From IMG/VR virus record IMGVR_UViG_3300037307_000400: DNA of 64,000 nt; one strand, written 5' to 3'. The DNA comes from a virus. Under the pieces are notes generated by a model, which had not been told where the DNA came from, searched no databases, and worked only from the letters and a program-made list of their open reading frames with translations. Of the stretch, positions 1 through 64,000 are shown one piece after another. How positions within the stretch are numbered: position 1 is the stretch's first letter; each line of letters opens with the position of its first letter. Both the position numbers and the translations under genes were made by a program.

Positions 1-1
1 T

Positions 2-3000
2 GAGAACGGCAATACGATCACGACGAGTGCGGGTGAGGGTCCGCTGACGTTCACCGGAACGGAGACTATCCAGCTCACTTCGGGGTCCGGCAATATCGCA
101 CTAAACACCGGCACCGGCGACGTAAACGTAGGCAGTGCAGGTGAGTTCACCGCTTCGGCAGCCTCGAACATCGAGCTGACGACTTCCGGTGGCAACGTGG
201 TCCTCACCTCGGACACGGCGGCAGTCAACGTCTCTGGCGTTAACGTCGGGGTTTTGGCTTCGGCAGACATCAGTATGACTGCTGCCGGGAACGTCTCAAT
301 GGGGGCGACTGCCGGAGACTTCACCGTCGGTGCAGGCGACGCCGTCACTCTCACCGCAGGCGCGACGGGCACCGCGAAGATGCGCGTGGGTGTGAACGAT
401 GCCCTCGTCCTCGACTCGGCGACGACCGCGTCCATCGCGGCGGGCTACCTCCTGTCGTGGGACGGCACGAAGAACATCTACGTCGATCCGAGCGGCTACA
501 GCGACACGCTCCAGAGCGCCTACGAGAACGGCAACACGATCACGACGAGTGCAGGTGAAGGTCCGCTGACCGTCACGGGCACTGAGTCGATCTCGTTCAC
601 GTCGGGTTCGGGGAACTTCGACGTCACAGTGGCTACCGGTAGTATTTTGTTGGCCACGACGGGCACGACGCTTTCGTTGACTGGGCGCACCGCAACGACA
701 CTACAGTCTTCGACAGCGAATGTTGCGATCACGGCGGCCACGGACATCGAAGTGGCTGCGACGGCCAACGTCGATGTCCGCTCCGGGGCGTCGAGCAACA
801 TCGAGCTGAAGGTCGGCACTACCTCCGCCATCGTCCTCGACTCGACGACGACGGCCTCGGTTGCTGCTGGTCGCATCCTCACCTGGAATGGCACGCAGAA
901 CGTCTACGTCGATCCGGCTGCTCCGACGACCGAGACATGGGCGCAGACGCTTGTTGCGGGCAACGTCTCGGGCGGCACGGACCCGACGCTCACCTCAGGT
1001 GACAAGTACACGAGCGAGCTTGGCGCGATTTTGCGTGTCGCCACCCAGGCAAACGCCGGGGCTACCGATCAGATCATCATCGAGTCCGGTACTGCGACAG
1101 GTGGCAACTCGGGTGCCGTCAACATTACCACCGGAATTGGAAACAGCACGGGAGGCATCGCACTCACTACTGGCAACGCCTCTGTGGGGGATAGCGGCGG
1201 CATCGCCATCTCTGTCGGAAACGCTCCCGCTAACGGCGGTGTGCTGATGCTGAGCGCTGGCAGCTCAACTACCAGCGGCGATGGCGGTGACGTCACGTTC
1301 ACCGCCGGCTCTGGAGCCGGGGCTAGCGGTTCCGGCGGGTACATGAACCTGTCGAGCGGCTACGCAACCGGACTGAACGGAAGCGGCGGCGAGTTCACCG
1401 TGAACTCTGGTCCCGGCGGAAACGCCACTGGCACCGGAACGGGCGGTTATGTTGACATCAGTGCTGGTGACTCGGTCGATGGCAACGCAGGAAACCTGAG
1501 CCTGAATGCCGGTGATGCGTCAGGCACAGGCAACGCTGGCACTATCTATCTGACGGCCGGTACTGGCAACACCACCAAGTCTGGTGATGTGGTCATCGAA
1601 GCACCTTCCAGTGCATCTGGGACGGACGGCATCATCCAGCTCTACGCAACCCAGGGCTACGTCGGCATCGGGTCACCCATCCTTCGTGCCATCACGCCTG
1701 GGGATGACCTGCTGTTCCAGACCGCAAACATGGTGGCACCCGGTGCTTCGGGCGATTTGACCATCGCTACTGGTGCGATGGTTGGCGGCGTAGGAGTTGG
1801 TTCCGGCGCGATTTCGATTGCAACGGCGGCCAACTTTGGGGCCACAGGGACTTCGGGCAAGATCTCACTCACGACGGGTGGCGGCAACGCTGGGTCGTCT
1901 GGAAATGTCGAGATCACGACAGGTTCCGGGGACACTGCTGGGTCCGGTTCGATCAAGCTGACGACGGGCCCCGGTTCTGGGGGGCCAGCGGGCAACATCG
2001 AGATCACGGCCGGCGCAGGCGGGGCTTCGACTGCGGGTGGCCTCGTCGTGAATTGCGGTGACGGCGCCTCTGGCGGCGGCATCACGTTGATCGGCGGCGA
2101 CTCCAGCTCGGGTTCCGCTGGCTCGTTCAGCTTCACGGCCGGCGATAGCACGGCCGGGGGCTCGGGTGGCGGGATCTCACTGCTCAGCGGCGACAGTGAT
2201 GGTGGCGACTCCGGCGACATCATCATTGACGTCGGTTCGGCCACCAACGGAGCCACCGGCAACGGTGGCCAGGCTCGCTTGAAAGCGGGCAGTTCGGTTG
2301 CCGGCGTCGGCGGAGATCTCGATCTGCTTGCTGGCGACGGACCCACTGGCGGTAACGTCTCAATCGAAGCCGGCGACACGACCACTACGGGCACCGGGGG
2401 CAATCTCTTGCTGCTTGCTGGCGACGGCGGTGGGCTTGCTGGTACCGCACTGCTCAAGGGCGGTAGCTCTTCGGGCGCAGCCGGCGGTTCTGTAGAGGTT
2501 TCTGGCGGAACGGGTACTACAGTCGGTGGCGCTGTAGTAATTCGTAGCGGCACAGGCCTCACTCCAGGTTCGGTTCAAGTTCTCGCGGGCACTGTCACGT
2601 CGGCAGTGTTCGACTCCACGACCGACTTCACGGCTGCGGCTGCGCTGTCGGTGCTTCGCAAGAACGCTGGTGGGACGGCTCTGGAGTACGCACCGGCATC
2701 TTCCTTCGGCACGCCCTACTCGGTGCAGACCGTCGCGGCGAACACTTCGATCTCGGCCGCGTCCATCAACGCGAGCGAGATTACGGTGGCTTGCACGGCG
2801 GGCAGCATCACGATCACGATCCCCGACCCTTCGACCGTCACTGACGGCAAGCGGATCTTGGTGAAGGACCGCAACGGCAACGCTGCTGCGAACAACATCA
2901 CGATCACGACGGCGGCGGGGACCATCGACGGTGCGGCGTCGCAGCTCATCGCGACGAACTACGGGTCGCTGACGCTCCAGAGGACGAGCGCCACGACCTG

Positions 3001-3013
3001 GAGCATCGTCTGA
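2..3013 (+). CDS. Gly/Thr-rich spike or fibre protein, 5' partial
   Basis: Frame is open from nt 2 (ENGNTITTSAGEGPL, repeated internally near 523). Many GGxIxIxAG-type repeats; C-terminal domain (ITIPDP..GKRILVKD..NNITI..TIDG) resembles phage fibre C-termini. Confidence 0.75.
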   Translation, partial: ENGNTITTSAGEGPLTFTGTETIQLTSGSGNIALNTGTGDVNVGSAGEFTASAASNIELTTSGGNVVLTSDTAAVNVSGVNVGVLASADISMTAAGNVSMGATAGDFTVGAGDAVTLTAGATGTAKMRVGVNDALVLDSATTASIAAGYLLSWDGTKNIYVDPSGYSDTLQSAYENGNTITTSAGEGPLTVTGTESISFTSGSGNFDVTVATGSILLATTGTTLSLTGRTATTLQSSTANVAITAATDIEVAATANVDVRSGASSNIELKVGTTSAIVLDSTTTASVAAGRILTWNGTQNVYVDPAAPTTETWAQTLVAGNVSGGTDPTLTSGDKYTSELGAILRVATQANAGATDQIIIESGTATGGNSGAVNITTGIGNSTGGIALTTGNASVGDSGGIAISVGNAPANGGVLMLSAGSSTTSGDGGDVTFTAGSGAGASGSGGYMNLSSGYATGLNGSGGEFTVNSGPGGNATGTGTGGYVDISAGDSVDGNAGNLSLNAGDASGTGNAGTIYLTAGTGNTTKSGDVVIEAPSSASGTDGIIQLYATQGYVGIGSPILRAITPGDDLLFQTANMVAPGASGDLTIATGAMVGGVGVGSGAISIATAANFGATGTSGKISLTTGGGNAGSSGNVEITTGSGDTAGSGSIKLTTGPGSGGPAGNIEITAGAGGASTAGGLVVNCGDGASGGGITLIGGDSSSGSAGSFSFTAGDSTAGGSGGGISLLSGDSDGGDSGDIIIDVGSATNGATGNGGQARLKAGSSVAGVGGDLDLLAGDGPTGGNVSIEAGDTTTTGTGGNLLLLAGDGGGLAGTALLKGGSSSGAAGGSVEVSGGTGTTVGGAVVIRSGTGLTPGSVQVLAGTVTSAVFDSTTDFTAAAALSVLRKNAGGTALEYAPASSFGTPYSVQTVAANTSISAASINASEITVACTAGSITITIPDPSTVTDGKRILVKDRNGNAAANNITITTAAGTIDGAASQLIATNYGSLTLQRTSATTWSIV

Positions 3014-3019
3014 GTCTGG

Positions 3020-3058
3020 GCGCCCGGCGGGGCTGGTTCCCGCCGGGCGCTTTCTTCT
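3020..3058 (+). terminator. Intrinsic terminator
   Basis: 12-bp stem GCGCCCGGCGGG / CCCGCCGGGCGC, 7-nt loop, then TTTCTTCT, just after the stop at 3013. Confidence 0.75.
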
Positions 3059-3070
3059 GTAGGGTGAAGC

Positions 3071-3997
3071 ATGACGCATCGAGGGCAAAATCCGGCAGCG
3101 AATACTGTCCAGGTCTGGAACGGCACGCGGTGGGTGCAGGCCGATAGCCTCACCATTCCGGCAGGCTCGGCGCCCGGCGCGCCCGTGAGCGGTGCCGCGC
3201 TCTACAGTGTGGACTTTGGCGGGAGGGCTACCCCGGCCTGGGTGGACCCGTTCAACCTTCAGACGCTCGTGCAGCAGTTCATCGGGCAGGACGCTGTGGG
3301 GCTCTGGAAGCCGCCAGGCAACGCGACGACGGCGCCCGGCGTGTTCGGGCGCGCGGCGTTCACGGCGACCGGCACGGCGACCACGCGCAACGTGGCTACT
3401 ACCAACGTGCTCACGCGCAAGCGGCGCCTCGGGTTTGTTGGCACGGCAGCGGTGAACTCTGCGGCTGGCGCTCGCGTAGCGGCGGCGCAGATCACGTCGG
3501 GGACGGGAACGCTCGGCGGGTTCTTCAAGGTCATGCGCTTTGCCGTTTCGGACGCGGCGCTCGTGGCCGACGCGGTGATGTTTGTCGGCGTGGGGTCATC
3601 GGCGGCGATTGCGGGAGGCACGAGCCCTGCGACGCTCGTGAACAGCTTCGGAGTCGGGCGACGCTCGACCGACACGAATATGCACCTCTTCTACGGAGGC
3701 TCGGCGGCGCAGACGCCCGTGGACCTCGGCGCGCCCTACCCGAGCAACGCGCTGAACACGCCTTACGAACTGGTCATCTTCTGCCCGCCCACGGCGGCGA
3801 CCACGATCTACTACCAGCTCACGAATCTCGCGACGGGCGCGACGACGGGTACGCAATCGGTCACGGGGGTCGCCGGCACGCAGCTTCCGGCGAGCACGAC
3901 GCTGCTGTCTGAGTCCCAGTTCTGGCGCTCTACAACGGCGACGGCGACGGCAGTAGGCATCGACGTGCTGAGCGACTACACTTGGGGAAACAACTGA
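3071..3997 (+). CDS. Beta-rich virion spike / receptor-binding-like protein
   Basis: 308 aa, Ala/Thr/Gly-rich, N-terminal 'VQVWNGTRWV' fibre-type motif; follows the fibre gene. Confidence 0.55.
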   Translation: MTHRGQNPAANTVQVWNGTRWVQADSLTIPAGSAPGAPVSGAALYSVDFGGRATPAWVDPFNLQTLVQQFIGQDAVGLWKPPGNATTAPGVFGRAAFTATGTATTRNVATTNVLTRKRRLGFVGTAAVNSAAGARVAAAQITSGTGTLGGFFKVMRFAVSDAALVADAVMFVGVGSSAAIAGGTSPATLVNSFGVGRRSTDTNMHLFYGGSAAQTPVDLGAPYPSNALNTPYELVIFCPPTAATTIYYQLTNLATGATTGTQSVTGVAGTQLPASTTLLSESQFWRSTTATATAVGIDVLSDYTWGNN

Positions 3998-4167
3998 TGG
4001 CCGCCTACACGCTCTTCGTTGCGCAGTGGAGGGTCGTTCGCAACACGGACGGCAAGACCGTCTCGCCGTGCGCGGACGAGCACGACCCGGACTTCCTCGA
4101 CTACCTCGCGTGGGTCGAGCAAGGGAACGAACCGGACATCGACGAGACGCCCGAGGAGGAAATATGA
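3997..4167 (+). CDS. Small fibre-assembly chaperone-like protein
   Basis: ATG overlaps the upstream TGA; 'DFLDYLAWVEQGNEP' resembles small proteins encoded after phage fibres. Confidence 0.55.
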   Translation: MAAYTLFVAQWRVVRNTDGKTVSPCADEHDPDFLDYLAWVEQGNEPDIDETPEEEI

Positions 4168-4766
4168 GTCACATTGGAGAGTCGGTACCGGGCTACTACT
4201 TCTGGGACGGGGCGAAGCTCATCCCCGATGCTGACGGCGGTGGCGGGGCCTTGGCCGCAGTGCAGACGTATCCCGTGGCGGACATCGGTAACACCTTGAC
4301 GGTCTGGTCAGGTGCCGGTGGAGGGTTCGGTAACTTGTACGCAGTCGCGGTCGTTCCTGCTGGCGACACGGAGCCCCTTGCCGAGACAGCGTTGTTGGTT
4401 ACACAGGCTCCCGGCGGTGGCGGCGGGGTTGGTGTTGGAATCTACGACTCGGCAGGCGTTCGGTTGGCGTACTCGAACATTACGGCACCCATTCTCGGCG
4501 TTAATGTACTGCCACTCGTTGCGGGTGTCGGCACGGTTCTTACGGGTGGCACGCTTTACTACTTCGCGGTTTACTCGAATCAAAACGGAGCAGTCGTGGG
4601 GTCTAAAGATGGGATTTCCAGCGTCCCTTCTGGAACTCCTCCGCTGGGCTTTGAAATTCCAAATAGCAGCACACAGCCAGGGGCTTTACAGGGACAGCCT
4701 GCAAACATCTCAGCGTTTTTTGGAACGCAGGTCGTTGCGCGCCCCTGGTCGGCTGTCGGATCCTGA
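4164..4766 (+). CDS. Beta-rich putative virion protein
   Basis: ATGA coupling at 4164 (MSHIGES...), trimmed from track ORF 4026..4766. Confidence 0.55.
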   Translation: MSHIGESVPGYYFWDGAKLIPDADGGGGALAAVQTYPVADIGNTLTVWSGAGGGFGNLYAVAVVPAGDTEPLAETALLVTQAPGGGGGVGVGIYDSAGVRLAYSNITAPILGVNVLPLVAGVGTVLTGGTLYYFAVYSNQNGAVVGSKDGISSVPSGTPPLGFEIPNSSTQPGALQGQPANISAFFGTQVVARPWSAVGS

Positions 4767-4775
4767 GGGAAAGCG

Positions 4776-5729
4776 ATGAAGATCAAACTAACATCCAAGA
4801 GTCGTTGGAACGCAGACATTGCCCACAAGCGCCGCTACGGCTCGGCGACCATCACAGAGTTCTTCGTCGAGATCGATGGCGAGCTTCAGCCGTGGACCGT
4901 CGAGGGCTACGGGCCGACCACTGGCGAGCGCATGACCTTCGCCAAGGAGAAGGCCCTGAGCGCCCTGAAGAGCGGTCGCGTGCGCGTCTACGCCAAGGGT
5001 GAGCCCTGGGGCCAGGGATCGACGATGCGCTTCAACGGTACGAACACGGAGCGCCTGTGGAAAGACATCGAGAACTTTCTCTACCCGTCGTGGTATCAAG
5101 GCTCAGGGTATCGCGGAGATCTTCCCTCGAATCAAGACGTCCTTCTCATCAAGGAGTTCTATCAGAACTATGTGCCCGGCAAGGGCTTCGACGAAGACTC
5201 GGACCTGGAGCCAAACAACGTGGCCAAGGCTTTTGCTCGTGTGAAGTTTCTCGTGGAGCAAGCCTGGAAGCGCAAACGAGAAGAGGTCATCGAGACACTG
5301 CGTGACGAGTTCGGAGCACGGCCCTTTTCGACTAAGCAGTACAATGCCTTGCGACTAGGTCTTGCAAGCTCCGATATTCCTCGACTCTTAGAGGAAGGCG
5401 TTCTTCAGTCCTCTGGATACAGTTCCTATGTCTTGACCAGCGTGGGCCAGGGATCGACGATGCGCTTCAACGGGTACCATCTGGAGAAGTTGCACGAGGA
5501 GGAGCCCGATGAGGACGGACGGCATCCCGAGCACAAGCACTTGATCTTCGTGGAGGCCGAACCGCACTTCGGTGGCTATCTGCTAAAGAGCCCTGCGGCA
5601 GGAGAGAAGACTGCGTGGGTTTCTGAAGAGGACTACCTGCACATCTTCACAGATCGATTCACTCGCGAGAACGAGTTCGGGTACGTGACAGACGAGTACT
5701 TGCAGATCTTCGAGGAGCCAGAAAAATGA
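4776..5729 (+). CDS. Modular hypothetical protein with duplicated GQGSTMRFNG linker
   Basis: 317-aa ORF; the peptide occurs twice and is encoded by an exact 30-bp repeat. Confidence 0.7.
   Translation: MKIKLTSKSRWNADIAHKRRYGSATITEFFVEIDGELQPWTVEGYGPTTGERMTFAKEKALSALKSGRVRVYAKGEPWGQGSTMRFNGTNTERLWKDIENFLYPSWYQGSGYRGDLPSNQDVLLIKEFYQNYVPGKGFDEDSDLEPNNVAKAFARVKFLVEQAWKRKREEVIETLRDEFGARPFSTKQYNALRLGLASSDIPRLLEEGVLQSSGYSSYVLTSVGQGSTMRFNGYHLEKLHEEEPDEDGRHPEHKHLIFVEAEPHFGGYLLKSPAAGEKTAWVSEEDYLHIFTDRFTRENEFGYVTDEYLQIFEEPEK
5009..5473 (+). repeat. Exact 30-bp direct repeat (5009-5038 and 5444-5473)
   Basis: GGGCCAGGGATCGACGATGCGCTTCAACGG is present at both positions. Confidence 0.9.
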
Positions 5730-6199
5730 AAAAAATCAAAGAACCACGCCTTTCGGTCCTCAAAAAGTGGGACGCAGTAGCTCAAGATCTCCTTCTCGGA
5801 AGAAAAATCAAGAAGGCTGGCTATTCCGAGTACGACGGAGCGTATGGGATTCAGATCGACTTGGACGATGGCACTTCGCTGTATCCCATGTCGGGCAGGG
5901 GTGACACGGTCGGTGTGCTCGTCACCAGCATAGGCAGGGAGCCTGTCTGGCCAGCTTTCTACTCATTCGACAAGGATATTGATTTGTGGCGTCCGCTCGT
6001 TAAGATGTCGCTGGTCGGTAAGAAAATCGTTCGCGCTCAATACGAGTTTATGTACCGTGACAACTATGTGATGGTGTTGCAGCTAACGCTGAGCGATAGA
6101 ATTACCATACACCCCATGGCAGATGCTAAAAGAAAAGACCCTGGCCTCTTCGCCACGAATCTGCCTGATTGTCCTGAGCTACCGGTCATCACGTTTTGA
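5726..6199 (+). CDS. Hypothetical protein with an internal two-fold repeat, AT-richer than flanks
   Basis: ATGA-coupled; 'LLGRKIKKAGY..TSLYPMS' and 'LVGKKIVRAQY..ITIHPMA' resemble each other. Confidence 0.6.
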   Translation: MKKIKEPRLSVLKKWDAVAQDLLLGRKIKKAGYSEYDGAYGIQIDLDDGTSLYPMSGRGDTVGVLVTSIGREPVWPAFYSFDKDIDLWRPLVKMSLVGKKIVRAQYEFMYRDNYVMVLQLTLSDRITIHPMADAKRKDPGLFATNLPDCPELPVITF

Positions 6200-6611
6200 T
6201 CAGTTCAGCGGCTCGAGCGAACGCTCCGCCGAACACGCGCACGCCGCGGTAGTAGAGCAGGCGCGCCCACCAGGGCGCTCGGTCGCGCACGAGGTAGCGC
6301 TTGAACACTACGTCGGACTGCTTGCGCGCTCGAAGTGGCAGGAGGCCCTCACGGTGGAGCTGGTAGAGCGCGTCGTGGTAGAGGCTCGCGCGCTGCGTGC
6401 CCGGGGGGTCTGGCACCATGGTGCAGCCGTCCCAGGAGTACTCGGCGCGGATCGAGAGCACGCCGTCGTTGCTGAGCGCGACCCAAGGCGTCGCGTCGTG
6501 TGAGGGGATCGCGAGATCTCCGTAGCCCCGGAGGTCGGTCTGTTCCGACACGCCCGTGGGGAGCCGGTACTTGTAGATGCACTGGAACTCAAATTTGTCG
6601 GGATTCTCCAT
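6189..6611 (-). CDS. DUF1353-like protein
   Basis: 'YSWDGCT..RASLYHDALYQ..SDVVF..YYRGVRVFG' pattern; start placed at MENPDKF. Confidence 0.65.
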   Translation of the reverse strand: MENPDKFEFQCIYKYRLPTGVSEQTDLRGYGDLAIPSHDATPWVALSNDGVLSIRAEYSWDGCTMVPDPPGTQRASLYHDALYQLHREGLLPLRARKQSDVVFKRYLVRDRAPWWARLLYYRGVRVFGGAFARAAELIKT

Positions 6612-6620
6612 GGAGAATCC
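6601..6620. repeat. Perfect 20-bp palindrome
   Basis: GGATTCTCCATGGAGAATCC is its own reverse complement. Confidence 0.9.
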
Positions 6621-6693
6621 AGTTGAGCACGGGCTCAGAGCGCCGGCAATTCCGCTGTTGCTCCTGGTTGTTTCCTGGTACAATCCGGGGTCG

Positions 6694-6879
6694 ATGGTCT
6701 ACGAATACCTGTGCAAGCGGTGCGCGCACGAGTGGGAGCAGCACCAGACGACCTCTGAGCCGTGCGACAAGTGCCCCTCGTGCGGCGAGGGCCCCGTGCA
6801 GCGCCTGATCAGCCGGACGTCGTTCGTCCTTCAGGGCGGCGGATGGTACCGCGACGGCTACAGTTCGAGTACGATGTGA
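6694..6879 (+). CDS. FmdB-family zinc-ribbon protein
   Basis: YEYLCKRC..CPSCG..RLIS..FVLQGGGWY..Y; TACAAT at 6679-6684 upstream. Confidence 0.85.
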   Translation: MVYEYLCKRCAHEWEQHQTTSEPCDKCPSCGEGPVQRLISRTSFVLQGGGWYRDGYSSSTM

Positions 6880-6881
6880 CC

Positions 6882-7322
6882 ATGGACGACTACAGCGATC
6901 TGCTCCTGTCAGGCTCCAGCTCCATCTTCGGGAGTGCTGCGAGCGAGGAGTCCCTCGGCGACATCGAAGCGTCAGCGGTGCCTGGTGGCCCGACCATGAG
7001 CGGCCTCGGCGGCCTCGGCGGCCCACCCATGGCGGTTGCCTCCGATGAGCTGCCCGCGCAGACGACGCCTGCCAACGCCTCGCTCGGCGCCGCGATCTCG
7101 TTCTTCACGGTCGCGGCGGGTGCTGCGGTCGGCTACAAGATCAAGCGCTGGAAGGGAGCGCTCGGAGGAGCGCTTCTCGGCGGCGGAGTGCGCAACCTGT
7201 GGCGCGCCCGCACAGCCATCCAAGCAAGCGGACTCGCCCAGAAGGGCGAAGGCATTCAGCAGGGCATGATCGGGCTTGCCGGGGTGGCCGCCGGAATTTA
7301 CCTGCTGATCTCGAAGGAGTGA
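6882..7322 (+). CDS. Membrane protein with SGLGGLGG motif and C-terminal anchor
   Basis: Hydrophobic segments AISFFTVAAGAAVGY and MIGLAGVAAGIYLLI. Confidence 0.65.
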   Translation: MDDYSDLLLSGSSSIFGSAASEESLGDIEASAVPGGPTMSGLGGLGGPPMAVASDELPAQTTPANASLGAAISFFTVAAGAAVGYKIKRWKGALGGALLGGGVRNLWRARTAIQASGLAQKGEGIQQGMIGLAGVAAGIYLLISKE

Positions 7323-7323
7323 C

Positions 7324-7749
7324 ATGTCGAGCAACACAATCGGAATGAAGCAGTACGGGGATCATTTCTCAGACGTCACGTCGGACCTGGGCGGCTACGG
7401 CTCGCTCGGCGGCGCAGGCATCGGCGCGCACGAGCGCACGGAGGCCAAGGTCACGCAGGAAGGCGTGAACCTGCACGCGCACTGCGACAACTGCGGCGTC
7501 CACAACGTGGTGATCGCCGAGTGGCCCGAGCTGGTGTTCATCGCAGAGGGCAAGCTCCCTCCAAATGGCTGGAAGTTCGAGCAAGGGCACGTCCGTACAG
7601 CGATCGGCTGTCGTGGCTGCCGGCGCGAGCTGCCCATCGGCGTCGTGCCGGACGAGGCGGGCAAGTGGGTGCGCGCGGGCGTTTCTGCGCGGTACATCGC
7701 CCCCAACGTAGTGCAGCACCTGGCGTCCCAAGCTCGTGCAGTGCGCTGA
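7324..7749 (+). CDS. Zinc-finger protein (CDNC, CRGC) with N-terminal GSLGG segment
   Basis: SD-like AAGGAG upstream; two CxxC pairs. Confidence 0.65.
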   Translation: MSSNTIGMKQYGDHFSDVTSDLGGYGSLGGAGIGAHERTEAKVTQEGVNLHAHCDNCGVHNVVIAEWPELVFIAEGKLPPNGWKFEQGHVRTAIGCRGCRRELPIGVVPDEAGKWVRAGVSARYIAPNVVQHLASQARAVR

Positions 7750-8239
7750 AACGATCACGACCGCCTCGCCACACGAGGCCCGTCTCGTCCTCGAGCCCTA
7801 CTTCGAGGAGCTACGCGAGCGCTTCCTGCAAGCAGGTTGGGACCGGCTCAGCAAGACCCGCCTGCGCTGTCGTCTCGAGCAGCACGACACCCCGCGGCAC
7901 TTCGCGGGGTGCCTCGAGGACGGGCTTCAGGTCTACGTCGCGCCCCAACTCATCGAGTTGTCCGTCGAGACGGTGCTGGGCATTCTGGCCCATGAGCTGG
8001 GGCACGCCGCGGACTTCCTCTACCCGGGGGAGTTCCTGCTCCGGGGCGACCATGTCGTCCACCAGGCCCCCGACAAGGAGCGCCTGCGGGGCTGGCGGCG
8101 CAGGGACGACGACACGGTCGAGGTCGTCGCCGACCTGATCGCCGAGCAGGTCATCGGCGCGCCCATCGGCTACCGGGGCCCCTGCCAGCTCCAGATGCTG
8201 GGGCTTTCAGGGCGCCCCCGACCGGTGGGACTCCGCTAG
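7736..8239 (+). CDS. Zincin-like metallopeptidase domain protein
   Basis: ILAHELGHA (HExxH) followed by a candidate distal Glu/Asp helix (VEVVADLIAE). Confidence 0.6.
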   Translation: MQCAETITTASPHEARLVLEPYFEELRERFLQAGWDRLSKTRLRCRLEQHDTPRHFAGCLEDGLQVYVAPQLIELSVETVLGILAHELGHAADFLYPGEFLLRGDHVVHQAPDKERLRGWRRRDDDTVEVVADLIAEQVIGAPIGYRGPCQLQMLGLSGRPRPVGLR

Positions 8240-8271
8240 TCCTGCGCAGAAAGCTCTGGTAGGCTCTCGCC

Positions 8272-8814
8272 ATGGCTGTCAACTGGAAGGTCGCGGTGTT
8301 CGGGGGTCTGGGCGCGAGCGCCCTTCTGTACGCTGCCCTGCGGGCGCCGCGGCACCTCTACGACGGCGAGGTCGAGGCCTGCGAGGGCTCAGGCTCGGAC
8401 TGCGAGAGCCTCATCCTGCGGCGCGGGTCCGGCAGCGGGAAGCTCTTCGCGCCCTTCAACGGCGAGTTGGTCGTCATGCCGGTAGGTCAGACGGTGTCAC
8501 TGCGCTTGCAGACCGACGTCCTCATGATGGTCTTCCAGGTCCCCGCAGGCGCCCCCATCGGTGCGCCAGGCCCCGTGCGCGCAGGCGCCATGCTCGCGCA
8601 GTCCGACCGCGTGAAGGTTCACTCGCTGTACCAGACCAAGCCGCTGGCGACGAGCGCCTGGCTGGTCGCCAATGGCTTCGCCCCCTCGAGCAAACGGGGC
8701 TCGTCGTGGTGCGAGGACCGCTCGCACCTGATCGTGCCCAAGTGCCCGGGGGTGACGTTCACGCGACCCCCGCTTCCGAAGCTCTCGCTTCGGACCATCT
8801 CCGTGGAGCAGTAA
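8272..8814 (+). CDS. N-terminally anchored protein, possibly degenerate M23-like fold
   Basis: N-terminal TM; 'LFAPFNGE..VRAGAMLA' is only loosely M23-like and no Zn ligands were seen. Confidence 0.45.
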   Translation: MAVNWKVAVFGGLGASALLYAALRAPRHLYDGEVEACEGSGSDCESLILRRGSGSGKLFAPFNGELVVMPVGQTVSLRLQTDVLMMVFQVPAGAPIGAPGPVRAGAMLAQSDRVKVHSLYQTKPLATSAWLVANGFAPSSKRGSSWCEDRSHLIVPKCPGVTFTRPPLPKLSLRTISVEQ

Positions 8815-8815
8815 C

Positions 8816-9490
8816 ATGTACGCACCAGTCGGCGTCTCAGGTCTGTTCGGATGCGACATCGACAAGTCGCAGTACCCGACCGTGCGCGTCTACCCAGGGA
8901 AGGCCAACCTGTGGGTCATCGCTAAGCGAGCAGGCGCCTCGGGCATCGTCAACGACATCGTCCGCAAGTGGATCGACCCGATTGACACGAGCAGTTGGTA
9001 CGAACCCGACCTGCCGTTCGCGGTGGTTCAAGACACAGCCGACGGCGTTCGGCAGATGGTGTCGAGCGACGGCCGCGTGATCGTGCAGAACGCGACCGAG
9101 TTTCCCAAGCCGCCTGTGCTCGGCTCGGGCCGGCAGTTTTACATCGTGCTCTTCAACGCGCCGTCCGACGCGCCTTCCGAGATCGTGTGGCCGGTGGTGG
9201 GCTGTCCCGAGTCCGCGGACTGGGCGCTTCTCTGGACGACCTCGTCGAAGCCCGCCGTGCTCTCTCCGTCGCAGGCGGCGACGAGCGCGCAGCCGGTGAC
9301 GGACACGGCGCAAGCGATGGACGCGCGGCGCGCCGAGGCCGAGCGCGCGCTGCGGGAGTCGATGGAGTCGGGCGAGGCCGGCGGCTTCCCCTGGAAGACG
9401 CTGCTGCTCACCGCGGCATTAGCCGGCGCAGGCTACTACGCTTGGCGTAAAGGAAAATTGCCCCTCCTACCAGCGCTGCGGAGCCGATGA
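8816..9490 (+). CDS. Tail-anchored membrane protein
   Basis: C-terminal WKTLLLTAALAGAGYYAWRKGK. Confidence 0.65.
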   Translation: MYAPVGVSGLFGCDIDKSQYPTVRVYPGKANLWVIAKRAGASGIVNDIVRKWIDPIDTSSWYEPDLPFAVVQDTADGVRQMVSSDGRVIVQNATEFPKPPVLGSGRQFYIVLFNAPSDAPSEIVWPVVGCPESADWALLWTTSSKPAVLSPSQAATSAQPVTDTAQAMDARRAEAERALRESMESGEAGGFPWKTLLLTAALAGAGYYAWRKGKLPLLPALRSR

Positions 9491-10094
9491 ACAGCTTGAG
9501 CAGCTCTGGCTCGTTGACGCGCAGGCGCTCGATGGCGGTGTTGTTGAGCTGCGTGACGAGGAAGGAGTAGTCGTGCTCGTGGTGCCAGTTGAACACGTTG
9601 CTCGCGTGCTGGCCCGTCGCGCACTTCAGGCTCCCGGCGTTGTAGCTGCTCGCCGCGGGCGGCAAGCCCCGGAGCGCTCGGACCTTCTCGGCGAGCAGCG
9701 TGGCTCCGATGTAGAACGAGTCGTCGGGGTTCGCTCGGTCGCGCGTGCAGACGAGGGACTTGTAGGGCTCCCTCTGGAAGATCGCGCAGGGCATCACCTG
9801 CATGACGCCGACGGCGCCCGCGGGCGAGCCGATGGTCGCCTGGCGCGCCTTGTCGGCGCTGTAGAGCCCCGTCTCCTTCGTGGCGACCGCCAGCAGGTAG
9901 CTCGGCGGGATGCCCGTGCGCCGCGCGTTCCGGCGGATGGGCCCCGACCAGTTCGCCCAGGTCTGCGCGAGTTGGCGGTACAGGGCGCTCGAGGGGTCCA
10001 GCACCGGCACGCCCATGCCCTCGATTTCGATCCGGTGATCTGGCAAGGTGCGAAACCGGGCGCCCCCGCACGAGTTTGAGATCCAGTCCACCAT
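9408..10094 (-). CDS. Lytic transglycosylase (SLT) with C-terminal membrane anchor
   Basis: Catalytic (K)ETG, GVMQVMP and SYNAG motifs; C-terminal FIGSAALVGGAIFLYAKR. Confidence 0.85.
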   Translation of the reverse strand: MVDWISNSCGGARFRTLPDHRIEIEGMGVPVLDPSSALYRQLAQTWANWSGPIRRNARRTGIPPSYLLAVATKETGLYSADKARQATIGSPAGAVGVMQVMPCAIFQREPYKSLVCTRDRANPDDSFYIGATLLAEKVRALRGLPPAASSYNAGSLKCATGQHASNVFNWHHEHDYSFLVTQLNNTAIERLRVNEPELLKLFIGSAALVGGAIFLYAKRSSLRRLMPR

Positions 10095-10133
10095 GGAATC
10101 CTACCGAGATTTCTCACCCTTGGCGAGGCGGCG

Positions 10134-10718
10134 GTGACGCTCGCAGCCACGCGCCTGTTCGTGTACGCGGGCCTCGCAACGGCAGGCGCCGCGGCGGCCT
10201 ACGTCGCGCTCAGCGGCCCGCCCAAGATCGTGCGGGGTAGCCGGGTGTTCCTGATCGGCGACAGCCTCGCGGTCGGGCTCAGCCGCCCGCTCAAGCAGCT
10301 CGCGGACGATCACGGGGTTGCCTTCGACAGCATGGCGGTGCAGGGCACACGGATCGACCAGTGGGCCAACAACCAGGGCATGTACGACCGGCTGCTGACC
10401 TTTCACCCGACGCACATCCTCGTCTCGCTCGGCACGAATGACGAGTACATGCAGCTCGACGCTGGTGCGCGGCAGGCCCCATCGCTTCAGGTCCTCCTGT
10501 CCCGACTCCGGGCGCTTGGACACGTCCTGTGGATCGGCCCGCCGAAGCTGCCCAAGCCAGCCTCCAACGGGGCGATCCCCCTGATCTTGGAGAACGTCCC
10601 CTCGAGCCACTACTTCCCCAGCCAGCGGCTCGAGATCCCGAGGGCGGGCGACAAGCTCCACCCGACGACGGCGGGGTACGCAGGTTGGGCTGGGCAGATC
10701 TGGAAGTGGGCAACATGA
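10134..10718 (+). CDS. SGNH/GDSL hydrolase with N-terminal anchor
   Basis: IGDSL, SLGTND and DKLHP motifs. Confidence 0.9.
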   Translation: MTLAATRLFVYAGLATAGAAAAYVALSGPPKIVRGSRVFLIGDSLAVGLSRPLKQLADDHGVAFDSMAVQGTRIDQWANNQGMYDRLLTFHPTHILVSLGTNDEYMQLDAGARQAPSLQVLLSRLRALGHVLWIGPPKLPKPASNGAIPLILENVPSSHYFPSQRLEIPRAGDKLHPTTAGYAGWAGQIWKWAT

Positions 10719-10948
10719 GAGTTCAGCAGCACCCTCTTGGCGGCTACGTTTGCACCTGCGAGCAGTGCGGCGCGCAGGCTCGCGTGGTCAACCCGGGTCA
10801 GTTCGCGCAGGCGCACCGCTGCACGCACCGGGGCATGGGCGACCTCATCGCGCAGGCGACGAAGGCAGTGGGCATCCAGCCCTGCACGCCCTGCGAGGAG
10901 CGCCGCCGGCAGCTCAACGGCATGTTCCCTCGCGTCTGGAGAAGATGA
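10715..10948 (+). CDS. Small Cys/His-rich protein
   Basis: ATGA-coupled; CTCEQC..HRC..RGMGD..GIQPCTPC..RR..LN. Confidence 0.6.
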   Translation: MRVQQHPLGGYVCTCEQCGAQARVVNPGQFAQAHRCTHRGMGDLIAQATKAVGIQPCTPCEERRRQLNGMFPRVWRR

Positions 10949-10949
10949 G

Positions 10950-11471
10950 ATGCAAACATTTTTTGATTACTGGTCCGAGTGTGCGGAGTTCGCCCAAGCT
11001 GTCGTCAAGGAGTACGGGCGCGAGGGCGAAAAGCGGGTCGAAACCGATACGCAGCTTCTCAACGAAGCCAACGACTACCTCGACCTGTGGTTCTTCGAGT
11101 CGTTCTGGTTTGAGCCGCTGGAGAGCCGCCGGAATTACCTCGTCATCCACTTCACGTCAGTGAGCTACTCGGACACAGGCCCCTATCTCTACCTCGAAGG
11201 GAAAGCCCTGGTCACAAAGAAGCGAGATGAGATCTCGCTCTCCTACCTCGAAAAATCGTGGTTCAAAAATAAGCGCAGGGTGAAGGCACCCAAGGACGCT
11301 GTCGAAGAGTGGGAGCCGCTGCTCGACGAACAGATTGTCAAGTGCGTCATGACGCCCACGGACATGTCAGGTCCAAAAATTCGTCGAGATCGGTACGGAG
11401 ACTTGGATCTGGACTGGGACACTTCCAGGGGTCTTATCTGGGAGGACGAGGACGAGGACGAGGACGAGTGA
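10950..11471 (+). CDS. Hypothetical protein with acidic EDEDEDEDE tail
   Basis: Start at MQTFFDYW, in frame with track ORF 10737..11471; AT-richer sequence. Confidence 0.6.
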   Translation: MQTFFDYWSECAEFAQAVVKEYGREGEKRVETDTQLLNEANDYLDLWFFESFWFEPLESRRNYLVIHFTSVSYSDTGPYLYLEGKALVTKKRDEISLSYLEKSWFKNKRRVKAPKDAVEEWEPLLDEQIVKCVMTPTDMSGPKIRRDRYGDLDLDWDTSRGLIWEDEDEDEDE

Positions 11472-11522
11472 TACTGCCGGCTCAGCCGAAGACATTGAGC
11501 CATGTGCCGGAGACGTTGAGTC

Positions 11523-12476
11523 ATGGACAAGGTGAAGGCAAACCTAATTCTAATCAACCCCAAGACTCGGGAGTTGATCCGTTGCGCTTTTGTGAAAAAC
11601 CGCAGTGTCTATCTAGTCTCGCTGCTGCCAGAGCAGCGACATCTCGACGAGTACCAAGAAATTTCAGAAGACTCTGAGTTCACGATTGGTAAGGGATACC
11701 TAGACGAACGCCAGGAGTTTGAGATCGGTCGCGAGACATTTGCGCGGGCGCACTCTCCTGGAGGGGTCAAGCGCAGGGGTTCAGGCGACGGCTTCTTGTT
11801 GTATGCCGGGCTGACTCTTCGGGCGTACAACGAGAGAAGGTTTCAGGGCATCGGGTCGACGAGAGATTCTTATGGGGATTACCATTCTCGAAGTTCATCG
11901 GCAGATGCTTTTTGGAATCGCGCAGTGGAGATTGGTTTTGCCCAGGAGACAGATTTAGAAATTGTAGAGGAGAGTGAGCGCACGACAGAATACGAGCCCC
12001 GTATTGATTGTGACGACATCGGTGACGAGGACTGTGCGGACATTGTCGATGTTGGTACTGCAACTGTGGAGTACAAGGCAGAAGATCGGGAAGAGATAGA
12101 AGTTCAGTACATCGACGCAGACACCATGGGAGAGGCCGGGGTTGTTTTGTGGCGAGACGACAGGCTTCAGTACGAACCTGATTTCGAAGAGATTCCAGAG
12201 GACGTGCTCCTTGGGCTGGATCTGTCGACATGCAATAATCTGGAAGCGGTGCAGATCGTCTTTGAGCGGTTGTCAAAGACGCCTCCAGAGTATGTGGAGC
12301 CCCTGTTTTACTCGCTCATTCCTGCTGTTCGAAGTCACTTGCTGAAGGGCGGTTTCTATGCCCCGCCGGTCCTGGCGAACGGAAAGTTCAGACCGTTTCG
12401 CAGGAACTCCGGGCTCGAGGCGGAGATCGACAAGGTCTGGGACAGCTACTATGGGGCGCTGCAAGACTTTCCGTGA
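11523..12476 (+). CDS. GNAT-like domain protein with acidic central region
   Basis: 'KRRGSGDGFLLY' resembles the acetyl-CoA loop and 'SSSADAFWNR' the GNAT terminal helix; fold is inferred. Confidence 0.5.
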   Translation: MDKVKANLILINPKTRELIRCAFVKNRSVYLVSLLPEQRHLDEYQEISEDSEFTIGKGYLDERQEFEIGRETFARAHSPGGVKRRGSGDGFLLYAGLTLRAYNERRFQGIGSTRDSYGDYHSRSSSADAFWNRAVEIGFAQETDLEIVEESERTTEYEPRIDCDDIGDEDCADIVDVGTATVEYKAEDREEIEVQYIDADTMGEAGVVLWRDDRLQYEPDFEEIPEDVLLGLDLSTCNNLEAVQIVFERLSKTPPEYVEPLFYSLIPAVRSHLLKGGFYAPPVLANGKFRPFRRNSGLEAEIDKVWDSYYGALQDFP

Positions 12477-12477
12477 G

Positions 12478-13017
12478 TCAGCGCAGCGCGCGCAGTGAGC
12501 CCCAGACCACGAGCCCGACCCCGACCATGGCCAAGCCGCTCGCGGCCCAGGCCCAGCCCGGCGTGCGCGTGCTCACCGAGAACTGAGAGCACGTCGTCCC
12601 GGCTGGGCACACCTCGTCGATGCTCAGCCCGGGGTGCCACTCCAGGTGTCCGGGGTCGTAGAGCCGGAAGCGCCCGCCCCAGACTCCGCCGAGGCGCTCC
12701 CAGACCTCGCCGAGCGTGACGTAGTCGGGGTGGGTCCCATTCGGCACGATCTGCCCTGTGCTCAGGTCCACGGGGTCGACGTCGATGGCGAGCCCCGTGA
12801 CGTGCCACGAGCGGCACCCCGGGGCGTTCGTGACGACCGCCCCGGGCGTCGTCCGCCCCTGGGCGTAGATCGCGTCCTGCTGGGCGCAGGAGCGCGCCCC
12901 CGCCCGAACCTTCAGCCCCCGGCCCGTGCGCGCCATGAAGGCCTTTGCGGCGACCCGAGCCATAGTCCGCAGCCGCCAGTCCGCGGTCGCGAGGTAGCCC
13001 TGTGGGTCGAGGATCAC
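12478..13017 (-). CDS. M15C L-Ala-D-Glu peptidase-like enzyme with C-terminal anchor
   Basis: RSCAQQDAIYAQGRTTPG..VTNA..SWH..GLAID..WGG..DPGHLE; C-terminal TM. Confidence 0.9.
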   Translation of the reverse strand: MILDPQGYLATADWRLRTMARVAAKAFMARTGRGLKVRAGARSCAQQDAIYAQGRTTPGAVVTNAPGCRSWHVTGLAIDVDPVDLSTGQIVPNGTHPDYVTLGEVWERLGGVWGGRFRLYDPGHLEWHPGLSIDEVCPAGTTCSQFSVSTRTPGWAWAASGLAMVGVGLVVWGSLRALR

Positions 13018-13236
13018 GCTCGCAGAATACTTGGCCCGTCAGGGGCGGGCAAGGCAGGGTGCGGGACATGACGTTTCTCGAAGAGGGCAAACAGCTAGTG
13101 TGGCGCAACAAGTTCACGATTTCCGAGGCTTTCAGGGCTGCGCTTGAGGAGCGCCTGCTTGCAAATCTGGCGCGGGTAGGCGAGATTACCAGAGCAGATC
13201 GCGAGTGGGCGAGGGCCCAGGTGCGGAGAATTTTCG

Positions 13237-14178
13237 ATGACCAACGTTTTCCTGAGAAACCCGAGTGAGCGGCGCCTTCCGGGGCATGAGAGGCGCGAGA
13301 GCGCGGAGCGCGGCCGAGACTTCAAGCGGCGGCTCGAGGACATGACGGGCGGCGGGGGGATGAAGCGGGACCTGCGCCGCCTCGTGGCTCGTGAAGAGGA
13401 AGACATGTACCCCTGGGAGAGCGACATGCGACCCAACGGCTCGGTGGACTTGAACCTGTACGCGAACCCCTACTCGCTGGACGGCCGGGGCTTCTACTTC
13501 ACGGACCTCGACGAGTACCAGGCTGGGTACGACAAGGAGTACAAGCGGGCTCGGACCGAGGAGTATGAGATCGACTTCATCGACGGTTCGCCGCTCGAGT
13601 CGGCGCTGTTCAAGGCGATGCACGTCGACCAGGCGAGCCTCGAGAAGTACTTCGACCTGCTCGACGAGCTGGACGGCGATGACGAGAGCACGGTCGCTGC
13701 GTTCCTCTGGCTGACCGGCGACATCGGCTACGACGTCGAGAAGGCGATCCGCAAGGTGCGGGACGTGTCGCTCGTGGCGGCGAAGCCCGAGGACTACGCC
13801 TACGACTTCATTCGTGACGTGGGCATGAGCGAGGACTGGCAGTCGATGTACTTCGACTACGACTCGTTCGGCCGAGATCTCCGCCTCGACGGATACCCGA
13901 CGCGCGACATCGAAGACCAGATCGAGGAGGCTCGGGAGTCCGAGGATGAGGACGAGGTTGAGCGGCTCGAGGCGCAGCTTGAGGATCTTGAGCGCATGAC
14001 CGACCAGGAGATCGGCGAGGAGTACGTCGACAGCGTCGGTGGCGTCATGGAGGTCGCGGACGCAGAGCGGTACTTCGACTTCGAGGCATTCTCCCGCGAC
14101 GCGGTGCTGGGCGGGGACTGGGCGACCTTCGACTACGACGGCACCGAGTACACGATCACGAACGCCTCCGAGTTCTGA
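13237..14178 (+). CDS. ardA: ArdA antirestriction protein with N-terminal extension
   Basis: Very acidic; YANPY, EEYEIDFID, YFDYDSFGRDL, YFDFEAFSRD. Alternative start at 13426. Confidence 0.85.
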   Translation: MTNVFLRNPSERRLPGHERRESAERGRDFKRRLEDMTGGGGMKRDLRRLVAREEEDMYPWESDMRPNGSVDLNLYANPYSLDGRGFYFTDLDEYQAGYDKEYKRARTEEYEIDFIDGSPLESALFKAMHVDQASLEKYFDLLDELDGDDESTVAAFLWLTGDIGYDVEKAIRKVRDVSLVAAKPEDYAYDFIRDVGMSEDWQSMYFDYDSFGRDLRLDGYPTRDIEDQIEEARESEDEDEVERLEAQLEDLERMTDQEIGEEYVDSVGGVMEVADAERYFDFEAFSRDAVLGGDWATFDYDGTEYTITNASEF

Positions 14179-14181
14179 GCC

Positions 14182-14787
14182 ATGGTCGCAGCGTACATAG
14201 GTGGGTCCTATGAGGACCTCTCGACGTGGCCGACCGTGGTCGGGTACCTGCGCGTGCGCGACATGACCTCGAGCCCGCGCCCGGGGACGCGCGCGCTCAC
14301 GGCGCCCGTGTACGAGAGCCTGGTGCAGCACGCGGCGCCGTTCCGGTTCTTCGCGGGGCAGTACGAGGTGCCGACGAAGGACGGGGTGTGCCGCTGGCCC
14401 GGTCGCGTCGTGCGCGCGGAGGGCGGCGAGCTACGCTGCTACAAGGGCGCGCCGCTGACGACAGAGGAGCAGGCGCAGGTTGACGCAGCCGCGGCAGCAG
14501 CCGCTCGGGAGAAGAGCGAGCGGGAAGCCGATATGGCGAAGAGCATCACGGGGACCTCTGACTGCGGTCCCAAGCTCTTTACCAAGGCCGAGTTGATCTC
14601 GCGAGGGCTCACGAGTGCGACGGACGCCTCGGCGAAGGTGCGCTGGTACTACGACTGCAAGACGGGCAAGGTCACGCGGTATGACATGACGCAGCAGGTG
14701 GTCAAGGGCTGGGACACGACGCGACCCTGGGTCGTGGGCGCGTTGCTCGTCGCCGCCGCTGTGTACCTTGTGCGGAGGTCACGGTGA
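14182..14787 (+). CDS. Tail-anchored membrane protein
   Basis: C-terminal WVVGALLVAAAVYLVRRSR. Confidence 0.65.
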   Translation: MVAAYIGGSYEDLSTWPTVVGYLRVRDMTSSPRPGTRALTAPVYESLVQHAAPFRFFAGQYEVPTKDGVCRWPGRVVRAEGGELRCYKGAPLTTEEQAQVDAAAAAAAREKSEREADMAKSITGTSDCGPKLFTKAELISRGLTSATDASAKVRWYYDCKTGKVTRYDMTQQVVKGWDTTRPWVVGALLVAAAVYLVRRSR

Positions 14788-16391
14788 GCAGCATCGTGAA
14801 CTTTGCCACTGACTGGACCTACGGGGTTCCGTCGCCTGCGGCCGTCGAGGAGCGCATGGCGGTGATGAAGCGCGTGGTGCGCGACGTGAACGCCAAGCGC
14901 GGGATCTCGTTCCCGACCGGCATTCAGTTCGTCAACGACGCGCTCGAGCTGAACGTGTCGGCTGGAGATCCAACGAGGTCGAGTCTCGACGCAATCGAGT
15001 ACATGCGGGCGTTCTCCGCCGAGTCGGGCGTCCAGTTGCCCGCTGAGATCACGAAGGCGATGCAGGGGCTCGACCCCTCGTTCGTGTTCGACTTCAGCGA
15101 CGCAGAGATCAACAAGTGGGTGGGCGCCGCGGGGCAGCTCATGACCACGAGCCTCGACCAGGCGGGCAAGCTCGCGGGGCCGCTCAGCGCGGGCTTCGAC
15201 TTCGTCGGCGCGCTCTCGGACGGCAACATCACGGCGGCCGAGGGCAAGAAGATCGCGTCGTCGGCAGGGGCTGCCGTGGGCGGCGCCATCGGCTCGATCA
15301 TCCCGGGCATCGGGACCGCCATCGGGACCATCATCGGCTCGACCATCGGAGCGTTGGTCGGCGAGATCGTGGCGTGGATCAACCCGCCGCAGCCCGACTT
15401 CGCAGCGGCGCTCGAGGCGCAGCGCGAGCAGATTGCGTCGTACCTGCGCCAGGCCTCGAGCGGCTGTGATGCCGCGAAGAAGCGCGTGCTGACGGAGTCG
15501 ATCAACCCGGAGATCGTGAGGCTCTCGGACTTCTGGCACAGCGTCGAGCTGACGCTCGGCTTCCGGTTCCCGCTCCGCTGGTTCCAGAACAACCCGGGGC
15601 TCGACTTCGAGAAGGCCGCGTACCTGTACGACGCGCGCAACTTCGGCCTTCCGCCGCACCTGTCCACGCCGCTGTTCCCGCGCCAGGCGCTGCTCCAGGC
15701 TACGACTGGCGCCAAGTTTCCCCCGCCCACGCGACCCGAGTACGGTGCGCTCGTCTGTCAGGTCGAGCGCACGACTCGGCGGGCTGCGAGCGGCGCTTCC
15801 CGGTACACCGGGACCGAGGCCGAGGGCCTCTGCAACTTCTACTGCCCGCAGAACGTGCTTGGGTGTCTCTACCCCGATGTGCGGCCTGGGGCGTTCGGCC
15901 CGTACCGGGTGCTCGACGCGCTCAAGGCGCGCGGGTTCGACCTGAAGGACATCTCGTGCTCGTTCGTCGACCCCACCGACGACGCGCACAAGCAGGCGAC
16001 CGAGGCCGAGTGCAAGCGGCTCTACAAGACCGGGACGGTTGAGGAGCGTGAGGCCAAGTGCGCGGAGTACGCGCTGGCGCAGGCCAAGATCGGGCCGGGG
16101 GCTGCGCAGAACGAGATCAAGCGGCAGCTCGAGAAGTTCCAGGTGGCGCAGAAGTACGTCAGCGCGGACCTCGTGCAGACCTCAAACCTGATGCACTCGC
16201 AGCTTCAGCTCTTCCGCGACAAGCTCCAGCTCATGCAGCCCACGAAGGTGCGCAGCCCCGCGACGCAGGCGGCCGCAGGCGCGCTTGCGGAGCACAAGGA
16301 AGAGCAGGAGCAGGCCGCCTCGAGCGGCAAGGTGCTGGCTGCTGGCGGGGCGCTGCTCCTGCTGGCGCTCGCGAAGAAGGGTGGCGCGTGA
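14784..16391 (+). CDS. Glycine-zipper membrane protein with C-terminal anchor
   Basis: GAAVGGAIGSIIPGIGTAIGTIIGSTIGALVG segment; C-terminal TM followed by KK. Confidence 0.7.
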   Translation: MSSIVNFATDWTYGVPSPAAVEERMAVMKRVVRDVNAKRGISFPTGIQFVNDALELNVSAGDPTRSSLDAIEYMRAFSAESGVQLPAEITKAMQGLDPSFVFDFSDAEINKWVGAAGQLMTTSLDQAGKLAGPLSAGFDFVGALSDGNITAAEGKKIASSAGAAVGGAIGSIIPGIGTAIGTIIGSTIGALVGEIVAWINPPQPDFAAALEAQREQIASYLRQASSGCDAAKKRVLTESINPEIVRLSDFWHSVELTLGFRFPLRWFQNNPGLDFEKAAYLYDARNFGLPPHLSTPLFPRQALLQATTGAKFPPPTRPEYGALVCQVERTTRRAASGASRYTGTEAEGLCNFYCPQNVLGCLYPDVRPGAFGPYRVLDALKARGFDLKDISCSFVDPTDDAHKQATEAECKRLYKTGTVEEREAKCAEYALAQAKIGPGAAQNEIKRQLEKFQVAQKYVSADLVQTSNLMHSQLQLFRDKLQLMQPTKVRSPATQAAAGALAEHKEEQEQAASSGKVLAAGGALLLLALAKKGGA

Positions 16392-17032
16392 TGGCAGATT
16401 GCACCAACAGGAACTGGCAGAGCGAGTTGCTCACACAGCACCTCGTGGCCAAGAGTCGGCTCTCGCAGACGCCGCCGAGTTACGTCCCGACGCTGTACCA
16501 CACGGAGTACCAGACCTGGGCAAATCTCCCTGAGATCGGGTACGACGCGGACGTCTCGAAGCTCTACAATCTAAAGGCGTTCGCGGCAGCGCTCAAGACG
16601 CACGAGTGCAGCCAGCCTGCGGCGCCGACGTCGGGCCTCGGGGCTACCGAACTGCACCCGTTCTGCGAGCGGGAGCTGCGGCTGACAGGAGCTGCGCTCC
16701 ATGCGCGGCTGCGCGACAAGGTCGCAGCGGGATGTCAGAAGTTCACGGGGCAGTCTCGAGCCTCGTGCATGGACGCGGGCATGCGCGCGGAGTTGCTGAA
16801 GGACACAGAGGTCCGGTCATTCTGCAAGGTCCCGACGCCGTTCATCGACACGACGTTCAAGCCTTCGCCTGCGGGCACTAGCGTGTACACGGGCGAGGGC
16901 GGCTGGGGCGGCAAAATCTTGGACGAGTACCGCGTCAAGGTAACCTCAGTTAGCGGCGCTGACGTGCCTAACAGGTCGCTCCTGCTAGGTGCGCTTGCTG
17001 TCGCGGTCGGCATCTGGCTCGGCTCACGTTGA
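16391..17032 (+). CDS. Cys-containing tail-anchored protein (SGLGA motif)
   Basis: ATG overlaps upstream TGA; C-terminal LLLGALAVAVGIWLGSR. Confidence 0.65.
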   Translation: MADCTNRNWQSELLTQHLVAKSRLSQTPPSYVPTLYHTEYQTWANLPEIGYDADVSKLYNLKAFAAALKTHECSQPAAPTSGLGATELHPFCERELRLTGAALHARLRDKVAAGCQKFTGQSRASCMDAGMRAELLKDTEVRSFCKVPTPFIDTTFKPSPAGTSVYTGEGGWGGKILDEYRVKVTSVSGADVPNRSLLLGALAVAVGIWLGSR

Positions 17033-17041
17033 GGCGTTACG

Positions 17042-18001
17042 ATGGGTGATGTAGACTGGTTCGCGGACATGACAGACCTGGAAGCAATTCGGGAGTCTGA
17101 CGACCCGATGGTCCGAGTCCTTTACAGCATGGGCATGCGCCAGTTCGCTTTGCATGAGCGACTTGTGAGGCTGGACGACAAAGTCGACCGGCTGATCGAA
17201 GCGCTCGCGCGCTCGGGCTCGCGACCAGACTTGAGGGCCGTGAAGCCGTGAACGAGCTGCTCGAGGCCTCGGGGCCTTACGCTATCGTCTTCGCTGGCAT
17301 GTCGGGCGTCATCACCTGGCTTTTGCGAGATCGCGGGCGGCTCCTGACGGAGCTGAGTGTTCGCACGGAGCGACTGCTCGACGAGCGGCAGACTCGTGCG
17401 GAGGAGGCCCTCGAAGCGGCGCGGCTCCTCTCGGGGAGCGCGGAGATCGTCAAGGGGGCGCTTTCAGCGCACGACCAAAGGTTGGAGAGGCTGGCACAGG
17501 CATGGGAATCTTTGCGAGGCTGAAGGCCTGGGTGACCCCCGACTACTCGATCCCGCCTGTGAGTGCGCAGGCGACGCACGCACACGCCGTGCGCGAGGCG
17601 CAGGCCATCGAGTTGCGCGCTGCCATCGAGTTGCGTAAGCAGATTCTAGAGGCGCGCATCGACGATGTGACCCGTCAGATCGAGGAAGCGCTGAAAGTGA
17701 TGCCATGAACACTCCGACGAAGATCAGCTCTGACAAGCTCCGGGCAGCTCAGCTTCCGCCCACCGAGATCGTCGAGAAGCCGGGAATCGAGCCTGCGGTC
17801 GTCGTAGACCCCGCGAAGCTCGTCAAGGCCTGGTCGGCGAGCACGGACGTGATGCGCGAGGTCGTGTCGGTCGTCGAGGCTGCGCGCGCGGACATGCTGC
17901 ACGGGCGGCAGTCGATGGAGCAGTTGCTCAAGACGCACCTGCTCGTCGGGTCCGTCGTCGTGATCTCGACTCTCGCCTCGATCCTCGTCGAGTTCCTCTG
18001 A
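17042..18001 (+). other. Four coupled small genes (17042-17251, 17248-17523, 17502-17708, 17705-18001); holin-like candidates
   Basis: Overlapping stop/start codons; 17248 has an N-terminal TM plus coiled coil, 17705 has a C-terminal TM. Lysis role is inference. Confidence 0.45.
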
Positions 18002-18008
18002 TTGCCTA

Positions 18009-18167
18009 CATGTAGGACAGGCGCCTACCTGATTGCGACCCGAGGGCGTAACAGGGCGCCCGGCAAGGGTGTCACACCCGCCCCTGTTACACCCGTCTAG
18101 CAGCAGCCCTGTCTTAATGATTACGCGGGGTTAGCCGACTCCCGGCTGTTGGCACGAGCCGTGCAAC
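18009..18167 (+). repeat. Direct repeat unit A (97-bp core 18071-18167 plus CATGTAGG-N7-CCTAC inverted repeat)
   Basis: Core matches 26142-26238 with 6 mismatches. Confidence 0.9.
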
Positions 18168-18206
18168 CATCCCTTTCGTGGCGCCACGGCGGCGCTCAAA
18201 AATACT

Positions 18207-18284
18207 GAGGGGGAGATTCCCCTCGACCTGACGTAGAACCACCACGGGCGCCAAGGCGGCGCCCAAGAAGGAAGGACCCACATC
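18207..18284 (+). promoter_or_regulatory. Repeated promoter/leader unit, copy 1
   Basis: GAGGGGGA-GA-TTCCCCTC palindrome, 9 nt, TAGAAC, GGGCGCC-AAGGC-GGCGCCC hairpin, AGGAAGGA SD, ATG. Confidence 0.75.
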
Positions 18285-18881
18285 ATGATCAAGCTCTCGT
18301 TCCAGGCCCGGCAGAATGCCCGTGAGACTGGCTGTGACCCGCTCAAGGACGCGGTCGATCTTCGCGCGGGGGTGCTGACTCGCGATGAGCTGCTAGCTGA
18401 GTGCCTCAACGGCGCCGACGAGGACCGCGTCGCGGGGTGGCACGACTACGTCGCAGAGGTCGCGGAGTATGCGAGCACGCTCGTGGCCCCGCGCACGAAC
18501 CCGCCGAGCGAGGCGTACATGCTGCTCGTCGCCGCTCAGGACGATCCCAGCTACATCGGCGAGCACGCCCCGAGCCTGTGCGCGGATGAGCATCAAGACT
18601 GGGTCGAGGAGACGAGCTACTGGCGCTTCAGCGACGGCTCTGCGATCCGCCTCACGGCTGATTTCGCGGAGGAGCTGACCGAGGCCGAGTTCGATGCGGC
18701 TGTCGCTCGCGCGAGGGCGCGGGACGTCGCGCTCGAGGTGTCGTTCCGCCGGCCAGATCTGCCCGCTGACGATGTCGCGTCGGTGCTCAGCGCCGACCCG
18801 ACGCTCTCTGTCGACGACGTGATCGCGAGCCTCGACGAGGCCGCCGCGGAGTGGGCCGAGGAGCGGGAGCACGAGTCGTGA
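18285..18881 (+). CDS. Acidic hypothetical protein
   Basis: Strong SD; first gene after the repeated promoter unit. Confidence 0.7.
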   Translation: MIKLSFQARQNARETGCDPLKDAVDLRAGVLTRDELLAECLNGADEDRVAGWHDYVAEVAEYASTLVAPRTNPPSEAYMLLVAAQDDPSYIGEHAPSLCADEHQDWVEETSYWRFSDGSAIRLTADFAEELTEAEFDAAVARARARDVALEVSFRRPDLPADDVASVLSADPTLSVDDVIASLDEAAAEWAEEREHES

Positions 18882-19103
18882 CCCGCAACGACTTCCGCCT
18901 CATCTTCGCCTGCCTGGCTTCCGTCGAGGCAGACGCTGCGGAAACTGCTGCGGAGGCGGACTTCCTCGCCGAGGAAGGCGACCGGGCCTACGCGGACGCG
19001 CTCGCAGCGGGCGCGACGTCCGACGACTACCGGCGCGTGACTCGGGAATTTTCTTTCGGTGATGTGGCACTATCAGCGCGGCAAGGCGCCGCAGGAGGAC
19101 AGC

Positions 19104-19679
19104 ATGGAGCATCTCATCTTGATCGGACCCCCCGGAGCGGGGAAGACTCTCTTCGCGCGTAACCTGGCGCGCACACCCGCAGCGTTCAAGCACGCCCGAG
19201 CCTGCGAGGCCGAGTCCTCGTCGCTGCGGCGCATCGCGGGGCTACCGGAGCCTTCGATCACGTCCGACAGCTACGTCCCCTTCCGTGCGCCGCATCACAC
19301 GGTGAGCGCGCTCGGCATGACGGGGCAGCTCGCCTGCGGGTACCTCGTGCGCCCGGGCGAGCTGTCGCTCGCGCATGGTGGGGTGCTCTTCCTCGACCGC
19401 GCGCCCGACTTTTTCCAGCAACCGCTCAGGGACGTGCTCTCAGCGCTGGTCCGCGGCTACGTCGATCTACACGGCTCGCAGGGCACTGTCGTGCGGCTGC
19501 CCGCTGAGTTCAGGCTCGTGATCTCAGCGTCGCGCTGTTACTGCGACAGTCGCCCGGACTGTCACTGCACGACAGCGCAGAAGCAGCGGTACCTGGAGCC
19601 GCTCGCGCCCTTCCGCGAGCACTGCCGCGTGCTCGAGGGCGACGACCTCCAGGCCGAGGTTCAGGGGGCCCTGTCGTGA
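19104..19679 (+). CDS. Truncated ComM/YifB (Mg-chelatase-related) AAA+ fragment with degenerate Walker B
   Basis: GPPGAGKT, PFRAPHHT, PGELSLAHGGVLFLD(R); SD AGGAGG before MEHL. Confidence 0.8.
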   Translation: MEHLILIGPPGAGKTLFARNLARTPAAFKHARACEAESSSLRRIAGLPEPSITSDSYVPFRAPHHTVSALGMTGQLACGYLVRPGELSLAHGGVLFLDRAPDFFQQPLRDVLSALVRGYVDLHGSQGTVVRLPAEFRLVISASRCYCDSRPDCHCTTAQKQRYLEPLAPFREHCRVLEGDDLQAEVQGALS

Positions 19680-20184
19680 CGCCCGGGGACGCAGAGGACC
19701 TCGTCCTGCTGCGGCAGGCTCTGGTTGACGCTGGGTGGCTCTACGACCGACCGTGGCACGAGTACTTCAGGGTGGTGCTGGCGCGCGCCGAGCAGGCCGA
19801 GGACGATGCGCAGAAGGTGCTTGCGCTCGAGGCGGAGCTGGACGACGTCGAGCTGGAGCTGCGGAATCAGAGGGACGAGTACGACGAGGCGGAGCGCGCG
19901 TGTGAGCAGCTCAAGTGGGAACTCGACGAGGCCGGGCGCAAGGTGCGGCAGCTCGAGGAAGACCTGGCGCACGCGAGGGGCGAGTTGTGAAGCGCGAGGA
20001 CCAGCTTGAAGCGGCGAAGGTCGCGGCGTGGCTCTCGGCCGCGGACGGGCTCGAGGCCTATGCCCGCGCCCTGCCGACCTCGACCGACTTCGAGCGGCAG
20101 GTCCGGCGGCACGTCGAGAAAGCGGTGATTCCAGCCCTGCGGCGCAAGGCCAAGGGGCTTCTCGCCCGGCAGGAAACGCGGTAG
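19676..20184 (+). other. Two small coupled genes (19676-19990 coiled coil; 19987-20184)
   Basis: GTGA overlaps; coding-like sequence. Confidence 0.5.
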
Positions 20185-20194
20185 GCTTTCGCAC

Positions 20195-21646
20195 ATGGCG
20201 GATTCTCCCGACAAGCCCAAAAAGGTGCGGCCGCCGAGCCCACGGCTCTACATTTCCGGCCGCAAGGCCTCGGACCTGGACGAGCGCGCGGTCTACACGA
20301 CTGAGCTGCGCCGCCCGCGGGGCTCGGTCCGGGGCGCGTCCGAGTCCATCCAGATCCAGCCGATCTTGCTCCGGGGCCCGACCCTGCGCTTGATCAAACA
20401 GCGCATGGACGAGGGCTACAGCATCGAGCCGGTCAAGCGCATGCTCGCGATCAAGTTCGACCGAGCGATCTCGGGCGTCGACTTCGTGAACGTGCTCATC
20501 GAGGCGTTCGAGTCCGCGGGCCTTCCCGAGGACGTGATCTTTCAGAAAGTCACGACGTCCGCGTTCCGGCGAGAAGACGACCCCGACGCGCCCGACCCGG
20601 AGCCCGGCAAGAAGCGCAAGACGCGCCGGACGGCCGACAGCGTCGAGTTCCTACACGCGCTGCTTCAGCACCGCTACGACGATGCCGAGCGCATCTTGAG
20701 CAGCAACCCGGACAACGCGGTCAACAAGATCGGGTCCATCGGCCTGCTCTCGCTCACGAGCAAGATGGGCTGCTTCTCGTTCAACCTGCCGCCGGGGCCT
20801 GGCGAGCACTACGGGACGTGCCCTGCGAGCGCGCCGGGGTTCGTCTACTCGACGGACGCGGACCGCGAGAAGGCCTCTCGCGCGCTCCTGCCGATGGCAG
20901 GCAAGGTCGAAGTGCCGGACTTCATTTGCAACGGCTGCTACGCCTTGAAGGGCTCTTATGGCAACCCCAGCATGGCGTTCATCTTCGCTGCGCACCAGGA
21001 GCTGGTGAGTCGGCACCTGAGGCCGAGAGCCGGGCAGGAGTCGTTCGCGGACATCATGACGCGGGCGATCCGCATGAGCATCGAGTTGTCGCTCGACGCG
21101 CGCGCACGCGCGCCGCAGCGCGCGTGGTCCGTGCCCCACCCCGACTACTTCCGCATCCACGACGCGGGCGACATGTACTCGCTCGAGTACGCGCGCGCCT
21201 GGTTCGAGATCTGCCAGAACTTCCCAGAGGTCCAGTTCTGGGCGCCGACGCGCATGTGGGCGCTCCGAAAGCAGGCGGAGAACCTCGTCGCTGAGGGCAT
21301 CCCCGAGAACCTCGCGCTGCGCCCGAGCGCTTTGCACTTCGGCGACCGGCCCCCGGTCGTTCCCGGACTCGCGGCGGGCTCTGGGGCCGACGAGACAGCG
21401 AAGGACGCTTGGTTCTGCCCGGCGACCTCGACTGAGGCAAGCCTGGGCGGTGAGCGCAAGGGGGGTGTGGCTCGGCAGATCAACAAGAAGAAGACCTACT
21501 CCTGCGCGCTCGCGCACGGCATCGACAGCCCCTCGCGCGGCGGCAAGGATGCAAACCAGCTCCCATCCGACGGGAGCCCCAAGTCCGCAGGCTGCCGTGT
21601 CTGTTGGGACTACCCTGACGTCCCGGTCTACTACCACCCTCACTGA
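20195..21646 (+). CDS. Gp88-like (radical-SAM-related) protein with N-terminal extension
   Basis: FNLP..TCP..CNGCYA..YFRIHDAGD..W..I..FPEVQFWAPTR. Confidence 0.75.
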   Translation: MADSPDKPKKVRPPSPRLYISGRKASDLDERAVYTTELRRPRGSVRGASESIQIQPILLRGPTLRLIKQRMDEGYSIEPVKRMLAIKFDRAISGVDFVNVLIEAFESAGLPEDVIFQKVTTSAFRREDDPDAPDPEPGKKRKTRRTADSVEFLHALLQHRYDDAERILSSNPDNAVNKIGSIGLLSLTSKMGCFSFNLPPGPGEHYGTCPASAPGFVYSTDADREKASRALLPMAGKVEVPDFICNGCYALKGSYGNPSMAFIFAAHQELVSRHLRPRAGQESFADIMTRAIRMSIELSLDARARAPQRAWSVPHPDYFRIHDAGDMYSLEYARAWFEICQNFPEVQFWAPTRMWALRKQAENLVAEGIPENLALRPSALHFGDRPPVVPGLAAGSGADETAKDAWFCPATSTEASLGGERKGGVARQINKKKTYSCALAHGIDSPSRGGKDANQLPSDGSPKSAGCRVCWDYPDVPVYYHPH

Positions 21647-21654
21647 GGCATCAC

Positions 21655-21966
21655 ATGTCTGAACTCGACTCGCTCATGAACCAGTACTGGCGCGAGAACG
21701 TGCGCGCCAACGACGACAACCCGCTGCTGCTTTGCGGGCAGCTTACGGACTTCCTCGCCCAGGTGCAGGCGCTCGAGAGCCCGGAGGGCAAGACGACGGA
21801 CCTCGGCGAGTGGTCGGAGTTGGACTGGAAGCTCGCGCTCCAGCGGTTCGGCTTCAGCGCAGACCAGATCTTGACGGCTCTCGAAGTCGTCGCCTCGTGG
21901 GGGATGGTCGACGAGGACGTCTGGGAGAGCGAGGCCGATGAGGAAATCGAAGCCCTCGCTGAGTGA
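21655..21966 (+). CDS. Acidic hypothetical protein
   Basis: SD GAGG; coding-like sequence. Confidence 0.55.
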   Translation: MSELDSLMNQYWRENVRANDDNPLLLCGQLTDFLAQVQALESPEGKTTDLGEWSELDWKLALQRFGFSADQILTALEVVASWGMVDEDVWESEADEEIEALAE

Positions 21967-22035
21967 GCGCGTCGAGACGCTGGACCTTTGGGCCGCCCGG
22001 CTACTACGCTGTTCTGAGCTACTACTGGAGACTGC

Positions 22036-24489
22036 ATGTCGTACATGGACGAAGGCGGAACGAAGCTCCTCGCGACGCACTGCCTGAGGTGCGGCAAGCC
22101 GCTACGCGACCCGACGTCGGTCGAGCTAGGCCTCGGGCCGGACTGCGCGGAGATCGTGGGCTTCGGGCACGAGTTCCACGTCGAGCCCGACGACGAGGCG
22201 CTCGAGGCCGCGCTCGCTCTGGCTCCCGAGGACCTGCGTGCGGCCTACCGGCGCGGGGCCGCGAGCGGCGGCAACATGCGCGGCGTGAGCTTCGCCCTGC
22301 ACAACGCAGGCTGGCATTGGGAGCACGAGGCTGAGCGTGCCCGGAAGCACCTCGCGTCGTTCGTCGAGATCGCGACGGCTGCGGGCTACCTCAAGATGGC
22401 AGGCGCCGTGCTCGCGCGCTTCGCCAAGCTCGACCTCCAGGGCATCGACCCGGACAAGCTCGTCAAGGGCGTTCGCGTCAAGCTGCAGGACGGGCGCGAG
22501 GGCAAGTACGTCGGGACGTGGGGCGGCCGGCACGGCATCTCGTTCGGCCCGGGGCCGCTGCACTACACGAACACGTCAGGCATCGCCGAGGTCAAGACCG
22601 TGGCGGGCGCGTCCGTGGACGCGACGGTGTCGAAGTTCACGGCCGAGGACTTCACGCGGCAGAAGATCCCGTTCAGCATCCTGCTGACCGACGACACTGA
22701 GGTCATGGTCGTGCAGCACGGCACGAACAACCGCGGCTTCTGGATGCGGACGAACGACGCCGAGCACAAGTTCGTGACCATCCCCGAGGTCAAGGCGATC
22801 TTGGGCGCGCGCGAGCCCGTGCTGCGCTTCGAGCAGATTGAGCCGGGCATGCGCGTGAAGCTCCGCAGCGGTGATGCGGTGACCATCGTCAAGAGCGGTG
22901 TCTCGAAGGCGGGCAAGCGGTACGTCATCAGCGCGGACGCCAAGGGCCTGGAAGGCTTCCTTGACCTCTACGAAGTCACCGAGGTGCTGAGCGGCCCCAC
23001 GGCGGCGACGCGCGCCATCGCGGGCGCAGCCCCGGTGGAGCGGGAGTACCAGCCGCGGACCCTCGAGCTGAGCCGCAAGCTGTTCGCGCACCAGCGAGAG
23101 GGCGCCGAGTGGATGGTCGAGCGCGGCGGCGTGATCCTCGCCGACGACATGGGCCTCGGCAAGACAGCGACGAGCATTTCGGCACTCACGGTGCCCGCGG
23201 TCATCGTGTGCCCCGCGACGCTCAAGGCGAACTGGGCGCGTGAGATCTCGATGTGGGGCCAGCCAGGTTGGAGCGTGTCCATCGTCGGCGAGCGGAACGC
23301 GGACCTCGACGCTGACGTCGTGGTCTGCAACTACGAGCGGCTCAAGGGTCCGGTGCTCGAAGCGCTCCTGAATCGAGGCAACGAGACGCTCATCTGCGAC
23401 GAGGCGCACGCGCTCAAGAACTTCCGCGTGTTCCGCGCGCGCGGCGGCGAGCTGAAGCTCGGCAAGAACAACAGCCAGCGGGCGGACGCTGTGTGGCGGC
23501 TTGCGAGCTTCGGCGGACCTGACGGAGTCCGGGTGCCGCAGCGCTTCCTGCTCACGGGCACGCCGATGCCCAACGGCCGGCACGAGGAGTTGTTCCCCCT
23601 GGTCAACATCGCGAGCGGCAAGGGAGTGTTCGGGGACTTCCGCGCGTTCTGCGAGGACTACTGCCCGCCGGTTGAGAAGTCGTTCCGCGGCCAGAGGGTG
23701 GTCGACTACTCGACCAACGCACAGGCGGAGCACCTGAAGGAGCAGCTCAAGGACGTGATGCTGCGCCGGACGAAGGACCTGCTGAGCCTGCCGGAGAAGC
23801 TGCGCTCGACGAAGCTCCTGGAGCTGGATGCTGAGACGGCGAAGCAGTACAAGGCTGCGCAGAAGGACTTCCTCGCGTGGTACAAGGCTGCGGGGAAGGA
23901 CGCGAGCCGGGCGCTGCACGCAGAGGCAATCGTGCGCCTGACAGCGCTTCGCAAGCTCGCGGCTGTGGGCAAGGTCGACGGGTTCCTGGGCGAGATCACA
24001 GACTACCTGCTCGGGAGCGTCAACCCGTTGATCGTCATGGCGCATCACCGCGAAGTGCTCGACCAGCTTGAGAGCGAGCTGAGTGAGTTCCGCGTCCAGC
24101 GCATCGACGGCGGGGTGCCGACGCACAAGCGTTCGCAGATCGTGGACGACTTCCAGGCCGGCAAGATCGACGTGCTGCTCTGCTCGATCACGGCGGCGGG
24201 CGTGGGCATCACGCTCACGCGCGCGGACTCGATTTTCTTCCTCGAGCGAGTGTGGCGCCCGTTCGACATGGCGCAGGCCGAGGACCGGCTGCACCGCATC
24301 GGGCAGACCAAGATGGTCAACGTGATCTACTACGACGCGCCGGGAACCATCGACCTCGTGCTCGCGGCGCGGACCCAGGCGAAGATCGAGAACGCCGACA
24401 AGGTACTTGGCGGGTCGTCGGGCGACCCGGACACGCCGAGCGAGAACCTGGACGAGATCGTGCAACAGCTCATTCAGCAGTCGAAGTAA
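22036..24489 (+). CDS. SNF2-family helicase with N-terminal DUF6011-like zinc finger
   Basis: CLRCGKPL..SVELGLGPDC; LADDMGLGKT, DEAH, LTGTP, GITLTRA, QAEDRLHRIGQ. Confidence 0.92.
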   Translation: MSYMDEGGTKLLATHCLRCGKPLRDPTSVELGLGPDCAEIVGFGHEFHVEPDDEALEAALALAPEDLRAAYRRGAASGGNMRGVSFALHNAGWHWEHEAERARKHLASFVEIATAAGYLKMAGAVLARFAKLDLQGIDPDKLVKGVRVKLQDGREGKYVGTWGGRHGISFGPGPLHYTNTSGIAEVKTVAGASVDATVSKFTAEDFTRQKIPFSILLTDDTEVMVVQHGTNNRGFWMRTNDAEHKFVTIPEVKAILGAREPVLRFEQIEPGMRVKLRSGDAVTIVKSGVSKAGKRYVISADAKGLEGFLDLYEVTEVLSGPTAATRAIAGAAPVEREYQPRTLELSRKLFAHQREGAEWMVERGGVILADDMGLGKTATSISALTVPAVIVCPATLKANWAREISMWGQPGWSVSIVGERNADLDADVVVCNYERLKGPVLEALLNRGNETLICDEAHALKNFRVFRARGGELKLGKNNSQRADAVWRLASFGGPDGVRVPQRFLLTGTPMPNGRHEELFPLVNIASGKGVFGDFRAFCEDYCPPVEKSFRGQRVVDYSTNAQAEHLKEQLKDVMLRRTKDLLSLPEKLRSTKLLELDAETAKQYKAAQKDFLAWYKAAGKDASRALHAEAIVRLTALRKLAAVGKVDGFLGEITDYLLGSVNPLIVMAHHREVLDQLESELSEFRVQRIDGGVPTHKRSQIVDDFQAGKIDVLLCSITAAGVGITLTRADSIFFLERVWRPFDMAQAEDRLHRIGQTKMVNVIYYDAPGTIDLVLAARTQAKIENADKVLGGSSGDPDTPSENLDEIVQQLIQQSK

Positions 24490-24501
24490 CAGGAGGACAC
24501 C

Positions 24502-24891
<390 letters not shown>

Positions 24892-24994
24892 GCCGCAGTC
24901 GGCTCGAGAGATGCGTGGCGCGGTCAGCGCCTGAAGTCAGTGATAGGAGCAAATCATAAGAAAGAAGAGCGGGCTATTTTCGAGTCACGAGGCG

Positions 24995-25243
24995 ATGGAG
25001 GTCTTCGAGATCTACCAGGAGCTGGGCGCCAGCGAGAACTACGACATCCAGGCAGCGGCCATGGCCGTCGCGACCCTCGCGTGTCTGGATCGCGGAGTGC
25101 ATGTGGCGCTCGAGGAGCTGCACTACCAGCTCGGGCGCCTAGACCTCACAGACCTCTCGGTCTTGGCCGGGGAGGGTCCGCACACGAGTGCCGAGTCCGC
25201 ACTCATGCGGGCGTGGGCAGATTACCGGCGGTCTGTCGGCTGA
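24995..25243 (+). CDS. Hypothetical protein
   Basis: SD GAGG upstream of ATG. Confidence 0.5.
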   Translation: MEVFEIYQELGASENYDIQAAAMAVATLACLDRGVHVALEELHYQLGRLDLTDLSVLAGEGPHTSAESALMRAWADYRRSVG

Positions 25244-25268
25244 CTGCGCGCAAGACTGAAACGGCAGG

Positions 25269-26045
25269 ATGAAGATCGGGTCGTTGTTCTCTGGCATCGG
25301 CGGTCTGGAGCTTGGGCTCGAGGCCGCCGGGCTGGGCCACACGGTGTGGCAGGTCGAGAAGAACCCTTTCAGCGCGGCGGTGCTCGAGAAGCACTGGCCG
25401 GGAGTCCCGCAGTACGATGACGTCCACGAAGTCGGTGCGCACAACCTCGAGCAGGTCGACCTCATCTGCGGGGGGTTCCCTTGCCAGGACGTCTCAGTTG
25501 CAGGACTGCGCGCTGGACTTTCTGGAAGCCGCTCTGGACTCTGGGCTGAATATCTCCGGGTTGTTGACGAACTCGGACCCGAGTGGGTCGTCGTCGAGAA
25601 CGTCGCGAGCGGCGCGGACCTCTGGGTCGATGCCGTCACCGGAGCCCTGGCAGAGTCCGGCTATGCGACGCTTCCGATCCCGCTGTCAGCAGCAGACGTT
25701 GGCGCGCCGCACGCACGAGCCCGGATTTTTGTGGTCGGGCGTTGCGCTGCTCGGCGGGCTTCTGCCTACGCCTACCACGCGCAGGAACCAGAATTCTCCG
25801 GACTCGATGAAGTGGCCGGCGAACCGCCGGCTGCGGGCCTTGCTTGGCCCTGGAGCACCGAGCCCGGGCTTCATGGAGTGGATGCAAGGCTTTCCGATAG
25901 GGTGGACATCTCTGCGCGAACGCAGGCGCTAGGAAACGCCGTTGTGCCGCAGTGTGCCGCCGTTGTAGGGTGGATCATCCGAGAGCTGCTCGAGAAGAAA
26001 CACCAGACTCTGCAATTTGTCTGGTCGAACTCCGCGCAGGACTGA
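25269..26045 (+). CDS. C5-cytosine DNA methyltransferase (main frame)
   Basis: FSGIGG (I), GGFPCQD (IV), ENV (VI), RARIF (VIII), ALGNAVVP (X). Confidence 0.92.
   Translation: MKIGSLFSGIGGLELGLEAAGLGHTVWQVEKNPFSAAVLEKHWPGVPQYDDVHEVGAHNLEQVDLICGGFPCQDVSVAGLRAGLSGSRSGLWAEYLRVVDELGPEWVVVENVASGADLWVDAVTGALAESGYATLPIPLSAADVGAPHARARIFVVGRCAARRASAYAYHAQEPEFSGLDEVAGEPPAAGLAWPWSTEPGLHGVDARLSDRVDISARTQALGNAVVPQCAAVVGWIIRELLEKKHQTLQFVWSNSAQD
25663..25932 (+). CDS. Overlapping +1-frame ORF, putative second methyltransferase polypeptide carrying motif IX
   Basis: LLPTPT..PSPGFMEWMQGFPIGWT lies wholly inside the MTase gene; start uncertain. Confidence 0.65.
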   Translation: MRRFRSRCQQQTLARRTHEPGFLWSGVALLGGLLPTPTTRRNQNSPDSMKWPANRRLRALLGPGAPSPGFMEWMQGFPIGWTSLRERRR

Positions 26046-26070
26046 GCCCGCCCGCGCAGGGCGCGCCCCG

Positions 26071-26291
26071 CATGTAGGACTACCGCCTACATGATTCTGG
26101 CCCTGGTGCGTATCAGGGCGACCTGTTACACCCTCCAGGGCGTCACACCCGCCCCTGTTACACCCGTCTAGCAGCAGCCCCGCCTTAATGATTACACGGG
26201 GTTAGCCGACTCCCAGCCGTTGGCACGGGCCGTGCAACTACCCGGTTGTGGCGCCAAGGCGGCGCCCGCCAGAAGGAAGGAAGGACCCCCG
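26071..26291 (+). repeat. Direct repeat unit B plus leader hairpin and SD
   Basis: CATGTAGG-N7-CCTACATG (26071-26093), 97-bp core (26142-26238), GGCGCC-AAGGC-GGCGCC (26250-26266). Confidence 0.9.
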
Positions 26292-26675
26292 ATGAACAAG
26301 TCTGACGCCAAGTTCGTGCAACGCCTCTTCGTCGCCGCAGCCCGGGATGCCGGCTACCAGCTCACCCGTGCCGTCGATGCGAGCGAGACGATGGAGCCGA
26401 GCGGTGCGCTCTTCCCGGTGTACGTCGTCCTGGCGGCGGCCAGTCCTAACGACTATGAAGTGACGCTGTACGTCAGCGCCCCGGTTGCGGAAGCCGCGGA
26501 GCTGCCTGGTTGGCGTGCCGACGACGTGACGCCCGTGATCGCTTGCAAGAATTTCAACCTCTCTGCCTACTTCGTTGAGAAGATCCTTGTGACGCTTCGG
26601 GCCGCGAAGGCTGCGCAGATGGCGCAGGCTGCCTCCGAGATCGCCGCGGCGCGCGCCGAGGCGCGCGCGCGATGA
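26292..26675 (+). CDS. Hypothetical protein
   Basis: AGGAAGGA SD; MNKSDA start. Confidence 0.65.
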   Translation: MNKSDAKFVQRLFVAAARDAGYQLTRAVDASETMEPSGALFPVYVVLAAASPNDYEVTLYVSAPVAEAAELPGWRADDVTPVIACKNFNLSAYFVEKILVTLRAAKAAQMAQAASEIAAARAEARAR

Positions 26676-26746
26676 GCTGAGTCCGCACAGGCCCCGCGCC
26701 GGTCAAGCCGGCGCCCGCTCGCGACGGGGCGGGGCCTCCACACGCT

Positions 26747-26819
26747 CGGGGAAAGGGTTCCCCGGGCTGGACGTAGAACCATCAGGCGCCGAGGCGGCGC
26801 CCCAGCAGGAAGGACCAAC
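26747..26819 (+). promoter_or_regulatory. Repeated promoter/leader unit
   Basis: CGGGGA-AAGGG-TTCCCCG, 9 nt, TAGAAC, GGCGCC-GAGGC-GGCGCC hairpin, AGGAAGGA. Confidence 0.75.
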
Positions 26820-28185
26820 ATGTGCAAGTTCAAGATCGCCAGCCTTCGCGTGGATGTGCAGCAACTGGGCCGTGAGGCCGACGAGTACGATCTCGTCGCG
26901 TACTCAGAGCGGCTGAGCGAGGTCCTCGACAATGAGGGCATCCTGCACGACCTGCGCTTCGAGCCCAGCCGAGAGCGCGCCTGGTTCGGCCTCGAAGCTC
27001 CGAGCAACCGAGACTACAAAGTGTCCGAGGACTACGAGGCGGCCCAGTTGGCGCTCGAGGACCGCTACTTCCGGCTCTCCGAAGAGGTCTTCGACTCGCA
27101 GATCTGGGTTGAGCGCGCGAACGTCGCGCGGGCCCTGGCCGTCGCCGACGAGGCGGAGTAAGGTGGCAGACGTGGCCCGCACCCCGGACGTCTTCGTGGT
27201 CCGTCTCGACCGCTACCACCCCGCGCGCGACGCGCGCGGGCTCGCCGCCTACCTCGCCGAGCTGCGCGAGGAGTTCGAGTACGCGGGCCTGCGTGACATC
27301 GAGATCACGAGCGAGGGCAAGACGCACATCTCGGACCGCGAGAAGGCCTACGCCGCCGAGCAGGTCGCGAGCGAGGTCCTGCACCATGGGCTTTGGGGCT
27401 GGGTGATGCATGAGGAGCGCGCACTGCCGGTGGGCCGGACCGTGCGGCTCCACCTGCCCGGTGAGCCGCCCGTGCGCGTCGTCGTGGTCGCGCACTCGGA
27501 AGTGCCCGGGCACGTCACCGTCGAGGCCGAGGACGGCCGACGCTGGACCAAGCACCTGGGCATCGGGTACTTCAGCTTCGCCTGAGCCATGCGAGTCACG
27601 GTCCGCGACACCGACCTCGCCGCGCACGTTGCGCGGCCCGTGGACGTCTACGACGTGCTCGCCTACGCGCGGGCCCTCGACGAGCAGCTCACGGCCGCAG
27701 GCCTGCCGGTCGAGCACGCAGTGAGCTGGAAGGACCCTGGCTACCGCGCGCCGAAGGCGGAGTTCGAGCTAGGACACGAGGGCGATGCGTGGTCCGCCGC
27801 CGAGCGCGCGCTGCGCGCGTTCGAGCGCCTTGAGCTGGCTGTCGCGCGGGAGCCTGGGTGGGAGCGCGCCGCGGCGACACTACGCAGGCGCGGCCCCACG
27901 AGTTACCACCTGTACGCCTACGACCGGGACCCTGCCTCGCGAGGGGCGCGCACGCTCTGCGACGAGGAGTACGTCGAGATCTTGGCGTTCGACGACCAGG
28001 CCGCCATCGGCTACGCCGAGGAAGAGCTGCCGGCTCTCTCAGGCTGCGTGCGGCCCGAGGACGGGCTCGGCGTCGGCGACAAGATCTGGGGCCTGCTGCT
28101 CGGCGACGCTGGGCGCCCTCTCGTGAAGCTCGAGTACCGGCTGACAGAAGACGACATCGAGCCGGACGAAGACGAGTTCGACTGA
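26820..28185 (+). other. Three hypothetical early genes (26820-27161, 27163-27585, 27589-28185)
   Basis: Consecutive acidic ORFs behind the repeated promoter. Confidence 0.6.
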
Positions 28186-28191
28186 AAGAAA

Positions 28192-28268
28192 CTGGGGAAG
28201 GATTCCCCAGAACCTGCTGTACAATCATCACGGGCGCCGAGGCGGCGCCCAACAGGAAGGACCGAGAC
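28192..28268 (+). promoter_or_regulatory. Repeated promoter/leader unit
   Basis: CTGGGGA-AGGA-TTCCCCAG, 9 nt, TACAAT, GGGCGCC-GAGGC-GGCGCCC, AGGAAGGA. Confidence 0.8.
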
Positions 28269-28931
28269 ATGCCCAGAGTCAGGCTCAACGCAGCCGCACA
28301 GTTCGCCCGCGAGTTCGACGGGACCCCGTTCGCCGACGAGGTCCCGTACCTCACCGGCCCTGAGCGCGTCGCCGCGCACTGCGCGACGAACGGCGTCGCG
28401 GGCGCCGCACACTGGCTGGTCGACGACCTGCCGGAGGTCCGGCGTGACGACCTAGCGTACCGGCCACTCGGCATGGCTCTCTCGGGCTCGGACCTCTGGG
28501 GTTCGCGCATCGGAATGATCACCCTGGCCGACATCGAAGAGTCAGCGTGGCTGCGCCCTGCTTTTCAGGGCATGCCGAGCCGCGTGTTCCGGCGCAACCC
28601 GGACCTGCCTGTGGGCTGGATCCTCGACCACGCGGGCTCGGACGGGCGCGCCATCATGCGCGGCGTGCCCATCCCGCGGGACGGGCTCCCGCACCTTGAG
28701 CTAGCCCTCGACGTGGGCATCGACCTCGTCCTGCTCCTGCGCACGGCCGCGGCGTGCCTGCGCGCCGGCCATGGCCGCGCTCTCGCGGCCCCCGTGGCGC
28801 TCGAGGTCCGGCACAACGGCGACTCGCGCGACCCCGTGCTGCTCCACGACGCCGCGCGCGACGTGCAGGGAAGGGTCCACAGCGCGATCTTGGGCGTGGT
28901 GATGCCCGCGAGGACGGAGAAGCGCCCATGA
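28269..28931 (+). CDS. Hypothetical protein
   Basis: MPRVRLN start after the conserved leader. Confidence 0.65.
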   Translation: MPRVRLNAAAQFAREFDGTPFADEVPYLTGPERVAAHCATNGVAGAAHWLVDDLPEVRRDDLAYRPLGMALSGSDLWGSRIGMITLADIEESAWLRPAFQGMPSRVFRRNPDLPVGWILDHAGSDGRAIMRGVPIPRDGLPHLELALDVGIDLVLLLRTAAACLRAGHGRALAAPVALEVRHNGDSRDPVLLHDAARDVQGRVHSAILGVVMPARTEKRP

Positions 28932-29272
28932 CGCAGCGCCGGACAAAGACAGAGCGATTTTTGCTCTTCCTCACGATTTCCGGGGCGCGTTCCCCGGAGG
29001 CCTGGCCTGTTGGGCAGCCTGATGTTGCTGTCCCTGAAGACACGGGCTTCGAGCACGACCCCGGTGTCTCAGCAAACAAGCACTCCCTGACAGAAACCTA
29101 CGCAGCGACGCTCGCTGAGATCGGCCGAGAGTTCGGCGTCTGTCGCGAGCAGATCCGCCAGATCGAGAGTCGCGCAAAGCGGCGGATGCGGAGGCCGAAC
29201 CGCATGCGCCTCACGTCCGCCGAGCGGGCCGCTGGCTTCACCGACCGCGACGTCTGGGAGCCCGACCGATGA
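28928..29272 (+). CDS. Stand-alone sigma70 region-4-like HTH protein
   Basis: TLAEIGREFGVCREQIRQIESRAKRRMR. Confidence 0.75.
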   Translation: MTQRRTKTERFLLFLTISGARSPEAWPVGQPDVAVPEDTGFEHDPGVSANKHSLTETYAATLAEIGREFGVCREQIRQIESRAKRRMRRPNRMRLTSAERAAGFTDRDVWEPDR

Positions 29273-29733
29273 AGTACGTCAAGGATTCCCCGACGAGCGA
29301 GGAGGCCGCGGCCTTCGCCGAGGGCTTCTCGGGCCACGCGCGCGAGCAGGTCTACCTCTACCTGCTCCGCAACGGACCCTGCACCGACGACGAGATGCAG
29401 CAGGCCCTGGGCATGAAGCACCAGACGCTGGGCCCGCGCCGCATCGAACTCGTGGAGGCGAACATGGTCGAGGACACGGGGCTCACCCGCCCGACGAGCA
29501 GCGGCTGTCAGGCCACGCTCTGGCGCGTGCGCGCCCCGTACATGGCCTCGGTGTTCCTCGAGGGGTCCAGGCGCGCCGGCTCGCTCCGGGCCGCCACACG
29601 GGCGCTCTGCGCGGCAGCGCGGGCCTACTCCGAGGAGCCCTCGACCACGAGCGCCCGGGCGGTCCTCGACGCCGCCCTCAGGTTCGCCCGGGTCGACGCC
29701 GGACAGGCCCCCGGCCCGCGGGGCGGCTCGTGA
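29269..29733 (+). CDS. Winged-HTH DNA-binding protein
   Basis: VYLYLLRNGPCTDDEMQQALGMKHQTLGPRRIELVEANMVEDTG. Confidence 0.75.
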   Translation: MKYVKDSPTSEEAAAFAEGFSGHAREQVYLYLLRNGPCTDDEMQQALGMKHQTLGPRRIELVEANMVEDTGLTRPTSSGCQATLWRVRAPYMASVFLEGSRRAGSLRAATRALCAAARAYSEEPSTTSARAVLDAALRFARVDAGQAPGPRGGS

Positions 29734-29881
29734 GCGACGACGTGCGCAGCGTGCTGACGATGCTCGGCCTGTGGGCGTTTCTCGCGGCACTGTCCGTTGT
29801 GGGCCTCCGGGGGTGCTCGGACGCCGATTTGGCTTGCATAGGTATGATAACGGGAGTTATAGACACTTCTCGAGGAGCCCC

Positions 29882-30667
29882 ATGAACGCGACGTCAAAGG
29901 AGCAAATACGGGTCGTCTGCTGGTTCTCGTGCGGTGCCGCGTCAGCGGTCGCGGCCAAGCTCGCGCTCGCGAAGCACCCGGACGCGGTCGTGGCCTACTG
30001 CTGGGTGAAGGAAGAGCACCCGGACAACATGCGCTTCCTGCGGGACTGCGAGCGCTGGTTCGGGCGTGAGATCACGGTGCTGAAGAACGAGAAGTACGAA
30101 GGCAGCGTGGACGTGGTCAACCTCCGCAACCGCTACCTCGTGGGCCCTGCGGGCGCGAAATGCACGAAGGAGCTGAAGAAGATCCCGAGGGAGGCCTTTC
30201 AACGGCACGACGACCTGCACGTCTTCGGTTACACCGCTGAAGAGCAGGAGCGTGTCGACAGGTTCATCGACGCCAACGCAGACGTGCAGCTCTGGTGCCC
30301 GCTCGTGGACGCGGGCCTCGGCAAGAGCGACTGCCTCGCGCTCGTCGAGCAGGCGGGCATCGAGCTGCCGGCGATGTACCGGCTCGGCTACAACAACGCC
30401 AACTGCATCGGGTGCGTGAAGGGCGGCGCGGGGTACTGGAACAAGATCCGGCGGGACTTCCCGGAGCGGTTCGAGCAGATGGCGAAGATCGAAGAGCAGC
30501 TCGGGCGAACGGTCCTGCGCCGCAACGGACAGCCGTACTCGCTGCGCATGCTCAAGCTGGACGAGGGCCACCCGGTCAAAGACCTGCCCGCGTCGTGCGG
30601 CATCGCCTGCGAGCACCCGGACGTCATGCGGAGCATGGGCAACACCTGGGAGGACGAAGAGCCGTGA
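29882..30667 (+). CDS. PAPS-reductase-like (adenine nucleotide alpha hydrolase) protein
   Basis: WFSCGAAS PP-loop, EHPDN, FGYT.EE, NNANCIGCVKGG.GYW. Confidence 0.8.
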   Translation: MNATSKEQIRVVCWFSCGAASAVAAKLALAKHPDAVVAYCWVKEEHPDNMRFLRDCERWFGREITVLKNEKYEGSVDVVNLRNRYLVGPAGAKCTKELKKIPREAFQRHDDLHVFGYTAEEQERVDRFIDANADVQLWCPLVDAGLGKSDCLALVEQAGIELPAMYRLGYNNANCIGCVKGGAGYWNKIRRDFPERFEQMAKIEEQLGRTVLRRNGQPYSLRMLKLDEGHPVKDLPASCGIACEHPDVMRSMGNTWEDEEP

Positions 30668-30802
30668 TCGCGCTCACGCTCCTGACGCTCGCCGCGCTCT
30701 CGATGTCCGCGGTGTCCCTGCTCCTCTCAGCGCGCCTCGTCGGCGAGCTGGATGCCCTGCGTGAGCAGCGGCGCGCCCTGAAACCCCAGAAGGACAAAGA
30801 CC

Positions 30803-31729
30803 ATGAGTGAACTCGAAGACCCCAACGTCGTGCTGCGCCGCGCTCTGAACATCGACCCGAATGCCAGCCTTGAAGACGCAGTCGATGCCGTGCGCCGTCT
30901 GCACGCGGACATGCTCAACATTCGAGCTAACACACAGCAAGCTCACAAGCTCGCGCGAGAAGAGCAACAGCTCGCAGACCGCGCTCGTGATGAACTGAAG
31001 GGCTTGCAGCGGGTCATCGCAGAGCTTGAGGAAGCGAGGAAGGGAAACGTACAGCTCGTGCAAGTCGTGGCAAACGGGCCGCAGCAGTGGCGTTGCTCTG
31101 GTTGCGGGAAGTCTTTCGAGGGGGCCAAACCGTCACCGAGCAAGTGGCACACGGTGAAGGACTGCCTGGACTACCAGTATGCGAAACACGCGGAACGCGA
31201 GGAGGCGGAGGAAGAGAAGGAGGAGAGCGAGGCGGCCGAGCTGCGCGCAAAGATCGAAAGTCAGCAGGCGTTCGAAAAGAGGCTCAGAGAGAGCAACGAG
31301 AGTCTGGTGCAGAGACTGACGGCCACACAGCATGAGAAGTACAAGCTCGAGAAGCAGGTAAAGCTGCTGAAGAAGGCTGCCAAGGCTGCCAAGGCTGCCG
31401 AGGCTGCCAAGGCTGCCACAACAGCCGAGGACAACTCCGAAAGCCCTGCTGTCTCGGCAGTACCGGAAAGCGGGGCGCAAGCCGCAATCGCCCAGGTCTG
31501 CGACGAGCTGAAGGCGATGCTGCTCGAGAAGAACCGGGCCTACGGCAACTCGGCCCTCGAGCCCGTGCGCGTGTTCTCGCAGGCGAGCCCCGTCGAGCAG
31601 CTCCTGGTCCGGCTCGACGACAAGCTCTCGCGGCTCGCCCGCGGGTCTGGGGCGGGCGAGGACGTCGTGCTCGACCTCATGGGCTACCTCGTGCTGCTGC
31701 GCGTGGCGCAGAAGAGGGGCGCTGTGTGA
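30803..31729 (+). CDS. Coiled-coil + Zn finger + DUF1599-like nucleotide-modification-associated domain
   Basis: CSGC..H..C; C-terminal KNRAYGNS..VRLDDKLSRL..EDVVLDLMGY. Confidence 0.7.
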   Translation: MSELEDPNVVLRRALNIDPNASLEDAVDAVRRLHADMLNIRANTQQAHKLAREEQQLADRARDELKGLQRVIAELEEARKGNVQLVQVVANGPQQWRCSGCGKSFEGAKPSPSKWHTVKDCLDYQYAKHAEREEAEEEKEESEAAELRAKIESQQAFEKRLRESNESLVQRLTATQHEKYKLEKQVKLLKKAAKAAKAAEAAKAATTAEDNSESPAVSAVPESGAQAAIAQVCDELKAMLLEKNRAYGNSALEPVRVFSQASPVEQLLVRLDDKLSRLARGSGAGEDVVLDLMGYLVLLRVAQKRGAV

Positions 31730-32427
31730 ACATCGAAACGAACTCACAGAAGGAACGAACAATGGCGAAGACTAAGAAGACCGAGAAGACCGAGAAGACC
31801 CCGGACCCTCAGGGCCAGGAAACACTGCTCCGAGAGTACAGCGCGTGGTTCAGCGCTGAGCAGCAAAAGCTCGAGACGCGCCGCCTCGCGGACCTGATCT
31901 CGACGACCGCTCGGACGTACTCGAACTGCTTCGAGGAGGACGAAACCTTGCGGCCCTTCGACGCGCTCATCGCCGCGACCCTGACGCTCGCCCAAGTCGA
32001 GCAGTGGCGGTTCGACCGCGACTTCTACGCAGAGCCTGCGGGCAGGGCTCGGGTACCGAACGTCGTCGGGGAGTCCCGCGAGAAGTCGATCCGACTGGTT
32101 TGCACGACGGACCAGACAATTCTGCGGGGTGTGCTGACCCAAGAAGGGCTCGCGTACTCGTGCATCGGGGATGCTCCCGGAGACGTCCAGCCTTACTTCA
32201 GCCCCCTGCACGAGATCTTGGCAGCGGGGGTTCAGCGCGGCGTGCTCTCGGCGGCGTTCGACGCCTCACGCGGGACCATGCAACTCAGCATCAACCAGGA
32301 CTTCAAGTCGGACGGCATCCAGCAGCTCCTCGAAGCGCTCAAGGCCCGCGAGGCGGGCGACACCAACCACCCAGCGTGCCGAGCCTACGAAGAGGCCCTC
32401 ACCGTGTGGCTCGGAGAGCAGTCATGA
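31726..32427 (+). CDS. Hypothetical protein
   Basis: Coupled ORF; alternative start at 31762. Confidence 0.55.
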   Translation: MNIETNSQKERTMAKTKKTEKTEKTPDPQGQETLLREYSAWFSAEQQKLETRRLADLISTTARTYSNCFEEDETLRPFDALIAATLTLAQVEQWRFDRDFYAEPAGRARVPNVVGESREKSIRLVCTTDQTILRGVLTQEGLAYSCIGDAPGDVQPYFSPLHEILAAGVQRGVLSAAFDASRGTMQLSINQDFKSDGIQQLLEALKAREAGDTNHPACRAYEEALTVWLGEQS

Positions 32428-33788
32428 CAATACTAGCGTGCCCGCACTGCGGGAGCATCACTGAGGTCCATGCGATCAACTGCCCCCAGGCAGGCTTCGC
32501 AACCTCGTGCCCCAAGTGCGGGGCATTTGGCCACGACGTCCACCACGCGTTCTGTCCGATGCTCAAGGAAAGGCCCCCGCTCATTCCGGTCACCGAGAAT
32601 GGTCTGCACCTCGTGCTGCACCGCATTTTCAAGGAGAATGCGGAGCTTGAGCAGGAGTGCGACCGCCTCCGCTCGGAGCTGGAGGAGACGACCGAGCGCT
32701 TGGCGAAAGAGCGAAACCAGAACGGCGACCTTGTTCTGGAATTTGGTCGCGCCGTCCACGAGAAGGAGGAGCTTGAGCAGGAGTGCGACCGTCTCCGCTC
32801 GAAGCTGGAGGAGACGACCAAGCGCCTGACGAAAGAGCGCGACCAGACCGCGACGGAGCTGGCCAAGGAGTTCGCGGACGAGCACGCCCAGACAGAGGCG
32901 CTCAAAAAGAAGTGCGAGCGCCTCAAGGCACAGCTCGACCTCAAGGCGCAGATCGCCGGCACCGATTTCAAGGTCCGCATCGACTCGCCGTTCTTCACCA
33001 GCGTGCGGAGCATCCTCAACTTGAGTCAGGACAAGAGCCCCTCGGACACTCTCGATGCACTGCGCGAGCGCGTCGCGAAGGGCGACCTTCTCCGCTCGGA
33101 GCTGGAGGAAACGACCGAGCGCTTGACGAAGGAGCGCGACCAGACCGCGACGGAGCTGCCCATGTTCCTCGCCGAGCTTGCCGAGGCTCTCGGAATCGGC
33201 TCACCGTACAGCTCGGAGGGTCTGCTCGAAAAGGCCAAGGAGTTCGCGGACGAGCACGACCGGGCCGAGCGCATCTTGGGTAAGATGCGCGACTATCTGC
33301 AAGGCGAGGAGGAAGGCGACCTCTTCGTCAGTCTGAAGTGGCTCTACGAGGACGCCACAAGGCACTCCGAGTTCTTCGACAGCGTGCGGGACATCCTTCG
33401 CCTGAGTCAAGACACGAGCCCCTCGGACACTCTTGATGTGCTGCGCGAGCGCGTCGCGCAGCACGAACTCCGCCGCTCGAAGCTGAATGAAACGTCCAAG
33501 AAGCTCGCGGACGAGCACGACCGGGCAGAACGCCTCTTGCGCAGGCTCAGGTACCAACTAGACGGCGAGACGGAAGAGCAGCTCTTCGACAGCCTGAAGA
33601 AGCTCGCCGCAAGCGCCGCCGCCAACGCCGAGTCGCTTGCGCGCCTCAAGCTGGTCCAGCCGTCGGAGCCCGCGCTCTTGCGCGGCGTACAGGAGGCCCT
33701 CGGCCTCGGCCAGGGGCGAGCGCCGAATACGCGCTCGCGGAGCTGCGCGAGCGCATCGTCCCGGACGATAGGCCGCGCGTGTTCGTGA
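32424..33788 (+). CDS. Zn-finger coiled-coil protein with internal repeats
   Basis: CPHC, CPKC; repeats of ELEQECDRLRS.LEETT.RL, FADEH and SPSDTLD.LRERVA. Confidence 0.7.
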   Translation: MTILACPHCGSITEVHAINCPQAGFATSCPKCGAFGHDVHHAFCPMLKERPPLIPVTENGLHLVLHRIFKENAELEQECDRLRSELEETTERLAKERNQNGDLVLEFGRAVHEKEELEQECDRLRSKLEETTKRLTKERDQTATELAKEFADEHAQTEALKKKCERLKAQLDLKAQIAGTDFKVRIDSPFFTSVRSILNLSQDKSPSDTLDALRERVAKGDLLRSELEETTERLTKERDQTATELPMFLAELAEALGIGSPYSSEGLLEKAKEFADEHDRAERILGKMRDYLQGEEEGDLFVSLKWLYEDATRHSEFFDSVRDILRLSQDTSPSDTLDVLRERVAQHELRRSKLNETSKKLADEHDRAERLLRRLRYQLDGETEEQLFDSLKKLAASAAANAESLARLKLVQPSEPALLRGVQEALGLGQGRAPNTRSRSCASASSRTIGRACS

Positions 33789-35195
33789 TGCATTACAAAG
33801 TGCCCGGCAAGCGACGACGCACGGAGTACGTCGATCTACGAGGGTTCGTGTCCTTGAGTGTGGTCCTGCCGGATGACTCCGAATCCTTCGCGGTTCTGGG
33901 GTTGAGCGGTGGCCACTCCATCAGCATCCCCGTTGAGCAGGTTCCGGCACTGCTGCGGGCGCTCAGCATCAAAGTGGAGGAACCCAAATGAACTGTGACG
34001 AAATGATCGAAGCGTGGGATCGCGGAGAACTCATCACGACCCTGGAGATGGGAGGGCTCGGCCCCGGTTACGAGCAGGCCATCCAGTACGTCGCCGTGGA
34101 GTTCGCTCGGGCCACCAAGGGGATTGACCCGGAGAACCTCACGGAGTTTCGGCAGGCGTGTGATGCCGCGCTGTCTCGTCTGGACGAGGACTACAAGGGT
34201 ATCACGGGCGCCATGTTCGGGGCCGCTGAGTGGCTCGCGGCGTACTGGCGAAAGCACGGCCCTGAGACGCTCATTACAGAGGCGCGGTCGAACGGAGAAG
34301 GTGCCAGGGTCATCTTCGCGAAGAAGTCCTTCCCGTGACCGAAAACCGCAAGCTCGCCTACCTCCTCTTGCTGGATGACTACACCCTGCGCCGGAGCGAG
34401 GACTACGACACCCGCGAGCTGGACAAGCTCTGGTGGGACATGACCGACACTGAACGAAGAGAGATCGAGGAGCAGTTAGTGATGGACAAGAAGCTCGCGC
34501 AGGAGGCGCCGCAGTTCGACCTGGAGAAGTTCGCGAAGGATGCTCCGCAGTTCGACCTGGAGAAGTTCAAGGGGCTGTTTCCCTACTCAGTGACTCTCCG
34601 GTACGACGTCGATGGGCTCTCGGTGAACACCTCGGAGGGCCACGTCCGCGTGCGGCTTGAGCCGGGCGACTCCGAAGAGGAGGTAGCGCGGCTGGTGTTC
34701 GCCACGCTCGAGGACTTGCGGCACGCGCACGCCGAGGAGTCTGGGGCAAGTCACCCGAGCCCGACCAGGCTCGACCCCCTTGAGAGAGCGATGAGAAACC
34801 ACCCGACCGCGCTCGAGGCAGAGGCTGAGGCACGAGCCCGGGCCGAAGTGGAGCAGCGGTTGACTGCCGTCGCCGTGACACGGGCCCAGGCCGCCGCCGA
34901 GAAATGGGGCCAGTCCAAGAAACGAGCCGCAGCACAGAAACGGGCCACAGCCCTGAGCCGCGAGCGGGTGCGCCTGCAACTCCAGGCTGCCATCGACCAA
35001 GCGCTCAAGCTGGAGGACCCCCGCAACACCCGAGTGCTCGACGACTCTGAGGTCATCCTCGACGAGCCCCCAGATCCTGAACTCTGGGAAGCCGCGATGC
35101 GCCACATCGCGCGCATCACCCGGGCGCTCGAGCAGTCTCAAGCGGAGTGCGCAGACCTCGCGCGAGCGCTGAAAGAGCAAGGGGCCAAGCCATGA
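33788..35195 (+). other. Three coupled hypothetical genes (33788-33991, 33988-34338, 34335-35195)
   Basis: ATGA/GTGA overlaps; the third has a tandem APQFDLEKF duplication. Confidence 0.6.
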
Positions 35196-35653
35196 GCGGC
35201 AAGCAGGATTGGCAGACGCCGCCCGAGTTCCTCGACGCCGTTGAAGGACGCTTCGGGCCCATCGGGTACGACCTTGCGGCGAGCGAGGGTCAGCAAGTCT
35301 GCCCGTGCTACTTCACGCCGGACGACGACTCGCTCACGCAGGACTGGACCTGGCTGCCGGCGAACGTCGCTTGGCTCAACCCGCCCTTCGCTGACATCCG
35401 GCCCTGGGTGGCCAAGGCCGCCGAGTGCGCCGAGCTGGCCCGCTGGACGCTCGTGCTCGTGCCCGCGTCGGTGGGCACCGGCTGGTGGCGCGACCACGTC
35501 CTGGGCAAGTGCATGGCGTTCGGCGTGCCGCGCATGACCTTCGTCGGCGCGTCCGCGCCCTACCCCAAAGACCTCGCGCTGCTCGCCTATGGCTACGGGG
35601 TCAACGGGTTCGGCCACTGGGACTGGCGCTCGCAGGAAAGGAAAGAACCGTGA
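35192..35653 (+). CDS. Phage N6-adenine DNA methyltransferase (Dam-like)
   Basis: DWQTP..YDLAAS..DSL..W..WLNPPF..W. Confidence 0.88.
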   Translation: MSGKQDWQTPPEFLDAVEGRFGPIGYDLAASEGQQVCPCYFTPDDDSLTQDWTWLPANVAWLNPPFADIRPWVAKAAECAELARWTLVLVPASVGTGWWRDHVLGKCMAFGVPRMTFVGASAPYPKDLALLAYGYGVNGFGHWDWRSQERKEP

Positions 35654-35855
35654 CCACGCAAGAACTGAACACCATCGGGCAGATCGCTCTCTTCGCTATG
35701 ACTGGAGGGCTGATCGGATGGAGGATCGGGTCGTGGCTTGGCGCCCTGCACGACCGCAAGAAAGAGCTGTAGGAGCAACTCGCCGCAGCGCAGGCCGCTA
35801 ACCGGAAGCTCGATGAGCGGCTTCAGAACGCACTCATGCAGCTCGGAGGCGAGTC

Positions 35856-38824
35856 GTGAGCAAGCCTGTCCGGTTTCGCTTCGAGTCGCTGTCGGCCGAA
35901 CGGGCGCATGTCGCACAGACCGCGGCATTCATCTCGGCTCTCGATGGTCCCAGCCCCGTGAAGCGCGCGCGAAGGGCCGCGAGGCTCATCCTCCACTGGT
36001 GGGCCCGGGGCCACCACCCCGCGCGTCACGTCCTCGCGTGCTGGGTGTGTGCCGGCACCGGGGATGGGGGCTGCGACCGCTGCTCAGGCACGGGTAGGAT
36101 CTCGCGCACGGACTCGGAGCCCCGATGACTCGCAGTCGTTGGCAACGGTACCTGGACACGCTGGGCTGGTTCGACGTCTTGATAGTTCTCGTCATGGCCG
36201 TCGTCGCGGTGGTGCTTTGCTTGGCGCTCTGGAACATCTTCGTTGCGTGGCCTCTGTACGCCGAGGAGCACCACTGCTCGCGCACCGGAGCATCCCGACA
36301 CAGCACGCACACGAGGTGTAACCTCGTTGGCAAGATCACGGTCTGCCAGCCTTACACAGTCACTCACTATGAGTGGCTCTGCGACGGCGGAGAAAGGGTA
36401 TGGCGATGACGAGCACGATTGACCGACGCAACTTCCAAGCGGGCGACCGCGTGTACTGCGTGGCCTACGACGAGGAGTGGCTGCTCGCGCTCGACGAAGA
36501 GCGGGGGCGCGTCGTGCCGGCTGGCTGGCCGATGGCTCGCGTGGACTGGCAGCACGTCACGCTCGTTGAGGCGTCGACCGAAGAGGGCCGCCTTACGATG
36601 CTGCGCGAGGTCGCCGAGTGCTCGTGTCCGTACCGCGCGCCGATTGCTCGGCGGCAACTGGAGTCGCGATGAGCGCCGGATTCAGACGACGCGCCCTAAC
36701 CTGGTTCCAGCGGAAGGGTGCTCCGTACTTCCTGAGATGCGGCGGTTGGTTTTCCGGCGCGTGTTACAGAGCGCACTCGAAGGCTATTGTTGCCTATCGG
36801 GTTGACTGTCCAGGAGGCTGGGTCTGGTGGGCGCGCGGGCGCATGGGCGAGGCCCGGAGTCTGCACGAGGCGAAGGTGGCAGCCGAAGCGGAGTTGGCGA
36901 AGGAGGAGCGATGACACCAGGATGGCGGTACACGGTAGACCGGCGCAAGATCACGGGTTCGGCAGATGCTGTGGCAGAGTTCCTGGCAGTGGGCGACCGT
37001 GTAAACGAGGAGCTGGAAGCACGAGACAAGCTAATCGAAGATCTGACAGCCTCGAGCCTGGCGCAGCAGGAACTGATCTCGACACTTTACTCTGAGCTTT
37101 CCAAGGAGCGCCTGCGCGGCATCGAGTACCTGCAAACGCTGGGGGCCTCGGCTGAAAAGCGTGCCGACGCCTACTTCGAGGACAAGATAGCCCTCATTCG
37201 AAGAGTTGGGGAGCTGGAGTCGGCTCTCCTCAGAATCGCGAAACGTGGCGACGAATCCACATACCACGAAGCACGAGCTATCGTGGGCCTGACACCAACG
37301 GAGGAGCAGTGAACATGAAGAAAGTACTAGCAGAGATCCCGATTACAGGGCGCCTGGTGGTCGAGATCGAAGTCCCCGACGATGCAACGGAGGACGACAT
37401 GTTCGAGGCCGCCACAGAGAAGTACGCTACAAGCCCCGACGAGACGGACCTGGAGTGGGAGTTCCACTGGTGTGTCACCGAAGGGAACGTCTTCCACGGC
37501 CTGCTGAACGAGGCCTCGTTCGAGGTGGTGCGCCGTGACTAGCTCAGCCAAACGGCTCGCAATCGTTGAGCTGCTGAACTTGCACACGCAAGAGATCCTG
37601 AAGCGCGCGAAGGAGTGCCGCGGTGAACCCCTCCTGGTGACGTTCACCGGCAACACGCTCGACCACATCGATCCTCTTGCGCATGCGCTCTTCGGCTGCC
37701 TGCTCACGGCGAGCGCCTCGGAAGAACTCCAGATCTACGATGTGCTGCACCTGCTCGCCCATCTTGTCGAGGAGACTGCTCGCTCGATCCCCGGGGACGA
37801 GTTCCAGCGCACGACCATCGTTGCCTACATGGCTTTCGGAGACGAAACGACAGAGTCCGTCGAGGTCGATTTCGGGGTCATGAGCTACTGCGCCCCGCGC
37901 AACGAGCACCTCTACAACTGAAGGGCACCATGAACGGAGCGTACAACGAAACCTACGTCCTCAACTGCCTGCTCGGCATCGCCGCCTGCGTCGCGCGCGT
38001 CGTCGAAGAGGGCGAGCCCCTCGACGCCGAGAAGCTCGAGTACCTCCGCGTCCACCTGAACAGCGTCCGCCACGAGCAGCGCAAGCTCAGCGTGTACTAC
38101 GACAGGGACCTGGGCAGCAGCGTCACCACAGTCCGGGTCGAACCCAAGGAAGAGAACCATGCCTGAACTGAAGCCACCCTACTTCGTCCAAATCGGAACC
38201 CGTCGCGTTCGCCGTCTCTGCCAGTGGGAAGACGGCATGGCGACCTACAAGCTCGCGAAGAACGCGACGCTCGTCCGCGGCATCGACGGGCTCTGGTACG
38301 TTCAGCCGAGCATGCAAGTCATCTCGCGGCGCCGGGCCTTGACGCGGGCCTTCAAGAAACCAGAGACAGCAGCTCGAGCCTTCCTGCGAGATCGACTGCG
38401 CATGTTCGAGAGAATGCAGCAGAGCGCGATCAAGTCCCACGCGAAGCGCGAGCGAGATCTACGCAAGGCAATCCCACTGGAGTGACTCATGGAAAAGTCC
38501 ACGTCCGAAAGCTGCTCCCCGCACGTCTACGAAGACGGCGCGCCCCTGTCCGACGGGCAAGCCGGACGCCTCGTGCGTGCCTGCCTCGACTGCAAGCAGA
38601 AGTTCGTCGGCCACATCTGGCAGCTCACCTGCCCGACCTGCACGCCGCCCCCACGGACGTGCAAGCGCAGGCGCTCCTGGAGCCCCGAGCAGATCCAGCA
38701 AGTGCGTGAGGCCTACGAAGCGGGCACCCCGCTCAAGACCGCGTGCCGCATGTTCGGGGTGCGCGACACGACCGCGCTCTACTGGGCCAAGCAGCTCGGG
38801 TGGCGCAAGCCCGAACCTCGGTGA
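35856..38824 (+). other. Array of about ten small coupled hypothetical genes (35856-36128, 36125-36409, 36406-36672, 36669-36914, 36911-37312, 37309-37542, 37535-37921, 37930-38166, 38159-38485, 38489-38824)
   Basis: Stop/start overlaps throughout; 36125 has a TM, 38489 has CxxC pairs plus an HTH. Confidence 0.6.
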
Positions 38825-38864
38825 CGGGTTGACTGGTCCACTACAAGTCGGCTACCACCCTGCT

Positions 38865-39458
38865 ATGCAAACACTCAGAATCATCCTCGCCGCCGTTCTG
38901 CTCACGAGCCTGACCTGGGCCAGCACCGAGCCTCACGTCGCAGCACTCCACGAGCTGCTCTCGAAGCTGCCGCGGTGGCACGAGGACACCACCGAGCCCG
39001 ACGAGGCGCGCGCCGAGCGCCTGCGGACCATCGCGACCGCGCAGGTCACCGCGACCGGCGGGGACGTTCCCGCCGCCGTGTTCCTCGCGACGGTGAGCTG
39101 GTGGGAGAGCCGCCTCGCCAAGCACGTCCACGAGGGCGCCTGCCGCCCCTGGGAGTGCGACCGAGGGCGCGCTCGAGGCCTCGCTCAGGTCCAGCTCGCC
39201 TCAGGCGTCGACCGGGACCTCTGGGAGCGCTCGAAGGGGACGGACTACCCCGCGACGCTCGCGAGCATGCAGGCTGCCCACTACGTCTACTCCCGCGCCG
39301 TGCGAGCCTGCGGCCCGAGTATCGGCGAGGAGCACCGGCTGTTCGCGTTCTACGCGCGCTCGCGGTGCAACGCGGAGTACCCCGACGGGCGGGAGCGCGC
39401 GGCCTGGTACCGAAAGAAGCTCGCGGAGTACCGCGGGCTGCTCGAGGCCAAGAAGTGA
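38865..39458 (+). CDS. Secreted lysozyme/SLT-like protein
   Basis: Signal peptide MQTLRIILAAVLL; WESR..GLAQVQ motifs. Confidence 0.6.
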   Translation: MQTLRIILAAVLLTSLTWASTEPHVAALHELLSKLPRWHEDTTEPDEARAERLRTIATAQVTATGGDVPAAVFLATVSWWESRLAKHVHEGACRPWECDRGRARGLAQVQLASGVDRDLWERSKGTDYPATLASMQAAHYVYSRAVRACGPSIGEEHRLFAFYARSRCNAEYPDGRERAAWYRKKLAEYRGLLEAKK

Positions 39459-40369
39459 CCGTTCTCGCGCCCGTCTACCCAGGGCTGCCCAACGTCTCGG
39501 GCGCGAACACCGACACTCAGCTCATCGACCTGTGGCTGCGCGGCAAGCGCAGCGAGCACACCAAGCGGGCCTACAAGACCGACCTGCTGCGGTTCGGGGC
39601 CTTCCTCGAGACGCTGCCGCTCGAGGCCGACGAGGACCTGCCGGCGCGCCCTGAGGGCCTGCGGGGCACGACGGCGCAGCACGTCCAGCTCTTCGTCGAG
39701 CACTTGCAGGCCGAGGACGCGGCGCCGGCATCGGTCCGGCGCCGGCTCAGCGCGCTGAAGTCGCTGCTCTCCTACGCGCAGAAGACGGGCTACCTCCAGT
39801 ACAACGTCGGCGCGGTCATCCAGGCGCCCGAGGCGCACCACCGGGTGACGGACCGCATCCTGTCCAAGGAGCAGATCCAGGCGATCTTGAGCAACGCCGC
39901 CGGGCGCGACCGAGCACTCTTGCACTACATGTACTACTCGGGGGTGCGCATTTCGGAGGCAATCAAGCTCCGCGTTCGTGACCTCTACCGGCCGGACGCA
40001 GAGCACCTGACCGTGACCGTGGTCGGCAAGGGCAACAAGCAGAGGATCGTGCCGTTGCCGGTCGAGAAGCTCTGGCCGGTGCTCGGGCCCTTCGTCGAGG
40101 GGCTCCCGCCGGGCGCCTGGGTGTTCCCGGGGCGCAAGGGGCAGCACCTGTCGCAGGGGCGGGCGTACCGGATCGTGAAGATGGCGGCGAGGCTGGCGCG
40201 GTGCCCGGACGCGAGCCCGCACTGCCTGCGGCACAGCCATGCGAGCCACGCGATCCGCAACGGGGCCCCGGTCCACGTCATCCAGCAGACGCTGGGCCAC
40301 GCCAGCGTCGCGACCACGAGCGTGTACCTGCACGTCGAACAGGGCGAGTCGAGCGGAATGTACTTGTAG
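39455..40369 (+). CDS. Tyrosine recombinase (XerC/D-like)
   Basis: SAM-like N-domain; RD..Y.SG.RISE, GKGNK.R, HCLRH, LGH, VY catalytic set. Confidence 0.93.
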   Translation: MTVLAPVYPGLPNVSGANTDTQLIDLWLRGKRSEHTKRAYKTDLLRFGAFLETLPLEADEDLPARPEGLRGTTAQHVQLFVEHLQAEDAAPASVRRRLSALKSLLSYAQKTGYLQYNVGAVIQAPEAHHRVTDRILSKEQIQAILSNAAGRDRALLHYMYYSGVRISEAIKLRVRDLYRPDAEHLTVTVVGKGNKQRIVPLPVEKLWPVLGPFVEGLPPGAWVFPGRKGQHLSQGRAYRIVKMAARLARCPDASPHCLRHSHASHAIRNGAPVHVIQQTLGHASVATTSVYLHVEQGESSGMYL

Positions 40370-40404
40370 GAGTCGGCTGTACCGGAGTACAAGCGGAGAA
40401 CAAC

Positions 40405-41202
40405 ATGGCGTTCGTGAACGGGATCCTAAAGGCGCCGGAAGTCCAGCAGGTGCCGACCGCATCGCACGGCGGTCCGATCACCCCACACTTCATCGTCTGG
40501 CACTACACAGCGTGCAGCGCTGCCTCGGCGCGCGCCGCGTTCCTGTCGCCGCGGCTGAAGGTCAGCGCGCACTTCATGGTGCTCGAGGACGGACAGATCG
40601 AGCAGTTCGTCTCGTGCGACCACGCAGCGTGGCACGCGGGCAAGTCCTCGTGGGACGGCCGCATCGGGATGAACAACTTCTCCATCGGGATCGAGCTGGT
40701 GAACCCGGGGCCGCTCCAGGGCGAGCCACCGCGGTCGCTCTACGGCACCCGGCACGAGGGCGAGGTCGTCACGCTCGCGAAGCCAGGGGGCGGCTCGCAG
40801 ATGTGGGCGGCGTACCCCGAGGCGCAGCTCCTCGCGGCGGACTGGCTCGCCGAGCAGATCTGCGGGGCGTACTCCATCGAGGCGATGCTCAGGCACAGCG
40901 ACGTCGCGCCGAACCGCAAGATCGACCCGGGGCCTGCGTTCCCCATGCAGCGGTACGCGGTGCTGCTCGAGAGCCGGGAGGGTGACTCGACGACGGACCT
41001 CGACGAGATCTTGCCACACACCAACATCCGCACCACACCGGGGGGCAAGATCCTCATCACAACGAAGGATGCTCGCATGCCCTGCACCTTCTGTGACTTC
41101 GCGGGCGACTGGGCTCGCGTCAAGTTGAGCTTTCCCGACAAGGACGACGGCTCGAAGATCAAGGACTACTTCGTGTACGTCCACCGCTCGAGGCTCGTCT
41201 GA
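40405..41202 (+). CDS. N-acetylmuramoyl-L-alanine amidase (Amidase_2) with SH3-like C-terminus
   Basis: HYT, SAHF, AWHAG, SIGIE, HSD..K.DPG. Confidence 0.92.
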   Translation: MAFVNGILKAPEVQQVPTASHGGPITPHFIVWHYTACSAASARAAFLSPRLKVSAHFMVLEDGQIEQFVSCDHAAWHAGKSSWDGRIGMNNFSIGIELVNPGPLQGEPPRSLYGTRHEGEVVTLAKPGGGSQMWAAYPEAQLLAADWLAEQICGAYSIEAMLRHSDVAPNRKIDPGPAFPMQRYAVLLESREGDSTTDLDEILPHTNIRTTPGGKILITTKDARMPCTFCDFAGDWARVKLSFPDKDDGSKIKDYFVYVHRSRLV

Positions 41203-41467
41203 GGCGCGCGGCGCGCCGACCAAGAGTTAGCATCATGTTCTGTATACCGAACAAGGAGAGACGACCGTGACTGAAGAGCTGGAGCTGGAGTTCGTGCCGT
41301 CGTCGGCCCTGCCGACCAACGAGCAACTGCAAGAGGTGCATGCGGCGCTTGAGGCACTCGTCTCGCGCCAGCGAAAGACGTGCGAGTACTGGCTCACGCC
41401 AGACTCGGGCGAGAGCAACTGAACAACACAGGAGATAGGAAAATGAGCAAGGCGAACCCGAGCCCGC

Positions 41468-41836
41468 CTACGCCTCGAAGTCGAACGCGCGCGCGTACTC
41501 GTGGCCCGTGTCCGCTCGGCAGTACCCGAGCACGCCCGTGAAGAACTCATCCTCGACGGTGATGCGCGAGATCCTGCCGAGCCGCACGCTGTAGCCTGGC
41601 GGGAGCGGCAGCGCCCGCGCTGCGTCGTGGCAGCGGTCGAAGTGACCGAAGCTCTCCGCAGACGGCGCCTTGCGCTCGCCGACCGAGTCCCAGCTCTTGA
41701 TCACCGGCAGCCGCACGCTCGAAGCCCAGCGGGCGAAGATCCACTCGACGACGGCCGACACCACGTCGTAGCCCTCGGCGTGCGCGCGCCGGATTTCCGG
41801 CGTGCCGTACTCCTCGATCCAGTCATCCATCGTCAT
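41468..41836 (-). CDS. Hypothetical protein
   Basis: ATGA-coupled to the lipoprotein gene. Confidence 0.55.
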   Translation of the reverse strand: MTMDDWIEEYGTPEIRRAHAEGYDVVSAVVEWIFARWASSVRLPVIKSWDSVGERKAPSAESFGHFDRCHDAARALPLPPGYSVRLGRISRITVEDEFFTGVLGYCRADTGHEYARAFDFEA

Positions 41837-42501
41837 GGGCACACCCCGTAGATCTCCGCCTCGAGCAGGTCGCCGACCTCGACCGCGTCCTCCCAGCGGT
41901 ACCACGCCTCGCTGTAGGGTGCGCACGCCTCCGCGTCCACCGGCAAGATTCCAGTCGAGATCGTGTTCTCGCGCGCCGCTGGGTCAACGTCCCAGGTGCC
42001 TGGCCGCAGCACGACGCCCCACGCTGCCCCGCCCGGGAACGCAGGAGTGGCCTCAAGAACGCACTCATCCCCTCGAAGCATCTGCTCCGTGTACAAGCCC
42101 AGATCCCAGATCCACTCACCGTCCTCGTTCTCAAAGGGCTCATCGACCACCCAGCGGAACGTGAACCTGTCACCGTAGGTCGGTGACGTCGCCGTCGTCG
42201 GGAGCACGAGCTGCGTCGGGAACTCGTCCGGCCCGCAGTTCGTGCCGGGCGCGCCGCCCGTGCTCTGCCCGCCACCCGTGCCGCCCGTGCTCGTCCCGCC
42301 GCCTGAGCCGCCTGAGCCGCCCGTGGCGGGCTCGACGGGCTCGACAGGCACCTCGGACCCGCCGCCCACCCCCGGCGCGCCTGGCGCGCCGCCTGCGGGC
42401 GCCACGGGCTCGTCCTGCCCGTCGAGGGGCTCGGACTCGTCAACCGGGGCGCTGCACGCCAGACCCAGCACGGCAAAGATGAAAATAAAAATCAGTTTCA
42501 T
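41833..42501 (-). CDS. Lipoprotein with Gly/Ser/Thr linker
   Basis: Lipobox VLGLAC; GGSGGSGGGTSTGGTGGG linker. Confidence 0.8.
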   Translation of the reverse strand: MKLIFIFIFAVLGLACSAPVDESEPLDGQDEPVAPAGGAPGAPGVGGGSEVPVEPVEPATGGSGGSGGGTSTGGTGGGQSTGGAPGTNCGPDEFPTQLVLPTTATSPTYGDRFTFRWVVDEPFENEDGEWIWDLGLYTEQMLRGDECVLEATPAFPGGAAWGVVLRPGTWDVDPAARENTISTGILPVDAEACAPYSEAWYRWEDAVEVGDLLEAEIYGVCP

Positions 42502-43253
42502 GGCTCCTCGCGTCTTTCTGCCCCGCCTTGGGGCCTCTCAGGTAGTACGTCCAGCCTAGGGATTCCTTCCCAGCGGCTCAAGTCGACCGGCGCGCCGACC
42601 GGCGGAGGCTCGTCCAAGTCGACCAGGGCCCAGCTCCGCGCAGGGTGGCGCTCGGCGGGCCAGAACGTGTGCAGGATGGCCAGCTCCGTCGCCACGAGCG
42701 TGTTGCGCCCGGTGCGGTAGTAGACCGTGTGCCCGAGCCCGAGAGAGTAGACCTCGCCCCCGGTCGCGCGGAAAGACTCACAGAGGAGCAACTCTTCGCC
42801 CACCAGGACTTCTGGCCAGTCTGGAATGTCCCTCGCGAAGCCCGCGACGGTCCCCCCGCGCACCCAGTCGGTGCGCCGACTGGCGCGACCCCGGTTGCAG
42901 AGCACGAGCCCGCGCGAGAACAAGATCCAGTGCGGGTACTTGCCGGTGATGCGCCCGCGCTTCGCGAACCGCGCAAGCTCCTCGAGGTAGCCCGGCCCGT
43001 AGTAGTCGTCGTCGTCGCAGAACGCGACGAAGGCGTCCTCGTCGCGCAGCTCTCGCAGCGCCACGTTGCGCGCCGCGCTCTGGTGCGCGGCGGACGTGCG
43101 ACGCATGACCCCTGCGGGGACTTCTGCGTCGAGCGCGGGCCCGTTCAGCACGAGCATGAGCCGCTTGTCCGGGTAGCGCTGACGCAGGAAGTTCTCGACG
43201 GTGGCCTGGATGTTCTCGGGGCGAGACACCGGGACCACGACTGTGATCTTCAC
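42498..43253 (-). CDS. GT2 (GT-A) glycosyltransferase-like protein
   Basis: ITVVVP, RNVAL, FVAFCDDDDYY (DxD). Confidence 0.85.
   Translation of the reverse strand: MKITVVVPVSRPENIQATVENFLRQRYPDKRLMLVLNGPALDAEVPAGVMRRTSAAHQSAARNVALRELRDEDAFVAFCDDDDYYGPGYLEELARFAKRGRITGKYPHWILFSRGLVLCNRGRASRRTDWVRGGTVAGFARDIPDWPEVLVGEELLLCESFRATGGEVYSLGLGHTVYYRTGRNTLVATELAILHTFWPAERHPARSWALVDLDEPPPVGAPVDLSRWEGIPRLDVLPERPQGGAERREEP
42502..42571 (-). promoter_or_regulatory. Divergent copy of the repeated promoter/leader unit
   Basis: Minus strand reads GGGAAGGAATCCC..GGCTGGACG-TACTAC..GCCCC-AAGGC-GGGGC..GAGGAG..ATG. Confidence 0.6.
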
Positions 43254-44086
43254 GCAGCAGAGCCCGTGAAGACGTACACGCCGATGGCGGGGTTCTCGGG
43301 GAACTGTCCGTTGCCGGTGCCCAAGACCGCGGCAAGACCTCGGTCAAGGCCCGCACCTGTGAAGTCCCAGTTGTCGCTGGAGTACGCATCCCGAGTCACG
43401 AGCAGGCCCATCTCGTCGCCCTGCGCCTCGGTGTTGTAGACGAAGTAGCCAGGACCTCCGCTAGCTCCGGGAGGCGGCATCGCTGTGCCGTTGCCGTCCG
43501 GGTAGAAGCCCTGCGAGTGAATGCCCGCAAACCCGAGCTTGCCGCCGGGGTAGTTCTCCGCAATCGGCGCCTGCCACTGACGGCCCGTCGCCGTCTGCAC
43601 CTGCACCGAGTTCACGTTGACCGTGGCAGGCTCGACCACGGGGCTCACGGGCGTCTGGATCGACTCGGTGGCGCACGGAATGACGTACCGGGGACCCGCT
43701 GTGTTCGGCGTGCCCGCGATCTGCGCGCGCCCCGGGAGCAGCCGGTTGAAGTGCGCGCCCAGTCGGTCTGTCGGGTCCGCGACCGAGTCCGCGAGCGAAC
43801 GGACGCGCCAGACGATGGAGTACTTGTAGTTCGGAATGGTGCCAGAGTAGACCGCAGGGGCGAGCCGCGGCAGCCAGAGCTTCACGCGCGCGCCCATGGG
43901 CACGGGGAGCATCGCGAGGAGCTGCGGGTCGTAGCCCGTCTTGCCCGCCTGCGCGTCACGAGAGCCCGGCAGAGCAATCGGGTTCTCGGACACCCGCAGG
44001 CCCTGGTACTTGCTCTCGAAGCCACTGAACGGGCGGAGCACAGCCGCATGGCTGAAAAGGCCCGCTGTCACTACGGTCTGGGTCAT
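43250..44086 (-). CDS. Beta-rich hypothetical, possibly structural protein
   Basis: Coupled ORF inside the glycosylation cassette. Confidence 0.6.
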   Translation of the reverse strand: MTQTVVTAGLFSHAAVLRPFSGFESKYQGLRVSENPIALPGSRDAQAGKTGYDPQLLAMLPVPMGARVKLWLPRLAPAVYSGTIPNYKYSIVWRVRSLADSVADPTDRLGAHFNRLLPGRAQIAGTPNTAGPRYVIPCATESIQTPVSPVVEPATVNVNSVQVQTATGRQWQAPIAENYPGGKLGFAGIHSQGFYPDGNGTAMPPPGASGGPGYFVYNTEAQGDEMGLLVTRDAYSSDNWDFTGAGLDRGLAAVLGTGNGQFPENPAIGVYVFTGSAA

Positions 44087-44904
44087 GTCGCTTTCTCCAG
44101 CCAGAGCATCGTGAACTCACGCTGCCCGAGCAACCTCTCAGGGCTGACGGTTCTGAGGCCGCCAGCCTCGTCAACTTCCCGCAGAGGGTACCACACCTGG
44201 ATCTCCGAGAGAAACTCCACCGGGTCCGGGTAGGCGCTCGGCGTAAATTCCATGAGGATCGTGGGCTGATGCCGCTGAATCAGCGACTTGGCACCTCGCC
44301 AGATCGCGTGCTCGAGGCCCTCGGCATCCATCTTGATGAACGACACGGGCATTTCACCGAGCGTCTCGGCGAACATCTGGTCGAGGGTGACAGTCATGCA
44401 GGTTCCGACCGAGTGCTCGCCCTCGGACTCCTGCTGGACCCGAACGCTGCCCCGGTTGTTGGAATCTCCATCCCGCGCGTAAAGGTGCATGAGCTGCATG
44501 CTGTCGCTCACAGCGACCTCGTTAACCACGCCCTTCGTCGCGAGCCCGTTAACGCGTAGACTCTCGCGCACCATCTGGGCGAGGTACCGCTGCGGCTCGA
44601 ACGCCTCGACGCCCTCGAAGAGATCTGCCAGCAGCAGCGTGTAGTAGCCCTGGTTCGCCCCGACGTCGATGGCGAGGCCTCGACCCGAGCATCGCGAGAG
44701 CGCGAGGGTCACCCAGGGCTCCCAGCACCCATCGAACACGAGGTGCGGGGCAACGCTCGTGTCGAGCGGGTCGACGTACACGAGGTACTTGCCGAGCACG
44801 CGCGCGAGCGCGCGATGCTCGCCGAGGTACGCGAACCGCGCGTTCTCACGACAGAACGCCTCGAACAGGTCACGCGGCTGCTGGAGCAGATCTCGGATGT
44901 TCAC
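44083..44904 (-). CDS. FkbM-family methyltransferase
   Basis: IDVGANQGYY, AFEP, FIKMDAEG.E, P.ILME. Confidence 0.92.
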   Translation of the reverse strand: MNIRDLLQQPRDLFEAFCRENARFAYLGEHRALARVLGKYLVYVDPLDTSVAPHLVFDGCWEPWVTLALSRCSGRGLAIDVGANQGYYTLLLADLFEGVEAFEPQRYLAQMVRESLRVNGLATKGVVNEVAVSDSMQLMHLYARDGDSNNRGSVRVQQESEGEHSVGTCMTVTLDQMFAETLGEMPVSFIKMDAEGLEHAIWRGAKSLIQRHQPTILMEFTPSAYPDPVEFLSEIQVWYPLREVDEAGGLRTVSPERLLGQREFTMLWLEKAT

Positions 44905-45260
44905 GAAAGCGTGACCTTCGGCGCCTGCGGAAGCTCGACGTGTCGCACTGCGAAGAAGATCCCTGCGATCATGTCGTAGGGGATGAAGATCCTGAGCGGC
45001 GAGCCCGCGTGCCCGAGCGTGTCGAACACGATGCCGACGTCACAGGCGCTGTTCACCGTGCCGGCCCAGACCGAGATCGGCTGAACAGACTTGCTCCTGC
45101 CGGACTCCGTCTCGACCGTCTGCTCGACGAGCGCGGCACGCCCGCAGATGATCCCGTCGGCCACTTCGACCTGCTCCATGCTCCCGTGGTTCGCCAGGGG
45201 CGCCTTGAGCTGCATGCTGACCGGGACGCCCACGAACATCTCAACTGCTTCCAAGTTCAT
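44901..45260 (-). CDS. Small beta-rich protein, possibly Sm/Hfq-like
   Basis: 'GTVNSACDVGIVF..FIPYDMIAGI' is loosely Sm-like. Confidence 0.4.
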   Translation of the reverse strand: MNLEAVEMFVGVPVSMQLKAPLANHGSMEQVEVADGIICGRAALVEQTVETESGRSKSVQPISVWAGTVNSACDVGIVFDTLGHAGSPLRIFIPYDMIAGIFFAVRHVELPQAPKVTLS

Positions 45261-46293
45261 TCCGAAACTCCTCCAACTGCTTCGACCAACTCCAAGTGGC
45301 TCGGAGCACACTAGCGTGCTCGCGCGCCTCCTCAGACTTCTGCACCCTCTGTTCGTAAGCACGAACGAGAGACGCTGCCAGATCGTCAACGCTCAAGCTC
45401 GGCGCGAGCGAGCCCTGCACGTCCTGAATCGGCTCGAGGTCGCCCGTCGGCACCGGCACGATCCCCGGGCCGTGCATGTGCTGGCTGTGCCCCGTACACG
45501 TCGTAGCGATCACGGGCGTGCCGCAGCAGCGCGCCTCGAGCGGCACGAGCCCGAAGCCCTCGCCGCGCGACGGCTGGCAGATGTAGTGCATCTGCGAGTA
45601 GAGCCGCGCCAGCTCCTGCGGCGTCATGTCCAGGCGCTGCGTCACCTGGACGTTCTTCGCAGCGAGCAGGTGAAGGTCTTCGAGCATCTCGACCGTGTCG
45701 TAGATCTGCGGAGCCGGGATGCTCAGGAACAACTGACCCGGCAGGTCAGCGAGCTTCCACGCGCGCACGAGATCGAAAGTCCCTTTCCTCGGAAGCACTG
45801 AACTCGACAGGTGCAGCACCGAGAACCACGGCAGGCGCCGCATGGGCGGAAGCTCTCCGTCAAGGTAGTGATGGCTCACCCCGTGCGGGACGACCGAAAC
45901 GCCGATGCCCGTGCCCTCGAGCAGACGCAGCATCACCTGGCGCGCCCAGCCACTCGGCACGAGGACGTGCTCTGCGTACTCCACGAGCAGATCGACGATG
46001 GGCTTGCCGATCTCGGTACTGTTCGGCGCGACCATGACGAAGGTCTTCCGGTGCTCGCCCCGTGCTTTCATGACGGGCAGCAGGTTCAGCGGCCCGAGGA
46101 AGATCCCGTACTCCGCATCAGCGCCCGTCTCAGGGCTCGTGCTCTCGTCGAGCGCGTTGCCCCAGTACTCCAGGTCGTAGCGGTGCGCTCCGAAGAACGC
46201 CTCACAGAAGCCCGACGCAACCTGCGCGTGCGAGTGCTGACCCCAGAACCGACCGTACAGCCGGACCTTCGCATCGAGATTCTTCAGAGCCAT
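45241..46293 (-). CDS. GT4 (GT-B) glycosyltransferase
   Basis: VVPHGV, RKG..L, PSRGEGFGLVPLEA..CGTPVI.T. Confidence 0.92.
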   Translation of the reverse strand: MALKNLDAKVRLYGRFWGQHSHAQVASGFCEAFFGAHRYDLEYWGNALDESTSPETGADAEYGIFLGPLNLLPVMKARGEHRKTFVMVAPNSTEIGKPIVDLLVEYAEHVLVPSGWARQVMLRLLEGTGIGVSVVPHGVSHHYLDGELPPMRRLPWFSVLHLSSSVLPRKGTFDLVRAWKLADLPGQLFLSIPAPQIYDTVEMLEDLHLLAAKNVQVTQRLDMTPQELARLYSQMHYICQPSRGEGFGLVPLEARCCGTPVIATTCTGHSQHMHGPGIVPVPTGDLEPIQDVQGSLAPSLSVDDLAASLVRAYEQRVQKSEEAREHASVLRATWSWSKQLEEFRNELGSS

Positions 46294-47555
46294 GGTGCCC
46301 CCGTCAGTTCCTGAAGCCGAGTCCGCATCCGCCGACCGACCGCCTGCAAGTTGAAGCGCGCCTCGAAGTCCGCCGAGCGCTCAAAGCGCTCAGGCACCTG
46401 CGCAGCCCGCAGCGCTGCCACCAGGGCGTCGTGGTCGGGGCGCGCCCACTGCGAGCCCTCGGGCCAACCGTAGCTCGCAGGAACCGCCTCCAGCTCGAAG
46501 GGCAGGTCGAAGTCCGCGTCGCCCGCGAAGTCCCGGGTGCCTCCGTAGGGCGTGTGGATCAAGCGGTTGCCCGCGACCTTCGCCTCGAAGGCCGGAAGGC
46601 ACCAGGCCTCGCCGCAAGACGGCGCGAGATAGATGTTGTTCTCGAAGTGCAGTCGCAAGATCTGGTCCGCCGGCAGGTGCGAAGGGTGCGTGGTGATGCG
46701 CTCCCGCGTGCGACCCCGCCAGATCGGGAACTGCTCCTCGAGCTGAGAGATCACGACCTCGAACGGCGCGTAGTCGCGCCAGAAGCCGTGCCACTTGAGC
46801 GTGAGGCTCACGTCGTCGTCCGGGTGGAACGCCGCACAGAAGGCGCGCAGGAGCCCGTGCTGGTTCTTGCGCGGCTCCCAGCGACCGATGCTGTAGAACC
46901 GCCGCTTGCGCAGGTCGACCCCCTTGTAGGCCCGGACCTGGCGCTGCGTGAACTTGGGCAGCACACCCGCAGGATCGAACGGGTGCGGGACCACGAACAC
47001 GTTCTGCACGCCACACGCGCGCAGCATGTCCGCGTTCTGCTCGCAAGGAACCCAGTTCTCGAGCACGCTCGACAGCTCCTTGCTCATTTGCGAGTCGATC
47101 CTGTCGCGCTCCCAGACCGAGTAGACCACCGACGAGCCGTACACGACCTTCCGCGCCACCATCTGGTTCTCGACCGAGTCGAGAGGGCTCGTAGTGCCGC
47201 GCAGCAGTAGCCGCCGCAGGTCCTCTGGCTTGTGAATGATGAGGTGCCGGATCGAGGGGTTGAGCTTGGAGATCGAGGTCTGGGTCAGGTCCCAGATCTC
47301 GTCGTGAACCGTCTTGGGCAGGCCCGCGAAGAGCGGCTCAGCGGCGCCGGACTCCGCGAGCACGGTCGCCGAGATCGCTCGGAGCAGCACAGGTACGCCT
47401 TGCGCCGCGAGGGCTCGAGCGTGCAGACGCACGGCCGCGGCCGAGCCGTCCGCAGGATGCTGGAAGTCGCCCTGGTAGAGCACTCCGTTCGCGTGCGTCG
47501 AGGGGCTCCCCGGCGCGAAGTAGGGACCCGAGGTCGTGCTCGTCTCGTTCTGCAT
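46284..47555 (-). CDS. GT4 (GT-B) glycosyltransferase
   Basis: SVWERD, SIGRWEPRKN, PSCGEAWCLPAFEA..G..I.T; start trimmed to MQNETS. Confidence 0.9.
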   Translation of the reverse strand: MQNETSTTSGPYFAPGSPSTHANGVLYQGDFQHPADGSAAAVRLHARALAAQGVPVLLRAISATVLAESGAAEPLFAGLPKTVHDEIWDLTQTSISKLNPSIRHLIIHKPEDLRRLLLRGTTSPLDSVENQMVARKVVYGSSVVYSVWERDRIDSQMSKELSSVLENWVPCEQNADMLRACGVQNVFVVPHPFDPAGVLPKFTQRQVRAYKGVDLRKRRFYSIGRWEPRKNQHGLLRAFCAAFHPDDDVSLTLKWHGFWRDYAPFEVVISQLEEQFPIWRGRTRERITTHPSHLPADQILRLHFENNIYLAPSCGEAWCLPAFEAKVAGNRLIHTPYGGTRDFAGDADFDLPFELEAVPASYGWPEGSQWARPDHDALVAALRAAQVPERFERSADFEARFNLQAVGRRMRTRLQELTGAPWL

Positions 47556-47557
47556 GC

Positions 47558-48145
47558 TCACCTCGTGTAGACGACGCTGTCGTCGATCTTGAACTCCCAC
47601 GAGCAGACCGGGCACTTGCACCAGTCCTCGGTGGTGACCGTGCCCGCCACGAGGATGGCGCTCTGGTCGTCGGGGTCGATCCACAGCTCGCCCGCGCACG
47701 TCCGAGTGATCGGGTTCAGGGCCCGGGACTCCTTCGTCCGCTGGTCAAGGTGCCACTTCCGATGGCTCGACCGGATGTGCATGATCGAGTCGTCGGGCGC
47801 TCGCTTGTAGGTGTAAATGCAGCGCGGGCACTGCATCATCAGCAGCAGGTCCTCTCCCTGGTTGGTCACCTCGCAGACCATCCAGTGGTTGACCGTTCCG
47901 TCCTTGGGGTGCTTGATCGCGAGCACCGCGCACGGGTGCTCCTTCCTCGAGCCGAGCTTCTTCTGGTGGATCTTCGCCTCATGAGGGTTGCTGCGCGCGA
48001 GCGCGAACTTCTGGTCCTCCTCAGCACGCCGCTTCTCCGCGTCCGCGCGCTTCGCGAGCTGCATCTTGTCGTGGCGGCCCGAGGTGCTGCCGTTCCGAAC
48101 CCACGCCGCCATCGGCGCGTGAATCTCGCGCTTCTCAGTCGTCAA
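47558..48145 (-). CDS. Zinc-finger hypothetical protein
   Basis: CPRC, CKCPVC. Confidence 0.65.
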   Translation of the reverse strand: MTTEKREIHAPMAAWVRNGSTSGRHDKMQLAKRADAEKRRAEEDQKFALARSNPHEAKIHQKKLGSRKEHPCAVLAIKHPKDGTVNHWMVCEVTNQGEDLLLMMQCPRCIYTYKRAPDDSIMHIRSSHRKWHLDQRTKESRALNPITRTCAGELWIDPDDQSAILVAGTVTTEDWCKCPVCSWEFKIDDSVVYTR

Positions 48146-48335
48146 TTTTCAGCTCCTTGCGCACGTCCGCATACTCGTCCGGGCGACGCCGCAGCCACGC
48201 GCGCAGCATCTCCCGGAACACGTCCGAGATCTTCCGGCCCTCGCGCCTCGCGATGTAGCGAAGCGCGTTCACCAGATCGGGGTGCAGCGCAACCTGCTTC
48301 AGCGGTTGGCGCCCCTTCGGTATGGGCAGAGTCAC
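48135..48335 (-). CDS. Ribbon-helix-helix regulator
   Basis: KQVALHPDLVNALRYIARREGRKISDVFREML. Confidence 0.75.
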   Translation of the reverse strand: MTLPIPKGRQPLKQVALHPDLVNALRYIARREGRKISDVFREMLRAWLRRRPDEYADVRKELKIDD

Positions 48336-48341
48336 ACCCGG

Positions 48342-48370
48342 CTTGTACCGGAGTGGTTCTCAGGCGTCAA
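48342..48370 (-). promoter_or_regulatory. Sigma70-type promoter for the RHH gene, likely leaderless
   Basis: TTGACG-17 nt-TACAAG, with the GTG start 6 nt downstream. Confidence 0.65.
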
Positions 48371-48678
48371 GCCGAACGAACGCCCATGCGCGAGAGTTGG
48401 TAGAGCACGAGGCCCGTGAGTACCGCCGTGATTGTACCCGAGATCACAGCGGGCACGACGTCACCCTTCCAGTCGATGCTGGTGCGCGGGGCCTCGCCCT
48501 CTCCGAGCGCGAGCCGGCGCGGGCCCGCGAGCAGCGGGTTCTCGCCCCAGCCCGGAACCGGCGCCGACATCCACCCAGAGCTGCCTGCGTGGAACGGCGA
48601 GTCGGGGACGTAGGTCGAGTAGTAGGGCGTGCGAACGCCCGTGTAGCTGCCCAGGGAGCCGTTGCAGGAGCACGTCAT
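48367..48678 (-). CDS. Tail-anchored virion protein candidate (NGSLGS)
   Basis: MTCSCNGSLGS start; C-terminal TM. Confidence 0.65.
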   Translation of the reverse strand: MTCSCNGSLGSYTGVRTPYYSTYVPDSPFHAGSSGWMSAPVPGWGENPLLAGPRRLALGEGEAPRTSIDWKGDVVPAVISGTITAVLTGLVLYQLSRMGVRSA

Positions 48679-48680
48679 GG

Positions 48681-49459
48681 TCAGGCCTCGAACTCCACGT
48701 CCACGACGCGCGCGAGGAAGCGCACGCCCTGTCCCTGCACGAGCACGCACTGCTGGAGCGCGCCCGTGCCGCCCGTCGTCGGCAGCTCGACCTGGAGCGC
48801 CGCGATCACGACGCCCGAGAAGTCCGGCGCCCACTGCGGGACGCGAACGCGCCGGCCGAAGTTGTTCGGGTCGCCGGGGGCGACCTCGCGCGTCTTGGCT
48901 GGATCGTTGCTGTAGTAGAAGCCCGTCGTGCTCGTCACCGAACTCGGCGCGCCCGCGGAGAAGACCACGGGCCCTCCGCTGAGCACAGGCGTGCCCGCCG
49001 CTGTGTACGCAACGCTCCTGGGAAGGACTGGATCTCCGTCTGTAAGTGCCATTACTCGACCTCCTCAACGTCTGCCGGGAGCGCGATGTACGAAAAGCTC
49101 GGCGTCTTGACGACGACGACCGGCGTCAGCGGGCCCGTGTTGTTGACAGTGCCCAGCTCGAGGTCGAGCTGCTGCACGCAGACGCCTCTGAACTCGGGCG
49201 GCTTGCCCTTGAGTTGCACCGTCCGGCCCTCCAGCCCGGTGCCCGTGTAGAACTCGCACCGTCGCAGACCCTGGGGCGCGAAGCCGCCCGCGGGCCGCCC
49301 CGACGTGCCGTCATTCCAGAGCACCTCTTGGGGTGAGGAGCAGAAAGTTCCGAGGAGTACGCCGTCCGGGCAGAGCGAGCCCACCGTCAGGTCTGCCACA
49401 CCGCCCTCTGCGTTCACGACTGCGGCGGGCGTGACCGTCATTCCATCCGAAAATGCCAT
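48681..49459 (-). other. Two beta-rich putative structural genes (48681-49052, 49052-49459)
   Basis: Coupled ORFs, Val/Thr/Gly-rich alternating strand patterns. Confidence 0.55.
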
Positions 49460-50016
49460 CAGGATTCTCCGTAGATCGTCTTGAGCAGATCATACGCGAT
49501 CTGCACGTCCTTGTACCGCTTTTCGTCGCCCCCGTCACGATCCGGGTGGAACTTCGCCGAGAGCGCGCGGTGCGCCTTGCGAACGTCGTCCCAGCTCGCG
49601 GACTCGTCGACCCCGAGCACGCCCCGGGCCCACCAGGACTTCTTCAGCGCCTCGGCGCGACGGTCGGGGGTCGGCTGCGGGCGCTGCTTGGGCTGCGCGA
49701 CCTTCGAGACGCAGAGGTAGCAGATCAAGTCACCGTTCGAGTCGACGAACGAGTGCTCAAGGCACGCGGGGCGCCGGCACGCGATGCACTGGTCAACGGC
49801 GACCCGCTGGCACGAGCCCACGGGCTGTCCGCCATCGTAGTGCGGGACCTGGCAGGGCATCTGCGCGGCGGCCTGCGGCAGCCACTTGAGCGCGCCGTTC
49901 TGCGCGATCTTAGCCAGCCACGGCTTGAGCTGCTCCCAGAGCAGACCCTGCCCCGTCACTGCGGAGGCGCCGTTGCCCAGCCCGACGAGACTCCCGAGGG
50001 CCTCGAAGGGGAACAT
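49459..50016 (-). CDS. Zn-finger + C-terminal DnaJ-domain protein
   Basis: CxxC..C..H cluster; VLGV..VRKAHRALSAKFHPD..AY..L. Confidence 0.85.
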   Translation of the reverse strand: MFPFEALGSLVGLGNGASAVTGQGLLWEQLKPWLAKIAQNGALKWLPQAAAQMPCQVPHYDGGQPVGSCQRVAVDQCIACRRPACLEHSFVDSNGDLICYLCVSKVAQPKQRPQPTPDRRAEALKKSWWARGVLGVDESASWDDVRKAHRALSAKFHPDRDGGDEKRYKDVQIAYDLLKTIYGES

Positions 50017-50243
50017 CACGCCTTCTTCAGCACCTTGGTGAGCAGGAACGCTCCGCCGCCGAGGATCAGGACGTACTTGAGGGCCGACCACATCGGGCTC
50101 GTGTTCGGAGCGGACGTCGGAGCCGCGTCGCTGCCACAGCCGCAGCCCCCGAGCGAGCCACTGCGCACCACGGCGCCACCGAGGGAGCCATCCTGGTACG
50201 CCGCACCCAACGACCCATCACGAACGCTTGCCAACGTGCTCAT
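50016..50243 (-). CDS. Small tail-anchored protein with three G-SLG repeats
   Basis: DGSLGA, DGSLGG, SGSLGG; C-terminal TM followed by KK. Confidence 0.7.
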   Translation of the reverse strand: MSTLASVRDGSLGAAYQDGSLGGAVVRSGSLGGCGCGSDAAPTSAPNTSPMWSALKYVLILGGGAFLLTKVLKKA

Positions 50244-50443
50244 TTGAAAATTCCCTTCAGACTCGGAGCGTACTTGTTCCCGAGGTAAACGCCAGCCCCG
50301 AGCGCGAGGATGGCCCAGGCCCATGCCGGGATGCCCGCGCGCTGCTCGTCGGGCGACAGCCCGAGGAACGAGAGCGCTACACCCTTGGGGTTCTGCATCG
50401 CCCCCACGCTCGAGAGCATGCCCGTCAAGTCGCTCGGGTTCAT
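50240..50443 (-). CDS. Small membrane protein
   Basis: WAWAILALGAGVYLG followed by a basic tail. Confidence 0.7.
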   Translation of the reverse strand: MNPSDLTGMLSSVGAMQNPKGVALSFLGLSPDEQRAGIPAWAWAILALGAGVYLGNKYAPSLKGIFK

Positions 50444-50452
50444 CTGCCTGCC

Positions 50453-50572
50453 TTACCGCTTTCGGAGAAACCAGAGGGCGAGCGCGAGCACCGCAGCGCC
50501 GATGAGCACCTTGTGAGTCGTGGTGACCTCACCGAGTCCATCGGGAGTCCCTGCCACTGCGAGCGGCCTCAT
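50453..50572 (-). CDS. 39-aa tail-anchored protein missing from the ORF track
   Basis: Manual translation MRPLAVAGTPDGLGEVTTTHKVLIGAAVLALALWFLRKR*; ATG overlaps the upstream TGA. Confidence 0.75.
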   Translation of the reverse strand: MRPLAVAGTPDGLGEVTTTHKVLIGAAVLALALWFLRKR

Positions 50573-50748
50573 CGCTTCCTCATGGTGTAGAAGAGGAACG
50601 CCGCGATGCCGAGGAGGGCCCACGTCATCGGCGCCTTGAAGTCGATGCCGCTCGTGCCCGTTCGCACCAGCGGCTGGCTGCCAGGCACCGCGGGGGTGAC
50701 CGGCGCCATGGTCTGGGGCGAGAAGTAGGCTCCTACACTGCTCTGCAT
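50569..50748 (-). CDS. Small tail-anchored protein
   Basis: SD GAGGA; WALLGIAAFLFYTMRKR. Confidence 0.75.
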   Translation of the reverse strand: MQSSVGAYFSPQTMAPVTPAVPGSQPLVRTGTSGIDFKAPMTWALLGIAAFLFYTMRKR

Positions 50749-50763
50749 GGTGTCCTCACTCAG

Positions 50764-50856
50764 GAAAAAAGCGGCTCGTGGCAGCACCGGGGATCAAAGG
50801 CGTTCTGTTTTTGGGAGAGCAACACAGGAGGAGGAACGCCCCGACTGCCACGAGCC
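50764..50856 (-). terminator. Large stem-loop with U-tract (terminator/attenuator or structured RNA)
   Basis: 12-bp stem GGCTCGTGGCAG / CTGCCACGAGCC enclosing nested stems, followed on the minus strand by GCTTTTTT. Confidence 0.6.
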
Positions 50857-50860
50857 TTAG

Positions 50861-51637
50861 TCAGTAGCTTCCCACAGAAGCCAGGTTGGTCACAATCCTG
50901 TCCGAGAACTGTTCGATCACATTTTTCCCGATCAGGAAGCCTGTGACGTCGACCTCGAAGAACGCGACCGGGAAGGGGATCGGGCGGAAGCAAGCGACCC
51001 GGAAGTTGACCCGCTTGTTCTCGCTGACGAGGTAGGTGAAGGGCATGGTCAGGTGGCTGTCCCGACGATGCCGCTGGGGCAGCGTCGAGAGCCCCGAGGC
51101 CGAGGGCCCCGTCGCCTGCTCGGCGCGCAGGCGCGCGAACACGCTCGGCGCCACACCGCTGATCCCGTCGCCCGGGATCAGACCAGCGTTCTCCGAAGAG
51201 GCGGAGGAGTCCGTCGCGAGCGCCGGGTTGCTCGGCTCGAGCTGGTACTCGATGTTGTCCATCCGCGAGTCGGTGAAGAGGACGTCGTAGCCGACGCTCG
51301 TCGAGAGCCTGCGGTCCTCCAGCTCCTCCGTGTCACCAGGGATGAGCCCGCTCGGGACGTAGATCGCGAAGCGCGTGTCCAGCATCACGAACATCATCTT
51401 CGACGGCACGTCGATGGCGCCCAGCTCGAACGAGAAGGGCCGCTCAGGCGACGCCGTGAGCGTGCCGTCTACCGTGTTGCGGCGGAAGACGCGCTCAAGC
51501 GGCGTGATGTTCTTGGGCGTGATCAGAGTCGAAATCTGATTCCCTGCGAGGTTCACCCGCAGGGCGTCAGTTCCAAACCGCTGAACCCCGACCCCGGCCT
51601 GAGAGAAGGCTGACTCCAGGTTGCTGATCTGGTTCAT
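50861..51637 (-). CDS. Putative jelly-roll-like capsid protein 3
   Basis: Beta-rich; terminal strand FEVDVTGFL; tandem with two similar genes. Confidence 0.5.
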   Translation of the reverse strand: MNQISNLESAFSQAGVGVQRFGTDALRVNLAGNQISTLITPKNITPLERVFRRNTVDGTLTASPERPFSFELGAIDVPSKMMFVMLDTRFAIYVPSGLIPGDTEELEDRRLSTSVGYDVLFTDSRMDNIEYQLEPSNPALATDSSASSENAGLIPGDGISGVAPSVFARLRAEQATGPSASGLSTLPQRHRRDSHLTMPFTYLVSENKRVNFRVACFRPIPFPVAFFEVDVTGFLIGKNVIEQFSDRIVTNLASVGSY

Positions 51638-51661
51638 CGAGAGTCACCCTACCACGAGTGC

Positions 51662-52594
51662 TCAGTAGAACCCAGCACCCGGCGGCTGGATCAGCCGGTA
51701 CCCGTGGAAGCCGATGGTCAGCACGCCCTGGGGCGCGCGGACGATGGGGTCTTCCGTCACCCCGTCGATGTTCGGGTCGCTGATGCCCTCGACGCTGTCC
51801 CACTGCGAGCTGGAGAAGGGGAACAGCGGGTTCGGCGCGCCGAAGCCGAACACGTTGCCGAACGAGGCGTTGTTCGCGTGCGTCGGCAGCACCTTGAACG
51901 TGAGCACCTCGCCACGCTCAAAGAAGTCGAGGGCGCCGAGGTCGAACGGCTCGTTGATGTTGCGGGTCCAGAAGGTGCTCGGCACCTCGATGTTCGAGCG
52001 CGGGTAGCTCGAGCCCGCGTTCTCGAACTTGATGCGGAAGTCGCCTTCCATCGAGCGGAAGGGACTCGCGTTCGCGGGGCTGACGACGTGCGGAGCGCCC
52101 GTGCCGGGGAAGGCCACGCTCTGCGTCACGCACGAGAGCGGCTGCCCGTCGTTGAGGTCCCACGCGCTGTGGATCGGACGGTACCGCCCGAAGCTCCGAC
52201 CGGAGAAGACGGACTTGGCGCCGGTCTGTGGGTCGACGCGCTCGAACTGGTACTGAGACAGGAAGGTCGCGAAACGCGCCGTCGCGATGAACGGACCCTC
52301 CTGGGAGATCTGAATCGTGCCCTGCTGCACGCTGGTGATGTTCGGACCAATCGGGATGTCCACGATGTAGTCGAACGGCACGCGGCGGCCGGGGATGTTC
52401 TCGATCCGCTGAATGCCGGGGCTCTCGCCACCGGATACCTGGACGCGGCTGAGCGCGCTCGACAGGTCGCGGAGTTGCTGCTGCTGGGCCTGAAGCTCCT
52501 GAAGGAGTCGGCCGTTGGTCGCGCGCGAGTTCGCGACTTCCTGCTCGAGCTGCTTGAACTTCGAGAAGATTGCCGCCTGCATGCTGGATTCCAT
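51662..52594 (-). CDS. Putative jelly-roll-like capsid protein 2 with N-terminal coiled coil
   Basis: SD AGAGG before MESS; terminal strand LTIGFHGYR. Confidence 0.55.
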   Translation of the reverse strand: MESSMQAAIFSKFKQLEQEVANSRATNGRLLQELQAQQQQLRDLSSALSRVQVSGGESPGIQRIENIPGRRVPFDYIVDIPIGPNITSVQQGTIQISQEGPFIATARFATFLSQYQFERVDPQTGAKSVFSGRSFGRYRPIHSAWDLNDGQPLSCVTQSVAFPGTGAPHVVSPANASPFRSMEGDFRIKFENAGSSYPRSNIEVPSTFWTRNINEPFDLGALDFFERGEVLTFKVLPTHANNASFGNVFGFGAPNPLFPFSSSQWDSVEGISDPNIDGVTEDPIVRAPQGVLTIGFHGYRLIQPPGAGFY

Positions 52595-52653
52595 GTTCGT
52601 ACCTCTTGCTGAGAGTGCCGGGCTTTGCCCGTTCCGAATTGAGGGGTGCGCTG

Positions 52654-52676
52654 CCCCGGGCACGGCGTGCCCGGGG
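52654..52676. promoter_or_regulatory. GC hairpin downstream of the putative major capsid gene
   Basis: CCCCGGGCAC-GGC-GTGCCCGGGG. Confidence 0.5.
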
Positions 52677-52722
52677 CCCCTGCGCGAGGGTGTGAGTCCC
52701 GGCTACGGGACCCTTGGACTGC

Positions 52723-54231
52723 TCACTGAACGTCGCGGCTGTAGAGGCCATCGAAGGTCATGGTGATGACCTTCTGGATGGCGTCGACGGCGTTGAGGTT
52801 GTCGCGAAGCGACAGCATGTTGCGGCTGCCCTGGCGCGTCTCGAACGTCTGCGCCTGGCCGTTGTCCTCCATCTGGAAGATGCGGAACTTGGCGAGGATG
52901 TTCTGACGCGGGGGGAGCAGCACGGCGCGAGCGAGCTTCAGAATGCTCTGGTGCCCGTCGAAGCCGCTGTTCTGCCAGTGGATGAGGTCCGTCGCACCGG
53001 CCATGTCGCCCGAGAGGCCACCGCCCGCGGGGAAGTACCAGACCGGCATGTTGTCGATGGAGTTCTTCAGGCCGGTGCCGAAGGACAGGTGGAGCTGCTC
53101 CTCGGTCTGCCAGAAGAGACGGTACACGTCCTTGATGGTGCCGGGCGCGTTGCCGACGCCGGGACCGCCAGTGAGCCACGGCGTGAGCGTGCCGTAGTCA
53201 CCGTTGAGGCTGACCTCGCCCGGAGCGCCGCCGGCCTGGCGGAGGATCGGGTTGCGGTACCAAACGAACACGCGCAGAGCGAGCGTGACGTGCGACTGGT
53301 CAGACGGCAGAGTCGAGCCGTTGACGAGGTTGGTGTTCGCCTCGGAGCGGTTTCCGCCGTTGGTGAACAGGTCGATGTTGTCCGACAGGAGGCCGGGCGT
53401 GAGGCCGGCAGTACGAATGAGCGTGTCCCAGACAGATGTTACGCAGGCTGTTTGCACCTGCTCTCCTCGTTTCCAAGGAGTATCGGACTATATCACCGCC
53501 TCAGTGGAACTGAGGCGTCGGGCACTCGTGGGGCGGATTATCGGTGGAACTCACCGCCCTAGTCTCTACACCTTCCGACTCCCATCCCCCCGGAGAGGGG
53601 GTTCCTGAGTCGGCTTGGTTCGGGATTACCTCGCGGAGGATGTCAATCACATCCGCAGGGGCTTCCCCGCCGTTTTTCTTCAGTTGCGACATTGTTCCCA
53701 ACACCGCAACATCGAGTTGTGTCGGACGGTAGCACCGCTCGCGGCAAGCTCTCCTGAGAAACCAAGCTACCACTTCCGCCTCAGTCCGCTTCGCGGTCAG
53801 GTGCGGGAGTAGCGCCTCCGTGATTTTCAGGAGCGCATGCTTCTTCTGGACATGAATCCAGTATTGCCAGCGAGTGGCTCTCTTGCCTTTCCAGACTTTC
53901 CGAACCTTCGGATACTCAACGCCTGCGGCATCGAGGATTTTGGAGATCCGATCAATCATGGACTTGGAGGTGTTGCAGATCACAAGCCAGAGCTGATAGC
54001 TCGTGCGCTTCCCCGGCTGGTACGTCTGACGAATGATCGGACGCTTCAAAGAGAAGCACCCCTCACCGTCTACGATGCCTGCCAGCCAGGCTAGATCTGT
54101 TTCAGCAACCAACGACATACTCTCAAAAAACAGTTTGATTCACCCGATTCTCACCCCCAGATCACTCTGAGGGGCCGCCCTTAGGCCGACGGCTGATGAA
54201 CGCGCTCGCGCACGGTAACGATCTTCGGCAT
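52723..54231 (-). CDS. Putative major capsid protein, split: join(54231..54189, 53432..52723), 250 aa
   Basis: Splicing gives MPKIVTVRERVHQP-F-WDTLIRTAG in frame. SD AAGGA and a structured leader upstream; beta-rich with terminal strand ITMTFDGLY. Capsid function is inference. Confidence 0.7.
53433..54188 (-). ncRNA. Group I self-splicing intron (756 nt)
   Basis: 5' exon ends in U, with P1 GCCGU/GCGGC and a U.G pair. P3 UCGGGU/GCCCGA; P- and Q-like elements GCGGGGAAGCC and AAUCCCGAACCAAG; R GUAGAGACUAG; S GAUAUAGUCC; terminal G. Confidence 0.92.
53501..54118 (-). CDS. Intron-encoded single-motif LAGLIDADG homing endonuclease
   Basis: LAWLAGIVDGEGCF; its C-terminus is read through the intron core. 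Confidence 0.9.
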   Translation of the reverse strand: MSLVAETDLAWLAGIVDGEGCFSLKRPIIRQTYQPGKRTSYQLWLVICNTSKSMIDRISKILDAAGVEYPKVRKVWKGKRATRWQYWIHVQKKHALLKITEALLPHLTAKRTEAEVVAWFLRRACRERCYRPTQLDVAVLGTMSQLKKNGGEAPADVIDILREVIPNQADSGTPSPGGWESEGVETRAVSSTDNPPHECPTPQFH

Positions 54232-54396
54232 AACTTTCTACTTTTCCTTGGGTTACCGAGTTTTAGGAGGCTTGGTTCCTCCACGACCCGAGAGGCCCAG
54301 AAATTGGACCCCTTCAACGCCCTGTGCCCAGGCCCCCGCGAAGGGGCTCTGGGCTGGGGCGGGCCATTCGAGTGGCCCTCGAGCTAGCGTCTCAGC

Positions 54397-56100
54397 TCAG
54401 CCGAAGACGCCCTGCCCTCCGCCGGCAGACAGGATGCCCGCCGGGATCTGCGCCGTGGCCATCTGCGACTGATCGATCGGACGAACGCCAGCCCAGATCG
54501 CAGGATTGGACTCACCGGGGATCCAGGTCTGCGAGGTGGCGACCGAACTCACGGTGTTACCGAGGCCAGCCGCCGCCTGAAAAGGGCCCATCGCGCCGAC
54601 CCCCGCGGCAGCCTCTGCGATGCTCAGCTCGCGGTCGAGGTTGCTCATGGGGTTGATGTGGTTGGAGTTCGAGGACTCCAGCGCACCGAACCCAGCAGCC
54701 GCCTGGTACATGTCGGGGTTCGCCTCATAGGCGCCCACGCCACTGCCGAAGTACTCGCCCATGCCAGCCTGCGCTTCGTAAGGCGCAGCGCCGAGGCCGC
54801 TCACGCCGCTGCCGAAGTACTCGCCGACACCGCTGCCGAAGTACTCACCGATGGGCGAGTACATGGGCATGATGTTCGAGCCGACACCGTACATGGCCGA
54901 GAGGCGCGCCGCGGTCGAGTCCGAGCCGAGGCCCGAAATCTGTCCGGCGTACTTGGCCGTGCTGGCGTTGGCCTTGAGCACGTCGATGACCAGCGTGTGG
55001 ACGAACGACGCGACCATGCCGCCCGCGATGAGCTTGCGCTGATCGGCGTTCTTGACGTACTTCAGGGTCAGGTAGACGCCCAGAGCCGCCGTGACGCCGC
55101 CGCTGATCGTGCCCGAGTACTTGGAGAGCGACGCCGGGAGCAGGCCGAGGCCAGCCGCCGCCTTCGCATCCGCGGCAGGAGACTCCGCAGCGGACACAAC
55201 CGAGCCCTTGCTGTTCAGCAGGTTCTTCACGAGGCCCGTGAGCAGCTTGTGCCCGATCAGGCCCATGCCGACGAGCGCGCCGGTCTTCAGCCACTCAGTG
55301 GCCAGGCCAGCGATGCCGTTGCGCCGGAAGATCCTGCGCAGCGGGTTGCGACGCATCGCGCGACGGTTCCGACGCGGGGCCGCACGCCGGGTGCGCTTGT
55401 TGCGACGCGGAGCCGCGCGACGCACGCTCCGGCTGCGACGAATGCTCCGGTTGCGGCGCGGGGCTGCGCGACGAGCACGCTTGTTGCGACGAGGCGCCGC
55501 ACGACGCCGCCGACTACGGTTCGGCGTGACGATCTTACGCGAAGTGCGCTTGGGCGCAGCAGCCTTGCGCGCGGAGCGCTTGGTCGTCTTCGCCTTGCTG
55601 CGCGTCTTGGAGACACGACGCTTGGCCGTTGCGGGGCGCGCCGACTTGCGAGCCTTCTTGCTGCGCTTCTTGCGCTCTGCCTTGGGCAGAAGACCGAGCC
55701 GCGTCTTCCAGCCCCGCTTGCCCGCCTTGCTGTGCTTTGGCCGAACGTAGACGGTGATCTTCCGCTTGACCTTCTTCTCAGCGTAATTGCTGCGGACGCG
55801 CCGCAGACGAGAAAGACTCCTACGCATTTCACTACTCCTTGGATTTGAGTGTACGAGTCGGCCGGACGAAGAGCCGCCGGACCGCCCAACGACGCGCTCG
55901 ACGGCTGCGACAGCCGCTGCACGCCTCTTCGCTGGGCTGATGCCCAACATCTCCGACCGGGCGCTGTTACGCCGGTAGGACCCTCTCCCGTTGATCGCTG
56001 CGATGGTGCGGACGCCAGGGTTGTTCCGAACGTGTCGGTACGCCTTGACGTCTTCGCGGGAGATCCGCCTCACACTTACAGTCGGTCGTCGAACGGGCAT
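54397..56100 (-). CDS. Arg/Lys-rich core (DNA-condensing-like) protein with membrane segments and GEYFGSG repeats
   Basis: RRAAPRRN repeats, then hydrophobic helices, three GEYFGSG and several xGLGx motifs; start at MPVRRP. Confidence 0.75.
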   Translation of the reverse strand: MPVRRPTVSVRRISREDVKAYRHVRNNPGVRTIAAINGRGSYRRNSARSEMLGISPAKRRAAAVAAVERVVGRSGGSSSGRLVHSNPRSSEMRRSLSRLRRVRSNYAEKKVKRKITVYVRPKHSKAGKRGWKTRLGLLPKAERKKRSKKARKSARPATAKRRVSKTRSKAKTTKRSARKAAAPKRTSRKIVTPNRSRRRRAAPRRNKRARRAAPRRNRSIRRSRSVRRAAPRRNKRTRRAAPRRNRRAMRRNPLRRIFRRNGIAGLATEWLKTGALVGMGLIGHKLLTGLVKNLLNSKGSVVSAAESPAADAKAAAGLGLLPASLSKYSGTISGGVTAALGVYLTLKYVKNADQRKLIAGGMVASFVHTLVIDVLKANASTAKYAGQISGLGSDSTAARLSAMYGVGSNIMPMYSPIGEYFGSGVGEYFGSGVSGLGAAPYEAQAGMGEYFGSGVGAYEANPDMYQAAAGFGALESSNSNHINPMSNLDRELSIAEAAAGVGAMGPFQAAAGLGNTVSSVATSQTWIPGESNPAIWAGVRPIDQSQMATAQIPAGILSAGGGQGVFG

Positions 56101-56230
56101 AGCTGTCCACTCTTCGCAGAGCGGCAGTCTCCCCGGTGAGCGACTGTCCGGTACGGGATGCTCAGGAAGATAGAGTGAGCTTCCGCGCCCGTCAAACAAA
56201 TTCTAGTGCAACTGCACTAAGCAGACTTAG

Positions 56231-57274
56231 TCAGCCTACGATGCCGTCCTTCAGGACGTTGAGCTTGCTGCCCGTCACGACGGCCACGACACCTTGCGAG
56301 TCGTAGACCACGAGGAACGTCTTACCGTCCTTGAATTTGCCGGCGCCGAGCGTGCAGCGCGGCCACTTCAGGTCGACGAACTCACCGAGGGACTTGCCTC
56401 GAGCATCGGTGAAGAGCTGCGCCTGGATCGAGATGAACTTCGCGAGCACCGCGAACGAGTCGGGGAACTTCCCCTTCATGCTGACCTGCGGGCCCATGAG
56501 CTTGAGCCCGTCTCCGCGCGCGATGGTGCCGGGCACGACGAAGAGCTGTTGCGGGCCCTCCTTGACGTGCTTGTAGTCGAAGGCCTTGCCGTCCTTCTGC
56601 CACTTGTCGGAGTTGTACATCACCGCCTCGCACTTCCCGATCTCTTGCAGGGTGCTCGGCCACTCCCAGCCAGGCGTCCACTTCCTGCGATGCGGCTCGT
56701 CGCGGAAGTTCTCGCGGATCTTGATCGACTGCTCGAGCGACGAGCGCTCCGTGCCGTTGCGCACGACAGACCTGGACTTGGCGATCAACTCTCGCGCCTG
56801 CGCGATCAGCTCGTTCGCCCTGGCCAGCGATGTCACCAACTGCAAGGTTCCTCGTGCCGCACCAGGAGATCCGGCCATGAGTTCAAGGCAGACTCGCATT
56901 CCAAGTCCGTAGTACTCATGGTCTGGCCCGTGCGTGGCAATCTCTTTGTCGGTGACGCGCTCGAGGTACGCCTTGGACTTGCCTTCCTGGCGAAGCCGCG
57001 CAATCTCCGCAACGCCGCGCAGAATTTCTGACTCGATGAACTCGGGCCCCACTTCCCGCCAAGGACTTCGAGCGTTCGAGCGCACGACGCCTTCGGACTT
57101 CTGCCATGCGGCCTTCGCCCGCCGGAAGCTCTGCTTGGCTTCCTCGAGGCGGTTGCAGCACGCGAGCCCGATCCCCTCGGACTCATAATCCCAGTGCGGG
57201 CAGTCCTCTTCCGCGTAGTTCAGCTCCTGCCGGGCCTTCTGAAGCGCAATCAGTGGGGTGTGTCGCATCGTCAA
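56231..57274 (-). CDS. Modular hypothetical protein, probable core-associated
   Basis: Three segments separated by VVRSN and VVRNG; C-terminal YNSDKW..DYKH..LNVLKDGIVG domain. Confidence 0.65.
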   Translation of the reverse strand: MTMRHTPLIALQKARQELNYAEEDCPHWDYESEGIGLACCNRLEEAKQSFRRAKAAWQKSEGVVRSNARSPWREVGPEFIESEILRGVAEIARLRQEGKSKAYLERVTDKEIATHGPDHEYYGLGMRVCLELMAGSPGAARGTLQLVTSLARANELIAQARELIAKSRSVVRNGTERSSLEQSIKIRENFRDEPHRRKWTPGWEWPSTLQEIGKCEAVMYNSDKWQKDGKAFDYKHVKEGPQQLFVVPGTIARGDGLKLMGPQVSMKGKFPDSFAVLAKFISIQAQLFTDARGKSLGEFVDLKWPRCTLGAGKFKDGKTFLVVYDSQGVVAVVTGSKLNVLKDGIVG

Positions 57275-57591
57275 CTCCTGAGCACCTTGCCCGCGAGCGT
57301 ACCAAAGCTCTTGGACACGTTCCGCAGGTACTTGCGCTCCTCGCTCGACAGGGACGACTCGGAGCGCACGTCCTCGTCCAGGTCGTTTGCGAGATCCATC
57401 AGGTACCGAAACAGCGCCTCGCGGTCATCCGGGTGCGTCGGAAGCAACATCTCGCCGCGCCGCGTATCGACAAGCGAGAGGAACAGCTCTGTCTCGGGCG
57501 GATCGAACTCCGGGTCGAACCCGTCCATGAGTTCCACCTCGATGTAGCTGAGCACGCTCTCAGACAGGCGCACGCGATCTCGAGCACTCAC
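57271..57591 (-). CDS. Acidic hypothetical protein
   Basis: Coupled ORF. Confidence 0.55.
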   Translation of the reverse strand: MSARDRVRLSESVLSYIEVELMDGFDPEFDPPETELFLSLVDTRRGEMLLPTHPDDREALFRYLMDLANDLDEDVRSESSLSSEERKYLRNVSKSFGTLAGKVLRS

Positions 57592-57905
57592 AACACCCTC
57601 CGCTTCGTGAGGTACCAGCCCGCGCCGAGCCCGACCGCGATCCAGAGCGCCCAGCTCGGCACGAGGCTCGTCAGGCTGCCCAGCATGCCCCGAGACATCG
57701 GCACGATGGCTCCTCGAGCGAGGACGCCCGAGCCGACGTAGCGCGCGCCAGAGGGGGCGTCACGGCCCGCCTGCAAGCTCGCTACGCCGATGGCGCTCGT
57801 CTGCGAGAGCACGGGCTTGGGCAGGTCGTCGCCGAGCGCGACGTCCCGGCCGCCTTCGAGGTAGTCGTAGCCACCCTTCACGGGGTTCCAGCGGCTGTAG
57901 ATCAT
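57588..57905 (-). CDS. Tail-anchored protein
   Basis: MIYSRWNP start; GMLGS; WALWIAVGLGAGWYLTKRR. Confidence 0.7.
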   Translation of the reverse strand: MIYSRWNPVKGGYDYLEGGRDVALGDDLPKPVLSQTSAIGVASLQAGRDAPSGARYVGSGVLARGAIVPMSRGMLGSLTSLVPSWALWIAVGLGAGWYLTKRRVL

Positions 57906-58855
57906 GCCGAGCGCTCCTTCTGGATCGTCCGCGCGACCCCGAACACCTGCCGCACGAGGAACGGCGCGAACATCACCCCGAGCACGACCAGGCCACCGAA
58001 CACGAGGGCCTTCGTGATGCCGCCTGCAATCGCAGCCATGTCCCACGTCGGCAACTTCGAGAGGGCCGACTCGGTGCAAGCCAGGCGCGCCTTCTGGTCG
58101 GTGAACGTCGAGCACTGCTCGGCGATGATCTTGTTGACCGTCGAGATCTGGTACATCGCCACGATCACCATGGCTGCCGCGGCAATCGCAGCCACGCCAA
58201 GGATCGCGATGACGCCCGCGGGCAGCGCGCCCACGCCGCTGCGGCTCTGCTTGGCGCGGTCGAGGTAGCCGTTGCGGTCGAGGTTGCCGATGGCGAGCAG
58301 ACCATCACGCACGGCGCTCGCGTGGTACTGGAGGGCCTTCTCCGCGTTCGAGATCAAGAGCACGGCGCGGTCTTGGGTGATGCGCTTGCCCTGGACCTCC
58401 TTGGCCATCCGAGCCTCGACCGTGCGCAGGAACGCCGTGGCTGCGCCCGAGACGTGAAGGTTGTAGCCGTACTCCAGGTGCTTGAACGCGGTGCCGACGA
58501 AGATCACGAGCACGTCCGCCACGACGTTCATGCCGCCGCCCGAGAACGTCTCCCACGCGATGGTCCCCGCGCTCTTGGTCTTGTCCCAGAAGCCCTTCGT
58601 CGAGTCGAACATCTGCTTGGCAGCGTCCGTCGCAGCGTGCGAGGAGATTGCCTCGGGCCGGAAGTCGAGCGCGGTGAACGCTCGCAGGGCCTGGTCGTAG
58701 GGCCCGTACATGTAGCTCTGGTAGTTCGAGCGCACGCCGACCTGACCCCAAGGGATCGGCGCGGCGCCCTCGAAGTAGTTGATGAGATCGAAGATCCAGG
58801 GGTTGTCGATGCGGAACGACTCGACCTGGCGCTCGAGTTCGGCGACGGTCGCCAC
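57902..58855 (-). CDS. Multi-pass membrane protein
   Basis: Three hydrophobic segments, the last near the C-terminus. Confidence 0.7.
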   Translation of the reverse strand: MATVAELERQVESFRIDNPWIFDLINYFEGAAPIPWGQVGVRSNYQSYMYGPYDQALRAFTALDFRPEAISSHAATDAAKQMFDSTKGFWDKTKSAGTIAWETFSGGGMNVVADVLVIFVGTAFKHLEYGYNLHVSGAATAFLRTVEARMAKEVQGKRITQDRAVLLISNAEKALQYHASAVRDGLLAIGNLDRNGYLDRAKQSRSGVGALPAGVIAILGVAAIAAAAMVIVAMYQISTVNKIIAEQCSTFTDQKARLACTESALSKLPTWDMAAIAGGITKALVFGGLVVLGVMFAPFLVRQVFGVARTIQKERSA

Positions 58856-58858
58856 GGC

Positions 58859-59131
58859 TCAGCCCTTCCGCTTGCTGGCCTTGTAGGCGACGAAGCCGAG
58901 AGCAAGCCCGCCGAGGACGTAGCCCCACGTCGGCACCTGCCGCAGCGCGACCTTCACGTCGTCCATCGTGCCTCGGAGCGTGTTGTCCTGAAAGTAGCCC
59001 TCGTCGTAGGGGCTGCGGAAGTGCGCGACGCTCCAGTACGACCGGCCCGCGGGGCTCGCACCGAGTCCCTGGAGGTAGTGCGCACCGTCGAACGGCGCCT
59101 GGTAGTCCGAGATTCCAACGTAGCGTCGCAT
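58859..59131 (-). CDS. Small tail-anchored protein (QGLGA)
   Basis: WGYVLGGLALGFVAYKASKRK. Confidence 0.75.
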   Translation of the reverse strand: MRRYVGISDYQAPFDGAHYLQGLGASPAGRSYWSVAHFRSPYDEGYFQDNTLRGTMDDVKVALRQVPTWGYVLGGLALGFVAYKASKRKG

Positions 59132-59134
59132 GGT

Positions 59135-59869
59135 TCAGCGCTTCTTCTTGTAGAGGTAGTAGCCGACGCCGGCCGCGAGGAGAGCCCCCGCGCCGATCAC
59201 GAGCCAGGAGGTCGTGCTGCTCGAGCTGGTCTGGTACGCCACGGGCGGGGCCACCGGGCTCGGCCGCGGCACCACGGCGGGCGTCGGTGCGGGAGCAGGC
59301 GCGCCCGGCGCCGTGCTCGCGAGCGAGAGCGTCCGGCCCGCGCACGCGCGAGGCATGACCCAGTCCGGGCGCTGCTTGCTGTCGATGACAGCCTTGATGC
59401 CGCCGCACGTCTTGCCGCCGAGCTTGCCGTCCGTCGAGAGCGTCTCGAGCTGCATCTTGGGCAACAGGTCGTTGGCCGCGTACTGCACGTCCTTGGTCGC
59501 GAGGGAGAACGTGCCCCACGGCAGCCCGATCATGCCCTCCATGCTCGAGACACTGGTCGTCGCGGCGCCACAGTACTCCGAGATGCACTTCTGCAAGTTC
59601 TCGGCCCAGATCGCGTTGAACGAGTCGGTCCACTCCGTCGTGCCCGGCCCGTAGTTGATGTCGCCCTTGCTCTTGAGCAGGTTCAGGAAGTCGTTCGCCT
59701 GCTGGTTCGCCTGCTCGCTGCACCCCTTGAAGCCGAACTGGTCCCAGCACGTCGCGGGCACCTTCGCGAACGGGTCGACGGCGCCGAGCGCGCCGAGCCC
59801 CGCGACCGTCGTCGCGAAGATCCCCTCGCCGTTGCCAGACGCCCCGAAAATTCCGTGTCGCGTGTGCAT
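59135..59869 (-). CDS. Tail-anchored protein (AGLGALGA) with Pro/Ala stalk
   Basis: MHTRHGIFG start; WLVIGAGALLAAGVGYYLYKKKR. Confidence 0.75.
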   Translation of the reverse strand: MHTRHGIFGASGNGEGIFATTVAGLGALGAVDPFAKVPATCWDQFGFKGCSEQANQQANDFLNLLKSKGDINYGPGTTEWTDSFNAIWAENLQKCISEYCGAATTSVSSMEGMIGLPWGTFSLATKDVQYAANDLLPKMQLETLSTDGKLGGKTCGGIKAVIDSKQRPDWVMPRACAGRTLSLASTAPGAPAPAPTPAVVPRPSPVAPPVAYQTSSSSTTSWLVIGAGALLAAGVGYYLYKKKR

Positions 59870-60660
59870 CACTTCCTCATGAAATAGAACGCCGCGAGTC
59901 CCGCGACGGCAACGGCTCCGAGCACCAGAGGGCCCACCTTCGAGGACTCCTTCGGGATGGCCGGCATGTCCGCAGGAACCTCGGCCGGCGTGCTTGAGGT
60001 CACGGGAGCGGCGACCTGGACCTGCGAGGTCACAGGGGCCTGCCTCGAGCCCTTGAGCTGCCGGATGAAGGTGTTCACCTGCATGCTCACGGTCTGGTTC
60101 TGCATGGCCGCCGAGCACGTCTTGCTGGCCTCTGCGACCACGTCACTCGGGGCCTCGGCGAGCAGGTCCTCCTTGTGGTCCGTCGAGCAGACCAGAAGCG
60201 CCCCGCACGTCGTCGCGTCGAGCTTGCCCGTCACCGAGACGGCGAGCTTGTAGCCGTTCGCCGAGAGCACCTTGTTCAGCGCCGTCTGGAGCGTCGACAC
60301 CTTGGTGTTCGTCGCAGCCGCCAGGTAGTAGATTGCGGTGCCGGTCGCGCCGAGCCCGAGCGAGCCACCTGCGAGCGTGCCGAGGCCCGCTGTGTCCGCG
60401 TAGAACTCGTGGAAGTCGTCGGGCTTGAACACCGCGTGCGGCGCGGGCACGAACGGCAGGCCGAACACCGGGCGCGTGTAGATCGCCCCGTGAAAGCGCG
60501 TGGGGTACGGATGGACGTGCGCGGTGTAGGGGTTGATCACCCCACGCTGGCTCATGTTGCTCGGCATGGCTTCTCCAAGAGCGCCCACGGGCTTGTACTG
60601 GTACTTCGCGCCCACGGGCATGAGGTACCCCGGGTACACTGAGGTCGCGTAGACGTTCAC
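59869..60660 (-). CDS. Tail-anchored protein with possible peptidoglycan-binding-like domain
   Basis: GALGE, AGLGT; 'VSTLQTALN..GY..VTGKLDATT' resembles PG_binding_1; C-terminal TM. Confidence 0.7.
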   Translation of the reverse strand: MNVYATSVYPGYLMPVGAKYQYKPVGALGEAMPSNMSQRGVINPYTAHVHPYPTRFHGAIYTRPVFGLPFVPAPHAVFKPDDFHEFYADTAGLGTLAGGSLGLGATGTAIYYLAAATNTKVSTLQTALNKVLSANGYKLAVSVTGKLDATTCGALLVCSTDHKEDLLAEAPSDVVAEASKTCSAAMQNQTVSMQVNTFIRQLKGSRQAPVTSQVQVAAPVTSSTPAEVPADMPAIPKESSKVGPLVLGAVAVAGLAAFYFMRK

Positions 60661-61313
60661 CGGCTCGCGTCCTTCCGGGCCATGTAGACGAGCCCGAGCG
60701 CCCCGAGGCCGAGCAACAGGACCGAGAGCGTCCGCATGCCCGGGTTCTGGTCGGCGACCGTCTCCGAGAGCGGCACGGCGTTCTGCATCACGTTCACGGT
60801 ACTCACGCGCCGCGCGTGCCTGGTCGCGAGCCCCACCTGCGCCTGCGGGCGCTTGTAGAGGCCGCCCTCGAGGAACGCGATCTGCGCCGCGCTGTCGTTC
60901 GCCACGGCGCCCGAGGGCACCGCTCGGATCGGACGACCCGTGGTGATGTCGATCTCCTCCGAGAAGCCGAACGGCACCTCGCGCGCGTGCATGCCGGGCA
61001 GCGAGTAGTTGACCGAGAAGACGCCCGCTCCGGGGTGGACGTTCTTCTGCGTGTTCGGCGGGTCGAAGATCCCGTCACCCTGCACGTCGTCCATCTCGGC
61101 CAGCACACGAAGTTCGTTGAGTGCGTACTCGGGTTCCATCGGACTCTCACTGCTCCCCAGACCGGCGAGGTACCGGCCGTGCATGTTGTTCAGGCGCGCC
61201 GCGTAGTACGGGCCCGTGCTCGAGGTCGGACGCAGGTCCGGCGGGCCCATCTGCACCATGGAGGGCACGCGGCCCGTGTTGGGCTGGCTCGGGTAGATCG
61301 GGTAACGGGGCAT
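60657..61313 (-). CDS. Tail-anchored protein (AGLGS)
   Basis: LSVLLLGLGALGLVYMARK; TAGGAT 6 nt upstream of ATG. Confidence 0.7.
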   Translation of the reverse strand: MPRYPIYPSQPNTGRVPSMVQMGPPDLRPTSSTGPYYAARLNNMHGRYLAGLGSSESPMEPEYALNELRVLAEMDDVQGDGIFDPPNTQKNVHPGAGVFSVNYSLPGMHAREVPFGFSEEIDITTGRPIRAVPSGAVANDSAAQIAFLEGGLYKRPQAQVGLATRHARRVSTVNVMQNAVPLSETVADQNPGMRTLSVLLLGLGALGLVYMARKDASR

Positions 61314-61327
61314 CGCTGAATCCTACA

Positions 61328-62404
61328 TCACTTTCGCTTGGCCAGGTAGTAGAGGCTCCCGCCCGCAGCGAGCACGAGCAGCCACATCGCCCCGGACCCA
61401 GCAAACATGCTCCCCGGGTCGCAGGTCGGCGCCACGGGCTTGGTCGGCATCCCCGCAGGAAGCAGGGTGCAGTTCGGAGGCTGCGCGGGCTGCACGGGCC
61501 GGACCTCGCAGCCCGGCGCGGTCGGGGGCGTCGGCGAGCAGGTCGGGCGCGCGCCCACCTGCGGCACCTGCTTGCCCGCAGCCCACTGCTCCCACGTCGG
61601 GATCGGGGTCGGGCTCTCGAGCGTCGGCCGCGGGGGCGCCGCCAGGTACTGCGGCGCGGGCGGCGGGGCGTCCGGTCGCAGTACGGTCGCCGGCAGCGTC
61701 GGGCACGCGGGCATGTGCCGCCAATGACACTTGGTCGAGTCCGGCAGGTTCCCCAGCCCCTTGACCACAGTACATTCCAGGTTCCAGCGATCCTTGTTCG
61801 CCTGCGAAATGCAGTCGAACGAGTGGCCGCCCATGAACGTGCGCGGGTAGTTGTCGTAGTCCCGCAGGTACGGGAGTCGATCCTGCGTCTCTTTCCAGCG
61901 GAGTGCGATCTGGTCCCGCTTTGACTGCACCTCGGCGTCGTAGGCCTGCCAGCGAGCAAGCGCCGCCTGGTAGGCGAGCACCTTCGAGGCGTAGGTCGCG
62001 CGAAGCGCGGTGTTCGTCTGCGTGACCTTGTCGACCTCCGACTGCCACGCCGCGAGCGTCGCCTGGTTCTGCCGGGTCAGGTTCGCGTTGCGGGCCTCGA
62101 GCGTGTCGACCAGATCTCGGTACTCGGCCTGGAGCGCCTGCACCTGCCGGCTCGCGGCAGACCACGCGCTCACCTGCACCGCGCAGGCGTCGGCCTCTCG
62201 CTTCAGGGTCGTGTAGCGGCTGCGCTCTGCCTCGCAGCTCGCATTCGACTGGCCCACGCGCTCCTGCTCAGCAAGCAGGCGTTGGTAGGCCTCCTTCGCA
62301 GATGCGCACTCAGCGTTCTGCTGAAGGGCCTGTTCATAGGCGCGCAGGGAAGCTGCATAGTGCTCATGGAGCTTCTGGCACTGCGTCTGTCCCAGAGCAT
62401 TCAC
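61328..62404 (-). CDS. Coiled-coil, Cys/Pro-rich tail-anchored protein
   Basis: GTG overlaps upstream TGA; MWLLVLAAGGSLYYLAKRK. Confidence 0.7.
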   Translation of the reverse strand: MNALGQTQCQKLHEHYAASLRAYEQALQQNAECASAKEAYQRLLAEQERVGQSNASCEAERSRYTTLKREADACAVQVSAWSAASRQVQALQAEYRDLVDTLEARNANLTRQNQATLAAWQSEVDKVTQTNTALRATYASKVLAYQAALARWQAYDAEVQSKRDQIALRWKETQDRLPYLRDYDNYPRTFMGGHSFDCISQANKDRWNLECTVVKGLGNLPDSTKCHWRHMPACPTLPATVLRPDAPPPAPQYLAAPPRPTLESPTPIPTWEQWAAGKQVPQVGARPTCSPTPPTAPGCEVRPVQPAQPPNCTLLPAGMPTKPVAPTCDPGSMFAGSGAMWLLVLAAGGSLYYLAKRK

Positions 62405-63831
62405 AGGTCCACCTTGACGCTCTTCCACGTCGTCACGCGCTGTAGCATCCGCGCCTCCTCAGTCCCCGCGACCGGGTCGCAGACGATCCACTTGCCGCTC
62501 TTGGGCTCCTTCACTCGCGCGAAGACGTGGCTGTAGAAGCCGGGGCGCCCGAAACCGACGACCACGAACTCGCACTCGCGCCCGAGCTGTCGACAGAGCG
62601 CGCCGATGAACGTCGCGATGTCGTCGCAGTTGCTCACGGTAACGTCGTGCTCTGGAAGATAGACGCGATGATCGCTCGTCTGAATGTCCCAACACGGCGC
62701 CTTGAACACGTCGAGATCTAGCTGCTTCACTCGAAGTTTCTTGGCCTTGCCTCGAATCCCCAATCGGTAGATCGGGTTCTTGCCAAGACCTCCATGATTC
62801 TCGACGTATCGGTACCCAGCACTGATCCCTAGCATCCTCAGCAGGACTCGAGTCTGAAGACACAGTTCTCGACTCGTCGTCGTAAAGGTCCTGCCGCTGC
62901 CGTTGGTGTTCTTCCCACTGTCCGCCAGAACGCCTCGCAGCGACTCGGACACACAGTCAACATCCATGTCCAAGGACAGGAACCTCTTGTCCGGTGCGTA
63001 GGAGCCCATCTGAGACATCCGCTGCGCTAGGCCTCGATCATTGATCGCGAGGTACTTCCGATGCCACCGAGTGGACACACCGAGGCGCCGCATGGACTCC
63101 TGGATTTCGTGCTTCTGCGCCTCTTTCGGGTGCCCGTCCAAGCCACTGATGAAGAACCGATGTTCTTCGCACCAGCCATCGGCGATGTAGAGCCCGTCAA
63201 GGTATGCCTGCTCTCTGGAAATCGATCCGACGCCCGCAGCAATTCGGTCGGGGGCTGCCAGCTCCATGCCCTTCCTAAGATCTCGGACTGGAATTCGAGT
63301 TTCTTCGTCGCCGCGCCGAACGTAAACCTTGTGATCCTGCGTGAGCTTCAGATCTGACCCGTTGTTCATGCGAACAACAGAAACCGGCAGCTCGCCCTTG
63401 AAGACCTTCGCCTCAACGGTCGACCAATCGTTCAGACCCCAGATCCGATCACCGACCCGAATTTCCTCGATAGGAACCAACTCGTAGTCGTCTCGTAGCA
63501 GCAGCGTACCTTCTGGGAAGCAATCACCCACCGCGTTGCCGTGCGCGTTGATCTGCTCGCAAATCCTCTGGGGGTCCTGCACCTGCTCAACGCCAAGCGC
63601 GTCGTTCGAGTAGCGGATCTTCTCGTGCGCGAAGTTGCGCACCGCCAAGATCTCACTCAGGTAGTCCTTGGGCGTGAGGTGGCGGACGATGTTGTCCTTC
63701 ATCGACCGCACCATGGTCGACTGCTCGCCCCGCGGCCCGAGAGCCAGCTCGACCATCACGCGCAACGTGTCATCCGGGCCTGAGAAGGCTCCGAGTCTCG
63801 TCTGGGGCGCGTCGGCCAGTGGGAAGGGCAT
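62401..63831 (-). CDS. Transglutaminase-like Cys protease, intein-containing (178 aa after splicing)
   Basis: Exteins join to IRYSND..GD-CDD..YSHVF..CDP (Cys-His-Asp). Confidence 0.85.
   Translation of the reverse strand: MPFPLADAPQTRLGAFSGPDDTLRVMVELALGPRGEQSTMVRSMKDNIVRHLTPKDYLSEILAVRNFAHEKIRYSNDALGVEQVQDPQRICEQINAHGNAVGDCFPEGTLLLRDDYELVPIEEIRVGDRIWGLNDWSTVEAKVFKGELPVSVVRMNNGSDLKLTQDHKVYVRRGDEETRIPVRDLRKGMELAAPDRIAAGVGSISREQAYLDGLYIADGWCEEHRFFISGLDGHPKEAQKHEIQESMRRLGVSTRWHRKYLAINDRGLAQRMSQMGSYAPDKRFLSLDMDVDCVSESLRGVLADSGKNTNGSGRTFTTTSRELCLQTRVLLRMLGISAGYRYVENHGGLGKNPIYRLGIRGKAKKLRVKQLDLDVFKAPCWDIQTSDHRVYLPEHDVTVSNCDDIATFIGALCRQLGRECEFVVVGFGRPGFYSHVFARVKEPKSGKWIVCDPVAGTEEARMLQRVTTWKSVKVDL
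62629..63522 (-). mobile_element. Intein (298 aa) with LAGLIDADG-type endonuclease domain
   Basis: Block A CFPEGT, block B LTQDHKVY, AYLDGLYIADG, block F WDIQT, terminal SN then Cys+1; AT-richer than exteins. Confidence 0.92.
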
Positions 63832-63906
63832 AGGGATCCGTCACCAGCCCCCGGTGTTGGCTCGCTGGGGGCAGCCTACCCCAAGCCAAGGGAGGCGCGC
63901 AAGCAG

Positions 63907-63999
63907 TCAGCGCCGCTTCGGCCAGAAGACGTAGAGCAGGGCGCCCGCGCCGAGGGCGCCCCAGATGAGCAGCGGGCTCACCCGGCTGTCCCATGCAGG
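63907..63999 (-). CDS. Tail-anchored protein, 5' partial
   Basis: Manual translation ..PAWDSRVSPLLIWGALGAGALLYVFWPKRR*. Confidence 0.6.
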   Translation of the reverse strand, partial: PAWDSRVSPLLIWGALGAGALLYVFWPKRR

Positions 64000-64000
64000 C

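What the first reader, a model, noticed from the sequence alone, without database searches (positions are those of the whole stretch)
48367..62404. Shared (G/A/S)-L-G motif in virion membrane proteins: candidate maturation cleavage signal
NGSLGS (48367), DGSLG x3 (50016), DGLGE (50453), SGLGS/SGLGA/AGLGN (54397), GMLGS (57588), QGLGA (58859), AGLGALGA (59135), GALGE/AGLGT (59869), AGLGS (60657), NALGQ/KGLGN (61328); also 6882, 7324, 16391. The motif usually follows a short aromatic/Pro-rich N-terminal piece. Established: adenovirus, poxvirus and ASFV Cys proteases cut virion precursors at Gly motifs. Inferred: the transglutaminase-like protease at the head of this operon does the same in a bacterial virus. 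Caveat: Gly and Leu are common in GC-rich proteomes.
Basis: partly seen in the sequence, partly recalled or inferred. Interest (0 to 1): 0.8.

Follow-up and report, generated by a model that had tools for sequence, protein, structure and literature searches.

The report
Shared Gly-Leu-Gly leader on virus membrane proteins
Many otherwise unrelated membrane-anchored proteins of a large, uncultured tailless bacterial virus carry the same short Gly-Leu-Gly signal near their start. The signal is far too frequent to be chance and probably marks them for particle assembly, perhaps for cutting by the virus's own cysteine-protease-like enzyme, but no cutting has been shown.

Summary
In the tail-anchored (TA) proteins of the 48-64 kb operon, outside membrane helices, G-L-G occurs 10 times against 1.4 expected (0 of 5000 shuffles reach it). 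The rest of the window's proteins show 9 against 9.6 in the same shuffles. In 43 non-redundant related loci, TA proteins show 206 against 41.9, and GLG is the top hit of an unbiased tripeptide screen.

The motif is N-terminally biased. Its flanks are conserved: hydrophobic at -2, A/S/N at -1, never Pro at +1. It is present in 15 of 19 unrelated TA families against 1 of 10 other families.

The operon's first large gene encodes a transglutaminase-fold enzyme with an invariant Cys-His-Asp triad. In this window an intein sits immediately before the catalytic Cys. The enzyme is homologous to gp34, a virion protein of the cultured membrane-containing phage SSIP-1.

Cleavage at GLG is plausible: Pro is excluded at +1, and one protein has a leader where its homologs start directly. 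It is unproven, and a docking or targeting signal without cleavage is nearly as likely. The enzyme is not related to the adenovirus, poxvirus or ASFV proteases.

Earlier notes of this scan report the same motif-plus-enzyme pairing in at least ten other genomes. I found no published description.

The parts
62401..63831 (-). Transglutaminase-like Cys-His-Asp enzyme (exteins aa 1-103 and 402-476) interrupted by an intein
   Evidence: Pfam hits Transglut_core, Intein_splicing, Hint and LAGLIDADG_3, all below their curated cut-offs. Both exteins align to intein-free 177-aa homologs. The triad is invariant in 32 homologs. AF2 model of a homolog has pLDDT 91 and a TGase-like protease fold.
62629..63522 (-). 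Intein (aa 104-401, CFPEG...VSN) with a LAGLIDADG-like domain; the +1 residue Cys402 is the catalytic Cys
   Evidence: BLASTP against L087: window aa 8-103 aligns to homolog 8-103 (..VGD) and aa 402-475 to homolog 104-177 (CDD..).
61328..62404 (-). Tail-anchored protein (coiled coil, Pro-rich, C-terminal TM plus basic tail); NALGQ at 62390-62398, KGLGN at 61751-61759
60657..61313 (-). Tail-anchored protein; RYLAGLGSS at 61155-61163; two G-x-G-[IV]-F motifs at 61065-61079 and 61017-61031
   Evidence: In homologs this column reads R-x-L-A-G-(LG/SD/VD/TD).
59869..60660 (-). Tail-anchored protein; GALGE at 60574-60582, AGLGT at 60379-60387, GSLGLG at 60349-60366
   Evidence: Homologs keep a GLG column after the conserved HPYPTRFHG domain, then GGG[IV]F...LAGLGA.
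59135..59872 (-). Tail-anchored protein; N-terminal GEGIF (59816-59830) then AGLGALGA (59783-59800)
58859..59131 (-). Tail-anchored protein made of two leader-like repeats; HYLQGLGAS at 59060-59068
   Evidence: Alignment A4: R3, P14, G22 invariant and G24 nearly invariant; the unit Y..S.FRAP[YF]D..L.GLG occurs twice.
57902..58855 (-). Multi-pass membrane protein of the module; no extramembrane GLG in the window copy, although homologs have GLG just before the first TM
57588..57905 (-). Tail-anchored protein, highly conserved (MIYSRWRPD..GLGDDLP..); VALGDD at 57831-57839, GMLGS at 57678-57686 just before the TM
   Evidence: 27-member alignment
54397..56100 (-). Core-type protein: Arg/Lys-rich N-terminal half, membrane segments, and a C-terminal domain with GEYF repeats and GLG/GMG motifs (55144, 54925, 54790, 54757, 54559); ends GGGQGVFG
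   Evidence: This is the only non-TA family with the motif in at least half of its members.
50453..50572 (-). 39-aa tail-anchored protein; PDGLGEV at 50531-50539
50016..50243 (-). 75-aa membrane protein with three G-S-L-G repeats (50205-50216, 50178-50189, 50148-50159), then GCGCG
49459..50019 (-). J-domain (DnaJ) protein whose N-terminus reads MFPFEALGSLVGLGNG (49975-50001)
   Evidence: Pfam DnaJ, 1.6e-9
48367..48678 (-). Tail-anchored protein with the 10-aa leader MTCSCNGSLG before SYTG; most homologs start MSY directly
   Evidence: family 12: 9 homologs start at the motif boundary
50861..54231 (-). Three capsid-candidate genes in the middle of the module (50861-51637, 51662-52597, 52723-53457 plus exon 54190-54231); they do not carry the leader motif
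   Evidence: 57-74% identical homologs in 80-180 kb viral contigs. Weak jelly-roll fold matches. Exon 1 found.
6843..7749 (+). Two further proteins outside the operon with the motif: MSGLGGLGGPP (7002-7019) and GGYGSLGGAG (7402-7410)

Best explanation
G-L-G is the core of a short linear assembly signal. The full element is a leader: Met, a small residue and Tyr/Phe at the start; 0-25 residues; then [A/G/S/P]-[L/V/I/M]-[A/S/N]-G-L-G, followed by A/E/G and never Pro. It is sometimes repeated in tandem. It sits on the cytoplasm-facing N-terminal parts of at least 15 unrelated families of tail-anchored membrane proteins and on the membrane-embedded core protein. The virus belongs to a large (about 95-180 kb genomes), uncultured, SSIP-1-related group whose capsid candidates give weak jelly-roll fold matches, so it is probably a tailless, membrane-containing bacterial virus.

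Most likely mechanism (inferred, not shown): the leader brings each protein to the assembling particle, and the transglutaminase-fold Cys-His-Asp enzyme encoded at the head of the operon cuts at the G-L-G site (Leu at P2, Gly at P1, no Pro at P1'). In this window the enzyme is active only after its intein splices out. This would be a maturation step comparable to adenovirus pVI/AVP or the T4 capsid-targeting sequence and gp21.

Shown: the motif, its enrichment, position, flanks and spread; the enzyme's fold, triad and homology to a virion protein.
Inferred: that the enzyme is a protease, that it acts on these sites, and where the bond is cut.
For: Enrichment:
- Window: GLG 10 against 1.36, 0 of 5000 shuffles reach it; the rest of the proteome 9 against 9.6.
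- Relatives: 206 against 41.9. Most other GxG are near 1x; GGG and GFG reach about 2x and GMG about 1.7x.
- GLG is the top tripeptide in an unbiased screen, 195 against 35.5.

Position and flanks:
- 7-14 GLG per 1000 residues in the first 60 aa against about 1 beyond residue 120. 98 of 325 TA proteins against 25 of 381 others have it in the first 30 aa.
- L/V/I/M at -2 in 164 of 334 sites (65.5 expected). Pro at +1 in 0 of 334 (22.6 expected), while GAG, GSG and GGG sites are not depleted (GVG 4 against 8.3).

Spread:
- 15 of 19 unrelated TA families carry it, against 1 of 10 non-TA families.

Boundary evidence:
- The sequence after GLG looks like a protein start. GLG is followed by [AEST][YF] 40 times (5.7 expected), and TA proteins start M[AST][YF] 53 times (4.7 expected).
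- The window protein reads MTCSCNGSLG|SY.. where 9-13 homologs start MSY...

Enzyme:
- C104/H137/D154 invariant in 32 homologs.
- The AF2 model (pLDDT 91) matches putative and proven transglutaminase-like cysteine proteases (3isr, LapG).
- LapG cuts at a small-residue di-alanine site (PMC10990149).
- The family is homologous to SSIP-1 gp34, which is annotated as a structural protein.
- The gene heads the TA operon in both clades.
- Peptidoglycan hydrolysis is already covered by other genes, an SLT tail-anchored protein and an Amidase_2.
Against: - No cleavage product, mature N-terminus or protease activity is known for any member.
- Leaders are often the most conserved part of the protein and occur as tandem units (A4, family 10). 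That suggests a function of their own.
- Some leaders would be only 2-5 residues long (MYGLG, MFYGLG), an odd propeptide.
- The distant clade keeps the enzyme and the M-x-Y start but shows only a weak hydrophobic-Gly-Asp motif and no GLG enrichment.
- SSIP-1 has the enzyme but no statistical enrichment.
- Every lineage examined with the motif also has the enzyme, so co-occurrence cannot discriminate.
- The transglutaminase fold also hosts amidases, isopeptidases, acyltransferases and non-enzymes.
Confidence: 0.42

Rival explanations
1. Docking or targeting signal without cleavage. The aromatic...hydrophobic-x-G-L-G unit is a ligand that inserts into a pocket of the capsid, a scaffold or another assembly protein. 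It sorts tail-anchored proteins into the virion membrane patch and ties membrane to shell. Tandem copies add avidity. The transglutaminase-like enzyme does something else.
For: - Leaders are conserved and repeated: two units in A4, one to two AYY...GLG units in family 10, and GEYF/GLG arrays in the core protein.
- Information content is about equal on both sides of GLG.
- Very short leaders occur (MYGLGQ).
- The J-domain protein also carries the motif, as expected for recruitment to one site.
- Short Gly/Leu anchor peptides are known cargo signals in encapsulins (own knowledge).
Against: - Total exclusion of Pro at +1 and the start-like sequence after GLG are not predicted, although a bound beta-strand could also exclude Pro.
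- The MTCSCNGSLG|SY natural experiment.
- It leaves the conserved virion Cys-His-Asp enzyme at the head of the operon without a role.
Confidence: 0.33
2. Transpeptidation or cross-linking signal. The Cys enzyme forms an acyl intermediate at G-L-G and transfers the protein to an amine on capsid, lipid or another protein (sortase-like). Alternatively it acts as a true transglutaminase or acyltransferase on the leaders.
For: The fold family includes transglutaminases, arylamine N-acetyltransferases and amide synthases (ranks 30-49). The motif resembles sorting signals in being short and Gly-rich.
Against: - No conserved Gln or Lys in the motif.
- The motif is N-terminal, not next to the anchor.
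- The best structural neighbours are hydrolases.
Confidence: 0.07
3. Structural or biophysical element with no specific reader: a flexible Gly hinge, or sticky aromatic/Gly low-complexity stretches that form a matrix between membrane and capsid, or a signal read by a host factor.
For: Co-enrichment of other Gly/aromatic motifs: G-x-G-[IV]-F 21 against 2.4, plus EYF and GGG. The regions look disordered.
Against: - Strict preference for Leu (GAG 0.56x, GSG 1.0x, GVG 1.3x) and position-specific flanks.
- Strong N-terminal bias.
Confidence: 0.12
4. Chance product of a Gly/Leu/Ala-rich, GC-rich proteome.
For: Gly, Leu and Ala are common here. Some listed instances ([AS]LG, or motifs inside TM helices) are individually unremarkable.
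Against: - 0 of 5000 shuffles reach the observed count.
- The rest of the window's proteome is not enriched.
- The result is replicated in 43 loci with Poisson p of 2.5e-73 (inflated by shared ancestry).
- GLG is the top hit of an unbiased screen.
Confidence: 0.01

Closest known systems
Adenovirus protease (AVP, adenain) and its sites (M/I/L)-X-G-G|X and (M/I/L)-X-G-X|G in pVI, pVII, pIIIa and other precursors (own knowledge)
   Same: Several unrelated virion precursors of a jelly-roll-lineage virus share a short Gly motif with a hydrophobic residue two positions before the first Gly. A virion Cys enzyme is encoded with them. The pVI N-terminal peptide both docks in hexon and is cut off.
   Different: The enzyme here has a transglutaminase fold, not the adenain (clan CE) fold. 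The carriers are mostly tail-anchored membrane proteins. The motif is G-L-G with strict Leu. Cleavage is not shown.
Phage T4 capsid targeting sequence (CTS) on internal proteins, removed by prohead protease gp21 (own knowledge)
   Same: A short N-terminal leader shared by unrelated proteins delivers them into the assembling particle and ends in a protease site.
   Different: T4 is a tailed, HK97-fold phage. gp21 is a serine protease cutting after L/I-X-E. The cargo is soluble rather than membrane-anchored.
LapG and other bacterial transglutaminase-like cysteine proteases (BTLCP; PMC10990149, PMC3032545)
   Same: Same fold and Cys-His-Asp triad. LapG is a sequence-specific endoprotease that cuts at a small-residue motif (di-alanine) near the N-terminus of its substrate.
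   Different: Only 14-18% identity in the structural alignments. LapG is periplasmic, calcium-dependent and regulated by LapD, with one substrate class. Here the enzyme is viral and apparently cytoplasmic, with many candidate substrates.
[quoted passage not shown]
   Same: gp34 is a homolog of the enzyme (hhalign 97.9%, E 4e-13, with DCD, H and D aligned) and is annotated as a structural protein. SSIP-1 is a tailless phage with an internal membrane (PMC6356626). ORF36, gp37, ORF52 and gp53 have leader-like N-termini with G-L/M-G.
   Different: SSIP-1 has a 43.8-kb genome and gp34 has a C-terminal membrane anchor. There is no statistical GLG enrichment. Capsid-candidate similarity is not detectable by sequence.
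Sortase- and exosortase-type C-terminal sorting signals (LPXTG, PEP-CTERM, MYXO-CTERM)
   Same: The proteins end in a TM helix plus a basic tail, and a short signature motif is shared by unrelated proteins.
   Different: The signature is N-terminal and far from the anchor in most proteins. No sortase or exosortase is encoded in the module.

Membership tests
Transglutaminase-like superfamily (Pfam PF01841) / transglutaminase-like cysteine proteases | Cys-His-Asp catalytic triad in the conserved order | tested here: met
   C104, H137 and D154 are invariant in 32 homologs (A2). The window protein has the same residues in GD|C(402)DD, YSHVF and CDPVA.
Transglutaminase-like superfamily (Pfam PF01841) / transglutaminase-like cysteine proteases | Papain-like transglutaminase core fold | tested here: met
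   AF2 model, pLDDT 91. Foldseek probability 1.00 to 3isr, LapG (4fgq, 4u65), PNGase, Rad4 and PeiW/PeiP, and to AFDB PNGases and UPF0252.
Transglutaminase-like superfamily (Pfam PF01841) / transglutaminase-like cysteine proteases | Pfam gathering score reached | tested here: inconclusive
   The window protein scores 22.2 bits against a cut-off of 23, because the intein splits the domain. Most intein-free homologs carry a precomputed PF01841 hit.
Transglutaminase-like superfamily (Pfam PF01841) / transglutaminase-like cysteine proteases | Peptide-bond hydrolysis (protease activity) rather than amidase, isopeptidase or transferase activity | not testable with these tools
   The structural neighbours include all of these activities.
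Adenain-type virion maturation system (adenovirus AVP, poxvirus I7, ASFV pS273R) | Protease of the adenain/Ulp1-like (clan CE) fold | tested here: not met
   The fold is transglutaminase-like. No clan CE structure appears among the hits.
Adenain-type virion maturation system (adenovirus AVP, poxvirus I7, ASFV pS273R) | Shared Gly-containing consensus in several virion precursors | tested here: met
   Hydrophobic-x-G-L-G in at least 15 families, with hydrophobic -2 in 49% of sites.
Adenain-type virion maturation system (adenovirus AVP, poxvirus I7, ASFV pS273R) | Precursors are cut at the consensus during maturation | not testable with these tools
   No proteomic data exist. The SSIP-1 paper with virion protein identification is not held.
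T4-type capsid targeting sequence | Short N-terminal leader shared by unrelated particle proteins | tested here: met
   N-terminal bias; M-x-Y start; 98 of 325 TA proteins have the motif within 30 aa.
T4-type capsid targeting sequence | Leader removed by a prohead serine protease (gp21 family) | tested here: not met
   The candidate enzyme here is a Cys-His-Asp transglutaminase-fold protein, not a gp21-type serine protease. No gp21-type family appeared among the proteins scanned against Pfam or PHROGs, but only about 30 of the window's roughly 100 proteins were scanned.
Sortase/exosortase-type C-terminal sorting signal | Signature motif immediately N-terminal of the terminal TM helix | tested here: not met
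   Motif density peaks in the first 60 residues and falls to background beyond residue 120. Only the 57588 family has a G-L-x-G next to the TM.
Intein (Hint domain with homing endonuclease) | Insertion absent from homologs, starting with Cys, ending in Asn, followed by Cys/Ser/Thr, with Hint and LAGLIDADG domains | tested here: met
   aa 104-401, CFPEG...VSN|C. Weak Pfam hits to Intein_splicing, Hint and LAGLIDADG_3. Homologs of 150-216 aa lack it.

The most novel reading that the evidence does not exclude
A very widespread, uncultured lineage of large membrane-containing tailless phages uses one leader code (M-small-Tyr ... hydrophobic-x-G-L-G|not-Pro) for two purposes: to load dozens of unrelated tail-anchored proteins into the virion membrane, and to have them trimmed by a virion transglutaminase-fold cysteine protease. 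This would be a maturation system that arose independently of adenain, poxvirus I7 and T4 gp21, and the first one known to act on virion membrane proteins of a bacterial virus.
Probability: 0.35. Interest if true: 0.8.

Novelty: new variant of a known kind. Interest (0 to 1): 0.66.

Why it matters
It is poorly understood how membrane-containing tailless phages select the proteins that enter the internal virion membrane and link them to the capsid. A single sequence code shared by at least 15 unrelated protein families would give a directly testable handle on this, especially since a conserved Cys-His-Asp enzyme is encoded beside them and has a homolog that is a virion component in the cultured phage SSIP-1. 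The leaders can be mutated or transplanted, and the enzyme can be assayed.

If cleavage is confirmed, proteolytic maturation at Gly motifs would extend from adenovirus, poxvirus and ASFV to bacterial members of the jelly-roll virus world, with a different protease fold. It would also define the specificity of a new branch of transglutaminase-like proteases.

The motif is also a practical marker for annotating virion membrane proteins in a large group of soil and sediment viruses with no known function.

Tried and rejected
- Complex prediction of the enzyme (A2) with the first 66 residues of the 58859-family leader (A4): score 0.00, no verdict. I do not use it either way.
- DNA and protein searches of the phage collection with the module and a capsid candidate found nothing. 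Pfam and PHROGs gave nothing for the capsid candidates or the TA proteins.
- Profile comparison of the capsid candidate with SSIP-1 gp46 showed no sequence similarity. Its AF2 model is mediocre (pLDDT 67) and gives only weak jelly-roll matches. The protein-atlas search was uninformative.
- A systematic search for homologs that start exactly after the motif found one clean case (family 12). The apparent hits in family 9 were misaligned unrelated neighbours.
- Literature searches found no description of this virus group or motif. The SSIP-1 paper (PMC3344969) is not held, so published N-terminal data could not be checked.
- Sortase-like C-terminal sorting signal: rejected, because the motif is N-terminal.
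- The enzyme as a cell-wall endopeptidase: unlikely, because an SLT tail-anchored protein and an Amidase_2 are present.
- Control phages PRD1 and P23-77 show no enrichment. SSIP-1 shows no overall enrichment either.
- No whole genome is held for the window.

Full report
WHAT IS THERE

The window is 62-69% G+C and has no tRNA gene and no DNA match in the phage collection. Codon-usage gene calling gives one minus-strand operon running from 63831 to 48367. Its genes, in order:
- A 476-aa transglutaminase-like protein with an intein (62401-63831).
- A run of proteins that end in one TM helix plus a Lys/Arg tail, here called tail-anchored (TA): 61328, 60657, 59869, 59135, 58859 and 57588.
- A multi-pass membrane protein (57902) and a soluble protein (56231).
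- A basic 'core' protein with membrane segments and GEYF/GLG repeats (54397).
- Three capsid candidates (52723, 51662, 50861). The first is split by a LAGLIDADG-bearing insertion.
- Four tiny membrane proteins (50569, 50453, 50240, 50016).
- A J-domain protein (49459).
- Two small soluble proteins, then a last TA protein (48367).

The rest of the window encodes an SNF2 helicase, a tyrosine integrase, an Amidase_2 endolysin, glycosyltransferases and a membrane-anchored SLT transglycosylase. This gene set fits a bacterial virus or prophage.

RELATIVES

The capsid candidates have homologs of 54-82% identity on about 60 metagenomic contigs. They also occur on IMG/VR contigs of 95-179 kb, several with direct terminal repeats and rated complete. 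A second, distant clade has about 30% capsid identity and contigs of 55-89 kb; some were binned with Gemmatimonadota, Myxococcales and Thermomicrobiales MAGs.

An AF2 model of the 250-aa capsid candidate is only moderate (pLDDT 67). Its best, weak matches are jelly-roll capsid proteins: SPV1, iridovirus, PBCV-1 and an unnamed 211-aa viral entry.

CHECK OF THE OBSERVATION

Window statistics:
- Outside TM helices, the 14 module membrane proteins contain G-L-G 10 times against 1.36 expected, and [GAS]-L-G 19 times against 4.34. Neither count is reached in 5000 within-protein shuffles.
- The 78 other window proteins show 9 against 9.6 and 21 against 27.5.
- GAG, GSG, GGG, GPG and other GxG tripeptides are not enriched.

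Replication in 43 non-redundant related loci:
- TA proteins have GLG 206 times against 41.9 expected. Most other GxG are near 1x; GGG and GFG reach about 2x and GMG 1.7x.
- In an unbiased screen of all tripeptides, GLG is the top hit in TA proteins (195 against 35.5). Next come MSY (a start signature), LGA, GSL/SLG, EYF and G[VI]F.
- These counts are inflated by shared ancestry. However, 15 of 19 BLAST-unrelated TA families carry the motif in at least half of their members, against 1 of 10 non-TA families; that one is the core protein.
- PRD1 and P23-77 show no enrichment.

ANATOMY OF THE SIGNAL

Position: motif density is 7-14 per 1000 residues in the first 60 residues and about 1 per 1000 beyond residue 120. 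98 of 325 TA proteins carry it within the first 30 residues, against 25 of 381 other proteins.

Flanks over 334 distinct sites:

| Position | Preference |
|---|---|
| -3 | A/G/S/P |
| -2 | L/V/I/M in 164 sites (65.5 expected); almost never charged |
| -1 | A/S/N |
| +1 | A/E/G; Pro 0 times (22.6 expected) |
| +2 | Y/A/D |
| +3 | P/A/F/G |

At GAG, GSG and GGG sites, Pro at +1 is at or above expectation; at GVG it is 4 against 8.3.

Other features:
- Many proteins simply begin M-F-Y-GLG-Q, M-Y-GLG-Q, M-S-Y-Q-GLG, MRGS-GLG-A, or MSY..(10-20 aa)..GLG.
- Tyr is the third residue in 65 of 325 TA proteins.
- Units can repeat: AYYKNxYNQxINGLG twice, EYF..GLG three to four times, Y..S.FRAP[YF]D..L.GLG twice in the 58859 family, and DGSLG three times in 50016.
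- The sequence after GLG resembles a protein start: [AEST][YF] follows 40 times (5.7 expected), and TA proteins start M[AST][YF] 53 times (4.7 expected).
- In the distant clade, 20 of 44 TA proteins have Tyr at position 3, against 1 of 108 others. The downstream element is looser, hydrophobic-Gly-Asp (MGD 14 against 1.2), without GLG enrichment.

THE ENZYME

Intein:
- The window protein aligns to intein-free homologs in two pieces. Residues 8-103 end in ..VGD, and residues 402-475 begin CDD...
- Residues 104-401 (CFPEG...VSN) are therefore an intein, and its +1 Cys is the catalytic Cys.

Distribution and conservation:
- Intein-free homologs of 150-216 aa exist in all five large viral genomes examined.
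- They form at least 120 clusters in the protein database, most with a PF01841 hit.
- C104, H137 and D154 are invariant.

Fold:
- The AF2 model (pLDDT 91) matches a putative cysteine protease (3isr), LapG, the phage pseudomurein isopeptidases PeiW/PeiP, PNGase, Rad4 and, more weakly, transglutaminases and N-acetyltransferases.
- LapG is a proven transglutaminase-like endoprotease that cuts at a di-alanine motif near the N-terminus of its substrate (PMC10990149).

Link to a cultured phage:
- The family is homologous to gp34 of Salisaeta phage SSIP-1 (hhalign 97.9%, E 4e-13, catalytic residues aligned).
- gp34 is annotated as a structural protein. SSIP-1 is a tailless icosahedral phage with an internal membrane and two capsid protein types (PMC6356626).
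- SSIP-1 has four leader-like N-termini with G-L/M-G, two of them on structural proteins gp37 and gp53. It has no overall enrichment.

HOW IT MOST LIKELY WORKS

The motif is a selected recognition signal; I put that above 0.9. What reads it is open.

For cleavage by the transglutaminase-fold enzyme:
- A conserved Cys-His-Asp enzyme, whose SSIP-1 homolog gp34 is annotated as a structural protein, always heads the operon.
- Leu at the would-be P2 position would suit a papain-like S2 pocket (own knowledge).
- Pro is excluded at +1.
- The sequence after GLG looks like a protein start.
- The 48367 family provides a natural experiment. The window protein has the 10-residue extension MTCSCNGSLG before SY, where most homologs start MSY. 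The ATG is unambiguous in the DNA.

Against cleavage, or for pure docking:
- Leaders are conserved and repeated, and in some families they are the main conserved element.
- Some would be only 2-5 residues long.
- Information content is symmetric around GLG.
- Nothing shows proteolysis.

The two readings are not exclusive. In adenovirus pVI and in the T4 capsid-targeting sequence the leader both docks and is cut (own knowledge). I rate docking plus cleavage at about 0.4, docking only at about 0.33, and other readers or roles at about 0.2.

COMPARISON AND NOVELTY

The system works like adenovirus or T4 maturation but is a member of neither, because the protease fold differs. It is not a sortase-type sorting signal, because the motif is N-terminal. 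Its enzyme belongs to the transglutaminase-like superfamily. Its nearest characterized relative by function is LapG, and by descent SSIP-1 gp34.

I found no publication describing the motif or this large-genome clade. Earlier notes of this scan report the same pairing in at least ten other genomes. I took the SSIP-1 lead from them and tested it here. I class the finding as a new variant of a known kind of system, interest about 0.66.

Noticed in passing
window 54190-54231, 53501-54118 and 52723-53457 (minus strand): The best conserved capsid candidate is split. Homologs start MAK.VS(I/V)RERVHQPF(W/Y)DTL, but the window ORF starts at ..VWDTLIR. The missing start, MPKIVTVRERVHQP, lies about 0.75 kb upstream, beyond a LAGLIDADG ORF. 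This fits an intron carrying a homing endonuclease.
   Followed up: partly
related loci L001-L075 and L076-L083; window 57588-57905 (MIY), 58859-59131 (MRRY): Tail-anchored proteins have a start signature, M-[S/A/T]-Y. Tyr is residue 3 in 65 of 325 close-clade TA proteins and in 20 of 44 distant-clade TA proteins, against 1 of 108 other distant-clade proteins. It is older and more widespread than GLG itself.
   Followed up: partly
window 61065-61079, 61017-61031, 59816-59830, 54403-54417; homologs of 59869-60660: A second shared motif, G-x-G-[I/V]-F, is 8.8-fold enriched in TA proteins of relatives (21 against 2.4). It often lies 5-10 residues before GLG (GGGVFDGNLAGLGA). It also forms the conserved C-terminus of the core protein (GGGQGVFG).
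   Followed up: partly
window 54748-54849: There are three GEYFGSG repeats in the core protein. EYF and GEY are the most enriched tripeptides in non-TA module proteins of relatives (71 against 3.7 and 88 against 10.0), usually as G-[L/M/I/V]-G-E-Y-F.
   Followed up: no
window 9408-10094 (minus strand): A tail-anchored protein with an SLT lytic transglycosylase domain (Pfam 1.3e-10) and a G-M-G at residue 26. It resembles the virion-associated transglycosylase P7 of PRD1 in role.
   Followed up: no
window 59135-59872 and 59869-60660; L063, L074 homologs: A recurrent (D)GKLGxxTCGA element is present, and TCG is 7-fold enriched in TA proteins. It looks like a small peptidoglycan-binding-type repeat in the ectodomains, but no Pfam hit was obtained.
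   Followed up: no
window 62629-63522: The intein in the transglutaminase-like gene appears uncommon. All five large relatives examined, and at least 120 database clusters of 97-310 aa, lack it. Longer intein-bearing forms were outside the length range searched.
   Followed up: partly
window 49459-50019: A J-domain protein with a Cys-rich middle (CxxC..C..C) is conserved in the module of all close relatives. In the window its N-terminus carries ALGSLVGLG.
   Followed up: no

Follow-up and report, generated by a model that had tools for sequence, protein, structure and literature searches.

How does a virus express a conserved gene whose reading frame is broken after 14 codons by a 756-nt insert, and how does this insert accommodate an endonuclease ORF that runs through what looks like the catalytic core of a ribozyme? 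The gene lies on the minus strand, as do all features given below, of a 64,000-nt stretch of viral DNA (IMG/VR record IMGVR_UViG_3300037307_000400), hereafter the window. A search for sequencing runs containing this stretch yielded two DNA metagenomes, from freshwater and groundwater, and no RNA run; the freshwater sample contains the window in full. A preliminary description of the sequence proposed that a group I intron at 53433–54188 splits a putative major capsid gene. We consider it very likely that this segment is a mobile group I intron, which would splice itself out of the transcript of a gene encoding a probable capsid protein. The relationship between its ORF and its core is of a known kind, taken unusually far.

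The exons define the insert to the nucleotide. Exon 1 (54189–54231) comprises 43 nt, that is, 14 codons and the first base of codon 15, and has U at its 3′ end; exon 2 (52723–53432) supplies the last two bases of codon 15, a further 235 codons and the stop. Joined on the minus strand, the two encode MPKIVTVRERVHQP-F-WDTLIR, the DNA junction CAGCCGT-TCTGGGAC being read as HQP-F-WD. The exon 1 contribution, MPKIVTVRERVHQP, is identical to the N-terminus of the homologues P0002 and P0003, which are 250 aa each and start with MPKIVTVRERVHQPF(F/W)DTL; intron-less homologues with HQPFWD were what the preliminary description had suggested looking for. The ligated RNA is expected to read CAGCCGU-UCUGGGAC, and the protein translated from it would begin with MPKIVTVRERVHQPFWD and have a predicted length of 250 aa, the same as its intron-less homologues and most of the 707 homologues of the host gene. 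When aligned with the intron-less DNA of L001–L003, the insert appears as a single clean gap of 756 nt, and the exon junction is unique once the reading frame is fixed. Removing the insert restores the uninterrupted conserved host frame at a precise junction, as would be expected of a group I intron. The GC content drops from ~67% outside to ~55% within the insert, and the exon 1 frame runs into TAA two codons inside it. Gene callers instead began the host protein at an internal GTG, giving a product of 244 aa (P0001) with the start MQTACV; none of the homologues has anything that corresponds to the residues MQTACVTSV, in agreement with the earlier reading of this start as intron sequence. Both the extent of the insert and the 43-nt exon joined to 53432, as first proposed, are thus confirmed by the intron-less homologues and the DNA gap.

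The RNA structure was assessed in 18 related introns, the window copy among them. P1 (54174–54193) is formed by exon GCCGU plus the first intron C (54193–54188) and the guide GGCGGC (54179–54174), and places a U·G pair at the splice site. This pair and its flanking pairs, with CCGU facing GCGG, are kept in all 18 introns, and the guide covaries in L005, where the insertion site is shifted. The five nucleotides 5′ of the exon-1-binding GCGG (54179–54183) form the guide strand of P10 and pair with the first five of exon 2 (53432–53428). P10 tracks the exon 2 sequence: 84 of 90 cells are paired (93%) versus 67% with mismatched partners, and there are four covarying variants, GUAG/CUAC, CCAG/CUGG, GAAG/CUUC and CCAA/UUGG; the window's own copy pairs at four of the five positions, with one mismatch. 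P2 (54154–54173) is an 8-bp hairpin capped by a GUGA (GNRA) loop, with compensatory changes at all eight pairs. The 5′ strand of P3 (UCGGGUG, 54141–54147) pairs with 53518–53524; five of its seven positions are paired in every intron and the other two in 17 and 15 of them, with three compensatory pairs. A near-invariant A-rich segment, AAUCAAA (54134–54140), corresponds to J3/4, and is followed by the 5′ strand (54125–54133) of an extra hairpin, P3.1, which pairs with 53670–53678 and closes a loop containing the ORF. All nine P3.1 pairs considered together, 97.5% of cells are paired and seven pairs are compensatory, a value reached in none of 1000 shuffles, although shuffle controls overstate significance because the 18 introns share kinship; offsetting this caveat, many pairs show four to seven different standard pair types.

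In the 3′ part of the structure, P4 (53669–53665/53625–53621) encloses P5 (53659–53651/53638–53629), together spanning 53621–53669; both were predicted independently by RNAalifold, and their invariance means that they carry no covariation information. The arm formed by P6, P6a and P6b (53570–53619) has compensatory changes at six of seven P6a pairs and one of two P6 pairs. In P7, GACUA (53560–53564) pairs with UAGUC (53486–53490), four of the five positions in all introns and the fifth in 17, one pair changing from U-A to C-G in four introns. Between P7 and the P3 3′ strand lies the hairpin P7.1 (53531–53559), with a 6-bp stem that is compensatory throughout and a conserved 17-nt loop. The P3 3′ strand (53524–53518) and the P8 hairpin (53517–53497), which together occupy 53497–53524, follow, the proximal part of P8 contributing five compensatory pairs. 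The closing segment (53433–53490) holds the P7 3′ strand, P9 (53480–53463, with a GAAA loop; six of seven pairs compensatory), P9.1 (53461–53443; four of five) and the terminal G at 53433, the ωG, which is present in all related introns. P6b and distal P8 were left without a score, as loops of such variable length could not be aligned reliably. The helices make up the P3–P8 and P4–P6 domains of the group I core, P3/P7 pseudoknot included. An independent RNAalifold run recovered P4 to P9.1, and 29 of the 55 pairs in its prediction are compensatory; for the 3′ core, the folding energy is −102.9 kcal/mol (z = −3.87). The exon 1 frame stops 6–16 nt past the intron start in all 18 introns, an in-frame stop of the kind found just inside most group I introns (PMC3073962). 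The P1 U·G, P2, P3, the P7 motif and the terminal G had been pointed out at the outset, and all are present with covariation support.

Three alternative pairings were rejected. The Rfam placement of the P3 5′ strand beside P4 (CGG/CCG, 3 bp) gave way to the covarying 7-bp pairing upstream of the ORF. Pairing of CUGUUU, downstream of P3, with the P9.1 loop (AAACAG) was discarded, an all-against-all covariation scan giving the strand just 5′ of P4 as its partner. A 3-bp RNAalifold helix between GGC 5′ of P4 and the terminal G plus UC was treated as spurious, conflicting with P3.1 and P4 and showing no compensatory change.

That the insert is a mobile insertion other than an intron, be it a free-standing cassette for a homing endonuclease or an element resembling an intein, with the gene pieces joined or used otherwise, is extremely improbable even though another gene of the window does carry an intein-like insertion, as the TAA that closes the exon 1 frame excludes an intein and the group I helix set, U·G pair, terminal G and P10 would be pointless in a plain DNA cassette.

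Detection with curated models, the first check proposed for the intron, failed. A scan of ~1 kb with RF00028 matched 53463–53720, aligning P4–P9 and the GACUA/UAGUC motif, at 22.1 bits; the gathering score, 50, is a detection criterion rather than a defining property of the ribozyme. An Rfam scan of the whole window returned nothing at gathering score, and the intron was absent from it even at E ≤ 0.5, so routine annotation misses the element. The RF00028 model allows neither the ~470-nt insertion between P3 and P4 nor the P7.1 insertion. In L055, the same gene contains two introns that lack an ORF, and these reach 77 bits. Proof of group I identity comes instead from the intron-less homologues and covariation, and with the junction and helix set these bear out the original assignment. 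Given the P7.1 hairpin, the intron appears to be IA-like. In the Michel and Westhof classification, the interval from P7 to the P3 3′ strand of IA introns reportedly contains two extra pairings, P7.1 and P7.2 (or P7.1a); here, a single hairpin, P7.1, occupies the expected position, with no second helix identified in its 17-nt loop.

Splicing would proceed along the established group I route. The guide would form P1 with the final bases of exon 1 (CCGU, including the U·G wobble), and exogenous guanosine bound at P7 would attack the 5′ splice site; P10 pairing with the guide would then align exon 2, and once the terminal G had replaced the guanosine in the G site, ligation of the exons would yield an uninterrupted 250-aa jelly-roll protein, probably a capsid protein. 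An intron that has decayed and no longer splices, or that needs an absent trans-acting factor, would leave this gene copy a pseudogene or the source of an N-terminally truncated protein starting at the internal GTG. The low Rfam score, the 244-aa product chosen by the gene callers and the fact that splicing is deduced from sequence are compatible with such a scenario. Nevertheless, we regard it as highly improbable: the window copy has kept all core helices and the endonuclease ORF intact, exon 1 shows perfect conservation, the MQTACVTSV residues of the truncated product are without parallel among the homologues, and compensatory evolution in at least 18 copies signifies ongoing selection on the fold.

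The putative mobility of the intron would depend on the ORF at 53501–54118, which encodes 205 aa and ends with a TGA (53503–53501) in the 3′ strand of P8. Its motif, LAGIVDGEG, has D, G, E and G positions that are invariant in 36 homologues, and profile searches matched I-CvuI (1.3e-6), I-MsoI (1.9e-5) and also I-CreI over residues 6–124/152, as well as phrog_5046 (3.8e-13). Against Pfam, PF14528 and PF00961 remained below their gathering scores (17.9 vs 22.5 and 16.7 vs 23.1 bits, respectively), which are detection thresholds only, and PF14528 is carried by four of the listed ORF homologues. More than 100 homologues were recovered, but a tblastn search of 50,697 phage records produced no match. 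The motif and the profile matches support the LAGLIDADG assignment made earlier and identify the product, by sequence, as a single-motif homing endonuclease of the I-CreI type. Such an enzyme would be homodimeric and would presumably cut intron-less alleles around CCAGCC(G/U)U↓UCUGG, the intron then spreading by repair; a short inverted repeat, CCAG..CUGG, surrounds the insertion site in intron-less DNA and is merely suggestive of a cleavage target.

The ORF begins after the P3 5′ strand, as had been noted; rather than lying loose in J3/4, its body forms the loop of the covarying hairpin P3.1, between J3/4 and P4. From this loop, the frame continues through almost the whole catalytic core before stopping in P8. 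The resulting dual-use stretch (53501–53678) spans 178 nt, or 59 codons and the stop, and comprises the P3.1 3′ strand, P4, P5, P6/6a/6b, P7, P7.1, the P3 3′ strand and P8; the overlap with P4 to P8 amounts to 56 codons, or 59 including the P3.1 3′ strand, matching the ~60 codons first estimated. The frame is open through the core in all 18 introns, which were retrieved through N-terminal motifs only, and 14 of them share one P8 column as the position of the stop. Two layers of constraint are apparent in this tail. Conservation at third codon positions is 0.76 compared with 0.58 in the ORF body, and these positions are as conserved as the first and second, indicative of constraint at the RNA level. 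Conversely, the P6 arm measures 22, 31, 34, 37 or 40 nt among the 18 introns, lengths that are identical modulo 3, and the P5 loop has one 6-nt deletion, also in frame; changes of P6-arm length by multiples of three only point to constraint at the protein level. The shared sequence also implies that one RNA molecule cannot be folded into the catalyst and translated through the tail at the same time. Splicing would then probably come first and translation after, possibly from the excised intron.

Whether the tail matters to the protein is a separate issue from the identity of the intron. It might be unselected read-through, or 'core creep', the intron being GC-rich and poor in stop codons, the protein needing only residues 1 to ~150 and amino acid conservation mirroring that of the RNA. 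The third-position pattern is the signature expected of RNA constraint, similarity to the I-CreI family ends near residue 152, two homologues (P0199 and P0206) lack the tail, and long extensions are predicted by the core-creep model (PMC3073962). We nonetheless consider this explanation possible but on balance unlikely, since frame-neutral drift would not produce P6 arms of equal length modulo 3 or an in-frame P5-loop deletion, the position of the stop is largely fixed, and an EGVETR..ECP tail is kept in frame in ~99 of 101 homologous proteins despite eight spacer lengths. More doubtful still is the stronger proposal that the 53–59-residue tail is a functional protein module co-evolved with its own RNA, or that translation through P4–P8 up to the fixed P8 stop acts as a switch. 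If correct, the module might bind the intron core in a maturase-like or autoregulatory capacity, the switch would restrict endonuclease synthesis to excised or misfolded introns, and a sequence serving as both RNA catalyst and protein would have been maintained across more than 100 intron lineages.

The intron with its dual-use stretch is less novel than the preliminary description implied, because ORF–core overlap ('core creep'; PMC3073962), competition between translation and splicing (reviewed in PMC3984707) and the interruption of phage capsid genes by group I introns, in one case with an I-CreI-like ORF inside (PMC3706429), have all been described. The td intron of phage T4, which encodes I-TevI, resembles it in having an ORF in a peripheral loop whose 3′ end enters core helices and an in-frame stop just inside the intron, and translation of the td ORF interferes with splicing (PMC3073962, PMC3984707). 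However, the td overlap is 20 nt (P6a/P7) and the ORF, in the P6 loop, encodes a GIY-YIG enzyme, as opposed to 178 nt across P4–P8, a hairpin between J3/4 and P4, and a LAGLIDADG enzyme here (PMC3073962, PMC3984707). The LSU rDNA of Synechococcus lividus also holds a group I intron of the bacterial type, the LAGLIDADG ORF of which extends over P6/P7/P3/P8/P9.0/P9, but this ORF is located in P8 and the host is an rRNA gene, whereas here the ORF enters from the 5′ side (P3.1 loop) in a viral protein-coding gene (PMC3073962). Its overlap of 81 nt, the largest tabulated in the core-creep paper, is about half that observed here (PMC3073962). The Bacillus thuringiensis nrdF intron is also of group IA with P7.1 and has an ORF overlapping P6a/P7/P7.1 by 56 nt, differing in its GIY-YIG enzyme, the ORF position in P6a, the shorter overlap and the bacterial host gene (PMC2248736, PMC3073962). 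In mycobacteriophage LittleE, the major capsid gene has an intron, spliced as shown by RT-PCR, with exon 1 ending in U, the intron ending in G and an I-CreI-related LAGLIDADG-type ORF (PMC3706429). Yet the LittleE ORF is on the opposite strand and so does not overlap the ribozyme in the sense direction, and the phage is tailed, of the HK97 type (PMC3706429). Nor did a search of 50,697 phage records reveal sequence similarity of LittleE to the intron, ORF or host gene described here.

The capsid role of the host protein, in turn, is plausible. By sequence, the protein matched nothing in Pfam, PHROGs or a PDB profile search, and tblastn found no match in the same phage records. A first structural model, from a shallow alignment (A5), had a pLDDT of 58 and no usable match, and was replaced by an AlphaFold model from a deeper alignment (A6), which is predicted to be a jelly roll (pLDDT 83.7). 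In structure, it comes closest to the capsid protein of SPV1 (Z 7.3, rmsd 3.7 over 135 residues), followed by HHIV-2, P23-77 VP17 and HCIV-1 (Z 5.1–5.8), all at values below 8, which may reflect a common fold only. Foldseek against the PDB gave E ≥ 0.02, and the best BFVD match (E 7e-4) is unnamed; in the protein atlas, the matches are to unnamed viral clusters, and P2/P3-type families at 0.75–0.77 are at chance level. The earlier designation as a putative major capsid gene is plausible on the jelly-roll model nearest SPV1, the searches by sequence and against Pfam and PHROGs having given no significant match.

In an uncultivated virus lineage, group I introns have a hot spot of insertion in this one gene, which is highly conserved and probably capsid-forming. 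Introns occupy the insertion site (CCGU↓C ... G↓UC or UU) at another 17 metagenomic loci, including a subfamily only ~30% identical in the rest of the host protein, and at least five group I insertion sites were seen in the host gene, with three introns in one gene. Changes in the guide sequence have redirected the intron–endonuclease unit to other sites, some neighbouring and some distant. The curated model misses such an intron and gene callers start the host protein inside it, a mis-call that probably affects about one-tenth of the host gene family (>700 members). With an overlap more than twice the largest tabulated (PMC3073962), the reading frame takes in nearly all of the catalytic core, and the >100 endonuclease homologues and 18 aligned introns constitute a large natural data set with separate signatures of RNA-level and protein-level selection. 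These make testable the long-posed question of how one sequence can serve as both ORF and ribozyme while translation is kept apart from splicing.

A short minus-strand ORF starting at position 54231 (MPKIVTVRERVHQP) meets a TAA two codons past 54189, and gene callers choose an internal GTG as the start of the downstream gene, so that a 244-aa 'MQTACV...' product (P0001) is called. The exon-2 product, used as a query, retrieved 707 homologues, mostly of exactly 250 aa, and the nearest intron-less ones, P0002 and P0003, share the N-terminus MPKIVTVRERVHQPF(F/W)DTL(I/V)RTAGL. Joining 54189 to 53432 yields a predicted product with the same N-terminus, comprising 14 codons, a split codon (T+TC, F) and 235 further codons, that is, 250 aa. 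Alignment with the DNA of three intron-less loci (L001-L003) leaves a single clean gap of 756 nt, CCGT|...CTG|TCTGG is the sole junction possible given the reading frame, and the GC content falls from ~67% outside to ~55% inside the insert (54188-53433, minus strand). The coordinates and junction proposed in the preliminary description are borne out by the N-termini of P0002 and P0003 and by the 756-nt gap, and the intron-less homologues it anticipated do carry the N-terminus of the predicted spliced product.

Rfam returned no match to the intron at the gathering score, nor was it reported in a whole-window scan at E <= 0.5. In a 1-kb scan, Infernal matched the group I model RF00028 to positions 53463-53720, including the GACUA/UAGUC motif of P7 that had been recognized by eye, but scored only 22.1 bits where the threshold is 50, which taken alone makes a weak case for a group I intron. 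The decisive evidence is comparative rather than the Rfam match. The intron ORF (54118-53501, minus strand) has >100 homologues with 50-69% identity, scans of viral and metagenomic contigs yielded 25 close loci, and 17 loci carry the insert at this site in members of the host gene family, including a subfamily ~30% identical elsewhere; all 17 share the 5' boundary ...CCGU|C and the 3' boundary G|U(C/U). Pairs were counted helix by helix in an alignment of 18 introns (that of the window and 17 others), which are related and not phylogenetically independent. The U.G and adjoining pairs of P1 are kept in 18/18 introns, and compensatory changes affect all eight pairs of P2, which has a GNRA loop, and all six of P7.1, as well as 1/2 pairs in P6, 6/7 in P6a, 6/7 in P9, 4/5 in P9.1 and five pairs in the proximal part of P8. 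Each of the seven P3 positions is paired in 15-18 of the 18 introns, with three compensatory pairs, and four introns carry a U-A to C-G change in P7; P4 and P5 are present and invariant, hence uninformative for covariation. RNAalifold applied to the 3' part alone independently recovered P4, P5, P6, P6a, P7, P7.1, P8, P9 and P9.1, with 29 of 55 pairs compensatory. The guide sequence of P10 follows exon 2 (variants GUAG/CUAC, CCAG/CUGG, GAAG/CUUC and CCAA/UUGG), with 93% of cells paired versus 67% with mismatched partners, and the 3' core of the window intron folds at -102.9 kcal/mol (z = -3.87). In all 18 copies (the window intron, at 54188-54170 on the minus strand, and its 17 relatives), a stop codon closes the exon-1 frame 6-16 nt into the intron, inside the P1 loop. 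A stop this early is usual for group I introns (PMC3073962), and it would halt exon-1 ribosomes ahead of the ribozyme core. The compensatory changes across the 18 introns uphold the original group I reading, and judged from these alignments the insert is very probably a functional group I intron. The P7.1 hairpin between P7 and P3', which we take to be a mark of subgroup IA, points to that subgroup; no P7.2 was found in the intron.

Covariation places the 5' strand of P3 at 54147-54141, upstream of the ORF, and its partner at 53524-53518, in agreement with the earlier proposal that the ORF begins just after this strand. The 3-bp P3 alternative adjoining P4 chosen by the Rfam alignment is weak, covariation favouring the upstream strand. 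An all-against-all covariation scan further revealed that nine bases just 5' of the start codon (54133-54125) pair with 53678-53670, directly 5' of P4. In this helix, P3.1, a name in use among the optional group I pairings (PMC3873408), 97.5% of cells are paired, seven of nine pairs show compensatory changes and 0/1000 shuffles reach the observed value, for introns that are related and not phylogenetically independent. An additional hairpin thus stands between the conserved, A-rich J3/4 segment (AAUCAAA) and P4, and its loop contains the ORF body. Most copies have a purine-rich, Shine-Dalgarno-like tract between the P3.1 5' strand and the start codon, and initiation at this point would probably require the ribosome to melt the hairpin joining J3/4 to P4. 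A profile of 36 homologues of the encoded protein matched solved single-motif LAGLIDADG enzymes (I-CvuI, 1.3e-6, also I-MsoI and I-CreI) over residues 6-124/152, and the LAGIVDGEG motif is invariant among the homologues; Pfam matches were sub-threshold, PHROG 5046 matched at 3.8e-13, and tblastn against 50,697 GenBank phage records found no match to the endonuclease.

Past ~residue 150 the frame runs on for 178 nt through the 3' strand of P3.1, P4, P5, P6/6a/6b, P7, P7.1 and P3' to a TGA (53503-53501) in the 3' strand of P8. The overlap with P4-P8 seen in the window extends to the whole set: none of the 18 introns interrupts the frame within the core, and 14 of the 18 place the stop in one shared P8 column. 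For the first, second and third codon positions, column identity averages 0.76, 0.82 and 0.58 in the ORF body, as against 0.79, 0.83 and 0.76 in the tail, where third positions are conserved like the other two; the tail is thus under RNA-level constraint, which explains why GGEAP..REVIPSQA..EGVETRSV..NPTHECP is kept even in 35%-identical homologues. P6 arms measure 22, 31, 34, 37 or 40 nt, all equal modulo 3, the P5-loop deletion is 6 nt, and among 101 homologous proteins the tail spacer has eight lengths and the tail is lost in only two. Ascertainment does not account for this pattern, since N-terminal motifs served to retrieve the DNA loci, and indels that keep the frame indicate that selection acts on translation of the core itself. 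The 17-nt P7.1 loop (consensus UGAGUUCCAACGAUAAU, within 53531-53559, minus strand) is conserved almost like the core helices; no partner strand was found for it, and it may be engaged in a tertiary contact or constrained by the overlapping codons (SV.S.NDNP).

Splicing would follow the standard two-step, guanosine-initiated route with P1 and P10 as guides, and homing would start with the cutting of alleles that lack the intron. In the intron-less junction a short inverted repeat, CCAG-N5-CUGG, surrounds the point of insertion; it is compatible with a homodimeric enzyme and proves nothing. A ribosome on the tail would have to unwind P4-P8, so that translation and catalysis could not coincide on one molecule. 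The most economical reading would be splicing first and translation later, possibly from the excised intron, an order made plausible by the precedent of I-TevI (PMC3073962, PMC3984707).

Phage structural genes with group I introns are already known, as is a capsid-gene intron with an I-CreI-like ORF, which there lies on the opposite strand (PMC3706429). Overlap of ORF and core has been described together with a 'core creep' model, with tabulated values of 0 to 81 nt and 20 nt given in the text for td/I-TevI (PMC3073962), and HNH and GIY-YIG enzymes usually predominate in phage introns (PMC3984707). New here are an undescribed intron family missed by the curated Rfam model, the housing of the ORF in the P3.1 hairpin, a 178-nt overlap that takes in almost all of the catalytic core, evidence at population scale, drawn from sequence comparison, for constraint at the RNA and protein levels at once, and the status of the host gene as a hot spot for introns.

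The host protein had no match in Pfam, PHROG, PDB sequences or GenBank phages (tblastn, 50,697 records). Modelling from a shallow alignment gave a poor result (pLDDT 58); once the alignment had been deepened with distant homologues, retrieved by an exhaustive profile search, a second model (pLDDT 83.7, pTM 0.81) showed a beta sandwich of eight strands and a single long helix. In VIA-align this model came closest to the capsid protein of SPV1 (Z 7.3; rmsd 3.7 over 135 residues), ahead of HHIV-2, P23-77 VP17, HCIV-1 and further coat proteins of jelly-roll type (Z 5.1-5.8); Foldseek against the PDB returned capsid jelly rolls almost throughout (E >= 0.02), and the best BFVD match is unnamed (E 7e-4). 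These scores fall where the common fold alone may be shared, and we lean, on the model, towards a structural protein of jelly-roll type, probably one of the capsid, as the best reading.

In one metagenomic homologue (L055), the host gene contains three group I introns, one endonuclease-bearing at the usual site and, farther downstream, two that are ORF-less, of ~235 nt (L055:2506-2747 and L055:2930-3173, near codons 129 and 191), the latter scoring 77.4 and 76.8 bits, above the Rfam gathering score. The intron at L005:2401-3177 belongs to the same family, its endonuclease being 60% identical, and is inserted 7 nt upstream of the usual position (CAU|CACG ... AAG|CAGCC), with its guide retargeted (P1 GCAU/GUGC, P10 CAGC/GCUG). 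The same intron-endonuclease unit also occupies a second site, ~60 codons into a divergent host gene (L062:~1437-2190; L060 and L061 are similar), with the same P2, P3, J3/4 AAUCAAA, P3.1 and ORF tail and a different guide (AGACGU/GCGUCU); RF00028 scores are 35.6 bits for L062 and 29.6 bits for L060. Five host-family proteins (P0234, P0235, P0236, P0240 and P0262) are 361-512 aa long, 100-260 aa above the 250-aa norm, and in all but P0235 the match is split into two stretches, which suggests in-frame insertions, perhaps inteins, or read-through of further introns.

The window also encodes an integrase (38975-40369), an SNF2 helicase (22036-24489), ArdA (13237-14178) and a glycosyltransferase/methyltransferase block at 42.5-47.7 kb; no tailed-phage structural genes were recognised among the window genes scanned, and the window appears to derive from an uncultivated virus or virus-like mobile element. 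A 476-aa ORF at 62401-63831 (minus strand) has weak Pfam matches to intein splicing, LAGLIDADG_3 and transglutaminase-core domains and is probably an intein-interrupted protease-like gene, hence a second self-splicing element in the window.
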